Positions 1-64,000 of a DNA stretch of 64,000 bases are shown in pieces. The stretch comes from Opitutia bacterium (lineage in GTDB: Bacteria; Verrucomicrobiota; Verrucomicrobiia; Opitutales; T3Sed10-336): contig JBJHCF010000022.1 in assembly GCA_050506795.1 (NCBI GenBank), positions 20,045-84,044 on the forward strand, written 5' to 3'. How positions within the stretch are numbered: the stretch's first letter is position 1; each line of letters opens with the position of its first letter. The notes under the pieces are model-generated. The model worked only from the letters and a program-made list of their open reading frames with translations, was not told the DNA's origin and did not search any database. A program made the position numbers and the translations under genes.

Positions 1-252
1 GAAATGGAGGCTTGGCGGAGGCGTCTCGGATGGGTGATGGTCAACGCGGTGCATGCTTACGCTCCGGAGTTGATAATCATCGGGGGCGGTGGGGCACATG
101 CCTGGCGGCATTTCCTGGAATTCCTTCGGGACCATGTGAATGCCCATACCTTTCGATATCCTCCGGGCGAACCGGTGGCGATCGAAGTTTCAAACCTTCT
201 GGAGGATGCCGGATTCCTGGGGGCGGCGAGTTTGATCTGGAACGAGAAATGA
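1..252 (+). CDS. ROK family sugar kinase, C-terminal fragment (5' truncated by window edge); possibly NanK-like
   Basis: PELIIIGGG...LLEDAGFLGAA is the typical ROK C-terminus; its stop overlaps the next start (ATGA at 249-252); sits next to sialic acid genes. Confidence 0.75.
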   Translation, partial: EMEAWRRRLGWVMVNAVHAYAPELIIIGGGGAHAWRHFLEFLRDHVNAHTFRYPPGEPVAIEVSNLLEDAGFLGAASLIWNEK

Positions 253-1214
253 GTTTTGTTCGGACAGTCCTGGGTGACGTGGCAATGGCGGAGTTGGGGG
301 TTTGTTACGCCCATGAACACATCATCATCGATGAGAGCTATATTACCCAGATCTATCCTGAGTTCCAGCTCGATAGTGTTGATAAAGGGGCGATGGAGTT
401 GAAGGATTTCTTTTCCGCCGGTGGTCGTGCCATGGTTGATTCCATGCCCTGCGATTGTGGCCGAAATGTCGAAAAGTTGGCTGAGATTTCACGCCGATCG
501 AAGGTGCATATACTGGCACCCACCGGAATTCACCTGAAGAAATATTATCCGAAGGGTCATTGGTCAACGCGTTCATCCGCGGAAATATTGGCCGGTCTAT
601 TCGTCGGTGATATCGAAGCGGGGATCGATCGTAACGACTATGGGGGGCCGGAGGTACAGCGGACAGCTCACAAGGCGGGGCTGATCAAAGTAGCCGGCGG
701 CTGTGAACGGGGTGGATTGAACGAGCATGAGAAGAAGATCTTCGAGGCGGCGGCCATCGCACACGCGAGAACGGGCGCGCCTATTTTGACCCACACGGAA
801 CAAGGCGCCGGGGCATTGGAACAAGTGGATTGGCTGGAGAAGAATGGAGTCGATATCCGGCATGTGGTGCTATCACATACCGACAGGAAGCCCGACTTGG
901 GATACCATAAGGAAGTCCTTTCCAGCGGTGTTTTTGTAGAATACGACTCCGCCTTTCGATGGAAACCGGAGCAGGGGAACCCTACGGCCGATCTCGTCGT
1001 CGCGCTCTTCGAGTGTGGATTCGGCGACCAGATTATGCTCGGCATGGATGCGGCCCGGCATCTGTATTGGAAACGTTATGGAGGAAGTCCCGGGCTGACG
1101 TTTCTTTTGGATCGTTTTTGGTCCCTCCTGCAGGAAATGGGCATGGCCGAGGCCGAATTCCGGATGATATTCTGCGATAATCCCGCACGTGCGTATTCAT
1201 TTGGGGAGCGGTAG
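249..1214 (+). CDS. Phosphotriesterase-related (PTE/Php-like) metal-dependent hydrolase
   Basis: MSFVRTVLGD start, HEH, GLIK, THT, LSHxD and GMD metal-ligand motifs; start placed at ATG 249, not 12. Confidence 0.9.
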   Translation: MSFVRTVLGDVAMAELGVCYAHEHIIIDESYITQIYPEFQLDSVDKGAMELKDFFSAGGRAMVDSMPCDCGRNVEKLAEISRRSKVHILAPTGIHLKKYYPKGHWSTRSSAEILAGLFVGDIEAGIDRNDYGGPEVQRTAHKAGLIKVAGGCERGGLNEHEKKIFEAAAIAHARTGAPILTHTEQGAGALEQVDWLEKNGVDIRHVVLSHTDRKPDLGYHKEVLSSGVFVEYDSAFRWKPEQGNPTADLVVALFECGFGDQIMLGMDAARHLYWKRYGGSPGLTFLLDRFWSLLQEMGMAEAEFRMIFCDNPARAYSFGER

Positions 1215-1433
1215 GGTAGGACGTAGTTATCAATTTAGCGTGCGTGGGCGTGGGGATCGCCTTCATGAAGGTCGATGTTTTCCGGCCAGGGAAGTTTCGC
1301 GCCCTGGGTTTGGAGGTGCGTTTGGGAACCGGAACGGAGGTCGGCATTGGAGTGAATGCTCCGGGGAGAGCGTTCTTTCTCCAAAGCGAAGGCCGCGAGC
1401 AGTGACGAGATAGATCAAGAGGCGAAAATAGCG

Positions 1434-1463
1434 TTGACTTCCACTTTTTCAGGATTGTATACA
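1434..1463 (+). promoter_or_regulatory. Putative sigma70-like promoter (TTGACT -35, TATACA -10) with an overlapping TGTATACA palindrome, a candidate GntR/FadR-family operator
   Basis: TTGACT at 1434-1439 and TGTATACA at 1456-1463, about 60 nt upstream of the transporter gene; a GntR-FCD regulator follows the transporter. Confidence 0.45.
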
Positions 1464-1521
1464 CGTATTCATTCCGGATTCGATTATCGGGAACTGGAGA
1501 AAAATACTTCTTTGATAACCA

Positions 1522-4125
1522 ATGTCTTTCCTTCGAATGTCCCTCGTTACCAGCGTCTTAAGCGTTTGCGTATTCTTGCCTGGATTTGCTCTGGCCTCAT
1601 CGGAGGCTACGACGTCGGAAGACCTGTATCGATGGGAGGAACTGCCGTCGATCCCTGATGCGGTGGGTCTTGCGGCTCCTTTCGCCGGCGTGCACAACGG
1701 CGCTTTGATCGTGGGGGGAGGTGCGAATTTCCCGGAAGGTATGCCGTGGGAGGGGGGCGAGAAGGTCTGGCACGATGAGGTTTATGTTTTGACTGAACCG
1801 GATGGTGAATGGCGTTCCGGTTTTAGGCTCCCGCGTCCGCTTGCGTACGGAATTTCCATCACGACCCCGGAGGGAGTGCTTTGTATCGGCGGCGACGATG
1901 CGACTCGTTTCTACAGGGATGTCTTTCTCTTGACCTGGGAGGATGGTGAAATTGGCGTTACGGAGATGCCGTCGCTGCCGGCTCCGGCGGCCTATGCCAC
2001 GGGAGCCATGATCGGTCGGACCGTGTATATCGCAGGAGGTCTGAGCCGGCCGGAGCGGGAAGGACCACCTTTGCACACGTTTTGGTCGTTGGATCTATCG
2101 AACCCGGAGTTAGGTTGGGAAGAGTTGGAGCCCTGGCCGGGCGAACCCAGGTTTCTTTCGGTGGCGGCTGTTCAGGGAGGATCATTCTATCTGCTGAGCG
2201 GCGCTACAATGGTGGAGGCCGATGGGGCCTGGAAGCGGGAGTACCTAAGCGATGGATACCGGTACACTCCTGGAAAGGGGTGGTCCCGAATCGCGGACTT
2301 GCCACGGCCCGCTGTGGCGGCTCCTTCACCCGCTCCGTCCCTGGGTGCCCACCACTTTGGGGTGATTGGTGGCGACGATGGCTCAAATATGGGATTTGAT
2401 CCGCTTTCAGAGCATCCCGGTTTCACACGTGAGACTTTGGTCTATCATACTGTTACCGATACATGGTCCTTGCGTTCTGAGATCCCGTTCACCTCCCCGG
2501 TGACGGTGCCGACCGTGAACTGGCAGGGAAAACTTGTGATTCCAAGCGGGGAAGTTCGACCAGGCGTCCGATCTCCCTCAGTATGGATGGGAGAGCCTTT
2601 TCGAGGGCGTGCGCAGTTCGGCCCGTTAAATTACGGAGTCCTGGTGCTTTATCTCATGGCTCTGGTGATCATCGCCATGTTCTTTTCCCGTTATCAGGGA
2701 AACACACGGGAGTTTTTTCTCGGAGGCCAACGAATTCCGTGGTGGGCGGCGGGCCTTTCGATCTTTGGAACTCAATTGAGCGCGATCACGTTTATCGCGA
2801 TTCCGGCCCAGGTGTATGCCAACGACTGGACCTATATTCTTGCAAATCTAACCATCGTGTTGGTCGCGCCATTGGTGGTGTTTTGTTATCTGCCATTTTA
2901 TCGGCGACTCAATATCACGACGGCCTACGAGTACTTGGAACAGAGATTCAATTTACCTGTGAGGCTTTTTGGCAGCGCTGCGTTCTGCTTTTTACAGCTT
3001 GGTAGAATGGGCATTGTTCTTTTCATACCGGCGATCGCTCTTTCGGCCGTGACCGGGATCAATCTTTTTGTGGCAATTCTTTCGATGGGTGTCCTGGCGA
3101 CGCTTTATACGGTTGTCGGGGGAATTAAGGCGGTGATCTGGACCGACGTGTTGCAGGTTGTCGTGCTAATGGGTGGCGCGCTGCTTTGTCTGGTTCTGAT
3201 AGCGATAGGGGTGAATGGCGGCGTGCCTGAGATTGTGGCGATGGGGGCGGCGGACGGAAAGTTCAACACCTTTAATTGGACTTGGAACGCCGCGACGGCT
3301 GCTGTGTGGGTTGTTCTGTTGGGAAATTTTTTGGCCAACCTGGTGCCGTATTCCGCGGATCAGACCGTGGTGCAGCGGTATCTAACAACCAGCAGTTACC
3401 GGCAGGCGGCGAAGTCAATCTGGACAAACGCGATTCTGACCATTCCGGCAAGCCTGATCTTTTTCAGCCTGGGGACGGCTCTTTATGTCTTCTATAAATC
3501 GAACCCGGCGATGCAGAACCCACACTTGGCATCCGACGCTATTTTGCCCCTTTTCATCGCCCAGATGTTGCCCCCCGGCGTCGCCGGATTGCTCATTGCC
3601 GCCGTTTTCGCGGCGGCAATGTCAAGTCTTGACAGCAGCATGAACAGTGTGGCGACCACCATTACCACCGACTACCGCCGTTTGAGGTCGCGAGTGACTG
3701 AGTCGCAGGCCCTGCGTCTCGCTCGGTGGATTACTTTAGGGCTCGGAATTTTCGGAACCGGCACAGCCCTGTTCCTGGCGAGTTTTGAAATCCTTTCCCT
3801 TTGGGACGCGTATCTGACGGTTCTGGGTTTGTTTGGGGGCAGTTTGGCGGGGCTTTTCGTTCTGGCCATATTCACTCGTCGCGCCAACGGAAATGGTGCA
3901 TTGGTAGGCGCAGTTGCGAGCGCGGCAATTCTCTACTGGACGCAGGCCAGTACAGACCTCCATTTTTTTCTTTACGCGGGAGTGGGCATTGGAAGTTGTT
4001 TCATCGTTGGCTATTTGGCCAGTCTGGTCATTCCCGGACCTGATAAAGAGATTCTCAATCTCACCGTTTTTGCCATGAATCCTCCTGGGGAATCCATTAA
4101 GCCAGAATCACCTATGAAGGTGTAG
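1522..4125 (+). CDS. Fusion of a Kelch-repeat NanM-like (sialic acid mutarotase) domain and a sodium:solute symporter (SiaT-like sialic acid transporter)
   Basis: Signal peptide; GGANFP..PWEGGEKVWHD and Kelch GG repeats; then SSS motifs FFLGGQRIPWWAAGLSIFGTQLSAITF, YEYLEQRF, AVIWTDVLQ, DQTVVQRYL, AAAMSSLDS. Confidence 0.9.
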   Translation: MSFLRMSLVTSVLSVCVFLPGFALASSEATTSEDLYRWEELPSIPDAVGLAAPFAGVHNGALIVGGGANFPEGMPWEGGEKVWHDEVYVLTEPDGEWRSGFRLPRPLAYGISITTPEGVLCIGGDDATRFYRDVFLLTWEDGEIGVTEMPSLPAPAAYATGAMIGRTVYIAGGLSRPEREGPPLHTFWSLDLSNPELGWEELEPWPGEPRFLSVAAVQGGSFYLLSGATMVEADGAWKREYLSDGYRYTPGKGWSRIADLPRPAVAAPSPAPSLGAHHFGVIGGDDGSNMGFDPLSEHPGFTRETLVYHTVTDTWSLRSEIPFTSPVTVPTVNWQGKLVIPSGEVRPGVRSPSVWMGEPFRGRAQFGPLNYGVLVLYLMALVIIAMFFSRYQGNTREFFLGGQRIPWWAAGLSIFGTQLSAITFIAIPAQVYANDWTYILANLTIVLVAPLVVFCYLPFYRRLNITTAYEYLEQRFNLPVRLFGSAAFCFLQLGRMGIVLFIPAIALSAVTGINLFVAILSMGVLATLYTVVGGIKAVIWTDVLQVVVLMGGALLCLVLIAIGVNGGVPEIVAMGAADGKFNTFNWTWNAATAAVWVVLLGNFLANLVPYSADQTVVQRYLTTSSYRQAAKSIWTNAILTIPASLIFFSLGTALYVFYKSNPAMQNPHLASDAILPLFIAQMLPPGVAGLLIAAVFAAAMSSLDSSMNSVATTITTDYRRLRSRVTESQALRLARWITLGLGIFGTGTALFLASFEILSLWDAYLTVLGLFGGSLAGLFVLAIFTRRANGNGALVGAVASAAILYWTQASTDLHFFLYAGVGIGSCFIVGYLASLVIPGPDKEILNLTVFAMNPPGESIKPESPMKV

Positions 4126-4162
4126 TTCGAGAGGGAATTTAAAAAAGTCCTTATATACACAA

Positions 4163-4909
4163 ATGACACAGAAGCAAAGAGCCTACGATTACCTTAGGGA
4201 AAAGCTGATCGCCGGTGAACTGTCTCCGGGAAGCCGGCTTTCCGATATCGCTTTGGCGAAGGAGATCGGAATCAGCCGAACTCCGATTCGTGAAGCGATC
4301 AATCAACTGGCGAATGAGGATCTGGTGCAGTTGGTGCCCCACAACGGAGCTTTCGTAAAAGTTCCCGACGAGGAGGAACTAATCGAGCTGTACGATCTTA
4401 GAAAACTTCTGGAGACCTATGCCGTAAAACAAGCGGCAGGTAATATGAGCGAGGGAAACCTGCGCCAGCTGATCGAGATGATCACACACATGGACATGAT
4501 TATCAAAGAATTAAAAAACTCTGGCCGAGAAGCGCCGACCGCTGCCATTCGTCGACGTTGGGTGATGACGGATTATGCTTTTCACCTGGTTCTATTCAAG
4601 TCGTGCGGAAATCGAAAAGTGATGCGGATTGCGAGTGATCTCCGGATGTTGACACAGGCTTTTATTTTCCGGAAGGAAGATCCAAAAATTTCGCCGATTG
4701 AAGTGATGCGGATCGCGAACAAGGAGCACCGGGAGGTGTTTCGCGCCCTCGAATCCGGGAAAGGCGACGAAGCCAGCGAAGTTATCGATCGGCATCTCGA
4801 TCGGGCGAAAAACGCCACCCTGGCGAATTACGCCACTGTATGTCAATCGACTCCAGAACAAGAACCGGAGTGGCTGACGTCGGTACGGGGTGTGATCAAT
4901 AATGCCTGA
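4163..4909 (+). CDS. GntR family transcriptional regulator (FCD domain)
   Basis: LSPGSRLSDIALAKEIGISRTPIREA winged HTH; ELYDLRKLLE, FH, EHREV motifs of the FCD domain. Confidence 0.92.
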   Translation: MTQKQRAYDYLREKLIAGELSPGSRLSDIALAKEIGISRTPIREAINQLANEDLVQLVPHNGAFVKVPDEEELIELYDLRKLLETYAVKQAAGNMSEGNLRQLIEMITHMDMIIKELKNSGREAPTAAIRRRWVMTDYAFHLVLFKSCGNRKVMRIASDLRMLTQAFIFRKEDPKISPIEVMRIANKEHREVFRALESGKGDEASEVIDRHLDRAKNATLANYATVCQSTPEQEPEWLTSVRGVINNA

Positions 4910-4925
4910 GGAATGGTCAAATCCC

Positions 4926-6014
4926 ATGAAAACTCGACTGCATCCCGAACCGAACAACCTGCCGGACCGGGTTGCTGAGTTCTTAAAACAAGGCATTCTG
5001 GAGGGAAAGTACCAGGGAGCTTTCCCCAGCGAGCGAAAACTTGCCGAGGAAGTTGATGTCAGTCGCATGACAATACGAGCGGCTTTGAGAAAGGTGCAGG
5101 AGGACGGTCTGATAGAGATTTCGGGCAAACGACGGATGATTCCACCTGAGTTTCGAAAGGACCCGGAAGCGGATGGAGCTTCTGCGGAACTCGTCATTCT
5201 AAGCGCGGAACCTTTGGAAGAAGTTTACCATTCGCACGTATTCATCTTCGAAATGTTACGTGAGAAACTGGCGCGCCATGGATTTGGGTTATCGATTCAA
5301 GTTTCATCCCGCTTTGGCATGACTGGAAAAGGAAAGGCTCTTGCAGAAACGGTCGATCAGCATCCGAACGCGTCTTGGTTGCTGATTCGAATTCCACCAG
5401 CCGGGCAGCGCTGGTTCATCGAGAACAACCTGCGAACCATTGTCATGGGGACGGCGGCGCTTGGACTGGACACGGTCTCCATGGACATCGATCATGAAGC
5501 CACTTGCTTCCACGCCACCTCGGTCCTGGCGGCCCGAGGCAAGAAGTCGATCGCCTTCGTGCGAAGGGCTGCCAACCTGATTGGGGATGAGCGGAGTGAG
5601 GCGGGGATGCGGAATGCCTGCAAGAGAGCGCAAGTCAAAGGCACCGCTCACCGGCTCGCCGGAGATTCGGCCTCCACAATCGACTTGCTCGAATCACTTC
5701 GGCGGGAAAACCGCCTTCCGGATGGAATCATTGCGGGAGATCCGGCGATCTTCCTGAGCGCTTACAGTTTCTGTTACAAGCATGGACTACGCATTCCCGA
5801 AGACATCGCGCTCATCTCCCGGAACGATGACATCCTGCTTGACGCGTTGAGGCCGACGGTTGCGCGTTATCGGGTAAATGATTCGGTGGTACTCAACCGG
5901 TTATGGCGTCTTACGCTGCCGGTTCTGAGGAACCAAGTGTATAAGAAAAGCCCGCATCTTCTCATGCCCGACTATGTTCCGGGTGATAGTGCGGGAGTGC
6001 CTGGTATTAGCTGA
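4926..6014 (+). CDS. Hybrid regulator: GntR-type wHTH plus LacI/periplasmic-binding-protein-like sensor domain
   Basis: FPSERKLAEEVDVSRMTIRAAL at the N-terminus; GLRIPEDIALIS LacI-type C-terminus; alternative start at 4902. Confidence 0.82.
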   Translation: MKTRLHPEPNNLPDRVAEFLKQGILEGKYQGAFPSERKLAEEVDVSRMTIRAALRKVQEDGLIEISGKRRMIPPEFRKDPEADGASAELVILSAEPLEEVYHSHVFIFEMLREKLARHGFGLSIQVSSRFGMTGKGKALAETVDQHPNASWLLIRIPPAGQRWFIENNLRTIVMGTAALGLDTVSMDIDHEATCFHATSVLAARGKKSIAFVRRAANLIGDERSEAGMRNACKRAQVKGTAHRLAGDSASTIDLLESLRRENRLPDGIIAGDPAIFLSAYSFCYKHGLRIPEDIALISRNDDILLDALRPTVARYRVNDSVVLNRLWRLTLPVLRNQVYKKSPHLLMPDYVPGDSAGVPGIS

Positions 6015-6051
6015 AACAACAAACACCATTTTGAACGGTAATCATGGTCTA

Positions 6052-6063
6052 TGGTTTATACCA
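6052..6063. promoter_or_regulatory. Candidate GntR-family operator TGGT-N4-ACCA upstream of nanA
   Basis: TGGTTTATACCA inverted repeat in the 6015-6139 intergenic region. Confidence 0.3.
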
Positions 6064-6139
6064 AGGTTCGTTACTTGTGATCTCTTGGAATCGGGTCGAA
6101 ACTTCTATTATCAATTGCCCGCAAGGGTAGGGAATTCAG

Positions 6140-7153
6140 ATGACAAAACTAAACGGATTAATCGCGGCAGCGTTCACCCCTTTTCGGGGCGGAGAGATAA
6201 ATGTTGAGGTCATTCCTCCATATGCTCGATATCTTGCGGCCAATGGGATTTCCGGTGTGTTTGTAAATGGCACGACCGGCGAAGGGCACTCCCTCACCGA
6301 CGATGAGCGGATGCTTCTGGCCGAGACCTGGGTAAAGGCTGCGCCGCCGAATCTTAAAGTACTTGTGCATGTCGGACACAATTCGCTTCCGGTGGCGCGT
6401 GAACTGGCACGTCATGCGATGGAAATCGGCGTAGGGGGCTTCGCTGCGATTGGCCCGAGTTTTTTCAAACCGTCGCTGGAAGAGTTGGTGAGTTTCATGG
6501 CTGAATTGGCGCAGGCCGCTCCGAATCTGCCATTTTATTACTACCACATTCCGGCAATGACAGGTATTACAATTAGGATGCTCGATTTTTTGCAAGTTGC
6601 GGAGCAAAGGATACCAAATCTGACGGGGATCAAGTTCACGCATGAGAATATGATGGATTACGGCCTCTGCCAGGACTATGAGGGAGGAAAATTCGACATG
6701 GTTTTCGGACGTGACGAGATGTTGGTCTGCGGGCTTTCACTTGGAGCCAAAGCAGCGATCGGCAGCACCTACAACTTCGCCGCCCCCCTCCATAACGCGA
6801 TTCTGAAAGCGGCGTCGGACCACGACCTTGATCGGGCGCGATCACTCCAGTGTCTGTCGATGAAGGTGGTCATGGCTTGCACAGATGAAACTCCCAACGG
6901 ATTGTCAGCCATTCGAGCTCTTACGGAATGGAGATCCGGTCTCGATTTTGGCCCGATGCGTGCCCCGAATACCGGCGTTGGCAAAGAAGGTATCAGGCGC
7001 CTAAAAGAAAATGCACAAGCTTGCGCAGGTGACCACCTGTCGGAAGCCGTTCACGATACACCGCAGCCAGAGCGGTATGTGAATGATGATGACGAAAAAG
7101 GGGTTTTTGTTTCACCCAGTCTGGAGCGAAACAGTCGGAACTCCGAAGAATAA
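6140..7153 (+). CDS. nanA: N-acetylneuraminate lyase (DHDPS family)
   Basis: NGTTGE, YYYHIP, GIKFT (Schiff-base Lys), FGRDE and AIGSTYN signature; flanked by a sialic acid transporter and sialidases. Confidence 0.88.
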   Translation: MTKLNGLIAAAFTPFRGGEINVEVIPPYARYLAANGISGVFVNGTTGEGHSLTDDERMLLAETWVKAAPPNLKVLVHVGHNSLPVARELARHAMEIGVGGFAAIGPSFFKPSLEELVSFMAELAQAAPNLPFYYYHIPAMTGITIRMLDFLQVAEQRIPNLTGIKFTHENMMDYGLCQDYEGGKFDMVFGRDEMLVCGLSLGAKAAIGSTYNFAAPLHNAILKAASDHDLDRARSLQCLSMKVVMACTDETPNGLSAIRALTEWRSGLDFGPMRAPNTGVGKEGIRRLKENAQACAGDHLSEAVHDTPQPERYVNDDDEKGVFVSPSLERNSRNSEE

Positions 7154-7198
7154 TAAATACTAACCGGCCCACATTTTGGCCAAACTACTTGATATCGA

Positions 7199-7924
7199 AT
7201 GAAAGAGAAAAAAAGTCATGACCCGGTCGGTGCTTATGGGTTTACTCTAATTGAATTGTTGACGGTGATTGCTATTATCGGAATCCTGGCTGCAATCCTA
7301 ATTCCGGTAGTGGCGAACGTAAGGACCAGTGCCAGGGCGGCCCAGTGTACGTCAAATCTGCGCCAGATCGGAATGGCTACCTTTCTGTATCTTGGAGATA
7401 ATAACGATCGATTCTTCCCGCGGCAAGGCAGTCGGCACAATCTCCTGGGTAAGCCGGCGGAACGGCGCGAGCTTGAGTCGGATCAGCGGATTCTAAACCC
7501 GTACCTTTCTTCTACGGGACGCCGCGATCCTGTCGAGGTTGCGCGTTGCCCTGATGATAAAGGCAGCGTTGATTTGTCAGGCGGTCGAACGGAGATCGAG
7601 AGCGCTTATGAGGCGTTTGGCAGTTCGTACGGTGCGAATATTTGGCCGGGGGCGCTTCATGACAGCAATCTCCAGCCTATCTCGTTGTATGCGATTCCCG
7701 ATCCTAGCCGATTCGTTATTTTCGCGGAAGATATGGCGCTGACCAATGCGCATGGCGAGACGAATAGTTCGTCTGGTTGGCATTGGGACAATGAGCCGAG
7801 CTTTATTCTTTTGTTTGGAGACGGCCATGTGGGAAGGCATCTGGTGCCCCAGGCTTCCGTCAACACCGAGGAATACACCTTTCTTTTGAATCCGCCCAGG
7901 GCGCCGACCAGGCCGACGAGGTAG
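7199..7924 (+). CDS. Prepilin-type N-terminal cleavage/methylation domain protein (pseudopilin-like, C-terminal H...DGHV motif)
   Basis: [44 protein letters not shown]...LFGDGHV. Confidence 0.92.
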
Positions 7925-8021
7925 AATAGTCCACGTAAGGAATCCTGAAACATCACGCTAACCGTGGATACATGGTTTAATCTGTAAAGTTGTTGGTGAA
8001 ACCCAAAGGAGAAATAGCAAT

Positions 8022-11000
8022 ATGTTTAAAAATACGAAAGGTAGCTCAATACGGGTGACGAGGCCGGGAAAATTTCCGGCCGTGATTGCCCTTTCCCTGG
8101 TTTTCTCCGGGGTACTGTTTGCTGAGGATGCTGAAACCATCGCTTTTGTTGAAGATGGGGTCCTGCAGAATGCCACCGTGGTCGGTCCGGGAGTGGAACA
8201 GCATGGGGATCACATACTCATTCAAGGCACCGGGACCGGGCTCGCTTCCAACCTCGCTTTGATGGAGGGCGATTTCCACATTAAAGCGACCCTGGCATTT
8301 GAAGTGGACGGCACGGCAGCCGGATTTGTTTTTGGGTTTCATGGAAATACGGGGAGTTTCCTGGGGAACCCAACCGGCTATTTTGGTTTCGATAGTGGAT
8401 CGCAGAATCTCTTTGTGGAGGGCGGATTCATGAACGCCGCCCAGGGCACGGGTCCCGCATCCGAGGGAGCGCCGGCTTCGGATTTTATTGAGGACGGGGT
8501 TCCGTTCCTGTTCGAGGCCATACGCGAGGATGGGATTTTGACAGTCTTGATCGACGAAGTCGAAGTCTACAGCCAGGAAATAGGCAATCAGGCGATTGGG
8601 CATCTGGGAATCCGGCCATGGCGCGCGAATATGCAGGTCTTTGGTTTTAGCGCATCAGGAAACCTGATTGGTGTTACCCTACCGGCAAAAGAGAATTTTG
8701 GCGAATACTCGATCTTCGTAGAGAATGGAACCGTATCTGACGTTAACCTGATCGGTGACGGCTGGGAACATATTGACAATTATATCGTTGCTCAGGGAAC
8801 GGGGAAGTTTCTTCAAACTACGATTCGCTTGCTGGAGGGAGATTTTCATATTGAAGCTGAGGTGGCAATGGATGCCCTGAATGGAACCGCGGCTTCGTTC
8901 CGATTTGGGAACGATGACTTTGGTTTTGATGGAGGTCGTCAGGTTTTCTTTCAAAGTGGACCTTTGTATGGGCCGGGAGTAGGTGTTGGTCCGGCAGCGG
9001 CCGGTTTTCCGGCGGGTGCCTACATACAGGGGGGACAACCTTTCCTTCTCGAAGCAAAACGTGTGGGGAATACCCTTACCGTTATGATTGACGGGGTGGG
9101 TATATACCAAAAGGAGTTCGGCAGCGATGGTATCGGCACGCTGGCCTTCCGTCCCTGGAGATCTGAGATGCGGATTTATAATTTCCGCGTCGCCGGAAAC
9201 CTGGAGGAGCCAGCGTCCTTGCCAATCGATGACCACTTCGGGCAGGTTCGCTATATAAGTTTATTGGGTGGCTTGACAGAGGGAGTGGGCTACCAGTTGG
9301 GACCGGTTGGAACAGGGACTGAACCGTTTCTGGATGATGATATTTCCATCGTCTCGATGCCGTCCAACCTTGATGGGAACCTCGGCTTCCGCACCTCCAA
9401 TGCACAGTTTTACTGGGGGATGGAGATGCCCGACAATGAGCCGATTGTATTCGTGGAAGACGGCGAGGCGATGTTTATGAGGGAAGTCGGTCCCGCGTGG
9501 TCCCAAGGCGACGGCTTTGTTTTTAATCAAGGCACGCAACGATGGCTTAGGACCAACGCTCTGCTTCGGGAAGGGGATTTTCATATCAAAGCCACGATGG
9601 CAATCAATGCTATCAATGGAACCGCCGCGACTTTTCAGATGGGCAACGCTCACTTCGGCTTTGATTCAGGGGGCCAAAACCTATTCGTGGAAGGCGGCTT
9701 TTTCGGCGGGGTTGTGCAACTGGATCCGGCCGCGGACTACATCGAAGGCGGGGTTCCATTTTTGTTTGAGGCGATCCGGGAGGGTAATATTATCCGATTC
9801 CTGATCGATGAGGTTCAGGTCTATCAGAGGGACATAGGCGCGAACCAGGTGATCGGTTCGGTAGGTTTCCGTCCATGGCGTTCTGAAATGCGGGTATATG
9901 ACTTCGAAGTGACCGGTAATTTCGGATGGACGAACCACCTGGCCTTTGAAATCGATCGTGAGACGAGCGTCTACATCGCGAACGATCCTGAATATGAAGC
10001 CGATTGGTTGACGGATCGATTTACAAAGACAGAAATGACCATCGAAACGACCGGAGGTGATTTCGATGTTTGGGAACGGGTTTTCGACGCCCGGGACTTC
10101 GTAATGTTGCCGGGCAATGGAGGAGACGGTCATAATTACTGGGTTTTGTTAAGTAAGAAACCCTCGGCGATCACGGAATCGCCGATCAACTATGTTCGCA
10201 CGCCCGGAGGCGACGATTGGAGTTTGGTCCGTAATGGGTGGCGTCTAACGACCGACCCGGAATCATTGCTTCACTCGGGACGGTTGCTGACAGGAATCTC
10301 GAACTTCGTGCCGGAACAGGGGGTTCGGATTCGAGCTGAGTTCCGGGTCCCGCAACTGCAGCACGGCGGAGACAATTCTTACGGGCTCCTCGTTATGGGT
10401 GACTCGACTTTGACTCCGAACCAGGGGATCCGGGCGGAATGGTTGCCGCGTCAAGCCGATGGAAGCTCGACTTTTCGCTTGGTGAACAATGCGAATCGGA
10501 CCGTTCTCGAGGGTGAGAATTCTTCTGTTTCCTGGGGTGGGTTGGCGCCGACGCGAACCAATGATTGGGTGACGGGGGATGATCAGATCGACCTGGTTTG
10601 GGATTCAAGGGCGTCGGAACTTGCCAGCCCGTATTTTCTGGATGACGACTCCAAGGTCATTGTAAGACTTCCTGACGGGCTTGATCCGGGATTCCTTCTC
10701 GACGCAATCAAGACGGAAAATGATTTGTCCAACTCCAGCGAAAACTTCGTTCAGTTTACGGTGGAATCCGGTGAACCGGGGGACGGTAACGAAGGGGTCA
10801 CGGTGTTTGTGGCCTGGGATATCAGAAACTCGGGATTCGAGCCGGATTGGTTGACCGAAGGATTTTCCAAAACGGATCACCTCGTGCAGGTCACCGGCGG
10901 GGCCCAGTTTCATCGCCTTTGGGCGGCGGAATATCCCGAGGGTGCCGTTGTTACGCTTCCGGGGGCCTCCTATGGTGAAGGCGGTCCTTTCCTTGATGGA

Positions 11001-11702
11001 ACGGATAATTACTTCGTCCTGCTTGGCGATACCCGTTCCGGGCTCGATTCAATTTACACCATGGAGGTGGAAGCCATACGGGAAGGCGAGGAGTGGATTC
11101 TGAGCGCGACGCTGACAGACGCCGACGGTTTTTCCGAAACGGTCACTGCCTCCCACGGTCCGGCGTTGAGTGGGGGAGATGTTTTTGGGGTTATCGTTCA
11201 GCATCTGGATCGAGCCGATACTTCAGAGACTCCTGTGACGCCGATCTGGGACACCTTTTCTCTAACGATGGACTTTGTCGTCCCTCCGGTACTGAGTGGC
11301 TTCGATGCCTGGGCGGCGGAGTATTTCCCGAACAACGTCAACGATCCCCAGGTTAGCGGTCCGGCGGCGATGCCGTCTGGAGACGGGGTCATGAACCTGA
11401 TCAAGTACGCTTTGGGTCTGCCCCCATTGGAACCGGTTTCGTCAGCAGACTTGCCCGGGGCCGGTCTGAACGAAGAGGGACAACTGGTATTCGTTTATTG
11501 GGAACGGACCGATATCAACGATGTGGTCTACATTCCGGAAGTATCTGAAGATCTGATGGAGTGGGATACCGGACCCGATCATTTGGTGGAGATTTTTAGG
11601 AATCCAGCCGGCGGGAACGTTGAGGAGGTCGGTGTGAGGCCGAATAACCTGGAAGGCGCGAACCGTGTATTTCTTCGGTTGCGCCTGGAGCAAAGTGATT
11701 AA
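8022..11702 (+). CDS. Large secreted multidomain protein: three 'RPWR' beta-sandwich-like repeats, two copies of a second domain, and the shared C-terminal domain; no catalytic domain recognised
   Basis: 1226-aa ORF with signal peptide; repeated GDFHI-GTAA-FGFD-PFLxEA-RPWR blocks; ends GDGVMNLIKYALG...RVFLRLRLEQSD. Confidence 0.85.
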   Translation: MFKNTKGSSIRVTRPGKFPAVIALSLVFSGVLFAEDAETIAFVEDGVLQNATVVGPGVEQHGDHILIQGTGTGLASNLALMEGDFHIKATLAFEVDGTAAGFVFGFHGNTGSFLGNPTGYFGFDSGSQNLFVEGGFMNAAQGTGPASEGAPASDFIEDGVPFLFEAIREDGILTVLIDEVEVYSQEIGNQAIGHLGIRPWRANMQVFGFSASGNLIGVTLPAKENFGEYSIFVENGTVSDVNLIGDGWEHIDNYIVAQGTGKFLQTTIRLLEGDFHIEAEVAMDALNGTAASFRFGNDDFGFDGGRQVFFQSGPLYGPGVGVGPAAAGFPAGAYIQGGQPFLLEAKRVGNTLTVMIDGVGIYQKEFGSDGIGTLAFRPWRSEMRIYNFRVAGNLEEPASLPIDDHFGQVRYISLLGGLTEGVGYQLGPVGTGTEPFLDDDISIVSMPSNLDGNLGFRTSNAQFYWGMEMPDNEPIVFVEDGEAMFMREVGPAWSQGDGFVFNQGTQRWLRTNALLREGDFHIKATMAINAINGTAATFQMGNAHFGFDSGGQNLFVEGGFFGGVVQLDPAADYIEGGVPFLFEAIREGNIIRFLIDEVQVYQRDIGANQVIGSVGFRPWRSEMRVYDFEVTGNFGWTNHLAFEIDRETSVYIANDPEYEADWLTDRFTKTEMTIETTGGDFDVWERVFDARDFVMLPGNGGDGHNYWVLLSKKPSAITESPINYVRTPGGDDWSLVRNGWRLTTDPESLLHSGRLLTGISNFVPEQGVRIRAEFRVPQLQHGGDNSYGLLVMGDSTLTPNQGIRAEWLPRQADGSSTFRLVNNANRTVLEGENSSVSWGGLAPTRTNDWVTGDDQIDLVWDSRASELASPYFLDDDSKVIVRLPDGLDPGFLLDAIKTENDLSNSSENFVQFTVESGEPGDGNEGVTVFVAWDIRNSGFEPDWLTEGFSKTDHLVQVTGGAQFHRLWAAEYPEGAVVTLPGASYGEGGPFLDGTDNYFVLLGDTRSGLDSIYTMEVEAIREGEEWILSATLTDADGFSETVTASHGPALSGGDVFGVIVQHLDRADTSETPVTPIWDTFSLTMDFVVPPVLSGFDAWAAEYFPNNVNDPQVSGPAAMPSGDGVMNLIKYALGLPPLEPVSSADLPGAGLNEEGQLVFVYWERTDINDVVYIPEVSEDLMEWDTGPDHLVEIFRNPAGGNVEEVGVRPNNLEGANRVFLRLRLEQSD

Positions 11703-11723
11703 GGTTTGAAAGTTAGGTGGATT

Positions 11724-11757
11724 GGAGTCCGCCCGGATTGAAAAACGGGCGGACTCC
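11724..11757. terminator. Perfect 12-bp stem-loop; attenuator or mRNA-stabilising hairpin (no U-tract)
   Basis: GGAGTCCGCCCG (11724-11735) pairs with CGGGCGGACTCC (11746-11757), just after the large gene. Confidence 0.55.
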
Positions 11758-11855
11758 GGCTTGCTGAAGGAGTGGATGTAAAAGTGCGGCGTTTTCCGTT
11801 GGCGGTTTGATGGGATTTCTTCCGCGATTTTAAGAGAACAACTGATTAACACAAC

Positions 11856-14219
11856 ATGGTTTTTGGAATAGGCACTCAAGTTATTGGAAATGCAATCGCT
11901 GGTTTAGGTCTGGCAGTCTTCGCCTTATGGGCCGGACATGACCTTTCAGGAAGGGAGAGTGTGGGAGCTTTGCCGCAGGAAGGGCCGCTCGCGCCCTTTA
12001 TGGGGGAAGCACGGTTTGACTCTGCCTTGATTATAGAAGGGGAGAGATTTCCCAACGTGGTAATTGGAACAGACGGGACCGTATTGGCAACCTGGGGAAC
12101 CACCAACGTTCTTGTTCGGCGTAGCGAAGACGGAGGGGAGAATTGGGGGCCTGAAATCCCCATTGGTCCTGGAATCCATGGTGGTGGCGTGGTGGTTGAT
12201 GAAAGCAGCGGTGATATCCAGGCTTTTGTCGAAGAGGGACATCCTCCCTCCCCGCTGACTGTCTACCGCAGCGTCGACCATGGCAAAACCTGGGCAGTTG
12301 ACGAAGTGACGATCCACCCGGACGAGAAAGGAAATGTGCCCTCGATGCACATGAACGAGCGGGGGATCACGCTTCGGCACGGGCCACATGCCGGACGTCT
12401 GTTGCGTCCGACACGATCCTACGCGGGAGGCAATGCCCAGGTACATTGGCCGGACCATTATACCAATGCAATTTTCAGTGATGATGGTGGAAAAACCTGG
12501 CATACCAGCGCTCCCTTTCCGGCAATGGGCACCGGAGAGGCGACGCTGGAGGAGTTGTCGGACGGACGGATCTACTACAACTCGCGAAGGCACCTTTCGA
12601 CTGACGGTCTGGACCCGCTGAGAAGGTATATCGCCTGGAGTGAAGACGGAGGCGAGACCTGGAAAGACCTTTCGGTGAGCGAGGAGTTGCCCGACGGGCC
12701 CCAGAACACGACCTATGGATTAATGGCCGGATTGGTGCGGTTGCCGGTCGAAGGTCATGATATTCTTTTGTTTAGCAATGTAGATTCGGCGAGTGGACGC
12801 CGCAATGGTCACGTATGGCTAAGCCTTGATGGCGGGCTGACATGGCCGTTAAAGCGACGGGTTGAGGAAGGTGGGTTCGCCTACTCATCAATGGCCGCCG
12901 GACGTCCGGGAACACCGAGTGAGGGTTGGATCTATGTTTTCTACGAAACCGGAGGGCATCCGCATTCGGGGGGGAAGGTCGCGCGGTTCAACCTGACGTG
13001 GGTATTGGAAGGAGCTTTGGAATCGGCTTCGCAGAGGATAGGTGAAGCGGAGCTTTTGCTGAAAAACGCCTTAGTCGGGGATAAGCCCGGTGAATACCCT
13101 GCAGAAGCAGTGCATGAACTGAGCCAAGCGAAACTGGCTTTGGAAGGACAGCTCGATGGCCTCTCTCTGGAGGATCTCTTCGAGCATACAGGAATCCTTG
13201 AGGAACTGAAAGCGAGCCAGAAGGAACTGGAGGATGCGATTAGACAATTCAGGCTTTCGAGAGTTAGGTCCGAGGGGACGTTGATTTTCATCGAACAAGG
13301 AGTCGCCCTGGCGATGGAGGAGATCGGCGCGCCCTGGCAACAGGGCGAGGGTTACCTCTTTCAGCAGGGGACAGGCAACGCGCTTGTTACCCTGACCGGT
13401 CTGTTGGATGGGGATTTTCATATCGAAGTTCTGCTTTCTCTCGATGCCGTCGCCGCAACCGCCGCGAGCTTCGTGTTTAACGTCGGCCCACCGGCAAGCT
13501 TTTCCGGGAGCCATTTTGGTTTCGACTCGGGTTCAAGGACATTATTTGTGGAAGGGGGATTTTTCGGACCAACCCGGCTACTCGAACATGCGGCCGCTGA
13601 TTTTATCGACGACGGAGAACCCTTTTTGTTTGAGGCTATTCGGGAAGGGGAGACGTTGCGCATCTATATCGACGGAGTGGAAGTGTATCAGCACGACATC
13701 GGTTCCGGGCCGATTGAATCCCTTGGCCTAAGGCCTTGGAGGTCGGAGATGCGGGTTTATGAATTTCGGGTTTTTGGAAACCTGGAGACCGTTTTGCTAC
13801 CTGAATTGGGCAGCTATGACTCGTGGTTTTACCACCATTTCAATTACGAGCAACGGGCCGATCCCTTGGTCAGTACCCCTTCCGCGGCCCCCGCCGGTGA
13901 CGGTGTCCCCAACCTTTTAAAATATGCCCTGGATATCGATCCCTTTCTTCCTGCTCCGGCTGGAAGAATGCCGGGAATTAATCTGGAGGCAGACGGGGTG
14001 CCGACTTTTGTTTATGAGGAACGAACGGACATAAGCGATGTGGAATACATTGCGGAAGTCTCACGAGACCTCGTCGACTGGCGGTATGACGTGGAAAGTA
14101 TCTTCGAAGTTTCGCGAGATGCGGTCGGCCATCATCTTGAACGCGTCGGCATGCGTACGGATCTTTCAGGTGATAGCGAACGTGCGTTCTTCCGTTTGAG
14201 AATAGAACAGACAAATTGA
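11856..14219 (+). CDS. Sialidase-like protein (GH33/BNR propeller) + FIVAR-like helical linker + RPWR repeat + shared C-terminal domain
   Basis: RFP motif, five Asp-boxes (SEDGGENW, SVDHGKTW, SDDGGKTW, SEDGGETW, SLDGGLTW), ELSDGRIYYNSR, FAYSS; GDKPGEYPAEAV helical module; start codon uncertain. Confidence 0.85.
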   Translation: MVFGIGTQVIGNAIAGLGLAVFALWAGHDLSGRESVGALPQEGPLAPFMGEARFDSALIIEGERFPNVVIGTDGTVLATWGTTNVLVRRSEDGGENWGPEIPIGPGIHGGGVVVDESSGDIQAFVEEGHPPSPLTVYRSVDHGKTWAVDEVTIHPDEKGNVPSMHMNERGITLRHGPHAGRLLRPTRSYAGGNAQVHWPDHYTNAIFSDDGGKTWHTSAPFPAMGTGEATLEELSDGRIYYNSRRHLSTDGLDPLRRYIAWSEDGGETWKDLSVSEELPDGPQNTTYGLMAGLVRLPVEGHDILLFSNVDSASGRRNGHVWLSLDGGLTWPLKRRVEEGGFAYSSMAAGRPGTPSEGWIYVFYETGGHPHSGGKVARFNLTWVLEGALESASQRIGEAELLLKNALVGDKPGEYPAEAVHELSQAKLALEGQLDGLSLEDLFEHTGILEELKASQKELEDAIRQFRLSRVRSEGTLIFIEQGVALAMEEIGAPWQQGEGYLFQQGTGNALVTLTGLLDGDFHIEVLLSLDAVAATAASFVFNVGPPASFSGSHFGFDSGSRTLFVEGGFFGPTRLLEHAAADFIDDGEPFLFEAIREGETLRIYIDGVEVYQHDIGSGPIESLGLRPWRSEMRVYEFRVFGNLETVLLPELGSYDSWFYHHFNYEQRADPLVSTPSAAPAGDGVPNLLKYALDIDPFLPAPAGRMPGINLEADGVPTFVYEERTDISDVEYIAEVSRDLVDWRYDVESIFEVSRDAVGHHLERVGMRTDLSGDSERAFFRLRIEQTN

Positions 14220-14254
14220 TCCGGGCTACGGATCTAAAAAAATCACCCACAATT

Positions 14255-15484
14255 ATGCATAGACTAATATCATTTCTTGCGGTTGGTGCCATGGCGGCGA
14301 CCGGGTTCGGCACCGGTTGCACCACCGCCAATCCTGGACATTATCAGGACGCGGATCGCGCTGAAGGCCAGTTGCAGCCTTTCCTGGGCGCACCATATCT
14401 CGAAGTACAGGAACTTTTTATAGGAGAGCGGTTTCCAAACGTGGTGGTTGCGATGGACGGAAGTGTCATCGCCACCTGGGGCGCGCAGAATTACCGGGTG
14501 CGGCGGAGTGAGGACGGCGGTCAAAGCTGGGGTTATGAAATTGCCATCGGTAGCGGTATGCACGGAGGGGGTGTTGTGGTCGATGAGAGAAGCGGCGACA
14601 TTCTGGTATTTGTGGAACAGGGACATCCTCCGGCCCCATTGACTGTTTACAGGAGCCATGATCACGGCCTGACCTGGCAGGCGGAAGATGTCACAATTCT
14701 TCCGGACGGGAAAGGGAATGTCCCATCCATGCACATGAATGAGCGCGGGATCACGTTGCGGCGTGGAGAGTACGCTGGTCGCCTGATCCGTCCCTCGCGT
14801 TCATACGCCAGTGGAAATGCCCGTGAATTTTGGTCTGAACATTATACAAACGCAATCTACAGTGACGACGGCGGCAGGACTTGGCATACCAGTCAGCCTT
14901 TTCCGTTCTACGGTACCGGTGAAGCGGCAATAGAAGAGCTGTCTGATGGGAGGCTTTATTACAATTCCAGGCGGCACCTCTCGACCGACGGCCTTGACCC
15001 CCGACGGCGGTATGAAGCCTGGAGCGATGACGGTGGGGAGACCTGGGAAGACGGTGGAATTATCCAGGTATTGCCGGATGGTCCGCAGAGTTTGGATTAT
15101 GGCTTAATGGCGGGATTAGTTCGATTGCCGGTGACGGGACGGGATATCCTGGTTTTCAGCAATGTGGATTCGCCCGGCAAACCGGATGGTGATGATAGTA
15201 ATTGGAGCGAGCGTCGTCGCGGCACACTTTGGGTAAGTTTCGATGGTGGCGCGACCTGGCCGGTGAAACGTTTGTTGAATGAGGGTCCTTTCGCATATTC
15301 ATCGTTGACCGCCGGACGCCCCGGGACACCGAGCGAGGGATGGATTTATCTGCAGTTCGAGGGAGGTCCGCGCGGCGCTCATTCGGACGGTAATCTCGCG
15401 CGTTTCAACCTTTCATGGCTGCTGGAAGGCGAACCGACCGGCGACGGACACGTACCGGATTGGGCGCGCGGGCATGATTATTGA
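14255..15484 (+). CDS. Sialidase-like protein (GH33/BNR), catalytic domain only; paralog of the upstream gene; possible lipoprotein
   Basis: Same RFP, Asp-box, GNVPSMHMNERGITLR and FAYSS motifs; signal peptide ends GTGC (atypical lipobox). Confidence 0.85.
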   Translation: MHRLISFLAVGAMAATGFGTGCTTANPGHYQDADRAEGQLQPFLGAPYLEVQELFIGERFPNVVVAMDGSVIATWGAQNYRVRRSEDGGQSWGYEIAIGSGMHGGGVVVDERSGDILVFVEQGHPPAPLTVYRSHDHGLTWQAEDVTILPDGKGNVPSMHMNERGITLRRGEYAGRLIRPSRSYASGNAREFWSEHYTNAIYSDDGGRTWHTSQPFPFYGTGEAAIEELSDGRLYYNSRRHLSTDGLDPRRRYEAWSDDGGETWEDGGIIQVLPDGPQSLDYGLMAGLVRLPVTGRDILVFSNVDSPGKPDGDDSNWSERRRGTLWVSFDGGATWPVKRLLNEGPFAYSSLTAGRPGTPSEGWIYLQFEGGPRGAHSDGNLARFNLSWLLEGEPTGDGHVPDWARGHDY

Positions 15485-15508
15485 GAGAGCCGAAGAAGGA
15501 GGGGCATA

Positions 15509-15649
15509 GAATTTGGAATTTGGATTTGCGACTTTGGATTTTCCATTGGCTCGCTCCGCGGGCACCAGTCTCGCCTTCCTTCGGGAAGAGGGGCCACTTA
15601 TTTTGCGCGAAGCGCAGAACTTAAATCTAAAATCCAAAATCTAAAATTC
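15509..15649. repeat. Intergenic structured element: inverted heptamer arrays (ATTTTGG-like / CCAAAAT-like) enclosing internal hairpins
   Basis: gaatttggaatttggatttgcgactttggatttt (15509-15542) vs aaatctaaaatccaaaatctaaaattc (15623-15649); CTTCC-TTCG-GGAAG and TGCGC-GAA-GCGCA hairpins inside. Confidence 0.7.
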
Positions 15650-15672
15650 CGACTGTCGGTATTAGGGGAAAT

Positions 15673-16938
15673 ATGAACGTAAACGAAAACATACAGCGAC
15701 TCAAAGGATGCCAATGGCTTGAGATTCAGTCGGCGCGCCTTTTGGGGGGGTGGCTCCCGGGAATTCCGAAATGGGAAATCAAGGGTATGATCGCGCTCCA
15801 CCTTTGGCAGGATGCACAACGGAGCCAGCAAATCAGGACCCGTTTATGGGAATTGCGGACGCCGTTTCCCGATCGGAAACTTCCGGGCAACCCGGCGGCG
15901 ATCATCGCCGCCCTGTCCCGGGCACAGCATGATTACGAGTTTCTTGCCGGATTGTATCTCGGATTGAAACGAACCCTGATCTCTGAGTACAAGGATTTGC
16001 TGGCACAGACCAACGGTGTCTGTGATGCTCCGACCCTGCCGCTCCTGACCCTTGCCATATCCGGTTTGGAAAACCAAGTGCAATGGGCTCAACCAGTCAT
16101 TGCCGAGTTGGCCGACACCGGGGAGAGGCAGCGACAAGTTGCCCGGTGGAGGACCTACATCGAGAATGTCCTCGATCGACAGGGCTTCTTTGAAACGATC
16201 GAAAATTCCCCCGCCGCGGGCGGCTCCATTGTCGAACCACCGCCCGGTTATTCAGATTCTCCGCTCCCCTTCGCCAACGCAAAAAGAGATAGCCGTTTCC
16301 GTCTCTGCCTCGAAGGGCCGGCTCCACCCACCGGTGACGATTCCCTGGGCAGGACGCTTTTTCAATTCGCGAATTATGCCCACGAGATGCAAGCGGCCGA
16401 GACCTTGGGTAGCGTTCTTTGGGAGGCGGACGAGATGGACTGGGAATTCTATTTCGACGTGGCCCGCCACTGCTATGACGAAGCCCGCCATTCCCAACTC
16501 GGAGAAACACGGTTGCGGGAATTGGGTCATCATATCAGCGACTTTCCTCACACAGTGGCAAACTACGCATGGAGACAGCTCATCGATCCGATGCGGCGAT
16601 ACTGCGTACTCACCTACGTAATTGAAGCCGATAGCTTCGAATATAAGCACAAGACTTACAATCGCTATCTTGAAATCGGGGATACCCTATCCGCGGAATC
16701 TGTTCTTTTCGACATCATCGATGAGACAATGCATGTTCGATGGGGCAAGAAATGGACCCCGAAACTTATCGAACGCTACGGGTACGACAAGCCGCTGGAA
16801 GATCTTATCAGGGAATGCCGGACGCTTTTAGTGGAGAACACGGTGAGTCCCTTGCAAAGGGATTCCGCACAACAAGCCGCGTGTAGAGTCCAGGCATCAA
16901 GCGCACCGGAGGGTACTGAGACTTACGCAGGAAGGTAG
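15673..16938 (+). CDS. Ferritin-like (DUF455-like) putative diiron protein, two-domain
   Basis: HEMQAAE, FYFDVARHCYDEARH, VIE, DIIDETMHVRWG give an E/ExxH/E/ExxH pattern; the N-terminal half looks like a degenerate copy. Confidence 0.75.
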   Translation: MNVNENIQRLKGCQWLEIQSARLLGGWLPGIPKWEIKGMIALHLWQDAQRSQQIRTRLWELRTPFPDRKLPGNPAAIIAALSRAQHDYEFLAGLYLGLKRTLISEYKDLLAQTNGVCDAPTLPLLTLAISGLENQVQWAQPVIAELADTGERQRQVARWRTYIENVLDRQGFFETIENSPAAGGSIVEPPPGYSDSPLPFANAKRDSRFRLCLEGPAPPTGDDSLGRTLFQFANYAHEMQAAETLGSVLWEADEMDWEFYFDVARHCYDEARHSQLGETRLRELGHHISDFPHTVANYAWRQLIDPMRRYCVLTYVIEADSFEYKHKTYNRYLEIGDTLSAESVLFDIIDETMHVRWGKKWTPKLIERYGYDKPLEDLIRECRTLLVENTVSPLQRDSAQQAACRVQASSAPEGTETYAGR

Positions 16939-17171
16939 TTTGCGAACGCCGGCCAGGAAAAGGGAGAATGTTGAAAGGCGAAAATAGGCTGAACCCTTTT
17001 GGAGGACGGCGCTCCGTCGTTGCCGGGTGTTGCATTGCTCGGTGCCATCGGCCATCAGTTTTATGGCGGGTATAATCATGAGACGATAGAGTAGGTTCGG
17101 GCGTCCAGCCTGGTTCAGTTCAGCAATCTATTTGTGAAATCATTGGATTGAGCGGCTTCCGCCGCGGAGAT

Positions 17172-18554
17172 ATGAAAAACAAAAACCATAGAATTAACCG
17201 CCGTCGTTTTATCGGGAAAATAGCCGCTGCCGGTGCCGCCGGTCTTGCATTTCCTTTTGTTGCTCCCACAAGTTGGGCCGGAAACAAGGGCCCGGCGTTA
17301 CGGGTAGCTATGATCGGGGTCGGGGGGATTGGAGACCTGCACGCGGCTTATATGGAGCGTTTGGGCGCGGTATGCTCGTGTTACGCGGAGGTGGACACGC
17401 GACGGGTAGGGAACGCGACAAGCCGCTGGCCGAAGGCACACGGTTTCCAGGATTACCGTCGGATGTTCGATGAGAAACACAGAGAGTTCGATGCGGTAAT
17501 GGTGGCTACTCCGGATCATCATCATTTTCCCGCTTCCATGTTGGCGTTGATCCATGACAAGCATTGTTTCACTCAAAAACCGCTGACCCACAGCATTGGT
17601 GAAGCCCGTCTGCTCCGGGAGGCGTCGGCGATCAAGAAGGTTGCCACCCAAATGGGGAACCAGGGCCATGCCAACCTCGGAAACCGCCTGACCTATAGCT
17701 GGGTCAAAAGCGGCATGATCGGGGAGTTGAAGGAAGTCCATTGCTGGACGAACCGGCCGGTTTGGACGCAGGGACTGGCAACGCCGAAAGGTGAAGCGAA
17801 TGTTCCCTCCGAATTGGATTGGGATGTCTTCATCGGACCTGCGCCATTTCGACCTTTCAATCACGAGCCTTCTAACGCATTTGGAGGGGTTTATCACCCG
17901 TTCAACTGGCGCGGGTGGTGGGACTTTGGTGGAGGCGCACTTGGTGACATGGCCTGTCACACCATGGATGGTTTTTACTGGTCGGTGCACCCGCGCCAAC
18001 CGACAGCCTTCGAGATGGTGAAAACCAGTGGGTTCAACGGGACCAGTTTTCCGAACCAATCAATCATCAAGCTAATCTTTGACGCCCGGGACGGAAAGCC
18101 GGAGTTGCCTGTCTATTGGTATTCAGGCGGCGCCAAGCCGGAACGTCCGGCTGAGTTGGAAGAGGAGTATGATCTGCCGGATTCGGGCGCCTTGCTGGTC
18201 GGTTCCACGGCAACGATTCTCTCCATCGGTGCCCTCGGTGAAAGCCCTCGTATTATACCGCGAACAAAATTCCTGGAAATTGGTCGTCCTGAGTTGTTGC
18301 TGGACCCCTCACCCGGTCACGCCGAGGAATGGTTTATGGCGTGCCGTGGGGAGAAGCCGCTGGATTTCCCGAAATCGAATTTTGACTACGCCGGACCTTT
18401 CACCGAAATGACGAATCTCGGCGTGCTTGCGCATCAGTTGAACGAGGGCGAAAGGGCTCATTGGGACACGGAGAAACTTCGGGTCACCGATCGGACGGAT
18501 CTCAATAAGTTCGTGAACAAGTCGTACCGGGAAGGCTGGCATTTTAAGATTTGA
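17172..18554 (+). CDS. Gfo/Idh/MocA family oxidoreductase with Tat signal
   Basis: NRRRFI Tat motif; IGVGGIG, ATPDHHH, QKPLTHSIGEAR, TQMGNQGH, WRGWWDFGGGALGDMACH. Confidence 0.93.
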   Translation: MKNKNHRINRRRFIGKIAAAGAAGLAFPFVAPTSWAGNKGPALRVAMIGVGGIGDLHAAYMERLGAVCSCYAEVDTRRVGNATSRWPKAHGFQDYRRMFDEKHREFDAVMVATPDHHHFPASMLALIHDKHCFTQKPLTHSIGEARLLREASAIKKVATQMGNQGHANLGNRLTYSWVKSGMIGELKEVHCWTNRPVWTQGLATPKGEANVPSELDWDVFIGPAPFRPFNHEPSNAFGGVYHPFNWRGWWDFGGGALGDMACHTMDGFYWSVHPRQPTAFEMVKTSGFNGTSFPNQSIIKLIFDARDGKPELPVYWYSGGAKPERPAELEEEYDLPDSGALLVGSTATILSIGALGESPRIIPRTKFLEIGRPELLLDPSPGHAEEWFMACRGEKPLDFPKSNFDYAGPFTEMTNLGVLAHQLNEGERAHWDTEKLRVTDRTDLNKFVNKSYREGWHFKI

Positions 18555-18604
18555 AGAGACCCTGGTTTCCATCATTTTAAGCAACGTGCAATCAGCTATT
18601 CGAT

Positions 18605-19474
18605 TTAGGCTTTAGCAGAATAGAACGGCAAATGCTGATGATGGGCGGTGACGCGGTGGGGCTGGTCCTGTAGCCGTTCGGCCAGCGTTTCAGTGAGAAA
18701 TACCGAGCGATGTTTGCCGCCTGTGCAACCAATCCCAATCGAAAGGTAGCTCTTTCCCTCCTCGGCATATTCGGGGATCAAGAACCGCAAATACTCGGTT
18801 GTCTTATCGATAAAGGTCGCGGTGCGCGAATCACTGAGAATATAGTCCTGAATGGGCTTATCGAGTCCGGTAAGATCACGCAGTTCAGAGACAAAATGCG
18901 GGTTATGCAAAAAGCGAACATCGAACAATAAGTCACAGTTAGGTGGAATGCCGTATTTAAACCCAAATGAGGTGATTTGAATCTGCATTCCCGCTGAACT
19001 GGTTCCGAAAAACTGATCGTTGATGCGTTGTTTAAGGTCATGAACCGTCATATTCGACGAATCAATGATCGTCGTGGCGAGGTCTTTGAGATCACTTAAA
19101 AGCCGGCGTTCGCGGACAATGCCGTCGGCCACGCTTTGAGTTGAAAGCGGATGTTTGCGACGTGTCTCCGAAAAGCGCCGGGTCAGGACATCGTCGCTGG
19201 CTTCTATATACAAAATCTCGGCGTTTGGGAAATCGCGTAGCACTTGCCGAAACGCGTCCGGGTAGTGTTTAACGAAAGCCCTGTCCCGCAAATCCATCAC
19301 TATCGCAATTTTTTGAATATCGGAAGGACCGGCCAAAAAGAGCTGGGTTAGTTTTTCGAGCAATTGAATCGGCAAATTATCAATGGCATAGAATCCCATA
19401 TCTTCGAGGGCGTTCAAGGCCGTGGATTTGCCTGACCCGGATAGCCCGGATACGATGACAAACTGATTGATCAT
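18605..19474 (-). CDS. rapZ: RNase adapter / P-loop NTPase RapZ (YhbJ/YvcJ family)
   Basis: VSGLSGSGKST, DNLP, RRFSETRRKHPL, SFGFKYG, FDVRFL, GCTGGKHRSV; start trimmed to ATG 19474. Confidence 0.95.
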   Translation of the reverse strand: MINQFVIVSGLSGSGKSTALNALEDMGFYAIDNLPIQLLEKLTQLFLAGPSDIQKIAIVMDLRDRAFVKHYPDAFRQVLRDFPNAEILYIEASDDVLTRRFSETRRKHPLSTQSVADGIVRERRLLSDLKDLATTIIDSSNMTVHDLKQRINDQFFGTSSAGMQIQITSFGFKYGIPPNCDLLFDVRFLHNPHFVSELRDLTGLDKPIQDYILSDSRTATFIDKTTEYLRFLIPEYAEEGKSYLSIGIGCTGGKHRSVFLTETLAERLQDQPHRVTAHHQHLPFYSAKA

Positions 19475-19903
19475 ACACGTCGACTTCGGCGGCAGAACTG
19501 ACCGACCGGCTGATAGGAAATGGCTTTTAGCCCTCCGGGACGTTGGCTCGGAGTTTGGAACTGCAAGCGGGCATTTTCCATACCGAATACTTGCATTTCG
19601 GGATTTTAGGGTCAATCAATTCCGGTAACTGGAAATTCGAATTCTGTGGTCGTGTTTCGGCTTTCGTACGTATTCCGGGTAAATAAATCCCGGACGCTCG
19701 GGTGCTTCGAAGGAGCTCGCAAATTGTGCGTTGGCGGCCGGGTTGGTTCCATCCGGAAGCGGTCCACGGAGGCGCGGTGAACAGGGCGTGCGTCCGCCAC
19801 TGCGGAGCGGCCGCCGGATTAGCACGGTGGATATGTAAAAGGCCTTCGGGCACGAGGTGGTTTTTAGGTTGATATCCGGTGGGAGGATGGCAGCCTGCTA
19901 ATC

Positions 19904-20839
19904 ATGGAACGTCGCTCCTTTCTAAAGGCTTTTTCCGCCGGTGCGGCCGGCGGGGTACTGCTCCCGGCTCTGGCCTCGGCCTCGCAGAACGGCACTGGGT
20001 CATCTTCCGGTCAGGTGACGTTGGGGATATCGAGTTATTCGTACTGGCATTTTGATCCTGAGCGCACACCGATCCGGTATGTTATCGAGGAAGCGTCGAG
20101 GCTTGGGGTCCACGGGGTGGACATTTTGCACCGGCAGATGGAAAGTGAGGATTCGGCTTATATTCGGGCCCTTAAAAGACATGCCCTGGTTCACGGAGTC
20201 GCCCTGAATTGTCTATCGACCCACCAGAACTTTGTCAGTCCCGAGCCTGAAGTTCGCCAGCGCAGCATCGATGCGACCAATCGATTCATCCGGCTGGCGC
20301 ATGATTTGGGCATTCCTTGCATTCGTATCAGTGCCGGCCGGTGGAACACGACCGGTTCGTTCGCTGAATTGATGCGATTGGAGGGCAAGGAGCCGCCGAT
20401 CGAGGGTTATACCGAGGACGACGCTTTCGGTTGGTGCATTGAATCTCTCGAAAAATGCGTTCCGGTTGCTGAAGAGCACGGAGTGGTTCTCGCTCTCGAA
20501 AACCATTGGGGCATGACACGCACCGCCGAGGGAGTGCTTCGAATCATGAACGCGGTCGATTCCCCCTGGCTGCGGGTCCTGATGGATACGGGAAACTTTC
20601 TGGAGAGAACCTACGAGCAGCTCGAGATGATCGCTCCCTACACCGTTTTCGTGCAGGCGAAAACCTATTACGGCGGCGGGCGTTTTTATACGCTGGACAT
20701 TGATTATGACCGGGTCGCCGCCATCCTAAACAAGGTCGGTTACAAAGGGTACGTCGCCGTGGAATTTGAAGGCCATGCCCCGGCCGAAGAAGGGGTTTCC
20801 CAGAGTATTGATTTGTTGAGAAGGTCGTTCAGGCTGTAG
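19904..20839 (+). CDS. Sugar phosphate isomerase/epimerase (xylose isomerase-like TIM barrel) with Tat signal
   Basis: ERRSFLK Tat motif; LALENHWG, LMDTGNF, QAK, VEFEG. Confidence 0.9.
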   Translation: MERRSFLKAFSAGAAGGVLLPALASASQNGTGSSSGQVTLGISSYSYWHFDPERTPIRYVIEEASRLGVHGVDILHRQMESEDSAYIRALKRHALVHGVALNCLSTHQNFVSPEPEVRQRSIDATNRFIRLAHDLGIPCIRISAGRWNTTGSFAELMRLEGKEPPIEGYTEDDAFGWCIESLEKCVPVAEEHGVVLALENHWGMTRTAEGVLRIMNAVDSPWLRVLMDTGNFLERTYEQLEMIAPYTVFVQAKTYYGGGRFYTLDIDYDRVAAILNKVGYKGYVAVEFEGHAPAEEGVSQSIDLLRRSFRL

Positions 20840-21120
20840 TAATTTTTGGTTTTTTCCATCACCGTTTTTTATGGATAAATTGTCATCGAGACTGCGGGGG
20901 TGGAGTCCGGTTGCGCCGCGCCGTTGTCCGGATGAAGGAGTCGAATCTGTTCACTGGGCGCCGATCGCTGAACTGAGAGGGTGCCCGGATATTGCCGAAA
21001 AAAGCAAAAAACTCTCCGATAATGTCAAAGCAATGGCTTCTTGAACCTGTTATGCTGGCGGGCATAAGCTTCCAGTTCCCTTAGCTGTTAATAACTCACC
21101 AACACGTAATTCATTTTCGC

Positions 21121-23001
21121 ATGTCCTCCTTGCTTGATCGCATCGCAATCTGTAGCTGGTCGCTGCAACCGGACAGTGCCGACGCACTTTTCAACCAGGT
21201 AAGATCAGCTGGAATTCCTCGTATCCAGCTGGCTCTTGACCCATTGCGACTGGATCCGGACGGTTGGGATTGTTTTCTTGAACGCTGTAAGGATAACGAA
21301 ATCGAGATCGTTTCGGGCATGTTCGTCACGGAGGGCGAGGATTATTCGTCTCTGGAGTCGATCCGTCGCACCGGGGGCATTGTTCCTGATGCCACTTGGG
21401 AGACAAACCTGAAAAATATTCGGTCCAACGCCGAAATCGCCGCCGCGTTCGGCTTGAATCTGGTGACCTTTCACGCAGGTTTTATGCCTCACGATCCCGG
21501 CGATCCTGATTTTGAAGTTCTGATTGGACGAGTCCGGGAGGTCGCTGACATCTTTGCGGCGAAGGGAATTGAGATTGCTCTCGAAACCGGACAGGAGGAT
21601 GCCGAAACCCTCAGTTTGTTTTTAAAGGAACTGGCCCGGGCCGATGTAGGGGTTAATTTTGATCCGGCCAACATGTTGCTCTATGACAAGGGGGATCCGA
21701 TCAACGCATTGCGCGTCCTGAGCCCGTGGTTGAAACAATGCCACATCAAGGACGCGAAGAAAACCCTTCAGACCGGCACCTGGGGAGAGGAGGTTCCGGT
21801 GGGCGCCGGAGAGGTCGACTGGCCATCCTTTTTCAGCACGCTTCGTGAAGTCGATTTTACCGGCTATTGCGCAATTGAGCGGGAGGCGGGGGAGGAGCGC
21901 CTGAAGGATATTCGGACCGCGTGGGAATTCGTCGCTCCCCTGATTGGCGACCGAGCTGCGCTGATCCGTTCGGCGTCACCCGTTCGGATCGGGATTGTCG
22001 GTTCCGGTTTCATGGCGGCGACACATATCAAGGCTTACCAGAGACTGGAGGGCGCGAGAATCGTGGCGCTTTGCAATCCCAGCGGCCGGAACCTCGATGG
22101 AGATTTCTCACGTGTCACTGGAAATATCGGTTCCTCCGATCCGGTGCGCCTGGATATGACGGGTGTCGAGACCTATCGTGATTTTGAACGGATGCTGGCC
22201 AACCCGTCGATCGACCTGGTTGATATCTGCTCGCCCACCCGCACTCACACGGCACTCACGGTTGCGGCCCTTCAAGCGGGCAAACACGTGCTTTGTGAAA
22301 AACCGATCGCCAGGAGAGCCGAGCAGGCCCGGAAGATGGCCAAAGCCGCGCGCGAGTCGTCGTCGTATTTCATGCCCGGCATGTGCCTGCGGTTTTGGCC
22401 GGAGTGGGCGTGGCTCAAGCGGACGATTGCGGAGAATCGCTACGGTAAAGTATTGGCGGCTCGCTTTCGGCGTGTCGCGGAGCCGCCGGCGTGGGGGCAA
22501 GCCAACTACTTTTCCGGGGAACACTCCGGTGGCGCCTTGTTCGATTTGCACGTGCACGATACCGATTTCGTCCAGTACTGTTTCGGCAGGCCGCTTTCCG
22601 TCTTTTCCAGCGGATACTCGAAATTCAGCGGGGCGATCGATCACGTCGTCACCCAATATACCGTGCCCGGCGGCGGCATGATTTACGCCGAGGGTGGTTG
22701 GGCCATGACCCCCGGATTTGGTTTCAGCATGGCTTATACGGTCAACTTTGAACGCGCCACGGCCGATTACGACATCACCCGAACAGAGGCGCCCCTGCGG
22801 CTTTTTGAGGAGGGTCAACCGCCGCGTGACGTTCGATGCGGAAGCGACGACGGGTATTTTCTGGAACTCAAGTCTTTCCTGGATTCGATCCGTTCCGGAA
22901 AAGCTCCCTCGGTGGTTACTCCGGAGGACGGGGTGGTATCCCTGGAAATCTGTGAAGCCGAAGAAAAATCGGTGCAATCTGGTCGACCGGTGTCCCTCTA
23001 A
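21121..23001 (+). CDS. Fusion of a sugar phosphate isomerase/epimerase and a Gfo/Idh/MocA oxidoreductase
   Basis: LETGQE, NFDPAN, HIKD, IERE in the first ~275 aa; then IGIVGSGFMA, HVLCEKP, SGGALFDLHVHD. Confidence 0.88.
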   Translation: MSSLLDRIAICSWSLQPDSADALFNQVRSAGIPRIQLALDPLRLDPDGWDCFLERCKDNEIEIVSGMFVTEGEDYSSLESIRRTGGIVPDATWETNLKNIRSNAEIAAAFGLNLVTFHAGFMPHDPGDPDFEVLIGRVREVADIFAAKGIEIALETGQEDAETLSLFLKELARADVGVNFDPANMLLYDKGDPINALRVLSPWLKQCHIKDAKKTLQTGTWGEEVPVGAGEVDWPSFFSTLREVDFTGYCAIEREAGEERLKDIRTAWEFVAPLIGDRAALIRSASPVRIGIVGSGFMAATHIKAYQRLEGARIVALCNPSGRNLDGDFSRVTGNIGSSDPVRLDMTGVETYRDFERMLANPSIDLVDICSPTRTHTALTVAALQAGKHVLCEKPIARRAEQARKMAKAARESSSYFMPGMCLRFWPEWAWLKRTIAENRYGKVLAARFRRVAEPPAWGQANYFSGEHSGGALFDLHVHDTDFVQYCFGRPLSVFSSGYSKFSGAIDHVVTQYTVPGGGMIYAEGGWAMTPGFGFSMAYTVNFERATADYDITRTEAPLRLFEEGQPPRDVRCGSDDGYFLELKSFLDSIRSGKAPSVVTPEDGVVSLEICEAEEKSVQSGRPVSL

Positions 23002-23017
23002 TATCCTTAATTACTTT

Positions 23018-23809
23018 ATGAAAAAGCAAAACCACTTCCTTTTCACACGGGATCTTCCGCGGATGTCCTCACTTGTTATCGCGATTATGACCACCGGTGC
23101 AGTCGCTGCTACGGCCTTGGGCAATGACACGTCAGAGCAGGAAGGCTGGGTTTCATTGTTCAACGGCGAAAACCTTGATGGATGGCGCGTTTCCGAGGCC
23201 GCCGCCCAGTCGTGGAGCGTGATCGATGGCGTGATCGATTGTGATCCCAGAACAACCATATCCGGCGAGCGGGATATTTGGAGCGAGGACACCTTTGGCG
23301 ATTTTATTCTCTACGCCGAGTGGCGTCTCACAGGCACCCCAACCGTCGAGACCTGGCCGTTGATCGCGCCTGATGGCGGGCATGTCAGGGATGATACCGG
23401 TGCCGTGGTTACGGCGACTTTTCCCAATGCTGATTCCGGGATTTATCTGCGGGGAATGTCGAAGGCGCAGGTTAATATCTGGAACTGGCCGATCGGGTCG
23501 GGGGAAGTCTGGGGGTACCGTACGGACGAGAATATGCCTCCCGAAGTCCGCGCCGGCGTAACCCCAAGTGTCCGGGCTGATAATGAGCCCGGGGAGTGGA
23601 ATACTTATGTCGTCACGATGATTGGTGATCGCCTTTCGGTCTTGTTGAATGGTCAGGTAGTGATCAATGGTGCTCAGTTGCCGGGAGTTGCCGATGAAGG
23701 CCCCATCGGCCTCCAGTATCATGGCGGATTTAATCATGAGACGGGTGAATACGGTCCGGCTTCCAGTTTGGTGCAGTTTCGCAATTTATTCGTGAAAGCA
23801 TTGGATTGA
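23018..23809 (+). CDS. DUF1080 (3-keto-glycoside hydrolase/hydratase-like) secreted protein
   Basis: GWVSLFNGENLDGW, FGDFIL, DSGIYLRG, GEWN, GPIGLQYHG, VQFRNLFVK; start trimmed to ATG 23018. Confidence 0.92.
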   Translation: MKKQNHFLFTRDLPRMSSLVIAIMTTGAVAATALGNDTSEQEGWVSLFNGENLDGWRVSEAAAQSWSVIDGVIDCDPRTTISGERDIWSEDTFGDFILYAEWRLTGTPTVETWPLIAPDGGHVRDDTGAVVTATFPNADSGIYLRGMSKAQVNIWNWPIGSGEVWGYRTDENMPPEVRAGVTPSVRADNEPGEWNTYVVTMIGDRLSVLLNGQVVINGAQLPGVADEGPIGLQYHGGFNHETGEYGPASSLVQFRNLFVKALD

Positions 23810-23895
23810 GCCGACTCCTGCCAGGTTCGGAGAATCGAGAAAATCGTGTGTGGTCTAGCCGTGCTGAGATCTGGATACAGAGGGAGATAAGAAAG

Positions 23896-25371
23896 ATGAA
23901 AGAGCTCAAAAAGTGCGTAGGGTTCACCTTGTTTGGGCGAGTAATCAAGGGCCTTTTAACCACGCCAATGCTCTTTTTCGGCACAGAAACCGCCGCCGAA
24001 TCTTCCGCGAACAGCGATAGGCCGAATGTCTTATTTATTGCCATCGACGATTGGCGCAACGACTTGCACGCGCTTGGAGTGGACCATGTGCAAACGCCCT
24101 ACATGGATCGGTTCGCGGAGGAAAGCGTCCTTTTCAGTCAGCATTATGTCCAGGTGCCGACGTGCGGCGCGTCGCGAGCCACTTTACTGACCGGTTTGCG
24201 TGGTCCCCAGGCCGGGATGGGCAACAACGCCATACGTGAAAACCACGCTGATTGGGGCGGTCGCGTGCTTCCCCGCGTGTTTCGTCAACACGGGTACCAA
24301 ACATTGGCGCTTGGAAAAATCACCCATTATCCCGGCGGTCTTGCAGGCGCGAACTGGGCCAGCCCTCCGGAGGAGTTGCCGGATGCGTGGGATCGAAGTT
24401 GGGTTCCGGAGGACAGCCCATGGGAATCGCCGGAAGCCATGATGCATGGGTATGCGAACGGCGTTCCGCGTGACCGCGGCAACTCGCCCGCGTGGGAGGC
24501 GCACGACGGACCCGACAAGAGTTATCCCGACGGATGGGTCGCCGAGGAGGCGGTGGAGGTCTTGAACCGCTTGGCCGAATTGGACCAACCCTGGTTTTTT
24601 GGCGTCGGCTTCTTTAAGCCGCATTTGCCATTTGCCGCGCCAAAAAAATACTTCGACCTGTATGACCCGCACGAGATTCCCGCGCCGATTGACACCGCGC
24701 GTCACCCCGCCCCCTCCAGTTGGAATAGAAGCGGTGAATTGATGGGCAATTACGGACACGACGGGAAGGATCCGTACAGCGATGAAGTGTACGCGCGCAC
24801 CCTTCGCCATGCGTACGCGGCGTCCACGTCGTATGTGGACGCGCAGGTGGGAAAAGTCCTGGAGCGGGTGCGTGAACTGGATCTGATGGACGACCTTATC
24901 ATCGTGATCTGGAGCGACCACGGCTTTGCGCTCGGAGAACGCGGCACATGGGCCAAACACAATCTGTACGAAGCCGCTGTCCGCTCGCCCCTGCTCATCC
25001 GCTATCCGGGCATGGAGCGTGCCGGCTCCCTGTGCCACGCCACCGTCGAAACGGTCGATCTCTTTCCCACCTTGACGGAACTGGCCGGACTTCCCGCCCC
25101 CGAAGGCATTTACGGAACCTCCTTGAAACCCCTGCTGGACAATCCCGAAGCTCCATCGCTCAAACCCGCATTTTCCCACTGGAGAGGCGAAGAAACCGTT
25201 CGCGATGATCGCTGGCGTATGATCGTGCAAGGTTCGGCCGCTGGTGACGACATCAGTGGTATTGAACTCTTCGATTTTGAAGAATCGGTGGAAGGCGTTC
25301 GCGTCGATCCCGACGACCACCCCGAGGTCGTCGAGCGCCTTTTGGATGCACTCATAACCCAGTTTGACTGA
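23896..25371 (+). CDS. Sulfatase (S1, iduronate-2-sulfatase-like)
   Basis: PNVLFIAIDD, CGASRATLLTG (CxAxR variant), GKITH, KPHLPF, WSDHG, WAKH; start codon uncertain. Confidence 0.92.
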   Translation: MKELKKCVGFTLFGRVIKGLLTTPMLFFGTETAAESSANSDRPNVLFIAIDDWRNDLHALGVDHVQTPYMDRFAEESVLFSQHYVQVPTCGASRATLLTGLRGPQAGMGNNAIRENHADWGGRVLPRVFRQHGYQTLALGKITHYPGGLAGANWASPPEELPDAWDRSWVPEDSPWESPEAMMHGYANGVPRDRGNSPAWEAHDGPDKSYPDGWVAEEAVEVLNRLAELDQPWFFGVGFFKPHLPFAAPKKYFDLYDPHEIPAPIDTARHPAPSSWNRSGELMGNYGHDGKDPYSDEVYARTLRHAYAASTSYVDAQVGKVLERVRELDLMDDLIIVIWSDHGFALGERGTWAKHNLYEAAVRSPLLIRYPGMERAGSLCHATVETVDLFPTLTELAGLPAPEGIYGTSLKPLLDNPEAPSLKPAFSHWRGEETVRDDRWRMIVQGSAAGDDISGIELFDFEESVEGVRVDPDDHPEVVERLLDALITQFD

Positions 25372-25408
25372 AGCGCAGCCGCACGGAGGTCGTAGGGGTT
25401 CGCTTGCG

Positions 25409-25576
25409 CTCCGGCGTGACAGCCTTGTTCTTCGCGTTGCTGCGAGGCGAAGGTAATTCGATGGCCTGCCAAGCCGTAGCCTCGCAGCCGAAAGGTGCGT
25501 GGGGTCCGCCTGCGCTCCGCTGTCGCGGAGTCTCCGGCGTGACAGCCTTTGCTCTTCGCGTTGCTGCGAGCGAAGG
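25409..25576. repeat. Two ~45-bp imperfect direct repeats with internal hairpins abutting the tRNA 3' end
   Basis: ctccggcgtgacagccttgttcttcgcgttgctgcgaggcgaagg (25409-25453) and ctccggcgtgacagcctttgctcttcgcgttgctgcgagcgaagg (25532-25576). Confidence 0.8.
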
Positions 25577-25577
25577 C

Positions 25578-25653
25578 TGGTGGAGCCGATCGGGATCGAA
25601 CCGACGACCTCTACAATGCCATTGTAGCGCTCTTCCAACTGAGCTACGGCCCC
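25578..25653 (-). tRNA. tRNA-Ala (GGC)
   Basis: Reverse complement GGGGCCGTAGCTCAGTTGGAAGAGCGCTACAATGGCATTGTAGAGGTCGTCGGTTCGATCCCGATCGGCTCCACCA: 76 nt, G3-U70 pair, GGC anticodon, GTTCGA, encoded CCA. Confidence 0.98.
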
Positions 25654-25964
25654 ATTTTCCAAAGGAAAGATTAATTAGAAATGGATCGGCGTTACTCGTC
25701 AACCTTCAAGCTCGAAAAAAAATCCGTCGATCCGGTTTGACCGGTGAAGGCGGAGGTCATAGGTTTGAATTGAACATCCTGGAGGGTTCGAGCGTGTTTT
25801 TTAGAGCGCTCTTTGCCTTATTTCTCTAATTATGGGAGCTGGCCCCTGGGAATGAATGTCGGGCCGTAAACCGGAAGGCAGACGTTTTCAGGAAAGCACC
25901 CACTTGTCCATCAAGGGACAAGAGCGAAATAACACACGGCCCAACCGGGATGTTCTTTTTTACC

Positions 25965-26813
25965 TCAATCGACTTCGTAGCCGATCAGGGTGATTCCGCG
26001 CCGTTCGGCGTCGCGCACGACCTTGTCCTTTTCCAGCATGATCGTGTTTTCGGCCTCCAATGCTGCCATTGAAATTCCGGCTTCCTCCAGTACTTCGAGG
26101 GTGCGCAGGCCGAACATGGGAACGTCAAAGCGATAATCCTGATTTGGTTTCACCGTTTTAACGAATAGGGCTTCGTTGGTTTTGAATTCTCCGGCGCGGT
26201 AGAGCATGGCGTCGGTCCCTTCAAACGCTTCGACCGCCAGCACCGTGCCCTTGCGCACCACCACGCCCTGGCCGATGTCGAGCCGGGCGACTTCTTTGGC
26301 GATGCGAATTCCGTGTTCGAGGTCGTGGGGCTCCGGACGGCGTTTGCCGCGTGCCATCAAACCGGGGGTGGCGACGTGGTTATCGAGAAATACCCGGGCG
26401 TCGAGTTGTTTTACCCCGATTTTCCGGATCTCTTCTGCCACCGCACCGAAAATGGTCTCGGCATTTCTTTCCTTGAGCGATGTCAGGATGGCCACCGCCT
26501 TCAGGTCCGGGTGCAAGCCGCGGAAGAGTCTCCGAGGTGTGATCCGTCCCGCCATCACGACGTAATTGGCCTCCAGGCGGCGAAGATTTTTCAGCATCTT
26601 CCCCAGTTGCCCGACCTTGATAACGGCGCGCTCGGTTTCGTGGAAGGCATCGACCAGGGAGTGATCGGTTTCCTCGTGGAAACCGATTAGTCGCACCGGA
26701 ATTGAGTGCTCCCGCAGGGCCGCCACGACCATGGCGGGGTATGCCCCCTGTCCGGCCATCACGACGACCGGACCGCGGGTGTCGAAATCCGGCGGCAGAA
26801 AACGTGAGATCAT
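25965..26813 (-). CDS. lpxI: UDP-2,3-diacylglucosamine diphosphatase LpxI (DUF1009)
   Basis: AGQGAYP, VGQLGK, LDIGQGVVV, VLAVEAFEGTD, KPNQDYRFDVP. Confidence 0.92.
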   Translation of the reverse strand: MISRFLPPDFDTRGPVVVMAGQGAYPAMVVAALREHSIPVRLIGFHEETDHSLVDAFHETERAVIKVGQLGKMLKNLRRLEANYVVMAGRITPRRLFRGLHPDLKAVAILTSLKERNAETIFGAVAEEIRKIGVKQLDARVFLDNHVATPGLMARGKRRPEPHDLEHGIRIAKEVARLDIGQGVVVRKGTVLAVEAFEGTDAMLYRAGEFKTNEALFVKTVKPNQDYRFDVPMFGLRTLEVLEEAGISMAALEAENTIMLEKDKVVRDAERRGITLIGYEVD

Positions 26814-26871
26814 ACCGGCGTTGTCGGGTGACGACGACGCCGGGGGTCTGACGGCGGTTTTTTACAACCGG

Positions 26872-28176
26872 TCATGCCTTGGCCAGCGCCTGATCGATAT
26901 CGGCCTGAATGTCCTCGAAATCCTCGATACCCAATGCCAGGCGAACGAAGTCGTCGGTGACCCCTGTTGTCGCCTGTTCGTCGGGAGTCAACTGCGAGTG
27001 GGTGGTGCTGGCAGGGTGAATCGCCAGGGACTTCGCGTCGCCGATGTTCGCCAGGTGACTGAAAAGGTGGAGGTTCTCGATAAATTTGCGCCCGGCGTCA
27101 TGTCCGCCCTTGATGCCGAATCCGACCAGCGGACCATATCGGCCGCCCAGGTACTTTTGGGCGGCGGAGTGGCTCGGGTGGTCTTTCAGACCCGGATAGT
27201 TCACCCAGGCGACCTTGTCATGGCCGGCCAGGAACTCAGCGGTCTTCAGGGCGTTCTCGCAGTGCCGTTCGATGCGCAGGTGCAGGGTTTCCGCTCCCTG
27301 GAGGAAAAGGAAGGCGTTGGTCGGGGACATGCAGGCGCCCATGTCGCGCAACAGTTGCAGGCGCATCTTCATGATGTAGGCGATGTTGATGCCGCCGAAC
27401 GGCTCAAACGCCTGGAAGGCGTCCCAGTGCACCAGTCCGTGGTAACTCGGGTCCGGCTCGATGAAATCGGGGAATTTGCCGTTGCCCCAGTTGAAGTTCC
27501 CGCCGTCGACCACCATCCCTCCGATCGAAGTGCCGTGACCGCCGATGTACTTGGTGGTGCTGTGGACCACGACGTTGGCGCCCCATTCGATAGGGCGGCA
27601 GATAATGGGGGCCGCGGTGTTGTCGATCACCAGCGGCAGTTCCGCTTCGATTGCGATTTTCGCCACTTCTTCGAAGGGAAAAATGTTCAGGCGCGGGTTG
27701 CCGATGGTTTCCCCGAAAAGGAGTTTGGTGTTCGGTTTGATGGCCTTGCGGAAGGAATCGGGGTCCTCCGCGTCGACGAAGGAAACCTCGATGCCCAGCT
27801 TGGGCAGGGTGTAGTGAAAGAGATTGTAGGTGCCGCCGTAAAGCTGGGAGACGGACACGATGTGATCGCCCGAGCGGCAGATGTTGAGGATGGAGTTGGT
27901 CACCGCCGCCGAACCGCTGGAGTGGGCGAGGCCGGCGACCCCGGATTCGAGCGCGGCGATGCGCTTTTCCAGGACGTCCACCGTCGGGTTCATGATCCGG
28001 GTGTAGATGTTACCCAGTTCCTTCAGTCCGAAAAGATTGGCCGCGTGCTCGGTGTCGCGGAAGACGTAGCTGGTCGTCTGGTAGATCGGTACGGCGCGGG
28101 CTCCGGTGGTGGGATCGGGTTCCTGCCCGGCGTGAACGGCTTTGGTGCCAAGACCTTTGATGGAGTTTTTCGACAT
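26872..28176 (-). CDS. metY: O-acetylhomoserine/O-acetylserine sulfhydrylase
   Basis: [42 protein letters not shown] (PLP Lys), [20 protein letters not shown]. Confidence 0.95.
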
Positions 28177-28260
28177 GGCATTCATCAAAACGGCTCTCCG
28201 ACGCTAGTCAAGAAATCCGGTTCCGGGACGGCGGCCATTTCTTCGAATGGCGGCCGGGTG

Positions 28261-29376
28261 TTATGGCATCACGACCAGGGCGTCGCGGTGCACGACCTCC
28301 AGGCGTTTGCGGCGGGGATGGATCGCTTGCAGTTCGGTGGCCTTCTTTCCCAGGATGTCGCGGACCTCGTCCGCACTGTACCGGCTGACCCCGCGGGCGA
28401 AGATCTGGCGATCCCGGTGCCCGGCAATATTGACGATGTCGCCGGATTGAAAGTTTCCCTGGACCTCCTTGACGCCGATGGCGAGGAGGCTGGAACCGCT
28501 TTCGCGGAGGGCCCGCTGCGCGCCGTCATCGACCAGGACGGTCCCATGCGGCCGTTCGAAAAACGCCAGCCACCGTTTTTTGGCTTCCATGGGCAGGCCG
28601 CTGGGGACGAAGAAGGTTCCCTGGGCTTCGCCGCGCAGCAGGCGGGGAATGATATCGGTTTCGGAGCCAGAGGCGATGAATACGCCGCAACCGGAGCGGT
28701 TGGCGATTCGGGCGGCGCCGATTTTGGTGATCATGCCGCCGACCGCGGTCGCGCTCTTGGTGCCGCCGGCGAGGCGTTCTATTTCCGGAGTGATCTTTTC
28801 AACCACCGGCACGACCGCTCCCTCCTTGTCGAGGTCCATCAAGCCGGGGACGGTGGAAAGGATAAACAAGAAGTCGGCGTTGGTGAGACTGGCGACCATG
28901 GCGGAAAGGACGTCGTTGTCGCCGAACTTGATCTCGGCTGCGCTGACGGAATCGTTTTCGTTGACCACCGGTACCACCCCTTCGCTCAGGAGATGGTTCA
29001 GGGTGTTTCTGGCGGCGATGTGCCGGGGGCGGGAACGCAGGTCGTCGCGGGTAACCAGGAGTTGGCCGACGTGGGTGTCGAAAGGCTCGAAGCCTTGCTG
29101 CCAGAGCTGGATCAGGATGCTTTGGCCAATGGCGGCACAGGCCTGGAGACGTTCGAGCTTTTGCGGACGCCTTTTGAGTCCCAGACGGGCCATTCCCAGG
29201 CCGACCGCACCGGAACTGACCACGATAACATCGGCGCCCTGACCGCGAAGGTCATTGATCTGCCGGCATATCTCGGCAATGCGCGAAGTATCGATGCCGG
29301 CGGTTTCGTTGGTGAGAATGCCGGTTCCGAGTTTTACGACCACACGCCGTGGGCTCAGAGGAAACGTGCTCTGCAT
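28261..29376 (-). CDS. proB: Glutamate 5-kinase with PUA domain
   Basis: VVKLGT, VSSGAV, AAIGQ, NENDSV, FGDND, GGMITKI; start codon uncertain. Confidence 0.95.
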   Translation of the reverse strand: MQSTFPLSPRRVVVKLGTGILTNETAGIDTSRIAEICRQINDLRGQGADVIVVSSGAVGLGMARLGLKRRPQKLERLQACAAIGQSILIQLWQQGFEPFDTHVGQLLVTRDDLRSRPRHIAARNTLNHLLSEGVVPVVNENDSVSAAEIKFGDNDVLSAMVASLTNADFLFILSTVPGLMDLDKEGAVVPVVEKITPEIERLAGGTKSATAVGGMITKIGAARIANRSGCGVFIASGSETDIIPRLLRGEAQGTFFVPSGLPMEAKKRWLAFFERPHGTVLVDDGAQRALRESGSSLLAIGVKEVQGNFQSGDIVNIAGHRDRQIFARGVSRYSADEVRDILGKKATELQAIHPRRKRLEVVHRDALVVMP

Positions 29377-29423
29377 TGAAAGTGTTTGTCCGGGGCGATT
29401 TCGCGCGCCCGGAGTCGGAGAGG

Positions 29424-29984
29424 TCACATCGACATCAACTCCGTTTCCTTGCGTTCGAAATGTTCGTCGATCTCCTTGATGTGTTTGTCGGTGAGGGTCT
29501 GGACCTCCTTTTCAAACCGCTTCAGGTCGTCCTCGGATATTTCGCCGTTTTTTTGTTCGCTCTTTAAGATTTCCAAGGCGTCCCGGCGTGCGTGACGAAT
29601 GGATACGCGGCCCTCCTCGGCCAGGTTCTGAGCCACCTTGGTCAGTTCCTTACGGCGTTCACGGCTCAACTCGGGAATCGGCAGGCGAATGATGCCTCCG
29701 TCGGTCGCCGGGGTAATTCCGACCTTCGAAGTCTGGATTGCCTTTTCGATGTCCCTGATCACCGTTTTGTCCCAAGGCTGGATCTGGATGGTTCGGGCGT
29801 CGGGCGTAGTGATGGCGGCGACTTCCTTTAAGCGCATCTGACTGCCGTAAACCTCGACCATGAGTCCTTCTACCATGGTCGGCGAGGCTTTGCCGGTGTG
29901 GAGGGCGCTGAATTCGCTCAACGTGTGATCGACCGCCTTTTTCATTTTGGCGATCATGGATTTGATGGCGGAATGGTCGCTCAT
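29424..29984 (-). CDS. frr: Ribosome recycling factor
   Basis: TGKASP, IQPWD, IEKAI, PELSRERRKELTK, ISEDD; directly downstream of pyrH. Confidence 0.97.
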   Translation of the reverse strand: MSDHSAIKSMIAKMKKAVDHTLSEFSALHTGKASPTMVEGLMVEVYGSQMRLKEVAAITTPDARTIQIQPWDKTVIRDIEKAIQTSKVGITPATDGGIIRLPIPELSRERRKELTKVAQNLAEEGRVSIRHARRDALEILKSEQKNGEISEDDLKRFEKEVQTLTDKHIKEIDEHFERKETELMSM

Positions 29985-30026
29985 AATCTATGAAGTTTCG
30001 GAGACGGATTCGATGACGGTCGCGGA

Positions 30027-30770
30027 TCAGAAATTATGCACCAGGGTGCCAATCTTCTCACCTTCCACCACCCGGCGGATGGCGTGTTCTTCGTTCATGT
30101 TGAAAACGATAATGGGTACATTGTTGTCGAGGCAAAGCGAAAAGGCGGTCGAGTCCATCACGTTCAAGCGCTGCTTGAGGGCGGAAATAAAGGAGAGCTC
30201 CTCGTAGCGCACGGCATCTTCGTGGGAAGCCGGATCCTTGTCGTAGACGCCGTCGACTTTGGTGGCCTTGAGCAGGACCTGGGCGCCGATCTCACTGGCC
30301 CGCAGGGCGGCGGTGGTATCGGTGGAGAAATAGGGGTTGCCGGTGCCGGATACAAATATGACCACCCGTCCTTTTTCCAGATGTCGAACGGCCCGGCGCA
30401 GGATAAAGGGCTCCGCCAGTTGATTCATGGGAATGGAGCTCATGACCCGGGTGACCACCCCCATTTTTTCCAGGCAGTCCATGAAGGCCAGGCCGTTGAT
30501 GACGGTGGCCAGCATTCCCATATAGTCGCCGGTGGTGCGGTCCACGCCCCGGCCCTGTCCGGCGAGGCCGCGAAAAATGTTGCCGCCGCCGATGACGACG
30601 CCGATTTCGATGCCCATTTCGTAGATTTCTTTTATCTGGCAGCTGATGCTCTCGAGGATATCCGGATCGATGGCTTCGCCGCCGCTGGGGCTGCGAAGGA
30701 CTTCGCCACTCAACTTCAGGATGATCCGGCGGTAGCGGACGGAGGACATTGCGCTGGTGTCTGGCTGCAT
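30027..30770 (-). CDS. pyrH: UMP kinase
   Basis: [39 protein letters not shown]. Confidence 0.97.
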
Positions 30771-30874
30771 CAAGCCGATTATGTAGAGCGACTTTGGAAA
30801 GAGAGTCAACTCTCGCGGCACGGTTAAACGATCGCGAACGGCCGATTTCCGGTCGCCGCCGGCCAGCCAGCCGT

Positions 30875-31705
30875 TCACACGGGCCGGCGACCGGGTTCGG
30901 GGCCGGTGTCGGGAACGATCTTTTTCAACGCCTTCCTGGTCCTGGCAAAGGCTTCCACGGGTTTGAGCGGCCAGATTTCAACAGGCAGGCATTCGGCGTG
31001 GTGGAGCAGGGGTGGGTCTTCGGGTTGGGGGAGGTGATGCGACGGCAGAAGGTCGGAGTGAAACTCTTCCAGTTCAGCCTCTTGCAGTGTCCAGGGCTGG
31101 TGATGAATCCGGCAACGGTAGAGCCGTCCGCGGTGTTCGGTGTAAAGACAATAGCGTTCTGTAAGAAAGAAGGCCAGCGATCCCGGTTCGGACGCCGGGA
31201 CGGGGGAGCCGGGTCGCCAGCGCGCCAGGAATTCGGCCGAAGGGGCGTTTTCGTGGTTGCGACGCGATCGATAGGTGATCCGGCCGGAATCTTCGGACAG
31301 AGAAATCTCCGCGGAAAAATAGGGCAGGTGGTAGAAGCGCCTGGCGGCCCAGACGGCCAGCGGTTTGGAGGCATCGAGGGAAAAGAAGTACACTCCCGGA
31401 ATTCCGTCGCGGTGAACGTAGGTGCGCACGTTCAGTTCGTGAAAGGCGCTGAGTCCCGGCAGGGCTGGCGTGAGCACCGTCCGGATGTCCCACATGGTAA
31501 AGGGCACCAAGCCGATCCAGGCTTCGCCGTTGAAGGTGTCGATCGAAAGGGATTCGGGAACCAGCGAACGCAGACGAGCGGCGGGAATGGGCCAGTGCAT
31601 GAAAAGCAGCTTGCCCCATTTCTGGCGCATTACCGGGAAACCGCGGGGCCTCGTCCTGATGCTGATCCGATCCATGTCGGTTGGCTCATCCGGAGTTCCC
31701 GCCAC
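30875..31705 (-). CDS. DUF2071 / YqjF family protein
   Basis: [47 protein letters not shown]. Confidence 0.9.
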
Positions 31706-31723
31706 AACCGGACGCGCGGGAAA

Positions 31724-32473
31724 TTACCGTCCCTGTTGTTGCGGTTGGTTCATGCTGCGGTAGCGAAGGGTGGCGATGATCGCGCCGCGGTCGATGCCCT
31801 CGAAGTCGGGGATGTTTTCCACCTCGCGCTGGGTCAATTGTACCAGCACCTGCATTTCCTCCTGAAGTTCCTGCCTGCGTTCCCGAAGACGCTGGAATTC
31901 CGGGGAATCGTGGTCGGTCGTGGTCCACAGACCCTGGCGTATGTCCTGGAATTCCTGGTAATATTCGCTGATGTGTTCGTCGATGGCACGAAGGCGCGGA
32001 TTCTGCCGGGAATGGGTGTCCCAGGTGTTCAGGATATATTGCATGCGCTCTTCGGGGTTGCGTTGTTCTTCGCGTACTCCGCCATAGGCCGGCCGCAGTC
32101 CGGAGGTCGCGGCCCCGGTTGGTTCCTCGGTGCTCATGGGGACGATTTCCGCATCGCTCAGACCGATGCGCCGCGTCCGGTCTCCGTACCGAGCCACGAT
32201 CTGGTTGGTTTCCCTCGAGTACTCGATCACCTGAACCCCGTGGCGGGTCTCGTTCAGGTAAATCCAGAAACTGAGATCCCGGACCGGATCGCGCAGGCTG
32301 AATTGGGGGCGGCCCCCGATGGAGAAAACGCTGCGGAGTTCCAGATTGTTGAGAACGTCGCCGCCACTGGAGCGGGCGGGCTGAGCATCCGCGATCAGTG
32401 CGGGAATTGTCATCAGCACACCGAACAGGGCGGCGATTCGACCGAGATTCAGTAATGAAGTGTGCAGGCGCAT
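31724..32473 (-). CDS. Hypothetical exported protein: N-terminal beta domain reminiscent of GspC-HR/PilP, C-terminal coiled coil
   Basis: Signal/TM segment, LELRSVFSIGGRPQFSLRD...W...GVQVIEY, E/Q/R-rich helical tail; start trimmed to ATG 32473. Confidence 0.6.
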   Translation of the reverse strand: MRLHTSLLNLGRIAALFGVLMTIPALIADAQPARSSGGDVLNNLELRSVFSIGGRPQFSLRDPVRDLSFWIYLNETRHGVQVIEYSRETNQIVARYGDRTRRIGLSDAEIVPMSTEEPTGAATSGLRPAYGGVREEQRNPEERMQYILNTWDTHSRQNPRLRAIDEHISEYYQEFQDIRQGLWTTTDHDSPEFQRLRERRQELQEEMQVLVQLTQREVENIPDFEGIDRGAIIATLRYRSMNQPQQQGR

Positions 32474-32615
32474 AGCGGTGTGAAACCAGTGAAATCCACT
32501 TTCACCCGATACTTTACTTGAAATCGGTCGAAAATGCCATGGCTTTTTTGAGTCATGACACTTGTTTTCGACCGGCAAGTCTGGTTTGATCCGGAAAAGG
32601 ACTCGAAGTGAAACC

Positions 32616-33491
32616 ATGAGAGATATCCTGGAAACACCCCGTCTGGGGCTCGCGGCGGCGACAGCGGTGGCCACGTTGGTTGGGCTGGCCATCGGTTGGG
32701 GCTTGAGCACTCTGACACGGGAGGAACAGGAGGTTTCCGGGTTAAACGACCTGCCGGAATTCGCCCCACCCGAGGAATCCGATCATTCCTCGCCGCAGGA
32801 TCTGGATTACGCCGCCATGTTGGAGGCGTTCGCCGCCGCGGGGATACGGATCGTTCCGGAAAGCCTGTTGGAACGACTGGACGCGCCGGCGGTGGGTGCG
32901 GACGGTCGTTTGACCGAACCTCTGATCGATGCATTACTCTTGAGTGAGACGGAAGCGGAAGAATTGAACCGGGCTCTGGCGGAAACCGAGATCCGTTTGC
33001 GGATGATAGAACTCGATCGCCTGCAGGTGGTTGAGCGTTCGGCCGACCGGTTGCTGGTTCGCATTGAAGCGTATCGCGACGAGGGAGTCGGGGTCGAACG
33101 AATGCTGCGCGAGCGTATTGCCGCGGCCATCGGACAGATCGACGGGGAGCTTTTCTGGAATCTGATGACCCGCGAATTGCCGTCGACCGGAATGGATTAC
33201 TGGGGGGGCTTTGGACGCGAGTCGGTGGCGGCGTTATTTGAAAGAGAAATCATCGACGAGGACGACAACGGGCAAACGGTGGAAATCCGTTTTGGCCTGC
33301 GTCCGCTCGAACCGGAGGCGGGCTACCCTGAGATTGCCCGCGACGACGAGGCGGATGGCGTGATCCGATTACGGGTGGGCGAGGGGAGTTCCCCTCCGGA
33401 CAATGCCTGGGTGATGCTGACCGGTCGCTACGCTTACCTTCACCAGTTTTTACCCCCGGGTTGGGAGCTCTACTTTCCGCCGCAATCATGA
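32616..33491 (+). CDS. Hypothetical membrane-anchored protein (paralog 1)
   Basis: N-terminal TM helix, acidic body, clear similarity to the next ORF; ATGA overlap with it. Confidence 0.75.
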   Translation: MRDILETPRLGLAAATAVATLVGLAIGWGLSTLTREEQEVSGLNDLPEFAPPEESDHSSPQDLDYAAMLEAFAAAGIRIVPESLLERLDAPAVGADGRLTEPLIDALLLSETEAEELNRALAETEIRLRMIELDRLQVVERSADRLLVRIEAYRDEGVGVERMLRERIAAAIGQIDGELFWNLMTRELPSTGMDYWGGFGRESVAALFEREIIDEDDNGQTVEIRFGLRPLEPEAGYPEIARDDEADGVIRLRVGEGSSPPDNAWVMLTGRYAYLHQFLPPGWELYFPPQS

Positions 33492-34405
33492 AAACGGACG
33501 TCACGGATAAATCCACCAGCGAGGCGGGTCGGGGAAAACGCGAGTTTTTTGTGGTCGTGGCCGCCGGCCTGTTGATCGGAATCCTGCTGGGGTGGTGGGG
33601 CGAACGCACGGCGCGAGGAGGGATCGAACGCGCGGATCCGGTCGTCGGCGAGGTGCGGGAACCGGTCGACCTTGTTCCGGAAGACGACGGCGACCGCCTG
33701 ATGCGCGCCTGGATGGAAAGTCTGGCCGGCATGGGCCGCCGGGTCGTGCCGGAGCGTACCGTGGTCCGCCTGGCGATTCGTCCCCTGACCGAGGCCGGCG
33801 AGGTGAGCCACGCCTGCCGGGAGTTATTCCTGCTAACCTCCGAGGAGACGGATCGGGTCAACGGGCTGATTGCAGAAATGGAGGAGAGATTGTTATTGGC
33901 GGAAATGATGCACCTGGAGATTCTGGATATGAGTGACCATGAAGCCGTGTTTCTGATACCCGTGCTCGACGAAGGCGTGGAGATCGAGCACACCTTGAGG
34001 GACGGGCTGCTGGAGATCCTGGGCGAAGCCGATGGAAACCTCTTTTGGGCCCTGTTGCAGGCCCGTGAAAGGGAGGGTTTTCCGGATCGCTGGCGGGGGT
34101 TTGGGCAACGGGAGCGGGAGATTGTCTTTTCGCTGAGCGATGGAGACCCGAGGGAGTTTTCCGCGGATCCGGTTCCGGGGGAGGTTGTGGGGTGGTTGCG
34201 CTACGCGGAGCGGGTTTCGGACGATCCTTTGTGGTTTAGCGATAGCACCGCCGTGCCCCGGGTCGAGGTCAAACGGGTCAGGCCGTTGCTACTGGAGAAC
34301 GAGTCGGACGGGGAAGGCGAATCCCGGTTTTTCGATCCTCGCCGGGAGCGGTACGGCTTCCTGGTACCGCTCCTTCCGGATCCCCTCAGGCCTTACTTTC
34401 AGTAG
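33488..34405 (+). CDS. Hypothetical membrane-anchored protein (paralog 2)
   Basis: N-terminal TM helix; shares DEGV.E..LR, DG.LFW.L, W.GFG and RY..L...LP motifs with the upstream ORF. Confidence 0.75.
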   Translation: MKTDVTDKSTSEAGRGKREFFVVVAAGLLIGILLGWWGERTARGGIERADPVVGEVREPVDLVPEDDGDRLMRAWMESLAGMGRRVVPERTVVRLAIRPLTEAGEVSHACRELFLLTSEETDRVNGLIAEMEERLLLAEMMHLEILDMSDHEAVFLIPVLDEGVEIEHTLRDGLLEILGEADGNLFWALLQAREREGFPDRWRGFGQREREIVFSLSDGDPREFSADPVPGEVVGWLRYAERVSDDPLWFSDSTAVPRVEVKRVRPLLLENESDGEGESRFFDPRRERYGFLVPLLPDPLRPYFQ

Positions 34406-34479
34406 CGTTCCCGACCGGGACGAGGGTGGGGGAAACAGTGCTTGATTCGGGACGGGGCGCTCGCCAGATTCGACCTTTT

Positions 34480-36027
34480 ATGCGGTCCACCATTTCAGAG
34501 CAACCCTTGCTGCAGGCACGCGGAATAGGCAAAGCATTCGGTGTGGTGCGAGTGCTGGAGCGGGTGGATTTCGACCTCCGCGCCGGAGAGGTACACTCGC
34601 TCCTGGGGGAGAACGGTGCGGGTAAATCGACCTTGCTCAAGATTATCGGGGGCGTGCATCGGGCCGATCAGGGGGAGTTGGTGTACCGGGGGGAACCGGT
34701 GACCATTGATCATCCGCAAAAGGCTCGCGAACTGGGTATTGCTTTGATTCACCAGGAGCCGCTGACCTTTCCCGATCTCGATGTGGCGGAGAATATTTTT
34801 CTGGGGCACGGCGCCACCTGGATGTCGCGTTTTTTCCCGATCAGGTGGAAAGACCGATACCGTGAGGCCCGTCGCTTGCTCGACGAACTGGGGGTGCGTC
34901 TCGACCCCCGTGCCCGGGTACACGGTCTTTCCACGGCGGACCAACAAATGGTGGAAATGGCCGGAGCACTGTCGCAGAACGCCCGCATCCTGCTCATGGA
35001 CGAGCCCACCGCCTCGCTGACGCCGGAGGAAACCCGGGAACTGTTCCGCATCGTTCAGCGGCTGCGCGAGCAGGGAACCGCCATTGTGTTCATTAGTCAC
35101 CGGCTTGAGGAGGTCTTCTCCTTGTCCGATCGCATCACCGTTCTCCGCGACGGAGAATTCGTCGCCACCCGCCGGAAGGAGGAAACGTCCGTTGAGGAAG
35201 TCATTCGTATGATGGTGGGACGTCCTCTGGGGAAATTCTACGAACGCGACGAGGCCATACCGGGGAAATCCCTGTTGAAGGTCGAGAACCTCGGTCGCGG
35301 TCGCAGGTTTTCCGGGGTGTCCTTCGAGGTACGGGCCGGCGAGATCGTGGGCATGGCAGGCCTGGTCGGGGCCGGCCGGACCGATGTCGCTGCGGCCATT
35401 TTCGGCATCCGCCCGGCCGATACGGGAAAAATCGAGATCCGCGGCGAGGCGGTGAGGATCGACAATCCCGCGCAGGCCATTCGCCTGAAACTGGCCTATG
35501 TGCCGGAGGACCGGCAGCATCACGGTTTGGTGCTGCCGTTTTCAGTGGCCAGAAACGTCACCATGGCCAGCCTGCGGCGCCTGTTTCCCCGGGGGTGGCT
35601 GCGTCCGCCGCGGGAAAAGGAACTGGCGGAAGATTACCGCAAACGCCTTTCCATCAATCTGCGCGATACCTCCCAGCCGGCCTGGGAACTGTCCGGAGGA
35701 AATCAGCAAAAGGTGGTGCTTTCCAAGTGGCTGGTTACGGAACCGGAAATTCTGATACTGGATGAGCCCACTCGCGGCATCGATGTCGGGGCCAAACAAG
35801 AGGTGCACCACCTCATGGGAGAACTTTGCCGCCAGGGGAAGGCGGTCCTGATGATCTCCTCGGACCTCCCCGAGGTCCTGGCTTTGAGCGATCGCATCCT
35901 GGTGATGCGGGAAGGGCGATTGACCGGGCATTTCCGGCGTGAGGACGCGACCGCGGAGAATGTGATGGCGGCGGCGACGGGTCAGTCCCTGCCCGGCGAA
36001 AATGGAACACCGGTTTCATCCGGGTAA
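34480..36027 (+). CDS. Monosaccharide ABC transporter ATP-binding protein (RbsA/RhaT-like)
   Basis: GENGAGKST, MDEPT, YVPEDR, LSGGNQQK, DEPTRGIDVGAK. Confidence 0.96.
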   Translation: MRSTISEQPLLQARGIGKAFGVVRVLERVDFDLRAGEVHSLLGENGAGKSTLLKIIGGVHRADQGELVYRGEPVTIDHPQKARELGIALIHQEPLTFPDLDVAENIFLGHGATWMSRFFPIRWKDRYREARRLLDELGVRLDPRARVHGLSTADQQMVEMAGALSQNARILLMDEPTASLTPEETRELFRIVQRLREQGTAIVFISHRLEEVFSLSDRITVLRDGEFVATRRKEETSVEEVIRMMVGRPLGKFYERDEAIPGKSLLKVENLGRGRRFSGVSFEVRAGEIVGMAGLVGAGRTDVAAAIFGIRPADTGKIEIRGEAVRIDNPAQAIRLKLAYVPEDRQHHGLVLPFSVARNVTMASLRRLFPRGWLRPPREKELAEDYRKRLSINLRDTSQPAWELSGGNQQKVVLSKWLVTEPEILILDEPTRGIDVGAKQEVHHLMGELCRQGKAVLMISSDLPEVLALSDRILVMREGRLTGHFRREDATAENVMAAATGQSLPGENGTPVSSG

Positions 36028-36040
36028 TGCGATCGGAACC

Positions 36041-37075
36041 ATGAGCGATAAGAGCGAGGTGATTGAAGACGAAGTTTCCCGGGGACGTTCTGTGGCTGCG
36101 ACCATACTGCGTTTTCGCGAACTCGGCATCGCCTTTTTTGTGTTGTTGATTGTCGCGGTGGCGGCGCTCAAGGAGCCGCGATTCATCGATCCCGCCAATC
36201 TGCGGAATATTCTTCTCTATATTCCTCTGATTCTCATCGTGGCCATGGGACAGATGATGGTGATTGTCAGCCGCAACATCGATTTGTCCGTCGGTTCCAC
36301 CCTCGCCTTCAGCGCCATCGTCATCGGCTACCTGTTTGTGAATCAACCCGACTTTCCCATCTGGCTGGCGGCCGTTCTGGCCGTACTGATCGGAGCGGCC
36401 CTGGGGGCGGTCAACGGGGCGCTGGTGGCCTGGGTGGGGATTCCGGCAATCATCGTGACCCTGGGGACCATGAGCGTTTATCGAGGCATGGTTTTCATTT
36501 ACAGCGGCGGACGGCAGGTCAGTGGCGCCGACCTGCCCGAGGACCTGATCGATCTCGCCCGGACGTCACCGGTTTTCGGCATCCCCTGGATTCTTATCCT
36601 GGCCCTGATCGTGGTGATCCTGGCGTATTTGTTTTTGCGTTACACCGAAACGGGACGCGAGATCTACGCCATTGGCAGCAATCCGCGGGCGGCTGAACTG
36701 CGCGGCATTCCGGTCAAACTGAACCTTTTTCTCGTGTTCACGATCTGCGGCGCCCTGGCCGGACTGGCGGGAATTCTTTTTGCATCGCGGTTCGGTTACG
36801 TCAATCCCGCCAACACCGGGGTGAACTTCGAATTGATTGTCATTTCCGCCGCCATTATCGGGGGGGCCAACGTTTTCGGAGGCTCGGGAACGGTACTGGG
36901 CACCGTGTTCGGGTGCCTTTTGATCGGGGTGATTCACAACGCGCTGTCGGTGCTCGGGATCTCCGGGTTCTGGCAGACCGCCATTTACGGACTCGCCATT
37001 ATCCTGGCGGTGGCGCTGGACGCCGTTCTGCAACGCAGGCTGGGCAAGCGAAAGGAAGGAGGGGGGCTGCTGTGA
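36041..37075 (+). CDS. Monosaccharide ABC transporter permease (RhaP-like)
   Basis: IDLSVGS, IIVTLG, GREIYAIGSN..AA, ELIVISAAIIGG. Confidence 0.94.
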   Translation: MSDKSEVIEDEVSRGRSVAATILRFRELGIAFFVLLIVAVAALKEPRFIDPANLRNILLYIPLILIVAMGQMMVIVSRNIDLSVGSTLAFSAIVIGYLFVNQPDFPIWLAAVLAVLIGAALGAVNGALVAWVGIPAIIVTLGTMSVYRGMVFIYSGGRQVSGADLPEDLIDLARTSPVFGIPWILILALIVVILAYLFLRYTETGREIYAIGSNPRAAELRGIPVKLNLFLVFTICGALAGLAGILFASRFGYVNPANTGVNFELIVISAAIIGGANVFGGSGTVLGTVFGCLLIGVIHNALSVLGISGFWQTAIYGLAIILAVALDAVLQRRLGKRKEGGGLL

Positions 37076-38046
37076 TCAAAGCTTCGTTCTGGAGACGGCT
37101 TTTGTCGGGGGTCGCGCGGTACCCGGAGTGCGTCACCTTTCTCTTCCTGGTGGCGGCGTTTGTGGTGAGCGCCCGGTTGTCACCGTTCTTTCTCGATGTT
37201 TTCTACATCTTCGACTCGACGTCATATTACGTCGAAATCGGCATCCTGGCCCTGGCGATGACTTTTGTCATCATCACCGGCAACATCGACCTTTCGGTGG
37301 CTTCGGGCCTGGCGCTGGTGGCGATCGTGACGGCCATGCTGCACGTGCAGTTGGGCTTGCCCATGGAGATTGTTATTGTGCTGTCGCTCGGGTTCGGCGC
37401 GCTGCTGGGTTTGTTTAACGGGTTGCTGGTGGTGAAGCTGGGATTGCCTTCGCTGGCGGTTACCCTGGGCACTCTCGCCTTGTTCCGCGGCGCCGCCCAG
37501 ATCCTGGCCGGCGATCATTCGATTTCCGGGTTTCCGGATTGGTTTATTGGAGCGGATTTCGTGCGGTTCGGCGGTATCATCCCATTGCCGCTGATGGTCT
37601 TTATCGGGTTGGCGGCAATTTTCGGGCTGGTGTTGCATAAGACGGTGTTCGGAAGGTACCTCTACGCCATCGGCGCCAACGAGGCGGCGGCCCGTTACGC
37701 GGGTCTGCCGGTGGACCGGGTGAAATTGGCTGTATTTGTCATTTCCGGTCTCATGATGGCGGTTGGCGCGCTCCTAATGGTTTCCCGGCTGAGTGTCGCG
37801 CGCTACGACCTGGCCCTGGGATGGGAGTTGGCGGTCGTCACCACGGTCGTTCTGGGCGGCGTGCATATCTACGGCGGACGCGGCGGCATTATCGGCGTGG
37901 TGCTGGCGCTCTTTGTGATCGGATTTCTCCGCACCGGCATGGGCGTCGCCAACATTCCGCAGGAGAATCAACTCGTGGTCATCGGGCTTTTGCTGTTGGT
38001 TGCGGTCGGCCTGGGAATCCTGCTGGAGCGGTTTCGCAGAAACTGA
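37072..38046 (+). CDS. Monosaccharide ABC transporter permease (RhaQ-like)
   Basis: GTG start overlapping the previous stop; IDLSVAS, GRYLYAIGANEAAA, ELAVVTTVVLGG. Confidence 0.94.
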   Translation: MIKASFWRRLLSGVARYPECVTFLFLVAAFVVSARLSPFFLDVFYIFDSTSYYVEIGILALAMTFVIITGNIDLSVASGLALVAIVTAMLHVQLGLPMEIVIVLSLGFGALLGLFNGLLVVKLGLPSLAVTLGTLALFRGAAQILAGDHSISGFPDWFIGADFVRFGGIIPLPLMVFIGLAAIFGLVLHKTVFGRYLYAIGANEAAARYAGLPVDRVKLAVFVISGLMMAVGALLMVSRLSVARYDLALGWELAVVTTVVLGGVHIYGGRGGIIGVVLALFVIGFLRTGMGVANIPQENQLVVIGLLLLVAVGLGILLERFRRN

Positions 38047-38098
38047 CTTGTTTTACTTCGTGACAATACCCGCGGAAAAACGGTATTAGGTTATTTCC

Positions 38099-38497
38099 AT
38101 GTTGCAGAACGGTATACTCAACCCCGGCCTCCTCAGCCTGTTGGCGAGGGTTCGTCACACCAACCGATTGGTGATCGCTGATTGGGCGTTTCCCTATTGG
38201 CCGGATCTGGAGGTCGTGGACCTCTCTTTGGTTAAAGGCATTCCGACGGTGCCGGATGTGCTCGAGGCCCTGTCCCCGAATTTCAAAATTGGGGGAATTT
38301 GGCAGGCCGAGGAGTTTTTGGCGGAGAATCCACGGGAAACGATCACGCGCTTCGACACCTGTTTCGGCCGGTATCCCGAGGCTCGGATCACCCGGCTTCC
38401 GCACCTGAAGTTCAAGGAAATGGTGCCGGCAGCGATCGGCCTGGTGCGCACCGGAGATCCCACCGCCTATGGCAACGTCATCCTGGAATCGGTCTGA
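38099..38497 (+). CDS. RbsD/FucU family sugar pyranase/mutarotase
   Basis: GILNP.L, HT..LVIAD..FP, VRTGD.T.YGNVILES. Confidence 0.9.
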   Translation: MLQNGILNPGLLSLLARVRHTNRLVIADWAFPYWPDLEVVDLSLVKGIPTVPDVLEALSPNFKIGGIWQAEEFLAENPRETITRFDTCFGRYPEARITRLPHLKFKEMVPAAIGLVRTGDPTAYGNVILESV

Positions 38498-38501
38498 GTC
38501 C

Positions 38502-39320
38502 ATGAGGAGCGCCGTTACCGTCTGTCAGGTTCCCGAAGCGTCGGCCGGGCCCTTTGTATTGCACGATCCGTTGCCGGACGCGTTTGCGAAGGCGGCCTCG
38601 TACGGATTCGACGCGGTTGAGCTCTTTCTTCCATCGGCGGACGATGTTCCGGTTGACCGGATTAAGGAACTGACCGAAACACATGCAATCGGAATCGCGG
38701 CCGTAGGCACGGGCGCCGGCATGGTCCGCGAGAAGCTCTCACTTACTGACCCGTCTCCGCTGCGACGGTCGGAGGCGCTCGAGTTCGTGTTGCGGTTTAT
38801 TGCGTTCGCCGGACAACTCGGGGCGCCCGCGATTCTGGGTTCGATGCAGGGCGCGTGGAACCGGGAGGTTTCCAAGGCGGAGGCGCTGAAATTCCTGGAA
38901 CAGGCCCTGCGACGCTGCGGAGAGGAAGCGCGCCGCTTCGGAGTACCCTTTATTTACGAGCCTTTAAACCGGTATGAAACGAACTTGATCAATCGTCTGG
39001 AGGACGGCAGGCGCTTCCTCGAGGAGAACGGTCTGGCGAATGTCCTTCTGCTGGCCGATCTTTTTCATATGAACATCGAGGAATCCAGCCTGCCGGGCGC
39101 GCTGCGCGAATCGGGGGCGGCGATCGGGCACGTGCACTTTGCCGATTCCAACCGGCGGGCGATGGGGCTCGGGCACACCGATCCCGTCCCGGTGATAGAG
39201 GCGCTGAGGGAAATCGGATATGACGGGTATTTGTCCGCTGAAATTTTTCCGCTTCCCGATTCCGACACCGCGTGCCGTCAGACCATCGATCAAATACACC
39301 GTCTGAATATTACCAAATGA
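38502..39320 (+). CDS. Sugar epimerase/isomerase (D-tagatose 3-epimerase / 5-keto-L-gluconate epimerase-like)
   Basis: YEPLNRYETNLIN, DLFHMNIEE, HVHFADSNR, SAE. Confidence 0.88.
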   Translation: MRSAVTVCQVPEASAGPFVLHDPLPDAFAKAASYGFDAVELFLPSADDVPVDRIKELTETHAIGIAAVGTGAGMVREKLSLTDPSPLRRSEALEFVLRFIAFAGQLGAPAILGSMQGAWNREVSKAEALKFLEQALRRCGEEARRFGVPFIYEPLNRYETNLINRLEDGRRFLEENGLANVLLLADLFHMNIEESSLPGALRESGAAIGHVHFADSNRRAMGLGHTDPVPVIEALREIGYDGYLSAEIFPLPDSDTACRQTIDQIHRLNITK

Positions 39321-40249
39321 AAACGAGACCGCTTGGAAGTACCGGGCTTCACCTGCCCATTCTCTCATACGGAGCCTCCTCCCTCGGACAGGAATTCGGC
39401 CCGGTGCAATTGGAAAAGGCGCTGGAATCGGTGCGGGTGGCACTCGATTCGGGGATCAACCTGATCGACACGTCTCCGTATTACGGACGAGGAATGTCCG
39501 AGGTGCTTGTGGGCATCGCTTTGCGCGACGTTCCCCGCGACTCCTACCTCCTGTGTTCGAAAATGGGACGCTATTCCGAACGACATTTTGATTTCTCGGC
39601 CAGACGGGTGGAGGAATCGATTCATGTCACTCTGCATCGGCTTGGCACGGACTATCTCGATATTCTGCTGCTGCACGACGTGGAGTTCGTTCCTTTGAAT
39701 CAGATTTGGGAGGAGACCATTCCGGCGGCAATGAAGCTGAAAGCGGAGGGCAAGGTGCGCGCGGTCGGGTTTTCCTGTTATCCGATGAAGTGCTTTCATC
39801 AAGTCCTTGATCATGCCGACGTTGATTGCATCCTCTCCTACAACAACTATACGCTGCAAAACACATCGCTGGCAGATGAGTTAATGCCAAGATTGCGGGA
39901 GAAAGGAATTGGGATAATGAGCGCGGGACCGTTCTCGGCCCGGCTTCTCACCAACCAGCCGTTGCCCGATTGGTTGTTGGAGCCCGAGGAAGTAAAGGCA
40001 GCCGCCCGGGACGCCGCCAGGCATTGCGCGGATCGCGGCGTCGATATCGCGAAGTTGGCTCTTCAGTTCGCGGTTGAGCACGAGGCCATCGCGACCACGG
40101 TGGCCGGTTCGGCGAATCCGGAGAACATTCGCCGGTGGGTCGAGTGGATCGAGCAACCGATGGATCACACGTTGTTGGAGGAAGTTCGGGAGATCTTTCG
40201 CCCGGTCAGGAATATCGGGCACGTGTCGGGATTGCCCGAGAATAATTGA
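39317..40249 (+). CDS. Aldo/keto reductase, L-galactose/L-fucose dehydrogenase-like
   Basis: GASSLG, IDTSPYYGRG.SE, KMGRY, FDFSA, LHDVEF. Confidence 0.88.
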   Translation: MKTRPLGSTGLHLPILSYGASSLGQEFGPVQLEKALESVRVALDSGINLIDTSPYYGRGMSEVLVGIALRDVPRDSYLLCSKMGRYSERHFDFSARRVEESIHVTLHRLGTDYLDILLLHDVEFVPLNQIWEETIPAAMKLKAEGKVRAVGFSCYPMKCFHQVLDHADVDCILSYNNYTLQNTSLADELMPRLREKGIGIMSAGPFSARLLTNQPLPDWLLEPEEVKAAARDAARHCADRGVDIAKLALQFAVEHEAIATTVAGSANPENIRRWVEWIEQPMDHTLLEEVREIFRPVRNIGHVSGLPENN

Positions 40250-40273
40250 GTTTACCGACAAGGAGATGAATCA

Positions 40274-41302
40274 ATGAAGGCCATTCAGTTTTCACAACCG
40301 AAAGAGATTCGGATCATAGACCTCCCGTCTCCGGGATCTCCGGGACCAGGGGAGGCCCTGGTTCGCACCCACACGATGGGGATTTGCGGCACGGACATCT
40401 CCGGGTACCTGGGCAAGATGCCGTTCTTCGGTTATCCGAGGATTCCGGGTCACGAACTCGGCCTCGAAGTCCTGGCGACCGGACCGGAGGTCAGCAATGT
40501 CAAGGCAGGCGATCGCTGTTCGCTGGAGCCGTATTTGAACAATCCTGACAGTCCGACCAGCCGCCGGGGAACCGGCAATTGTTGCCCGGATATCCAGGTC
40601 CTGGGGGTTCATATCGACGGGGGTTTGCGCCGGGAATGGATTTGTCCCGCCAGGAAACTCCATCCCGGAAACGCGCTTTCCTACAACCAGTTGGCGCTGG
40701 TGGAAACCCTGGCTATCGGTTTTCACGCTGTTCAGCGGAGTAAGCCGCAGCCCGGCGACACGGTTCTGGTGGTCGGAGCCGGACCGATCGGGCTCGCCTG
40801 CCTGGAGTTTCTCAAGTTGATGGACGTGACGTTGATCGTGATGGACATGAACGCGGACCGCCTCCGCTTCTGCACCGAGAAGCTGGGTGTCGCCGGGGTT
40901 GTCCAGGTCGGTTCCGGAATCTCTCCGGTGGAAGGTCTTGGGGCGCTGACGAACAACGCCTTGGCCAACGTGGTAATCGACGCGACCGGATCCGCCGCGT
41001 CGATGTCGGCGTGTTTGGAATACGCCGCCTTCGCCGGGCGCGTCGTTTACGTGGGAATCACAGCGGACGAAGTCGCCTTTCCCCATGCGCCGGTTTTCCA
41101 TCGGCGGGAACTGACTTTGCTCGCGTCCCGAAACGCCCTGCCGGAGGACTTCAGGCAGATCATCGACATTATTGATGAGGGAAAGATCGATACCGATAAA
41201 TGGATCACGCATCGCTTCGGATTCGACGAGACGCCCGAAATCTTTCCACGCTTTGGAAATGGGTTTCCCGGCCTGATCAAGGCGGTGATTGAACTGGATT
41301 GA
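40274..41302 (+). CDS. Zn-dependent dehydrogenase, L-galactonate 5-dehydrogenase (YjjN/LgoD)-like
   Basis: GICGTD, YPRIPGHE, LGVHIDGG, GAGPIG, RELTLLASRNA. Confidence 0.86.
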   Translation: MKAIQFSQPKEIRIIDLPSPGSPGPGEALVRTHTMGICGTDISGYLGKMPFFGYPRIPGHELGLEVLATGPEVSNVKAGDRCSLEPYLNNPDSPTSRRGTGNCCPDIQVLGVHIDGGLRREWICPARKLHPGNALSYNQLALVETLAIGFHAVQRSKPQPGDTVLVVGAGPIGLACLEFLKLMDVTLIVMDMNADRLRFCTEKLGVAGVVQVGSGISPVEGLGALTNNALANVVIDATGSAASMSACLEYAAFAGRVVYVGITADEVAFPHAPVFHRRELTLLASRNALPEDFRQIIDIIDEGKIDTDKWITHRFGFDETPEIFPRFGNGFPGLIKAVIELD

Positions 41303-41308
41303 AGTTAA

Positions 41309-42187
41309 ATGGCGAACTCGTTCACAACTGCGATCGATGCGCATCACCATTTGTGGCAGTATTCACCCGATGAATACCCATGGATTCCATCGGGTTCCCG
41401 TCTGGCCGGGGATTACCTTGCGCCCGACCTGAAAGAAACCGCGGGTGAGGCCGGCATTTGCGGCACTGTCGTCGTCCAGGCCCGGCAAACGCTCGAGGAA
41501 GCCTCGTGGCTGCTGCGTTTGGCAAGCGAGCCGAACCTCGTTCGAGGCGTCGTCGGGTGGCTGCCCCTGGCCGACGCGAAGGTTGAAGAGCCTTTGGAGC
41601 GCCTGTCTGGCAACGCCCTTTTAAAAGGGGTTCGACATGTCTTACAGGACGAACCCGACGAGGCATTTATCCGGAAGGATTTTCACCGGGGCCTTTCCCT
41701 TCTGCCGAAATATAGCCTGGTTTACGATTTGCTGTTGTTCGAAAGACAGCTCGAATCGGGCCTGGCTCTGGTCGACCGACAACCCGAATTGCCCATTGTG
41801 ATCGATCACGTCGCAAAGCCGGAGATCCAACGCGGGGTGGTCTCCGCGAATTGGAAGAAGGGGATGAAGGCGCTGGCGGAGAGGGAGAACGTCGTTGGCG
41901 TTAAGATTTCCGGGATGGTAACGGAAGTCCGCGATCCGGAAATCGACGAAGCGACGCTTCAAGCCTATTTTGACGAGACACTCGCGCTGTTCGGTCCGGA
42001 ACGCCTGATGTTTGGAACGGACTGGCCGGTCTGCCTGCTGCGGATCGACTCTGGGGGAAGATGGCGAAGGATGGTCGAACGTTTCGCTCGGCAATTGTCC
42101 TACACGGAAAAAGCGGCGCTTTTCTTTCACAACGCCAACCGGGTGTATCGGCTGCAGATGGAAACGCCGTCCTCGTTGCCACTCTGA
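41309..42187 (+). CDS. Amidohydrolase family sugar lactonase (L-fucono-/L-galactono-lactonase-like)
   Basis: IDAHHHLW, VVVQARQ, KGVRHVLQDE, DHVAKP, KISG, RLMFGTDWPVC. Confidence 0.9.
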   Translation: MANSFTTAIDAHHHLWQYSPDEYPWIPSGSRLAGDYLAPDLKETAGEAGICGTVVVQARQTLEEASWLLRLASEPNLVRGVVGWLPLADAKVEEPLERLSGNALLKGVRHVLQDEPDEAFIRKDFHRGLSLLPKYSLVYDLLLFERQLESGLALVDRQPELPIVIDHVAKPEIQRGVVSANWKKGMKALAERENVVGVKISGMVTEVRDPEIDEATLQAYFDETLALFGPERLMFGTDWPVCLLRIDSGGRWRRMVERFARQLSYTEKAALFFHNANRVYRLQMETPSSLPL

Positions 42188-42457
42188 CATCGGTACGGAT
42201 ATTGGCTTTTAAAGCCGATATCCACCCGCGCTTCGGATGGAGGCGAGAAATTGGCGTCATTTGCCGTCCAGGGTGGGAATTGCTCGGAATTGATCGTTCT
42301 CGAATCGGGAGGACGACGAAATGGATAAACTTGACCGCTTGATGGACATTTTCGACGATTTGCCGGAATTTTACTTGTTTCCAGTAGACGATCAAAAATA
42401 AACTTCGATCAACCCGTTTGGTTAACCTCCGCTAAATTCTATCGATCCGTATTGCTT

Positions 42458-43813
42458 ATGAAACCAATTACCCGACGTACCTTCCTGAAAAACGGCGCTC
42501 TTATGACGGCTGGAATTGCCGGCCTCTCGCTTTCCACGCGAGCTGCCACCAATACCAATAGCCGCCTCCGTGTTTTTCAGATTGGTGTCGGAGGCATCGG
42601 GGGGATGCAGCGGGACAATCTGCGCAATCATCCGCGGGTGGAGTTCGCCGGTTTCTGCGACGTGGACACCCGCGAACTCGACCGGATGGCGGCGGAGTAC
42701 CCGAACGCCTTTCGGGTAACGGACTTTCGGGAAGCTTTCGCGAACCGGGTGGATCAATTCGACGCCGTCATCGTGGACACCCCGGACCACCAGCACATCA
42801 CCCAGATCCTCATGGCGATGGAGCACGGGAAACATGTCTTCGCCCAAAAGCCGCTCGTCCATCAACTGGATGAATTGCGCATGGTCGACCGGGCGGTGAA
42901 GGCGCGTCCGGATCTGGTCACCCAAATGTGCAATCAGCGCTCGTGCAACATGCGTCGCATGCAGGCGGTCGAATTGCTCCGCAGCGGACGTCTGGGGCGT
43001 CCGGTGGAGGCGTGGGCCTGGACCGGACATGTCTCACGCGGATACTATTTTGCCGATCCCTGGAGCGACTATACGCCCGCACAGCCGATTCCGGACTACA
43101 TGAATTGGGATCTGTGGGTCGGGCCGATTGCCGAGGATCTTCCCTATAGCACCGACCTGGCGCCCCGGCGCTGGCGGACTTTCTGGGAAACCGGCGGCGG
43201 CCAGCTCAATGACTGGGGCTGCCACCTGCTCGATGTTCTTTATTACGCCTTCGACATGCCGGCGCCCGAAGCGGTTCTGGCCCACACCAGCCGTCCGGCG
43301 GGCGTCGCACATTCCGCCCACAATCAGTGCACCATCACCTATCCGGGCGGCGGTGATTTCGCCCGGGATAAATTCGTTTTACGTTATAACGACAGCAGTC
43401 AAGGTCCGTCTTATGCCGCCCTTGGTTTGCCGCCGATGCGTTTCGGCGCCAATCATACGCTCATCGTCTGCGAGGAAGGCGCGCTCCTTCTGCAGGCGGA
43501 CGCTCAGCCGGCCCTGGTGTTCCGTGACGGTGAAATCGCCCGCGACGAACCCTGGCCCGAGGTGCCGCCGCGCAATCATTGGCATGACTGGGTTGATAAT
43601 TGTTTCGGCGACAACAAACCGCTCTGGTCGCCGTTCGAAATCGCCGTGCCGATCACCGAACCGGGACTCCTCGCGGTCAAGGCGACTCGCTTCCCGGGCC
43701 AGGAATTGCGCTGGGACAGCGTCAACGCCCGCTTCACCAACCATGACCAGGCCAACCAGGAAATCGTCTCGCGCGAGTATCGTGAAGGGTTCGAGCCTCC
43801 CAGCGTTGGCTGA
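42458..43813 (+). CDS. Gfo/Idh/MocA family oxidoreductase with Tat signal
   Basis: TRRTFLK, IGVGGIG, TPDH, QKPL, WRTFWETGGGQLNDWGCH. Confidence 0.92.
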   Translation: MKPITRRTFLKNGALMTAGIAGLSLSTRAATNTNSRLRVFQIGVGGIGGMQRDNLRNHPRVEFAGFCDVDTRELDRMAAEYPNAFRVTDFREAFANRVDQFDAVIVDTPDHQHITQILMAMEHGKHVFAQKPLVHQLDELRMVDRAVKARPDLVTQMCNQRSCNMRRMQAVELLRSGRLGRPVEAWAWTGHVSRGYYFADPWSDYTPAQPIPDYMNWDLWVGPIAEDLPYSTDLAPRRWRTFWETGGGQLNDWGCHLLDVLYYAFDMPAPEAVLAHTSRPAGVAHSAHNQCTITYPGGGDFARDKFVLRYNDSSQGPSYAALGLPPMRFGANHTLIVCEEGALLLQADAQPALVFRDGEIARDEPWPEVPPRNHWHDWVDNCFGDNKPLWSPFEIAVPITEPGLLAVKATRFPGQELRWDSVNARFTNHDQANQEIVSREYREGFEPPSVG

Positions 43814-43825
43814 CCGAAGAGACCG

Positions 43826-43853
43826 GGCCGCCTCAAGTTTCAGAGCGGCCTTT
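43826..43853 (+). terminator. Putative intrinsic terminator between convergent genes
   Basis: GGCCGCCTC...GAGCGGCC hairpin followed by TTT, 12 nt after the stop codon. Confidence 0.4.
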
Positions 43854-44024
43854 ACATTCAATCTCAAGCCTGCTGTCCGATGCGGTACCGGTTGTCGGCG
43901 ATCGAAATGCCGATTGCCGGTATTCCATCAGCGTTCCAACGGACTTCACGCGCACGCGTACGACGATCGGGACTATTCCGCCGCGGGCCTTTTACAATTG
44001 TCTCAGGCAGAATCGTTCTTCCGA

Positions 44025-45371
44025 TTATACCCAAGGCTCCCGGAGAGACTTCCATATCAACCGCTGATCCAGTTCATCGTCGCCGATGATGGCCTCCTTC
44101 TCGCCGTCCCATTCTATGGCGCGTCCGGCGACGTAGGACAGGTTGCCAAGATTGTTGAGCGTGGCGATTCGATGGCCTATCTCGATATCCATGCACGGAA
44201 GCCGGTTCTCCCTGATCGCCTGGAGCCAATCCTCCGCGTGATCCATATTGTAGTCCTGATGTTTATCCATCCGATAGACTTCCACGCCTCCGGCCGGAAC
44301 CTGGAAATCGCGAACTTTTTCATCGAGCGGAACCCATCCCGGAATCGGAGCGCCGTCGCCTGAAACGTCAAGGTCGCCCTCCTCACCGTGAAAGACAATG
44401 CCGAAACCGGACCCTCCGCGCCACTGGGCGTCGGTCCTTTCCTGCTTTTGGTCCCACACCAACTGCCAATCGGGATCCTTGAATGTGTAGACAACTTTCA
44501 TCTCCGCCGGAACGTCCCAGATGCCCTCTGGACGGTTGCTGCCGGTGGCTTCCACCCGCACCGGCGATTGGAAGTCCGCGTCCAGACACCACAACGCAAT
44601 GCCCATAACATGCGCTCCCCGGTCGCGAATATTGCCGCCGCCTGATTCCATGATCCAACGAAAGCGCGCGGGATGGTAGGTGTGGGGGACGTAGGGACGC
44701 ATACTCAAGGGCCCAAGCCAGCGGTCCCAATCAAGCTCCGGCGGCGGCGGTTCGGTGCGAGTGAGACCGCCCACCGGATTCGGCTCGTGCCAGCACGTCA
44801 CCTGCGACACCTTTCCCAACATGCCGTTACGGATATAGGTCGCCGCCTGATGGGCCGGTTCCGCCGAACGCGCCTGCGATCCGACCTGAACGATCCGGTT
44901 GTGTCGTCGCGCCGCCGCCACCATGGCCTGTCCTCCCGCAATGGTGCAACTCGCGGGCTTTTCCACATACACATGTTTCCCCGCCTCGCAGGCGTGAATT
45001 GTCTGCAGCGCATGCCAGTGATCCGGGGTGGCGATGACCACCGCATCGATGTCGTCGCGCGCGAGCAAATCGCGGTAATCGACGTAACCCTCGCATCCGC
45101 TTCCGACCCTCCCGACCGCATCGGAAAGCCGATGGGCATCGACCTCGCACACCGCCGGGATATCGATATCTCCGGTTTCACGAAACCGGAGGCCGCGCGA
45201 CAGGTGTTGATTGCCGAATCCGCCAACTCCGATGTACCCGACGGACAATCGTTCGTTCGCGCCGCGGGTGCGCGCCCCGACGAGTTGGGGAAATAGTCCG
45301 GCGCCGATTATGCCGGCCAGGCCGGCACCGGCCGAACTTTTTATAAAGCGGCGCCTGGTGATTCGTTTCAT
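44025..45371 (-). CDS. Gfo/Idh/MocA family oxidoreductase with Tat signal
   Basis: TRRRFIK, IGVGGFG, ATPDHWH, YVEKP, VQVGSQ, DRGAH. Confidence 0.92.
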   Translation of the reverse strand: MKRITRRRFIKSSAGAGLAGIIGAGLFPQLVGARTRGANERLSVGYIGVGGFGNQHLSRGLRFRETGDIDIPAVCEVDAHRLSDAVGRVGSGCEGYVDYRDLLARDDIDAVVIATPDHWHALQTIHACEAGKHVYVEKPASCTIAGGQAMVAAARRHNRIVQVGSQARSAEPAHQAATYIRNGMLGKVSQVTCWHEPNPVGGLTRTEPPPPELDWDRWLGPLSMRPYVPHTYHPARFRWIMESGGGNIRDRGAHVMGIALWCLDADFQSPVRVEATGSNRPEGIWDVPAEMKVVYTFKDPDWQLVWDQKQERTDAQWRGGSGFGIVFHGEEGDLDVSGDGAPIPGWVPLDEKVRDFQVPAGGVEVYRMDKHQDYNMDHAEDWLQAIRENRLPCMDIEIGHRIATLNNLGNLSYVAGRAIEWDGEKEAIIGDDELDQRLIWKSLREPWV

Positions 45372-45637
45372 TGCCAAGTTAGGTAGGTGTTTGTTTCCTG
45401 AACACTTTGGCGACCAGAACTCATCCGATCCAATGTGTTCTCGTTAACGCGCAGTGTATGATCTGAGAAGAACGTATGCACGTCGGAACCGCAATCAAAT
45501 AAGCATTAGTAGCGTTGCCTTGGCCGACGGTAACGGCACCTTATGCTTGTACGGTTTTACTTTGGAATTCGCCTGCGCAAGCGTCCTGTGTATCAAACCC
45601 GGATCATCGGATTCCTGGCATCCGCGAGCCCCGGGAG

Positions 45638-47227
45638 TCAGTCCCTTTGGGTCAGGGAATCCACAACACGATAATAATCAAAATCGACGTACCCTCCCGA
45701 GGATTCGGTCGCATAAGTGAACAGGCCGAACCGATAACCCATAAAGTGGGGGAGGGTGTAACGCATCTGCAACGGCTCGCCGATCCGGGTCCAGCTTTCG
45801 CCGTCCAGGCTGAAGTAAAAATAAGCGCGGTCCCGCCGGTCGTTGAAATCGCATTCGATTTTGAAATGGACCGATTCGGTTTCCAGAGACACACGCTCGT
45901 GTTCCCGCACCTGTCCCGAATCGACGCCAACCATCACGATCGACTTGGAGTCATCTTCAGCCTTCACGGCAACATAGCCGTAGTCACGTTGCAAAACGGT
46001 CATTCCGGCGACGTCGCCCGCTTTCATACCGGATACATCAACGCGGGTGCTCGCCGCGCTTTCCGGACCGAAGGTGCGCTGTGTCAGCATGTTTCTGGAC
46101 TGGAGAAAATCCTCGTCGACCCGGTCCGTGGTCAGGCGAAGGAATCCCGGCCGGTCGCTCAGGGACCAGTAGTCGTCAACGGGATTGTGGTTCCATTGCC
46201 AGATCGGAGAGAGCGCGCTGTCGTCAAAGTCATCGGATCCGACGTAGGCGGGAATGCTCGGGTTCGGGGGAAGACCTTCGAGGGTGGTGGGAACGACACC
46301 GTCTACGCCGAGAACGGGCCAGCCGTCTTCCCAGGTAACCGGGATCACATGCAGGATTCGTCCGACCGCTCCGGCGTCCTGGTGCATGATGGCGTACCAG
46401 TCGCCGTCGGGAGTGTCGACGAGGCTTCCCTGAGCGATCCCGCGATCGCGCAAGGCGACGCGGCCCTCGTAGGGGCCTTTCAGGTCGTCCGACCTGAACA
46501 CGAGCGCGGTGCGCATTCCGCCGCGCGGCCAGGTGATCAGGAAGGTGTAATAGGTGTCGCCCACCTTGAAGATCTGGGCGCCTTCGGCCGGCAGACCGAC
46601 GTTGTCACCTGCCACCCGACTGGAGTCGCGAATGATGACCTCGTCGAAACCGTCCGGTTTCGGCCCGGTGAGATCTTCCCGCAATTCGGTCAGTCGAATG
46701 TTGTTGGTGCCGTGGGCCATGTAAACGCGATCGTCCTCGAAAACCAGCGACATGTCGTGAAAGGCGGGCGAAAAATTGACCTCCTCCCACGGACCTTCGT
46801 CGGGATCCTCGGTAATGTAAACGTGGGTCAGGTTGCTGGAATAACTGAAGGTTGTGAGATAGAACTTGCCGTTGTGATAGCGAAGGCTGCTGGCCCAGGA
46901 TCCACTGCCATAGGCGTTTTGGCCTCTTTCGAGATTGTGCCTGGCGTTTTCGACCAGATTGCCGTGAGCGTAACTCGCGATTTCCCAATTCACCAGGTCG
47001 GTCGATTTCATAACCGGAAGGCCCGGGCTCAAGTGCATCGTGGTGCTGCTCATATAGTAGGTGTCGCCGACCCGAATCACGGAAGGGTCGGGAACATCCG
47101 CCCAAAGAACAGGGTTCCGCGCGTATGATCCGGTGTCGTTGGTTTCCGGATACCCATGAGAGACAAAAAGTACTCCGAAAATGAGCGGAAGAGCTTTAAG
47201 GAAGCGAAGTGTATTCTTCTCAGTCAT
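45638..47227 (-). CDS. Glycoside hydrolase family 43 (beta-xylosidase/arabinofuranosidase-like) with C-terminal beta-sandwich
   Basis: Signal peptide; NPVLWADVPDPS, WASSLRYH, HD, EG, AQG, WQWNHNP, HFMGYRFGLF. Confidence 0.93.
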   Translation of the reverse strand: MTEKNTLRFLKALPLIFGVLFVSHGYPETNDTGSYARNPVLWADVPDPSVIRVGDTYYMSSTTMHLSPGLPVMKSTDLVNWEIASYAHGNLVENARHNLERGQNAYGSGSWASSLRYHNGKFYLTTFSYSSNLTHVYITEDPDEGPWEEVNFSPAFHDMSLVFEDDRVYMAHGTNNIRLTELREDLTGPKPDGFDEVIIRDSSRVAGDNVGLPAEGAQIFKVGDTYYTFLITWPRGGMRTALVFRSDDLKGPYEGRVALRDRGIAQGSLVDTPDGDWYAIMHQDAGAVGRILHVIPVTWEDGWPVLGVDGVVPTTLEGLPPNPSIPAYVGSDDFDDSALSPIWQWNHNPVDDYWSLSDRPGFLRLTTDRVDEDFLQSRNMLTQRTFGPESAASTRVDVSGMKAGDVAGMTVLQRDYGYVAVKAEDDSKSIVMVGVDSGQVREHERVSLETESVHFKIECDFNDRRDRAYFYFSLDGESWTRIGEPLQMRYTLPHFMGYRFGLFTYATESSGGYVDFDYYRVVDSLTQRD

Positions 47228-47302
47228 ATCTTAGCCTTGGTTGAGACAATGAGGCCGGCGGGAATGGATCGTGGTACGGTCGCACTCCTTCTAGGCGTAT
47301 CA

Positions 47303-49672
47303 TCATTCGAAGCCGTTCGCCGCCGGCCGTAACAAATACGTCGAGCCGGGTTCGGTTTGGATTGTGTCGACCCGATCTCCGTAGCGGACGTTCAAGGGTT
47401 CTCCCCGCAGCGATTGAAACCGGGCTTCGACAACCTCGCTTTCGCTCCATGACAGGTCGACCTCGAAGCCGCCGTGCGCCCGCAATCCGGTTACCGTGCC
47501 CGACGTCCAGGCGTCGGGCAGAGCCGGGAGGAGAATGAGTTCAAACTCGAGATCGCCGGGTGTGTCGGAGCGCAGCGGCCGGCTCTGGAGGAGCATTCCG
47601 GCGATCCCGGCGGCGGCGCCGAAGTTGCCGTCGATCTGGAATGGAGGATGGGCGTCGAACAGGTTTGGGTAGGTCCGGTCCGGCTGCAGGAGGCGGTAGA
47701 GAACGTCGTGCGCACGGTTGCCGTCGCCGATGCGGGTCCACAGGTTGATGCGCCAGCCGATACCCCAACCGGTGGCGAAATCTCCGCGCAGTTCGAGGCT
47801 GCGGCGCGAAGCGTCCACATACTCGGGGGTGTCGAAGCGGTTGATTTGCCAACTGGGGAAGAGACCGTACAGGTGGGACACGTGGCGGTGGTGTCTGTCC
47901 GGAGCCCGGAGGTCCCAATCCTCCTGCCACTCCTGGAGTTGGCCTTCTTGGCCGATTTGGTTGGGCGCGAGTCGATCCTTCGCGGCGGCCAATTGTTCGC
48001 GGAAATCCGGGTCGCGGTCGAGGATGGCGGAGGCGTGAATGAGAGCTTCGAAAAGGTCGCGGAGAATCTGCATGTCCATTGTTGGACCGGCGGCGATACT
48101 GATATTGGGGAGGTGAGCGTTCTCCGGAGAGTTCGAGGGAACGGTGACCAGCCATCCGGTGTTCGGGTCCTCCACCAGGAAATCGAGGAAAAATTCGGCG
48201 GAGCCCTTCAGAATCGGGTAGGCCCAGGCAAGGAATTCGTCGTCGAGGTTGAAGAGGTAGTGCTCCCAGAGATGGGTGGTGAGCCAGGCGCCTCCCAGGG
48301 GCCACATTCCCCAAAAGACACCGTCGATCGGAGCGGTGGCGCGCCAGATGTCGGTATTGTGATGGGTGACCCAGCCATTGGCGTCATAATGGCGGCGGGC
48401 GGTCCTTTGACCGGTTTCGCTCAGCTCCTCGACCATGCGCAGGAGCGGCTCATGGAATTCGGAAAGATTGCCCGATTCGGCGGGCCAGTAATTCATTTCC
48501 GCGTTGATGTTGAGCGTGTATTTGCTGTCCCACGGCGGAAACAGCATGTTGTTCCAGATGCCCTGCAGGTTGGCGGGTTGGGTGCCCGGCCGGGAACTGG
48601 AGATCAGGAGGTAACGGCCGTACTGGTAATAAAGGGCGGCGAGTTGCGGGTCATCCTGCGACGACGAATCGCGGATCCGTTCGTCGGTCGGCTGATCGGC
48701 CGCCGGGGTGCGGCCGAGGTCGATGGAGACGCGGCGAAAAACGCGTTGGTGTTCGGCGATATGTGCGTCCCTGAGCGCCTGGTAGGACTTTTCGGCCGCC
48801 GCGGCCAGGTGCTCCCGGGCGCGCTCGGCGGGATCGCCGGAGAGGTCGTCGTAGCGACGAAAATTGGTGGCGATGGAGATTAGAATAGTGACCGAATTGG
48901 CGTTCTGGACCGTCACCTGGCCGCCGCTGGCGCGAATGCTTCCTCCATTGTTGAGAAACCGGGCATGGCTCTCGTAACGGACGCCCCCGGGTATTCCGTG
49001 CCGGGAGGTTCCCTGACCGCGCAGGATCAGCAGATTATTGCCCTCGTTGACTCTCTCTCCGTCCAATTGGCTTTGAAACGAAGCGGTGAACGAGACCCCG
49101 CCCGAACCTGTGGCTGACAAACGTACCACGATGACTTCATCAACGGGACTGGCAAAAACCTCTCGTTCGAAAACCCGGTTACCGACCCGGTAGGTGGTTC
49201 GGGCGATCGCCGTATCGAGGTTGAGTTCGCGCCGATAGTTCGTGATCCCGTCGCTTCCGGGAAAACTCAACATGAGGTCTCCAACCGGTTGATACGGCAT
49301 CTGTTGCAGCGGACGGGCCATCAGGTTTCGTTGGGCGAGGTCCTGAGCCTCCTGGAAACGGCCTTCGAAAATCAGGCTGCGAACGTCCTCCAGCGCGGGG
49401 AGGGCGTCGTCGTGCGACGGGTCGTAGGGAGAGCCCGCCCAGAGGGTGTCCTCGTTCAGTTGGATTCGCTCCATCTCGGCGCCGCCGAACACCATCGCTC
49501 CCAGCCGGCCGTTGCCGACGGGGAGAGCGTCGACCCAGGCGACCGCCGGTTGGTTATACCAGAGGAAAAGATCGTCAAAAGGAGTCTCGTCTGCTGAAGC
49601 AACGGGAGCGGTGGTCATGACAAGGATTACGGCAACGGCGGAGACTCGCTTCAGGATTCGATTTTTCATCAT
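47303..49672 (-). CDS. Glycoside hydrolase family 95 (alpha-L-fucosidase / alpha-L-galactosidase)
   Basis: ALPVGNGRLGAMVFG, LNEDTLW, YGRYLLISSSR, YTLNINAEMNYW, HRHVSHL, HPPFQIDGNFG; start trimmed to ATG 49672. Confidence 0.95.
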   Translation of the reverse strand: MMKNRILKRVSAVAVILVMTTAPVASADETPFDDLFLWYNQPAVAWVDALPVGNGRLGAMVFGGAEMERIQLNEDTLWAGSPYDPSHDDALPALEDVRSLIFEGRFQEAQDLAQRNLMARPLQQMPYQPVGDLMLSFPGSDGITNYRRELNLDTAIARTTYRVGNRVFEREVFASPVDEVIVVRLSATGSGGVSFTASFQSQLDGERVNEGNNLLILRGQGTSRHGIPGGVRYESHARFLNNGGSIRASGGQVTVQNANSVTILISIATNFRRYDDLSGDPAERAREHLAAAAEKSYQALRDAHIAEHQRVFRRVSIDLGRTPAADQPTDERIRDSSSQDDPQLAALYYQYGRYLLISSSRPGTQPANLQGIWNNMLFPPWDSKYTLNINAEMNYWPAESGNLSEFHEPLLRMVEELSETGQRTARRHYDANGWVTHHNTDIWRATAPIDGVFWGMWPLGGAWLTTHLWEHYLFNLDDEFLAWAYPILKGSAEFFLDFLVEDPNTGWLVTVPSNSPENAHLPNISIAAGPTMDMQILRDLFEALIHASAILDRDPDFREQLAAAKDRLAPNQIGQEGQLQEWQEDWDLRAPDRHHRHVSHLYGLFPSWQINRFDTPEYVDASRRSLELRGDFATGWGIGWRINLWTRIGDGNRAHDVLYRLLQPDRTYPNLFDAHPPFQIDGNFGAAAGIAGMLLQSRPLRSDTPGDLEFELILLPALPDAWTSGTVTGLRAHGGFEVDLSWSESEVVEARFQSLRGEPLNVRYGDRVDTIQTEPGSTYLLRPAANGFE

Positions 49673-49961
49673 TCTATTTCCGGGGATGGGTTTTATCAAT
49701 GAAAAGTAGATTAACCGAATTCGGCTGTCAGGCAAAATAGACAAGCTTGACCGCCTGATGGATATTTTCGACTTTTGGCCGGGTTGGGCTTCAACGGATC
49801 GGTTGTTTGCTCCAGGTCCGGGTCGATGCCTCTTCCCCGCGTGGTTTCGCGGACGGATGGGTCGGGAAGAGGAAGTCGAGGACCATTGTTTCTGCCTTGG
49901 AAGGCCCTGCCGTCCCGACGCATCTGCTTGCACTGTTAACCAGACCGGATACGGTCATTGC

Positions 49962-51071
49962 ATGGGTGATCAACTGACGGATAGGTCGTGCGAGGCGCCG
50001 GAGAGGACGGAGGGCCGGCCGTCGCTGCGCGACATCGCCGAAAAGGTGGGGGTCTCTCACGTCGCGGTTTCGCTGGCGTTGAAGGATTCGCCTCGGGTAT
50101 CTCCGGAACGCCGCGCCCAGATCCGGGCCATGGCGGAAAAAATGGGTTATCGTCCGGACCCGATGTTGTCATCGCTGGCCGCGTACCGGCAGGGCAAAAG
50201 GCCGGTGGAGATCCAGTCCTGCATGGCTTGGATCAACCAGTGGGCGGACGCCGACGCCTTGCGTGGATTCAACGAATTCAATGCCTACTGGCGTGGGGCG
50301 ACCGCGGCGGCGGAAAGCCTGGGGTACCGCCTGGAGGAATTTCGCTGGCCGCGGGGAAAAAGTGGAAAGCGCTTGCAGAATATCCTCTTGAACCGGGATG
50401 TCCGCGGGATCCTGATTCCTCCCCACCGGCGGGGAATGGATCTTCCGGATTTCGACTGGAGCGCGTTTTCCTTGGTTCGCTTCGGGGCCTCGGTGAATAA
50501 TATTCCGGCCCTCTGCGTAACCAGCGATCAAAGTCACTGTGCCCGTCTGGCGGTGGAAAAGGCGATCGCGCTCGGGTACCGGCGCATCGGATACTTCTCC
50601 TCGGTGCTCTTCGAGCGCAATACGGGCGGGCATTTCCGGGAAGGGTTTTTGAACACGCAGATGGAATTCTTCGGTATGGATCAGCGGATTTTTCCCATGG
50701 AGGTTCCCGATGAATCCCTGGATTGCTTGCCGACGGTTCAGAAGTGGCTGGATAACCAGGAGCCGGATGTGGTCATCACCACGATCGGGTTTTTTTACAG
50801 GATCCTGGAAAAAATGGGAATGACCTGTCCGGACGATCTGGCGGTTGCCGTAATCAGTGTGTTGGACGGAAATTTCGATGCCGGAGTGGATCAAAATTCC
50901 TACGAAATCGGACGGGTGGCCGCCAATGCCCTGGCCGGCATGATCATTCGCAATGAGCGGGGAATACCGCGTTACGGTCGTCGTATTCTCGTGGAAGGGC
51001 GCTGGGTCGACGGTAGAAGCCTCCCGCCCAAAGACTCCGGTAAAAAGGCAACGATTCAGAGCCCGCACTAG
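49962..51071 (+). CDS. LacI family transcriptional regulator
   Basis: SLRDIAEKVGVSHVAVSLAL HTH, MGYRPDP; start trimmed to ATG 49962. Confidence 0.92.
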   Translation: MGDQLTDRSCEAPERTEGRPSLRDIAEKVGVSHVAVSLALKDSPRVSPERRAQIRAMAEKMGYRPDPMLSSLAAYRQGKRPVEIQSCMAWINQWADADALRGFNEFNAYWRGATAAAESLGYRLEEFRWPRGKSGKRLQNILLNRDVRGILIPPHRRGMDLPDFDWSAFSLVRFGASVNNIPALCVTSDQSHCARLAVEKAIALGYRRIGYFSSVLFERNTGGHFREGFLNTQMEFFGMDQRIFPMEVPDESLDCLPTVQKWLDNQEPDVVITTIGFFYRILEKMGMTCPDDLAVAVISVLDGNFDAGVDQNSYEIGRVAANALAGMIIRNERGIPRYGRRILVEGRWVDGRSLPPKDSGKKATIQSPH

Positions 51072-51409
51072 AGTCCTAAAACCGAAAAAGTTGTCGTAGT
51101 TGAGTCAAGTTTTTTGGCACCGCAGAGGTTGGAAGGTCGCAGAGAAATCATTCGGTATGTCTTGTCCTTCTCTGCGACCTTCCCCTCTTGTGGTATCATT
51201 TTTCCTGGTCTGAGGCTTCGCCTCGCTGGGAGTCCAGGTTTTTTGCTTCATCAAACGATGAACCGTCTAAACCGTGCCATTCCTGCTAATGGAGGATGTG
51301 GGGGCGGCGCGAGGTTGGTTTTTTTCGGTTTACCGGGAAGTCGGCAGGTTACCAGTGTAAGCGAAATCTTGTTTTCTTTCCGCCTCGGGTTGGGATACCC
51401 CATCAGAGA

Positions 51410-52453
51410 ATGGGAGGGTTTGAAGGTAACAGGGGAAACCCGAACTCGAGTGGATTTAAGACTCCGCGCGCCTGTTTTTTGTTGCGGCGGGATGTTTTGA
51501 CGGAGGTTTTTTCTCCGGAGACACTTCAAAGGATTCGACGAAGGGCCGATGTGGCGGACGTGGTGGTCGACACGGACCGCTGGCGAGATTTTCGTGAGAT
51601 TCTGGGGGAGAGTGAGGTCCTTTTTTCCGGCTGGAGCGCTCCGGTCATGAACCGGGAGTTCCTGGACGCCGCGCCGAAACTGCGGGCGATCTTTTACGCC
51701 GCGGGTTCTATCCGGTATTTCGTCACACCGGCGATGTGGGAGCGGGGCATCCGGGTTACCTCGGCCTATGCGATGAACGGGATTCCGGTTTCCGAATACA
51801 CGGTCGGCGCCATTCTTCTGGCCTTAAAGCGCTTCTGGCACTTCAGCCGGGAGACTCGCAGGCTGAGATCCTTCCCGATTCACCGTCCGGTTACCGGGGC
51901 CTACGGCGCCAAGGTCGGATTGGTTTCCTATGGTACGATCGCGCGGCTGGTCCGCGAACGTTTGCGGCCGTTCGACTTGGAGGTTTTGGTTTATGATCCG
52001 CTGCTGACCCGTGAGGAGGCCGACGCGGAGAAGGTAACCCGGCTCTCGCTTAAAGCCTTGTTCGCCGAATCGGATGTGGTTTCAGTGCACGCTCCCGTTT
52101 TGGAAGAAACGGTTCGTTCCATCGGCAAAGAACATTTTGAGGTTCTGCGACCATCCGCGACTCTGATCAACACCGCCCGGGGCGCACTCTTAAAAGAGGA
52201 GGAACTGGTGGCTTTCCTCCGGGATCGACCCGATGTGCAGGCAATCCTGGATGTGAGTGACCCCGAACCTCCCGTCAAAGAGTCGCCGCTCTACGACCTG
52301 CCAAACGTGGCGTTGACTCCTCATATCGCCGGTTCCCTTGGCCCGGAGTGTCACCGTATGGGCGCCGCCATGGCCGACGAATACGAACGCTACCTGGCGG
52401 GATTGCCCCTCAAATGGGAACTGACCGAAGAACGGGTGGCGGTAATGGCCTGA
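51410..52453 (+). CDS. D-isomer-specific 2-hydroxyacid dehydrogenase family protein
   Basis: YAAGS, VSYGTIAR, YDP, INTARG, LDVSDPEP, TPHIAGS; start codon uncertain. Confidence 0.9.
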   Translation: MGGFEGNRGNPNSSGFKTPRACFLLRRDVLTEVFSPETLQRIRRRADVADVVVDTDRWRDFREILGESEVLFSGWSAPVMNREFLDAAPKLRAIFYAAGSIRYFVTPAMWERGIRVTSAYAMNGIPVSEYTVGAILLALKRFWHFSRETRRLRSFPIHRPVTGAYGAKVGLVSYGTIARLVRERLRPFDLEVLVYDPLLTREEADAEKVTRLSLKALFAESDVVSVHAPVLEETVRSIGKEHFEVLRPSATLINTARGALLKEEELVAFLRDRPDVQAILDVSDPEPPVKESPLYDLPNVALTPHIAGSLGPECHRMGAAMADEYERYLAGLPLKWELTEERVAVMA

Positions 52454-52549
52454 GCACGGATTCCCTTTTATGAAGTTTACAGTGAAACCGGGGTGTCGAT
52501 TGCGCGGTTGAATTCCCTGTGCGACGTTCCAAATAACCTCAGAAGACTC

Positions 52550-53338
52550 ATGAAAGTATCACAATCTCCACGACGTTTGTTATCCCGTCGCGCATTTACG
52601 TTGATTGAATTGTTGACCGTAATTGCCATTATCGGAATCCTTGCCGCGATTCTGATCCCCGTCGTCGCCAAAGTTCGTCAATCCGCGTCCCAGGCGGTTT
52701 CAATTTCCAACATGCGTCAGGTCGGTATTGGAATCCAGGCGTTTGCCGCCGATCATAACGATCGTTTGCCCGGAGTGTACCGGACCTTGAACGGGCAGCC
52801 CCATCCCGGATACAGCCTGGGTGGGGGGCAGTCGCCCTATGCGACGCCGACGCTTCGGACGTCCCTGGGGCATCCCGATCAACTGGGCCCTTACATCGAA
52901 TCCAGCGTAAGAATCGTGGATGGCACGGAGCGGCGCTACGTGCCCTTGCTGGAAAGTCCGGCCTATGCCCGGAGTCGTCCCCCGAACGAGTTTCCCACCA
53001 GTCACCTTCGGGCGGAATCGGTTCGCCATGGCAATGGACGCCAATTGCTGCCGTCGCCCTTCGGTGTCGGCACCGGAGATGAGGGACGGCATACCATGAG
53101 CATGACGCTGGTACACATGGAGCGGCAGTTCACGCCTTCCCGTCGTTGGGCCATGATCGAGATCGACGAAAGCGCGCCGATTAACGTGATACGCGAGGCC
53201 GGTGGAAGCTGGCCGTGGCCGGTCATTAACGGGTCGATGCACGGCAACGCCTGGACGGCCCTGATGTTTGACGGCAGCGTAAAAGTGCTTCGCGAGGGGG
53301 ATCCTCTGCTCGATAACCAGCGGACCCAGGACCTTTGA
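52550..53338 (+). CDS. Prepilin-type N-terminal cleavage/methylation domain protein (pseudopilin-like)
   Basis: [47 protein letters not shown] (H-X9-DG). Confidence 0.92.
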   Translation: MKVSQSPRRLLSRRAFTLIELLTVIAIIGILAAILIPVVAKVRQSASQAVSISNMRQVGIGIQAFAADHNDRLPGVYRTLNGQPHPGYSLGGGQSPYATPTLRTSLGHPDQLGPYIESSVRIVDGTERRYVPLLESPAYARSRPPNEFPTSHLRAESVRHGNGRQLLPSPFGVGTGDEGRHTMSMTLVHMERQFTPSRRWAMIEIDESAPINVIREAGGSWPWPVINGSMHGNAWTALMFDGSVKVLREGDPLLDNQRTQDL

Positions 53339-53393
53339 TCGAGCCGGCTCTTCGGCGGAAATGCTCTCCTGAAAATAAACCCAAAAAATAAAC

Positions 53394-54410
53394 ATGAACT
53401 CTGGACTCATTGGAAAACGTATCATCGCTCTCGTGACGGGAGCGGTTTTTGCGGTCGTGATTGCTCACGGCCAGGTTATTTGGAACAATCAAGGTGAGGA
53501 CAATCTGTGGACCAATCCCGCGAACTGGGACGGTGCCGCCGTGCCGGGCTCCGGCCAGGAGGCGCGGGTGAACCTGTCCGGGGTCGACCGGGCGGTTGTG
53601 GACGCCGCGGCCCCGGTTTTCGGACACTTCCGTGTCGGCGTGGGCGGCGGTTCGATCGGGGAGGTGGAAGTGCTCGCCGATGGATTTCTCAACGCCGACA
53701 ACACCTCGCAGGATCGAGTCGGTGTCGGCGGCGGCACCGGAATCGTAAATCAGAGCGGGGGTACGGTTCGTCTCGGTGGCGCCCAGGTGCAGGTCGGTCT
53801 GGATAACGGGTCGATCGGCACTTACAACCTCAGCGGCGGAACCTTTATCGGCGCCCGCGAGCAGGGGGGGACAACGCTCTTCATTGGACAAAGTGGGGGA
53901 ACAGGATCGTTCAACGTTTCCGGCGGCGAACTCCGGACCCGCGCCGGGGTTGCGCTGGGAATCAACGGAGGAACCGGATTGTTTAATGTTCAGGGCTCCG
54001 GCGCGGACCAGATCGCCATTGGTGGCGAGGGTAATCTGGCCGGCCGCTGGATACAGAACGCCGGAAGCACGCTCCAGTTCGGCATCGATGCCGGCGGGGT
54101 CAGCGTCATCGATATTCTCGATGACAATGGCGCCGGCGGGGACGTTACTTTCGAGGAGGGCGCCCTGTTAAATGTCGGATTTGTCGATCAGCCGGTTTTC
54201 GGCACCTGGACCGTCATGCAATGGGCCGGGACACTCACTGATAACGGATTGGCGTTTGCCCCCGGGGTCGACGAAAATGTATGGAGCTTCGATTTTTCCG
54301 GGAACGAATTGCAGCTCACCGCGGTTCCGGAGCCGGCGACGTACGCGCTGATCTTCGGTATCGCCGGCGCCGTTCTGCTTTTCCTGCGTAGACGTCGAAC
54401 TGGACGCTGA
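53394..54410 (+). CDS. PEP-CTERM sorting domain protein with a Gly-rich beta-helix-like passenger
   Basis: Signal peptide; ends VPEPATYALIFGIAGAVLLFLRRRR. Confidence 0.95.
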   Translation: MNSGLIGKRIIALVTGAVFAVVIAHGQVIWNNQGEDNLWTNPANWDGAAVPGSGQEARVNLSGVDRAVVDAAAPVFGHFRVGVGGGSIGEVEVLADGFLNADNTSQDRVGVGGGTGIVNQSGGTVRLGGAQVQVGLDNGSIGTYNLSGGTFIGAREQGGTTLFIGQSGGTGSFNVSGGELRTRAGVALGINGGTGLFNVQGSGADQIAIGGEGNLAGRWIQNAGSTLQFGIDAGGVSVIDILDDNGAGGDVTFEEGALLNVGFVDQPVFGTWTVMQWAGTLTDNGLAFAPGVDENVWSFDFSGNELQLTAVPEPATYALIFGIAGAVLLFLRRRRTGR

Positions 54411-54469
54411 ACCAATCGAATTGCGGCTACCGACCGGTACTCGTAATCCTCAGAAGCACAACACACGAT

Positions 54470-54507
54470 CGTCCCATCCGCCACACAGGCGGGTGGGACG
54501 TTTCTTT
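54470..54507 (+). terminator. Intrinsic terminator after the PEP-CTERM gene
   Basis: CGTCCCATCCGCC-acaca-GGCGGGTGGGACG followed by TTTCTTT. Confidence 0.75.
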
Positions 54508-54666
54508 GAGATTGGCAACCCCTTCAGTTTCCAGTGGAACTTGAGTTCAAGTTGGCTTGTGCCCGCCGGTTTGATGGAGTAGGGGATGCTGGCCGGCGGC
54601 ATTTGATTGATTCGATCCTGCTTAACGGCCTGTCACTGTAACGAACCCAAAAACACAGCTCTGATT

Positions 54667-57600
54667 ATGAAAAAGCGTTTTTCTCGGAAACTGTTGGTTG
54701 CCCTGTTGTCTGCCTCGCTCGCCGTCCCGTTGGGTCTTCTTTACGCGCAAACGACCTCCGAAATCGTCTGGACCAACGGTTCCGGCAACAATGACTGGGG
54801 GAACAGTGGAAACTGGGATATCGGCTTTTTCCCGGCCGATTTCGAATGGGTCGTCATCAACCTGGCCGGCGGGGATCGAGCCGTTTTTGATTCCAGCGAA
54901 GGGAACGACATTCTTTACCTGCGGGTGGGAGAGGGTGAGGGAGTCAGCGGCGAACTGGATATTCTGAGTGGAACCCTCAATGCCGCCCAAGTCGGTTCGC
55001 AGTCTCGATTCGGATCTGAAGGCGGCGCCGGTACGCTCAACATCATGGGAGGCACTCTCAGCATCGGAGGCGCTCAGACCCATATCGGGTACGGAGAAGG
55101 TTCGACGGGAATGGTCAATGTGAGCGGCGGGCTGTTAAACGTTTTTCGGGAATTCCAGGGAACCTCCGTGTTTATTGGAGCCCAGGGCGGCGAGGGAACC
55201 TTCCACATTACCGGGGGTTCGCTTCGCACGCGGGCCGGTGTGCAATTGGGCAGCGTTGCAAATCCCGGCGACCCGGAGAACGAGGAAGATGATGGCTGGC
55301 CGGCGGGAGTGGGCGTTTTCAGTGTGGAAGGATCCGAGCCGAACGAGATTGGAATTGGCGTCGAACAATCCGTTCCCGGACGTTGGATACAGAATGCCGG
55401 TAGTGTGCTGCGTGTCCGATTCGACGATATTCCCCCCGATTTCGGCGGCGGAGCCCGCCCGATTGATGTGGTGCAGTTCAACGGTCAGGGTGGTCACGTG
55501 ATATTCGAAGAGGGCGCTCTTCTCGATGTGGACTTCATGGGTGCGGAAGTCGGCGGCACCTTTGTTGTCATGCGCTGGCAGGGAGATTTGACCGACAACG
55601 GTCTGCAGTTTGCGGATACGGTAGACACCGAGATCTGGAGCTTCGAGTTGGACCTCGATAACAAACGGTTGCTGGTGACCTCGACCGCCGAAGGTGATAA
55701 CGGCGGTGTGCCGTTGGGCGATGACGGAACCTGGATCGCTGATGCCGATGGCAATTGGAGCGATGCCGGCAACTGGGAGGACGGTGTTGTGGCGGACGGA
55801 ACCAGCGCCACGGCCGATTTCGCTACTTTGAATATCTCCGCGCCGCGAACGGTCACCCTGGACGCCAGCCGTACTATCGGAAATCTCGAATTCGCTGATA
55901 TTTCCGGCGAAAACGGGTGGATACTGGGGCCGGAGGCGCTTGATGCCGCCAGTGAAACCGAGTCCGGAAACCTGCTGACCCTGGCGCGAATCGGCGGTCG
56001 CCCCACGATCGATGTGGAGAATGGAACGGTCGCCATTCAACGCCGATTAGGGGGAGTCCAGGGTTTTATTAAGGAGGGATCCGGTGTATTGGAGTTGAAC
56101 AATCCGTCGCATCCGCTTACCGGCGACCTTACCGTGCGCGAAGGTATTCTACGCGCCTTGGCCGGTGGAAATGGCGGTATGGGAATCGGCACCGTAGGGG
56201 GCGCCGAAAATCGAATTGTCGTTGAAGACGGTGGCACTTTCCAGTTGGGAGGCAACGTTCAGATCGCCAATAAGCAGGCCCGAATCGCCGGCGCAGGCGT
56301 CGATGACGGCGAAGGCGGCAACCTGGGGGCGTTCTACGTTGATGCGACCGGTTTGGGCAACGGGACCCGTTGGTCTCACAATGGAGCAACCAATCCCGCG
56401 TTGTCACTGGCGGCTGATGCGACGATTCGGGTCGATGGCAACGGCTTCGGTCAGAATACCTCCAATGTCCTCATGGCTCACCTGGATCTGGGGGGCCATA
56501 CGCTTACCAAAGCCGGAATGGGAAGAATCACGCTTGACCTGAACGGCGCGGCGACCGGAGTCGGAACCTTGAATATTGCCGAAGGCGTGCTGGGGTTAAC
56601 CCACAACAGCATTCGAAACGGAGTCGATCTGGTTATCGGTCAGGCAGGGGAAGTGCGTGGCGGCCGGGCGCCGGCGCCGCTCAACTCAACCACCAATACG
56701 GTGACTGTCAACGGGCGTCTGGTCATGAGTGAACGTACCGACGCGTTGGCCACCACTCAACACATTGGAGTTCTGCAGGGCAGCGGCGTCATTACAACCG
56801 GTATTTGGGGCAACACCGGGACCCACACCCTGAACATTCATCACCCCACGGTGGACAGTTACTTCAGCGGGGTGATCGAAGAGGAGTCGGGCCGGATCAA
56901 CATTGTGAAAGGCGTGGTTCCGGATCCGAATGAGGAGAATGGTGAAGCCGAGGAACCCTCGACGCTTACTCTGGACGGTATGAATTCCTACTCCGGAAAT
57001 ACCACCATCAACCACGGTTCCCTCGTAGTGGGAGAAAGCGGCGGGCTGACCTTCTATATTACTTCGCCTTCGGCGAACAACCAGGTGGCCGCCGGGAGCA
57101 ACGCGGTCGGCGTGAGCCTCCATTTGAACGGAAGCTTCAGTTTCAACCTGACCGAGGCGAGCACTTCGATGGGAAGTTCCTGGTCGCCGGTCAACACCAC
57201 GAATCTGGACGTTACCGTCGGGGAGACCTTCCGGGTCGCCGGATTCTCCCAGGTTGAGCCGGGGGTTTGGGGAACCAACGCCAACGGCGTAGGGTACCGT
57301 TTCACCGAGGCGACCCTGCTTCTCGAAGTGGTTGACGAGTTCGAAGATCTCGAGACCGGGTTCCAACAGTGGCAGAGCGAATTCCTGTCCGGTGTGCCGG
57401 AAGCGATGCGAGCCCCGGATGCCGATCCGGATGGCGATGGTCTGAAGAATCTTGCGGAGTACGCCTTCGGCGGGGATCCCCTGCGGCCGTACAGCGCGAT
57501 GCCGCCCTCCCTGGCGGCGGTGATGGAAGGCGAGGAAATGTTCCTGGAAATCACCTTTTCCCGTATTGATGCTTCCGATATCGTGTATCGTGTCGAAGCC

Positions 57601-57750
57601 GTCGACAGTCTCGATGCCGAATGGGGTGAAAATGTCATTTGGGATAGTTCAGATCATGCCTATTCAGGTCCGGAAGAAACCGTACGCGATTCCCAGGCGA
57701 TCGGTAACTCGGGATCCCGCTTCCTTCGTGTTTCCGTTTCGCAGCAGTAA
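54667..57750 (+). CDS. Large secreted protein: copy of the PEP-CTERM passenger + autotransporter-associated beta-strand repeats + shared C-terminal domain
   Basis: Signal peptide; KEGSGVLEL, TKAGMGRITL, NSYSGNTTINHG repeats; ADPDGDGLKNLAEYAFGGDP...RFLRVSVSQQ. Confidence 0.88.
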   Translation: MKKRFSRKLLVALLSASLAVPLGLLYAQTTSEIVWTNGSGNNDWGNSGNWDIGFFPADFEWVVINLAGGDRAVFDSSEGNDILYLRVGEGEGVSGELDILSGTLNAAQVGSQSRFGSEGGAGTLNIMGGTLSIGGAQTHIGYGEGSTGMVNVSGGLLNVFREFQGTSVFIGAQGGEGTFHITGGSLRTRAGVQLGSVANPGDPENEEDDGWPAGVGVFSVEGSEPNEIGIGVEQSVPGRWIQNAGSVLRVRFDDIPPDFGGGARPIDVVQFNGQGGHVIFEEGALLDVDFMGAEVGGTFVVMRWQGDLTDNGLQFADTVDTEIWSFELDLDNKRLLVTSTAEGDNGGVPLGDDGTWIADADGNWSDAGNWEDGVVADGTSATADFATLNISAPRTVTLDASRTIGNLEFADISGENGWILGPEALDAASETESGNLLTLARIGGRPTIDVENGTVAIQRRLGGVQGFIKEGSGVLELNNPSHPLTGDLTVREGILRALAGGNGGMGIGTVGGAENRIVVEDGGTFQLGGNVQIANKQARIAGAGVDDGEGGNLGAFYVDATGLGNGTRWSHNGATNPALSLAADATIRVDGNGFGQNTSNVLMAHLDLGGHTLTKAGMGRITLDLNGAATGVGTLNIAEGVLGLTHNSIRNGVDLVIGQAGEVRGGRAPAPLNSTTNTVTVNGRLVMSERTDALATTQHIGVLQGSGVITTGIWGNTGTHTLNIHHPTVDSYFSGVIEEESGRINIVKGVVPDPNEENGEAEEPSTLTLDGMNSYSGNTTINHGSLVVGESGGLTFYITSPSANNQVAAGSNAVGVSLHLNGSFSFNLTEASTSMGSSWSPVNTTNLDVTVGETFRVAGFSQVEPGVWGTNANGVGYRFTEATLLLEVVDEFEDLETGFQQWQSEFLSGVPEAMRAPDADPDGDGLKNLAEYAFGGDPLRPYSAMPPSLAAVMEGEEMFLEITFSRIDASDIVYRVEAVDSLDAEWGENVIWDSSDHAYSGPEETVRDSQAIGNSGSRFLRVSVSQQ

Positions 57751-57778
57751 TTCGCGCAACCGAATCGTTCCGATACAG

Positions 57779-57818
57779 GGTCCCGGTGAGCCGTTTGACG
57801 CTGGCCGGGGCCTTTTTT
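57779..57818 (+). terminator. Terminator-like hairpin with T6 tract ending 3 nt before the next ATG
   Basis: GGTCCCGGT...GCCGGGGCC then TTTTTT. Confidence 0.55.
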
Positions 57819-57821
57819 GAC

Positions 57822-60800
57822 ATGAATTGGTTTACAAAAATCAGGTGCACCACAGCCGTGGCGGCCTTTTGTGCGTTAAACTTGAACGCAGCCGAATTTG
57901 TTCATCCGGGTGGCATGTTCAATCGGGCCGATATGGACCGGATGCGTTACCAGGTCGAGGCTCGGATCGATCCCTGGCACGCTTCGTTTCTTGAACTCCA
58001 GGCCGAACCGCTGGCCAGCCACAGCTACACCGTGCGGGGCGACCCGGGTTGGACAACGGTAGGCCGAGACCCTGCGATCCGCAGGAATGAATTCGAGTCT
58101 GATGTAACCGCAGCCTACTTGAACTCGCTCATGTGGATCGTGACCGGGGACGAGCGTCATGCCGCGAAGTGTGTTGAGATTTTCAATACCTGGCAAAACC
58201 TCACCGAGGTGCGGGGCGGCGGTACCGAGTCGCTGAACGCGGGGCTTTACGCGTGGAAGCTCGTGGAAGCGGCGGAGATTATTCGTAGTACCTACGACGG
58301 CTGGGATCCACAGGATCTGAAGGCTTTTCAGGACATGCTCGTGTACCCGGGGTATTCCAACACGGAAGTGCCCCCGTCTTTGAGCAACACGAACGGAACC
58401 TTCTACTGGAGAGTCTACCGGGGGGATCCCGGGCGTCACGGTAACCAGGACATGATCGCCTGGCGGGCGATGATCACCATGGGGGTATTTCTTGACAACC
58501 GCATCATGTACGACCGCGCTCTGCGCTACTTTACGGGACAACCGAGTCGCGAGGACGATCTTCCATATCCGTCGGGACCGTCGCCCTCAGGCCCGGTTGT
58601 GACCGATAACGAATTCTTCACGGCTTTCCAGTACCGGGGGTCGGCGAACCGAATCCCGGATTATGGTTACAACGGCGTCCTGGAGCATTTTATCTGGGAG
58701 ACCGGCCAGACCCAGGAAAGCTCGCGCGATCAGGCGCACGCGATGTTCGGTTTGGGAACCGCCGCCGGGATCGCGGAAGTGGCCTGGACGCAGGGAGACG
58801 ATGTCTGGAACTCGCTTGAAAACCGCCTGCTGAAGGGATTCGAATTCAATGCCAGGTACAACGCCAGCTACATCGCGGCGTTCCCCGATCAGCCCGACCC
58901 CTGGGAGCCGGATGATTTCATCCAACGCACCGATCGAACCGGACGATGGTTCTCCAAAAAAATCAATCCGCATTTCGAGAGCAACTTCGTGTCCATCAGC
59001 CGCGGTAACTTTCCCGGTGTACGTCCGATTTTCGAACAGGCGCTCGCTCACTTCGATGTGCGAATGGGGCAGGGCGGAGAGGCGGTCTGGACGCGTCGCG
59101 CCCGGGATGTGGCCATCGCCCAGTCCGGATACGAGCGCACCGGATGGAGTCTCGATCATCCCGGTTGGGGGGCGCTGACGTTTCGTCGTCCTCCGTTGAC
59201 CGCTGGCGATCCGATCCAGGGGTTTACCGACGGCGTGCCGGAGTTCGGCGTTCACCGTTTTCCGACCACAATCGCCGCGGTGAACTACGACTATTTTCCG
59301 GGGTCGGGGCTGGGTCGGACTTATCTGGACCATACGCCTGAGAACAGGGGCGGCCACTATCGCCCCAACGATGCTGTGGATATCGAATACGACCCGGTGG
59401 AAGGGGACTATCTCACGGACATGGAGGCGGGAGAATGGCTGACTTATACCGTGAGCGTTCCCGCGGACGGATGGTATCGATTCGGCGTTCGTTACTCGAC
59501 TGCAAACGACCAGGGCGCCATCCGTTTTTCATTCGGCGGCGCCGACGTCACCGGCGCGGTGGCCCTGCCCGATACGGGAGGTCCGACCGAGTGGGAGGAT
59601 TTGATCGTTGCCGACAGTGTATTTCTCGGCGCGGGTGTACAGGCGATGAGGGTGCATGTTGCGGGAGAATCCCATTCTTTTCGCCTTGCGAGTCTCACCG
59701 TCCAGGAGGGCGAGCTCCCCGTCGATCCGCCTCCCGCGCCCGCTGAGCTGTCGGCGACGGCGGTTTCTTCCGGGGAAATCAGACTGGAATGGTCCGCAAC
59801 CCCGGCGACCGCCACCTACAACGTGAAACGGGCAACGGTGAGCGGCGGTCCCTACGCCACGGTGGCTTCGGGCGTATCCGGTTTGAAATACAGCGATAGC
59901 GGTCTCACCGCCAACACGACTTATTTTTACGTCGTCAGCGCAGAGAACAACGTCGGAGAAAGCGATCCGTCGGCGGAAGTGTCGGCGACCACACCCGACA
60001 TCTTCGAAGGAGCATGGAGCGTCGACGCCGATGGAAACTGGAGTGATTCCGGAAACTGGTTGGATGGGATCGTCGCCGATGGCGCCGGGGTCACTGCGGA
60101 TTTCAGCCGGACTGCGATTTCGGATAACCGGATCGTCGTCCTGGATACCAGCCGTACCATCGGGCACCTGGTATTCGGAGCCGGAGGTTCGGGGAACTCA
60201 TGGGCGATCGCATCGGCGCCCGAAGCAAGCCTGAGGTTGGAGGCACCTGAAGAAATACCTTCCATTCAAGTGAATGAGTCGATGCTTTTGATCGAACCCG
60301 TGATTTCGGGAAGCCAGGGCCTCCGCAAAACCGGCGAAGGAGTCCTGGTTCTCAGTAACAAGAACCACGAGTTTGATGGAGGCTTGACGGTGGACGAGGG
60401 GTACTTCCGCGTCGGCGGAAGCGGAACGCTTGGTGGTGGGGAGATCCGGGTGAACGCGGGAGGCACCTTGGATCTTGCTCCGAGTCTGCAGATTTCGGAC
60501 CGGAGTTTATCCATTGCCGGCAGCGGGGCCGGGGGCGAGGCCGGGGCTTTCTATCTGGACGCGACCGGGCTGGGCAATCAGACCCGATGGGGGCTCTCCG
60601 GGATAAACCCGGCCATCCGCCTGCTCGCTGACGCCACGATACGAGTGGACGGCGATGGATTCGGACCCAATACGGCGAATTTTCTCGTTGGTCGAACGGA
60701 TCTCGGCGGTAACACGCTCACCAAGACCGGCTCCGGACGTCTGTCATTCGACACCGGCGGGAACGGTTTACAGGGTGCCGGAACCGTGCATGTCGCCGAA

Positions 60801-61955
60801 GGGGTCCTGGGATTTCGGGGAGGGGCTTTCGCGGGAAATCGGAATCTTGTAATTGATTCCGGCGCCGAGGCTCGTGTCGGTGGCGACAACAACGCCCTGA
60901 ACTCCACCGCGAATCTGGTGACCGTGGACGGAACCCTGAACCTGAACGCGCGAGGCAACGGAAATGCGGGTAGTGACAATTTGAGTTTTTCGCAGACCAT
61001 CGGTCGTTTGGCCGGCAGCGGTACCATTACGACCGGCGTTCAGGGAAGCACAGGTACCCAGACACTCACGGTAAGTCACAGCGGGCCGAACGACAGTGTT
61101 TTCGAAGGCACGATTACCCAGGCCAACGGCGCAGTTTCGTTGGTCAAGTCCGGCTCCAACACACTTGTGCTCAACGGAACAACGGCCCACCGCGGAAACA
61201 CCACGGTGAATGCGGGCAGGCTGGTGATCGGCGAAACGGGTCAATTCACCTTCCACATCGGCTCCTCCGGACAAAGCAACCGGGTGCTGGGAAACGCCGA
61301 GGTCGAATTTAACGGCGCTTTTTATTTCAACCTTGATGATGCTGGATCCTCGGAAGGCGATAGTTGGGCGGTGGTCGACGTCGCCAATCTTTCGGTTGCT
61401 TTCGGACCGGCGTTCCAGGTCGGGGCGTTCGTCGAAACCGATGCCGGTCTCTGGCGGCGTAATGCCAAAGGCGTCGGTTATGAATTCGACCAGTCGACCG
61501 GAAGGCTGCAGGTGTTTGAATTGTTTGAGGAGGACGAGCTTCAACCGAAACGGAACCCTTTCGAGAAGTGGCAATTTTCCCACTTCGGGGATGGGTCGGA
61601 GGACCCTGCGCTTGCCGGGCCGTATGCCGACCCTGATGGTGACGGTATCCTCAATCTGCTGGAGTTTGCCTTGGGAGGCAACCCGCTCGTCAATTCGCGT
61701 CAACGGGTGCCAAGGGTGGGTCAGGTTGACGGTTATCTGGTCATGACCTTTTGGCGTGTGCGTGCGGCCGAAACCTTCCTGCAATACCGGGTTGAAGCGG
61801 CCAACGACAAGTCGGGACCCTGGACCGAAATATGGAGCAGCATCGACCATCCGTACTCTACGAATGATGACATGATCGAAGAATCCGTCACCGATTTCCA
61901 GCCGATCGCCGAATCCCCCACACGTTTCCTGCGACTTGTGGTGTTCGGCGAGTAA
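57822..61955 (+). CDS. Secreted alginate-lyase-like (alpha/alpha) domain + CBM6-like + FN3 + autotransporter-associated beta repeats + shared C-terminal domain
   Basis: FVHPG...DRMR, HGNQD, QESSRDQAH; GEWLTYTV (CBM6-like); YNVKRATVSGGPY...YFYVVSA (FN3); ADPDGDGILNLLEFALGGNP...RFLRLVV; substrate unknown. Confidence 0.82.
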   Translation: MNWFTKIRCTTAVAAFCALNLNAAEFVHPGGMFNRADMDRMRYQVEARIDPWHASFLELQAEPLASHSYTVRGDPGWTTVGRDPAIRRNEFESDVTAAYLNSLMWIVTGDERHAAKCVEIFNTWQNLTEVRGGGTESLNAGLYAWKLVEAAEIIRSTYDGWDPQDLKAFQDMLVYPGYSNTEVPPSLSNTNGTFYWRVYRGDPGRHGNQDMIAWRAMITMGVFLDNRIMYDRALRYFTGQPSREDDLPYPSGPSPSGPVVTDNEFFTAFQYRGSANRIPDYGYNGVLEHFIWETGQTQESSRDQAHAMFGLGTAAGIAEVAWTQGDDVWNSLENRLLKGFEFNARYNASYIAAFPDQPDPWEPDDFIQRTDRTGRWFSKKINPHFESNFVSISRGNFPGVRPIFEQALAHFDVRMGQGGEAVWTRRARDVAIAQSGYERTGWSLDHPGWGALTFRRPPLTAGDPIQGFTDGVPEFGVHRFPTTIAAVNYDYFPGSGLGRTYLDHTPENRGGHYRPNDAVDIEYDPVEGDYLTDMEAGEWLTYTVSVPADGWYRFGVRYSTANDQGAIRFSFGGADVTGAVALPDTGGPTEWEDLIVADSVFLGAGVQAMRVHVAGESHSFRLASLTVQEGELPVDPPPAPAELSATAVSSGEIRLEWSATPATATYNVKRATVSGGPYATVASGVSGLKYSDSGLTANTTYFYVVSAENNVGESDPSAEVSATTPDIFEGAWSVDADGNWSDSGNWLDGIVADGAGVTADFSRTAISDNRIVVLDTSRTIGHLVFGAGGSGNSWAIASAPEASLRLEAPEEIPSIQVNESMLLIEPVISGSQGLRKTGEGVLVLSNKNHEFDGGLTVDEGYFRVGGSGTLGGGEIRVNAGGTLDLAPSLQISDRSLSIAGSGAGGEAGAFYLDATGLGNQTRWGLSGINPAIRLLADATIRVDGDGFGPNTANFLVGRTDLGGNTLTKTGSGRLSFDTGGNGLQGAGTVHVAEGVLGFRGGAFAGNRNLVIDSGAEARVGGDNNALNSTANLVTVDGTLNLNARGNGNAGSDNLSFSQTIGRLAGSGTITTGVQGSTGTQTLTVSHSGPNDSVFEGTITQANGAVSLVKSGSNTLVLNGTTAHRGNTTVNAGRLVIGETGQFTFHIGSSGQSNRVLGNAEVEFNGAFYFNLDDAGSSEGDSWAVVDVANLSVAFGPAFQVGAFVETDAGLWRRNAKGVGYEFDQSTGRLQVFELFEEDELQPKRNPFEKWQFSHFGDGSEDPALAGPYADPDGDGILNLLEFALGGNPLVNSRQRVPRVGQVDGYLVMTFWRVRAAETFLQYRVEAANDKSGPWTEIWSSIDHPYSTNDDMIEESVTDFQPIAESPTRFLRLVVFGE

Positions 61956-62137
61956 CACAAAGCCGGCCCTGGACCGGCGGGCTTCGGGGTTGGTGTGCCC
62001 GAACCGCGCGGCGACCTTTGGCCCCTCCGGTCTTTGGAAGTTTTTCGGATTGGGCGTGTGGATTTCCTGGATTGTCAGATCGGGCCGGAGTTGTTCTTCT
62101 TTGCGAGTGAAAATGATTCGCGAAATCGGCGTGCGGC

Positions 62138-63517
62138 ATGATCGATCTGATTGGAGAGTTTAACCAACGCCTCAACGCGATCGTTTGGGGGCCGCCGTTT
62201 ATGATCCTGCTGGTGGGGACGGGGCTCTACCTGACGATCCGTTTGGGCTTTTTCCAGTTCACCCATTTCCGTTACATTTGGGGCGAGACGTTCGGAAGGC
62301 TTTTGCGGGGTCGGCAGGAAGGGCACTCGGTGGGAACGCTGAGCCCGTTTCAGGCGGTGAGTTCGGCCATGGCGGCGACCATCGGAGTGGGCAATATAGC
62401 CGGGGTGGCGACGGCGATGGCGCTGGGCGGTCCGGGAGCGGTTTTCTGGATGTGGGTGGTGGCGCTGGTGGGGATGGCCACGAAGTTTGGCGAGGCGACC
62501 CTGGGGACGCATTTTCGTCAGGTGGATCCGGACGGCCGAATTTCAGGCGGCGTCTTTTATTACATCGAGAAGGGCCTGGGGCCCAAGTGGAAACCGCTGG
62601 CAATACTGTACGCCTTGTTCGCCGGCTTGGCCGCTTTTGGGATCGGTAATATGGTTCAGGCCAACACGCTGGCCCACGCGCTGGAAAGTGGTTTCGCCGT
62701 GCCGAACTGGGTCGCGGGGATCGTCGCCCTGGTGTTCGTGGGGGTGGTGACGCTGGGCGGAATCCAGCGCATCGGCAAGACCGCGGAGCGGTTGGTGCCG
62801 TTTATGGCGATCGTTTATGTCGTTGGCGCCCTGGCCATCCTGGTGCTGCACCTCAATGCGGTACCGGCCGCCCTGGGGGCGATTTTTCATCACGCGTTTG
62901 CGCCGGCGCCGGCGGCGGGCGGGTTTGCCGGGGCGGTGGTGGCGGAAGCGATTCGTTACGGAATCGCCCGCGGCATTTTTTCCAACGAAGCCGGTCTGGG
63001 ATCCGCATCCATTGTGTATGCCCAGTCGCGGAATCGGCCGGTCGGACAGGGAATGTGGGCGATCTGGGAGGTGTTCATCGACACCATGGTGATCTGCACC
63101 ATGACGGCCCTGGTGATCATGGTGACGGGGGCGCTGGAAACCGGCGCCACGGGCGCGGAACTCGCCGGCAACGCCTTTAGCAAAGGGCTACCCGGCGCCG
63201 GGGGGTACATGGTTCTGATCGGGTTGGTTTTGTTTTCGTACACCACCATGCTCACTTGGAACTTTTACGGTGAGAAGAGTTGCGAATACGTGCTGGGGCG
63301 CCGCAGCGCGGTGCCATACCGGCTGTTGTTCCTCGGTTTTATTCCGGTCGGCGCGATGATGGATTTGGAGCTGATTTGGGGCATTGCCGACACCCTGAAC
63401 GGCCTGATGGCGGCTCCCAACCTTATCGCCCTGCTGCTGCTTGCCGGAGTGCTCGCGGCGTTGAAAAGGCGGGCGCTGAGCGAAGCCCTTCGCCGGGGTC
63501 AAGGCAGGGGGGAGTGA
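62138..63517 (+). CDS. Alanine/glycine:cation symporter (AGCS family)
   Basis: GVGNIAGVA, GGPGAVFWMW, GNMVQAN, RGIFSNEAGLGS, FIDTMVICTMTA, MAAPNL. Confidence 0.95.
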   Translation: MIDLIGEFNQRLNAIVWGPPFMILLVGTGLYLTIRLGFFQFTHFRYIWGETFGRLLRGRQEGHSVGTLSPFQAVSSAMAATIGVGNIAGVATAMALGGPGAVFWMWVVALVGMATKFGEATLGTHFRQVDPDGRISGGVFYYIEKGLGPKWKPLAILYALFAGLAAFGIGNMVQANTLAHALESGFAVPNWVAGIVALVFVGVVTLGGIQRIGKTAERLVPFMAIVYVVGALAILVLHLNAVPAALGAIFHHAFAPAPAAGGFAGAVVAEAIRYGIARGIFSNEAGLGSASIVYAQSRNRPVGQGMWAIWEVFIDTMVICTMTALVIMVTGALETGATGAELAGNAFSKGLPGAGGYMVLIGLVLFSYTTMLTWNFYGEKSCEYVLGRRSAVPYRLLFLGFIPVGAMMDLELIWGIADTLNGLMAAPNLIALLLLAGVLAALKRRALSEALRRGQGRGE

Positions 63518-63679
63518 TCCCTTCGACGAGCTCAGGGCAGGGGAGGGAGGGGTGGAGTGGTGGAGTGGGGGAGGGGTGGAGTGGTGGAGTGGGGGAGGGG
63601 TGGAGTGGGGGAGGGGTTCTTCGACAGGCTCGGGGCAGGGGAGTGGACTGTCCATGGATCGTCTATTGTCTATCGTCTA
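63486..63679. repeat. Composite repeat: three 25-bp REP-like units, a G-rich 24-bp tandem array and short heptamer repeats
   Basis: cccttcgccggggtcaaggcagggg (63486), cccttcgacgagctcagggcagggg (63519), ttcttcgacaggctcggggcagggg (63617); ggaggggtggagtggtggagtggg x2 plus a partial copy (63546-63616); tcgtcta/ttgtcta x3 (63659-63679). Confidence 0.85.
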
Positions 63680-64000
63680 TTCCGGCTGCGCCGGGGCATC
63701 GTCTATCCACGAAGGACGGGACACGCGGACGCGGGCGAAGCGGTTTGGCGATTCACCTTCCAAATTCGGGGCTTCGTAACGTACGTATTCCCAGTTGCCA
63801 AAGCTTTGGCGAATCTCCGCGGTTTGTTTTTGTGATATCCATTCGGAAAGGTCTTGGGAGAACTCGACGTGGTAGGTGATTTCGGGATTGGTCTCCGGAC
63901 TGCGGCGGAGAAAGGCGACATTGAGCCGAGCGGTTTCGGGATCGTACCAGGTGACGGGAAGGCCCGGTGTGTCGTCGTCGGCGCCGACGACCCCCCCGAA
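63677..64000 (-). CDS. C-terminal 107 aa of a gene running off the window edge; carries the shared C-terminal domain (absent from the ORF track)
   Basis: Manual translation: FGGVVGADDDTPGLPVTWYDPETARLNVAFLRRSPETNPEITYHVEFSQDLSEWISQKQTAEIRQSFGNWEYVRYEAPNLEGESPNRFARVRVSRPSWIDDAPAQPE*. Confidence 0.8.
   Translation of the reverse strand, partial: FGGVVGADDDTPGLPVTWYDPETARLNVAFLRRSPETNPEITYHVEFSQDLSEWISQKQTAEIRQSFGNWEYVRYEAPNLEGESPNRFARVRVSRPSWIDDAPAQPE

Follow-up and report, generated by a model that had tools for sequence, protein, structure and literature searches.

The SusC/SusD PULs of Bacteroidota keep a regulator, CAZymes, surface glycan-binding proteins and a transporter together in one locus. 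How polysaccharides pass the outer membrane of Verrucomicrobiota and Planctomycetota without SusCD is stated to be open in the available text of two papers (PMC8857213, PMC5394234).

Planctomycetes have crateriform structures, associated with energy-dependent uptake of intact glycans into the periplasm. These come with pili-like fibres, which bind dextran. The available text on this system does not identify the fibre subunits (PMC5394234); a link to DUF1559 pilins is one that we infer.

Within the Verrucomicrobiota, the type IV-like pilus of Akkermansia MUL2 (Amuc_1099-1102) has been proposed to serve glycan attachment and uptake (PMC13174399). Neisseria ComP, other non-core T4aP minor pilins and S. 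sanguinis PilB/PilC have a class III signal and Glu5, are encoded by dispersed non-core genes, and carry their ligand specificity in the head. ComP-type pilins capture DNA prior to retraction (PMC10191384, available part, for both statements).

Finally, the DUF1559/H-X9-DG family of PVC bacteria comes in many paralogues, with an N-methyl motif, a conserved N-terminal segment and a C-terminal DG motif. The papers found assign no function to it.

The window described here, a stretch of 64,000 nucleotides from an Opitutia bacterium, contains two glycan loci, A and B, each with a pilin of this last family. The pilins resemble other DUF1559 members in the features just listed, and differ in being tied to glycan loci and to exported lectin-like proteins. 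In a search of main texts outside subscription journals, no published work placing DUF1559 pilins in glycan loci was found.

The loci resemble Bacteroidota PULs in that CAZymes cluster with a regulator and surface binding proteins and, by analogy, in having one variable specificity gene each. However, there is no SusD match in the 97.8% complete genome (a B. thetaiotaomicron control was positive), no susC-susD pair, and no TonB receptor on the contig. Any channel or motor would here be shared and encoded elsewhere. MUL2 is, by description, set apart as a single conserved locus that includes PilM and an archaeal-like pilin, whereas the pilins here number in the dozens and are dispersed. Ligand binding by ComP and PilB/PilC is experimental, with few such pilins per genome; here there are 39 paralogues, and any ligand is putative.

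Gene content of the two loci

Gene calls are our own and approximate, and ignore genes under 100-120 aa. Profile annotation of these calls confirms the gene content and order that the first-pass annotation had described for locus A (4163-15484) and locus B (49962-61955). The genes of the sialic acid locus, A, and its flanks are:

1522..4125, + strand: NanM-like epimerase (Kelch) fused to a sodium:solute symporter (Pfam NANM and SSF)
4163..4909, + strand: GntR/FCD regulator
4902..6014, + strand: regulator with GntR HTH and LacI-type sensor domain
6140..7153, + strand: NanA-like N-acetylneuraminate lyase of the DHDPS family, scoring below the NanA equivalog cut-off
7199..7924, + strand: pilin A, DUF1559-type prepilin, class III cleavage site Gly14/Phe15, Glu5
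8022..11702, + strand: 1226-aa protein with signal-peptide-like start, no Pfam or NCBIfam match
11856..14219, + strand: BNR sialidase with one copy of the 8022-protein repeat and a C-terminal domain (13821-14216)
14255..15484, + strand: GH33-like BNR sialidase with lipobox-like signal, lacking the C-terminal domain
15673..16938, + strand: DUF455 protein

The locus A range first described did not include the gene at 1522..4125. Its product likely performs inner-membrane sialic acid uptake for the locus; a relative, G016, encodes homologues at 67% and 40% in two orthologous loci. The first regulator has a 63% homologue adjoining a pilin-A orthologue, and the second has 60-67% homologues in three of the four pilin-A orthologue loci. 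A 69% homologue of the DUF455 protein sits in G016 between a pilin-A orthologue and a lectin-like gene. A GntR-like palindrome lies at 6052, ahead of nanA; it was not found in the four orthologous loci, and neither was a common operator.

The 8022..11702 protein consists in part of three repeats of ~175 aa, and ends in a C-terminal domain without a name (11304-11699), the same one as in the other entries for both loci. Neither Pfam nor NCBIfam detects a catalytic family. Its structure model predicts a legume-lectin-fold domain with an insertion (peanut lectin Z 14.6, rmsd 3.2, 176 aligned). The sialidase at 14255..15484 has a match of E 5e-19 to PDB 1eur, the structure of a bacterial sialidase.

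For locus B and the gene divergent from it:

47303..49672, - strand: GH95 fucosidase-family enzyme, divergent from the LacI gene
49962..51071, + strand: LacI-type regulator
51410..52453, + strand: D-2-hydroxyacid dehydrogenase, start uncertain
52550..53338, + strand: pilin B, same family as pilin A with an unrelated head, His-X9-Asp-Gly spacing present
53394..54410, + strand: PEP-CTERM protein
54667..57750, + strand: PATR beta-strand-repeat protein, C-terminal domain 57361-57747
57786..61955, + strand: alginate-lyase-like, CBM35-like, fn3 and PATR protein, C-terminal domain 61563-61952

The last three are related in parts. The PEP-CTERM passenger is 44% identical to the N-terminal third of the 54667..57750 product, in which profile annotation detected no catalytic family. 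The C-terminal two thirds of that product are 42% identical to the 57786..61955 product, whose N-terminal 493 aa have no PDB sequence match. The genome has 2 exosortases.

The pilins and their family

There are 39 copies of the DUF1559/H-X9-DG family in this genome, pilins A and B among them. This set was arrived at by removing one GspG-like pilin (C44:3) and adding two divergent members. Both pilins have the class III signal peptide (G/F-x-x-x-E) and a hydrophobic helix, and exceed the TIGR02532 cut-off of 16.3 bits (29.2 for A, 29.7 for B). Glu5 is invariant in 117 homologues.

Pilin A matches PF07596 (SBP_bac_10) at 24.2 bits against a cut-off of 23.3, and Atlas gives it 0.96 to DUF1559 clusters. 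Pilin B does not match PF07596, yet reaches 104.7 bits against the local profile of the family. TIGR04294 (H-X9-DG) matches 21 of the 39 paralogues at E 0.01 or better; pilins A and B do not match at that threshold. Pilin B has the exact H-X9-DG motif, and pilin A has H-X12-DG at the aligned position.

Two other assignments were tried and rejected. As core GspG pseudopilins, A and B score 36 and 28 bits against a cut-off of 88.85. As Verru_Chthon cassette D (TIGR02596), they score 24 and 21 bits against 70.

The identical N-terminus noted in the two pilins could suggest a special link between the loci. This does not hold up. The 24-mer is exact in 11/39 paralogues and the 25-mer in 6/39, so the common N-terminus is a stereotype of the family. 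Identity between A and B is 67% over the N-terminal segment and 15% over the head, where the family medians are 60% and 20%.

Structure was compared for pilin A, by a Foldseek search and re-examination of 193 rows. The model (pLDDT 94) has a type IV pilin core, with a helix at 2-53 and a loop-rich head. Its best structural matches are pilins; Thermus PilA4 reaches a modest Z of 5.5 (rmsd 3.5, 123 aligned). The head resembles no lectin or binding-protein fold, as none of the Foldseek matches reaches E 0.001. In sequence, 10,435 cluster representatives match pilin A at E 1e-10 or better, many via the common N-terminus.

Genomic context

Pilins adjoin glycan genes, and genes for exported proteins, above chance. 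A glycan enzyme or lectin-type (binding-module) gene is found among the two neighbours on either side for 25/39 pilins versus 2/20 random anchors (p 8e-5). Counted per gene, this is 36/132 around pilins versus 2/72 around controls. The enrichment over background that the first-pass annotation proposed to look for is therefore present.

The unnamed C-terminal domain occurs on about 90 proteins in the genome. An N-terminal hydrophobic stretch is found in 80/90 of them, versus 528/1519 in the background, so they are likely exported. The domain has no Pfam, NCBIfam or PDB sequence match. No structural match covers it, in a 591-aa model which is the only one that includes it. A search of the genome for SprA gave no match, but its positive control was equally silent.

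Within 500 bp of a C-terminal-domain gene lie 12/39 pilins, versus 3.8% of 1444 size-matched genes. For other CAZyme genes this is 7/58, fewer than for pilins (p 0.036). The pattern recurs in relatives G016 and G075 taken together, where 43/112 pilins are within 1 kb of such a gene, versus 0/93 ABC-ATPase anchors; the pairs are on the same strand in 44/49 cases. These counts drop the 9 weakest of 121 pilin profile matches, and cover domain matches down to, but not including, the 27 weakest. In G011, a complete genome from another family, 7/10 pilins have a lyase, PEP-CTERM, C-terminal-domain or LacI/AraC neighbour versus 2/10 control spots (p 0.07). Strict CAZyme adjacency there is 3/10 versus 1/10 (p 0.58).

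The association is uneven. In a FastTree phylogeny, 18/19 variable-head pilins are glycan- or surface-linked, versus 9/18 in a conserved 18-member subclade. No glycan, C-terminal-domain or PEP-CTERM gene is among the two neighbours on either side of 11/39 pilins. Conversely, 14/36 CAZyme/sulfatase loci have a pilin within 5 kb, in a set biased towards pilin loci, and among non-seed CAZyme genes this falls to 6/37. Most CAZyme genes have no pilin nearby, and the idea that each glycan locus supplies a dedicated pseudopilin was too strong.

The gene order of regulator, enzyme, pilin and secreted protein, which had been described as a twice-repeated cassette, is not a conserved rule. Orthologues of locus A are rearranged. 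For the locus-B dehydrogenase, 5 close relatives were examined over ~4 kb each, and no pilin lies there; a 46% homologue of this enzyme does follow a pilin in G011, in a locus with lyase and LacI genes. Regulators are not enriched among the two neighbours on either side (11/39 pilins versus 3/20 controls, p 0.34). The 12 LacI-like genes on their own are, with 4/39 pilins within 2 kb of one versus 1.1%.

The head of pilin A stays with its locus. It has 4 matches near 50% identity in 300 genomes, all among sialic-acid genes, three of them copies in G016 with differing gene orders. This may be plain inheritance within one family. The head of pilin B has no orthologue in 300 other genomes.

The machinery on which such pilins could act had been placed elsewhere in the genome, and is found there: 5 secretins, 1 prepilin peptidase, 13 T2SSE-family ATPases, and a T2SS cluster, with a true GspG on contig C7. 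All four short ATPases tested score above the PilT/PilU cut-off. On this contig a profile search found no secretin, T2SSE ATPase or TonB receptor, as had been noted for the window, and pilins A and B are not beside PilM or secretin genes.

TonB receptors are scarce, with 6 in the genome. Across 36 genomes of the order of at least 3 Mb (35 smaller ones were left out), with genes counted among at most 41, 60 and 20 scored candidates, 0/8 pilin-expanded genomes have 10 or more TonB receptors, versus 15/28 others (p 0.011). The pilin-expanded genomes make up three families; by family the figures are 0/3 versus 8/15 TonB-rich (p 0.22). There are 9 large genomes poor in both pilins and TonB receptors. 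A curated prepilin model finds 23-55 prepilins in 5 expanded genomes and 7-22 in 14 TonB-rich ones.

What the pilins may do

Our preferred explanation, held tentatively and at somewhat below an even chance, is that pilins A and B are each a non-core minor pilin. The variable head would catch the glycan that its locus degrades, with the pilin carried on a retractable type IV filament that is shared and has its genes elsewhere.

The locus regulator would induce the pilin along with the enzymes, and the single prepilin peptidase would process it. Any paralogue could enter the same filament by virtue of its conserved N-terminus of ~60 residues (60% identity in the median), and the head (median 20% identity) would bind glycan or glycan fragments. 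Neighbouring lectin-fold and PEP-CTERM surface proteins could concentrate the glycan, with the exported sialidase or lyase trimming it. PilT retraction would carry bound glycan to or through a secretin, and lipoprotein or periplasmic enzymes and a symporter would complete uptake. By analogy, the pilin would take the place of SusD, the secretin that of SusC, and the lectin-like proteins that of surface glycan-binding proteins.

The first-pass annotation had already suggested a pseudopilin as capture device. As a candidate role, this fits the TonB-poor, SusD-less pattern. Porins could admit a molecule as small as free sialic acid, so locus A may need no import machine.

A second possibility, which we consider unlikely if still worth stating, is that the pilins are there for adhesion or display only. 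The pilin would dock its large lectin-fold neighbour on the pilus, or bind the particle itself, holding the cell on insoluble glycan; products would enter via porins and symporters. The tightest pilin link is indeed to C-terminal-domain proteins, many of which have LamG or lectin folds. In G016, two of three pilin-A copies are co-duplicated with an 8022-type protein, and the third also precedes a C-terminal-domain protein. Precedents are the modular pilins of S. sanguinis and PilY1 tips (PMC10191384, available part), and the MUL2 attachment pilus (PMC13174399). However, the 8022 protein has four close paralogues elsewhere in the genome (two on C17, one each on C20 and C34), and these do not adjoin a pilin: none is among the three genes nearest to any of the 39 pilins on each side. 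A pilin lies within 5 kb of no more than 18/90 C-terminal-domain genes. Adhesion alone also leaves the TonB scarcity unexplained.

The same domain could suggest an export adaptor, with each pilin joining the T2SS pseudopilus and selecting co-encoded C-terminal-domain proteins for secretion. The hydrophobic N-termini of these proteins, the T2SS cluster with GspG, and the same-strand adjacency all agree with this, and pilin and domain counts correlate weakly over 36 genomes of the order (rho 0.34, p 0.044). Yet of 11 large genomes with at least 15 C-terminal domains, 6 have 0-2 DUF1559-type pilins; G049 has at least 58 domains versus 1 pilin. Most domain-bearing genes here lack a nearby pilin, and a conserved domain should not need hypervariable adaptors. 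This weakens the earlier suggestion that the pseudopilin exports its cognate enzymes, and we regard the adaptor as improbable.

Just as improbable, in our estimate, is that the pilins do not polymerise, and that the helix anchors a periplasmic binding or sensing subunit in the inner membrane. The Pfam label SBP_bac_10 points this way, as does the term solute-binding proteins used for family members (PMC4807772, available part). The head is large and loop-rich, and many paralogues have no linked assembly gene. Against this, Glu5 and the cleavage motif are strictly conserved, the model of pilin A is a pilin core and not a periplasmic-binding-protein fold, and pilin neighbours include no consistent transporter or sensor partner.

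Least probable is mere hitch-hiking in fast-evolving duplicated regions, in which the pilins would vary the cell surface for reasons unrelated to the glycan, such as protection from phage. Some pilins are orphans or stand in tandem, a few of them close to transposase or intron genes; locus A has a lower GC (0.52-0.55 vs 0.59), and head B lacks an orthologue, all of which fits. Against it, immediate same-strand adjacency goes beyond what other glycan genes show, nan genes keep company with head A despite rearrangement and triplication, and the module of pilin, dehydrogenase, lyase and LacI recurs in another family, in G011.

The capture explanation can be widened to a PVC pilus-based counterpart of Sus, which is a doubtful but possible generalisation. 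Its DUF1559 pilins, interchangeable and numbering from dozens up to hundreds, would each be induced by their own glycan locus. Between them they would retarget a single retractable filament, which would harpoon a given glycan and draw it into the periplasm through a secretin. Surface lectins exported with the unnamed Verrucomicrobiota C-terminal domain would work alongside.

For pilin A, the head is small and confidently modelled, and since its close orthologues are found only in sialic-acid loci, a candidate ligand is specified. The pilin neighbours in addition define an export-associated C-terminal domain, as yet unnamed, on about 90 proteins. If true, the pilus-based counterpart would account for selfish uptake without SusCD, and would provide a role for a protein family that is among the largest still uncharacterised.

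Gene content of the two loci

The window corresponds to contig C22 in a genome that measures 4.94 Mb and is 97.8% complete; Atlas neighbours are mostly Verrucomicrobiota. The gene list of the first-pass annotation holds for both glycan loci: every gene was found, in the order described. Features of the window used below are:

1522-4125, NanM-like Kelch epimerase fused to a sodium:solute symporter
6052-6063, near-palindrome upstream of nanA
15673-16938, DUF455 protein
21121-23001, xylose-isomerase-like TIM barrel fused to a Gfo/Idh/MocA oxidoreductase
32616-43813, cluster of sugar ABC transporter, RbsD/FucU mutarotase, aldo-keto reductase, dehydrogenase and amidohydrolase
11304-11699, 13821-14216, 57361-57747 and 61563-61952, copies of a C-terminal domain

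Locus A, the sialic-acid-type cluster, reaches upstream to the NanM-symporter fusion. Homologues of this fusion occur in the related genome G016, and this genome (G000) has a paralogue of it. The two sialidases of locus A have five and four Asp-boxes, and the second matches solved GH33 enzymes (E 5e-19). The GC content of 0.52-0.56 over 4001-16000, against 0.59 for the genome, suggests acquisition or different codon use. The near-palindrome, one of only two such sites genome-wide, resembles a GntR/FadR operator; it was not found in loci orthologous to locus A. The DUF455 protein accompanies a pilin-A orthologue in G016.

In locus B, all three exported genes have modules in common. A GH95 gene is oriented divergently opposite this locus, and the cluster at 32616-43813 may process the products of its enzyme.

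The pilin family and its neighbours

Pilins A and B belong to a family of 39 DUF1559-type proteins. A local profile gave 38 matches of at least 60 bits, from which one GspG-like protein was removed and to which two divergent members were added. Mature lengths are about 217-255 residues, and 21 of the 39 match TIGR04294 weakly. Median identity is 60% in the conserved N-terminal segment and 20% in the variable head. The identical N-termini and diverging heads first remarked on in pilins A and B are indeed there, but are ordinary for the family; 11 of the 39 members carry the shared 24-mer letter for letter. Conservation reaches at least 90% at two cysteine, two histidine and one aspartate positions.

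Modelled by AlphaFold (117 sequences, pLDDT 94, pTM 0.89), mature pilin A is predicted to have a 52-residue helix and a loop-rich head that contains a small sheet. A Foldseek search with this model gave no match at or below E 0.001; among its realigned rows, type IV pilins rank first (Z 5.5, rmsd 3.5, 123 aligned).

Pfam scans of the two genes on either side of pilins and control anchors found catalytic glycan genes in 24/132 neighbours versus 1/72 in controls. A glycan enzyme or binding module flanks 25/39 pilins versus 2/20 controls, or 21/33 loci once tandem pilins are collapsed. Regulators among these pilin neighbours are not enriched (p 0.34). In this genome, 12/39 pilins have a C-terminal-domain gene within 500 bp (background 3.8%), and 18/39 have one, or else a PEP-CTERM gene, within 5 kb (18.7%). 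The pilin/C-terminal-domain adjacency is repeated in the relatives G016 and G075 (43/112 versus 0/93). The association of pilins with glycan loci, as the first-pass annotation had expected, is real and statistically supported in this genome. The converse is weak: a pilin lies within 5 kb of 18/90 C-terminal-domain genes, 6/37 non-seed CAZymes and 14/36 CAZyme loci.

G011, a complete genome from another family, gives 7/10 pilins versus 2/10 controls under a broad neighbour definition (p 0.07) and 3/10 versus 1/10 with strict enzymes only (p 0.58). One of its loci brings together LacI, an alginate lyase, a pilin and a dehydrogenase homologous to that of locus B.

The tree divides the 39 into a conserved subclade of 18, 19 variable heads and two others. 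Glycan- or surface-type neighbours accompany 18/19 variable-head pilins versus 9/18 of the subclade (p 0.003). The subclade members end in a Trp-Trp motif; their expansion is recent, and only half of them are linked to glycan genes. Particular members and one relative are:

L005:3031-3774, L010:3038-3811 and the L022 triple, examples of the Trp-Trp subclade
L025:1925-2743 (G000 C36) and L076:5792-6541 (G011), pilins flanked by SHMT and DHH pyrophosphatase, 37% identical over 208 aa
G000 C14:83773-85782, body of about 600 aa carrying a fused pilin N-terminus, adjoining two family pilins

The SHMT/DHH synteny is kept in two families, and this pilin is a candidate constitutive or core subunit.

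Within the 300 genomes searched in the order, four matches to head A come close to 50% identity and three more are weak; head B has no match. The four sit among nanA, nan regulators, NanM-symporter, sialidase or 8022-like genes in differing order, and the weak three in other glycan-type loci. All four come from one family, so inheritance alone could contribute to this tracking.

Filament machinery and TonB receptors

The T2SS/T4P core and prepilin peptidase that the idea in the first-pass annotation requires elsewhere in the genome are present: five secretins, 13 T2SSE-family ATPases and one peptidase, besides two exosortases. All four short ATPases tested pass the PilT/PilU cut-off. The secretin clusters are:

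G000 C72, complete pilB-pilC-pilT-pilin
G000 C7, T2SS
G000 C21, C2 and C3, further secretin clusters

SusD has no match in this genome, which has six TonB receptors (frames of 641-791 aa). Twelve genomes of the taxonomic family have 9-62 pilin matches and 0-6 TonB receptors each. The order survey covered 71 genomes at least 90% complete, 36 of which, of at least 3 Mb, were compared for TonB. Ten or more receptors occur in 0/8 pilin-expanded versus 15/28 other genomes (p 0.011), or 0/3 versus 8/15 by family (p 0.22); survey p-values are overstated because the kin genomes included are not independent. Nine of the 36 are poor in pilins and in TonB receptors alike; applied to 25 selected genomes, a curated prepilin model revealed no hidden large pilin sets among the TonB-rich ones.

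Locus-specific minor pilins that would capture glycan on a shared filament are, tentatively, the best fit, because the assembly end is conserved, the variable head follows the locus, retraction motors are present and TonB receptors are scarce. Everything in this scheme beyond the gene association is what we infer.

PMC8857213 finds SusCD to be absent from Verrucomicrobiota and calls outer-membrane transport there open. Other papers report dextran on pili-like fibres (PMC5394234), list DUF1559 as PVC-specific and expanded (PMC4807772) and offer ComP and non-core pilins as a precedent (PMC10191384). MUL2 is a single pilus (PMC13174399). Searches of the main texts of openly available papers turned up no account that places DUF1559 pilins in glycan loci.

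Exported neighbours and other readings

The C-terminal domain, of about 125 residues, ends all three large pilin-flanking proteins plus the first sialidase. By strict criteria it closes 90 proteins in the genome, and it occurs in 35/71 genomes of the order. It has no sequence match in Pfam, NCBIfam or PDB, and matches nameless Verrucomicrobiota clusters. Two proteins directly downstream of pilins (L015:4595-6670 and L026:4298-7345) have it internally, with 240 residues following.

The 8022 protein (1226 aa, 8022-11702) has three repeats in common with the first sialidase and is predicted to contain a legume-lectin fold (Z 14.6, rmsd 3.2, 176 aligned; model pLDDT 66). That it is non-catalytic, as first annotated, is likely though unproven, because the fold also occurs in PL7 lyases (Z about 11). 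Beside such a neighbour, the pilin might serve adhesion or display the lectin-type protein, a possible but rather doubtful reading.

Signal-peptide-like stretches in 80/90 carriers versus 528/1519 background likely link the domain to export or surface anchoring, and make it a candidate Verrucomicrobiota signal for either. The T2SS cluster includes GspG, and 6/11 domain-rich large genomes hold 0-2 family pilins; that the pilin is an export adaptor is unlikely. Equally improbable is a membrane-anchored binder, a pilin that would not enter a filament. Hitch-hiking, in which pilins and glycan genes would share fast-evolving, duplicated regions, is very unlikely beside the adjacency repeated in relatives.

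We read the association as a novel variation on type IV filament and PUL-like systems, with glycan capture by minor pilins as its proposed mechanism.
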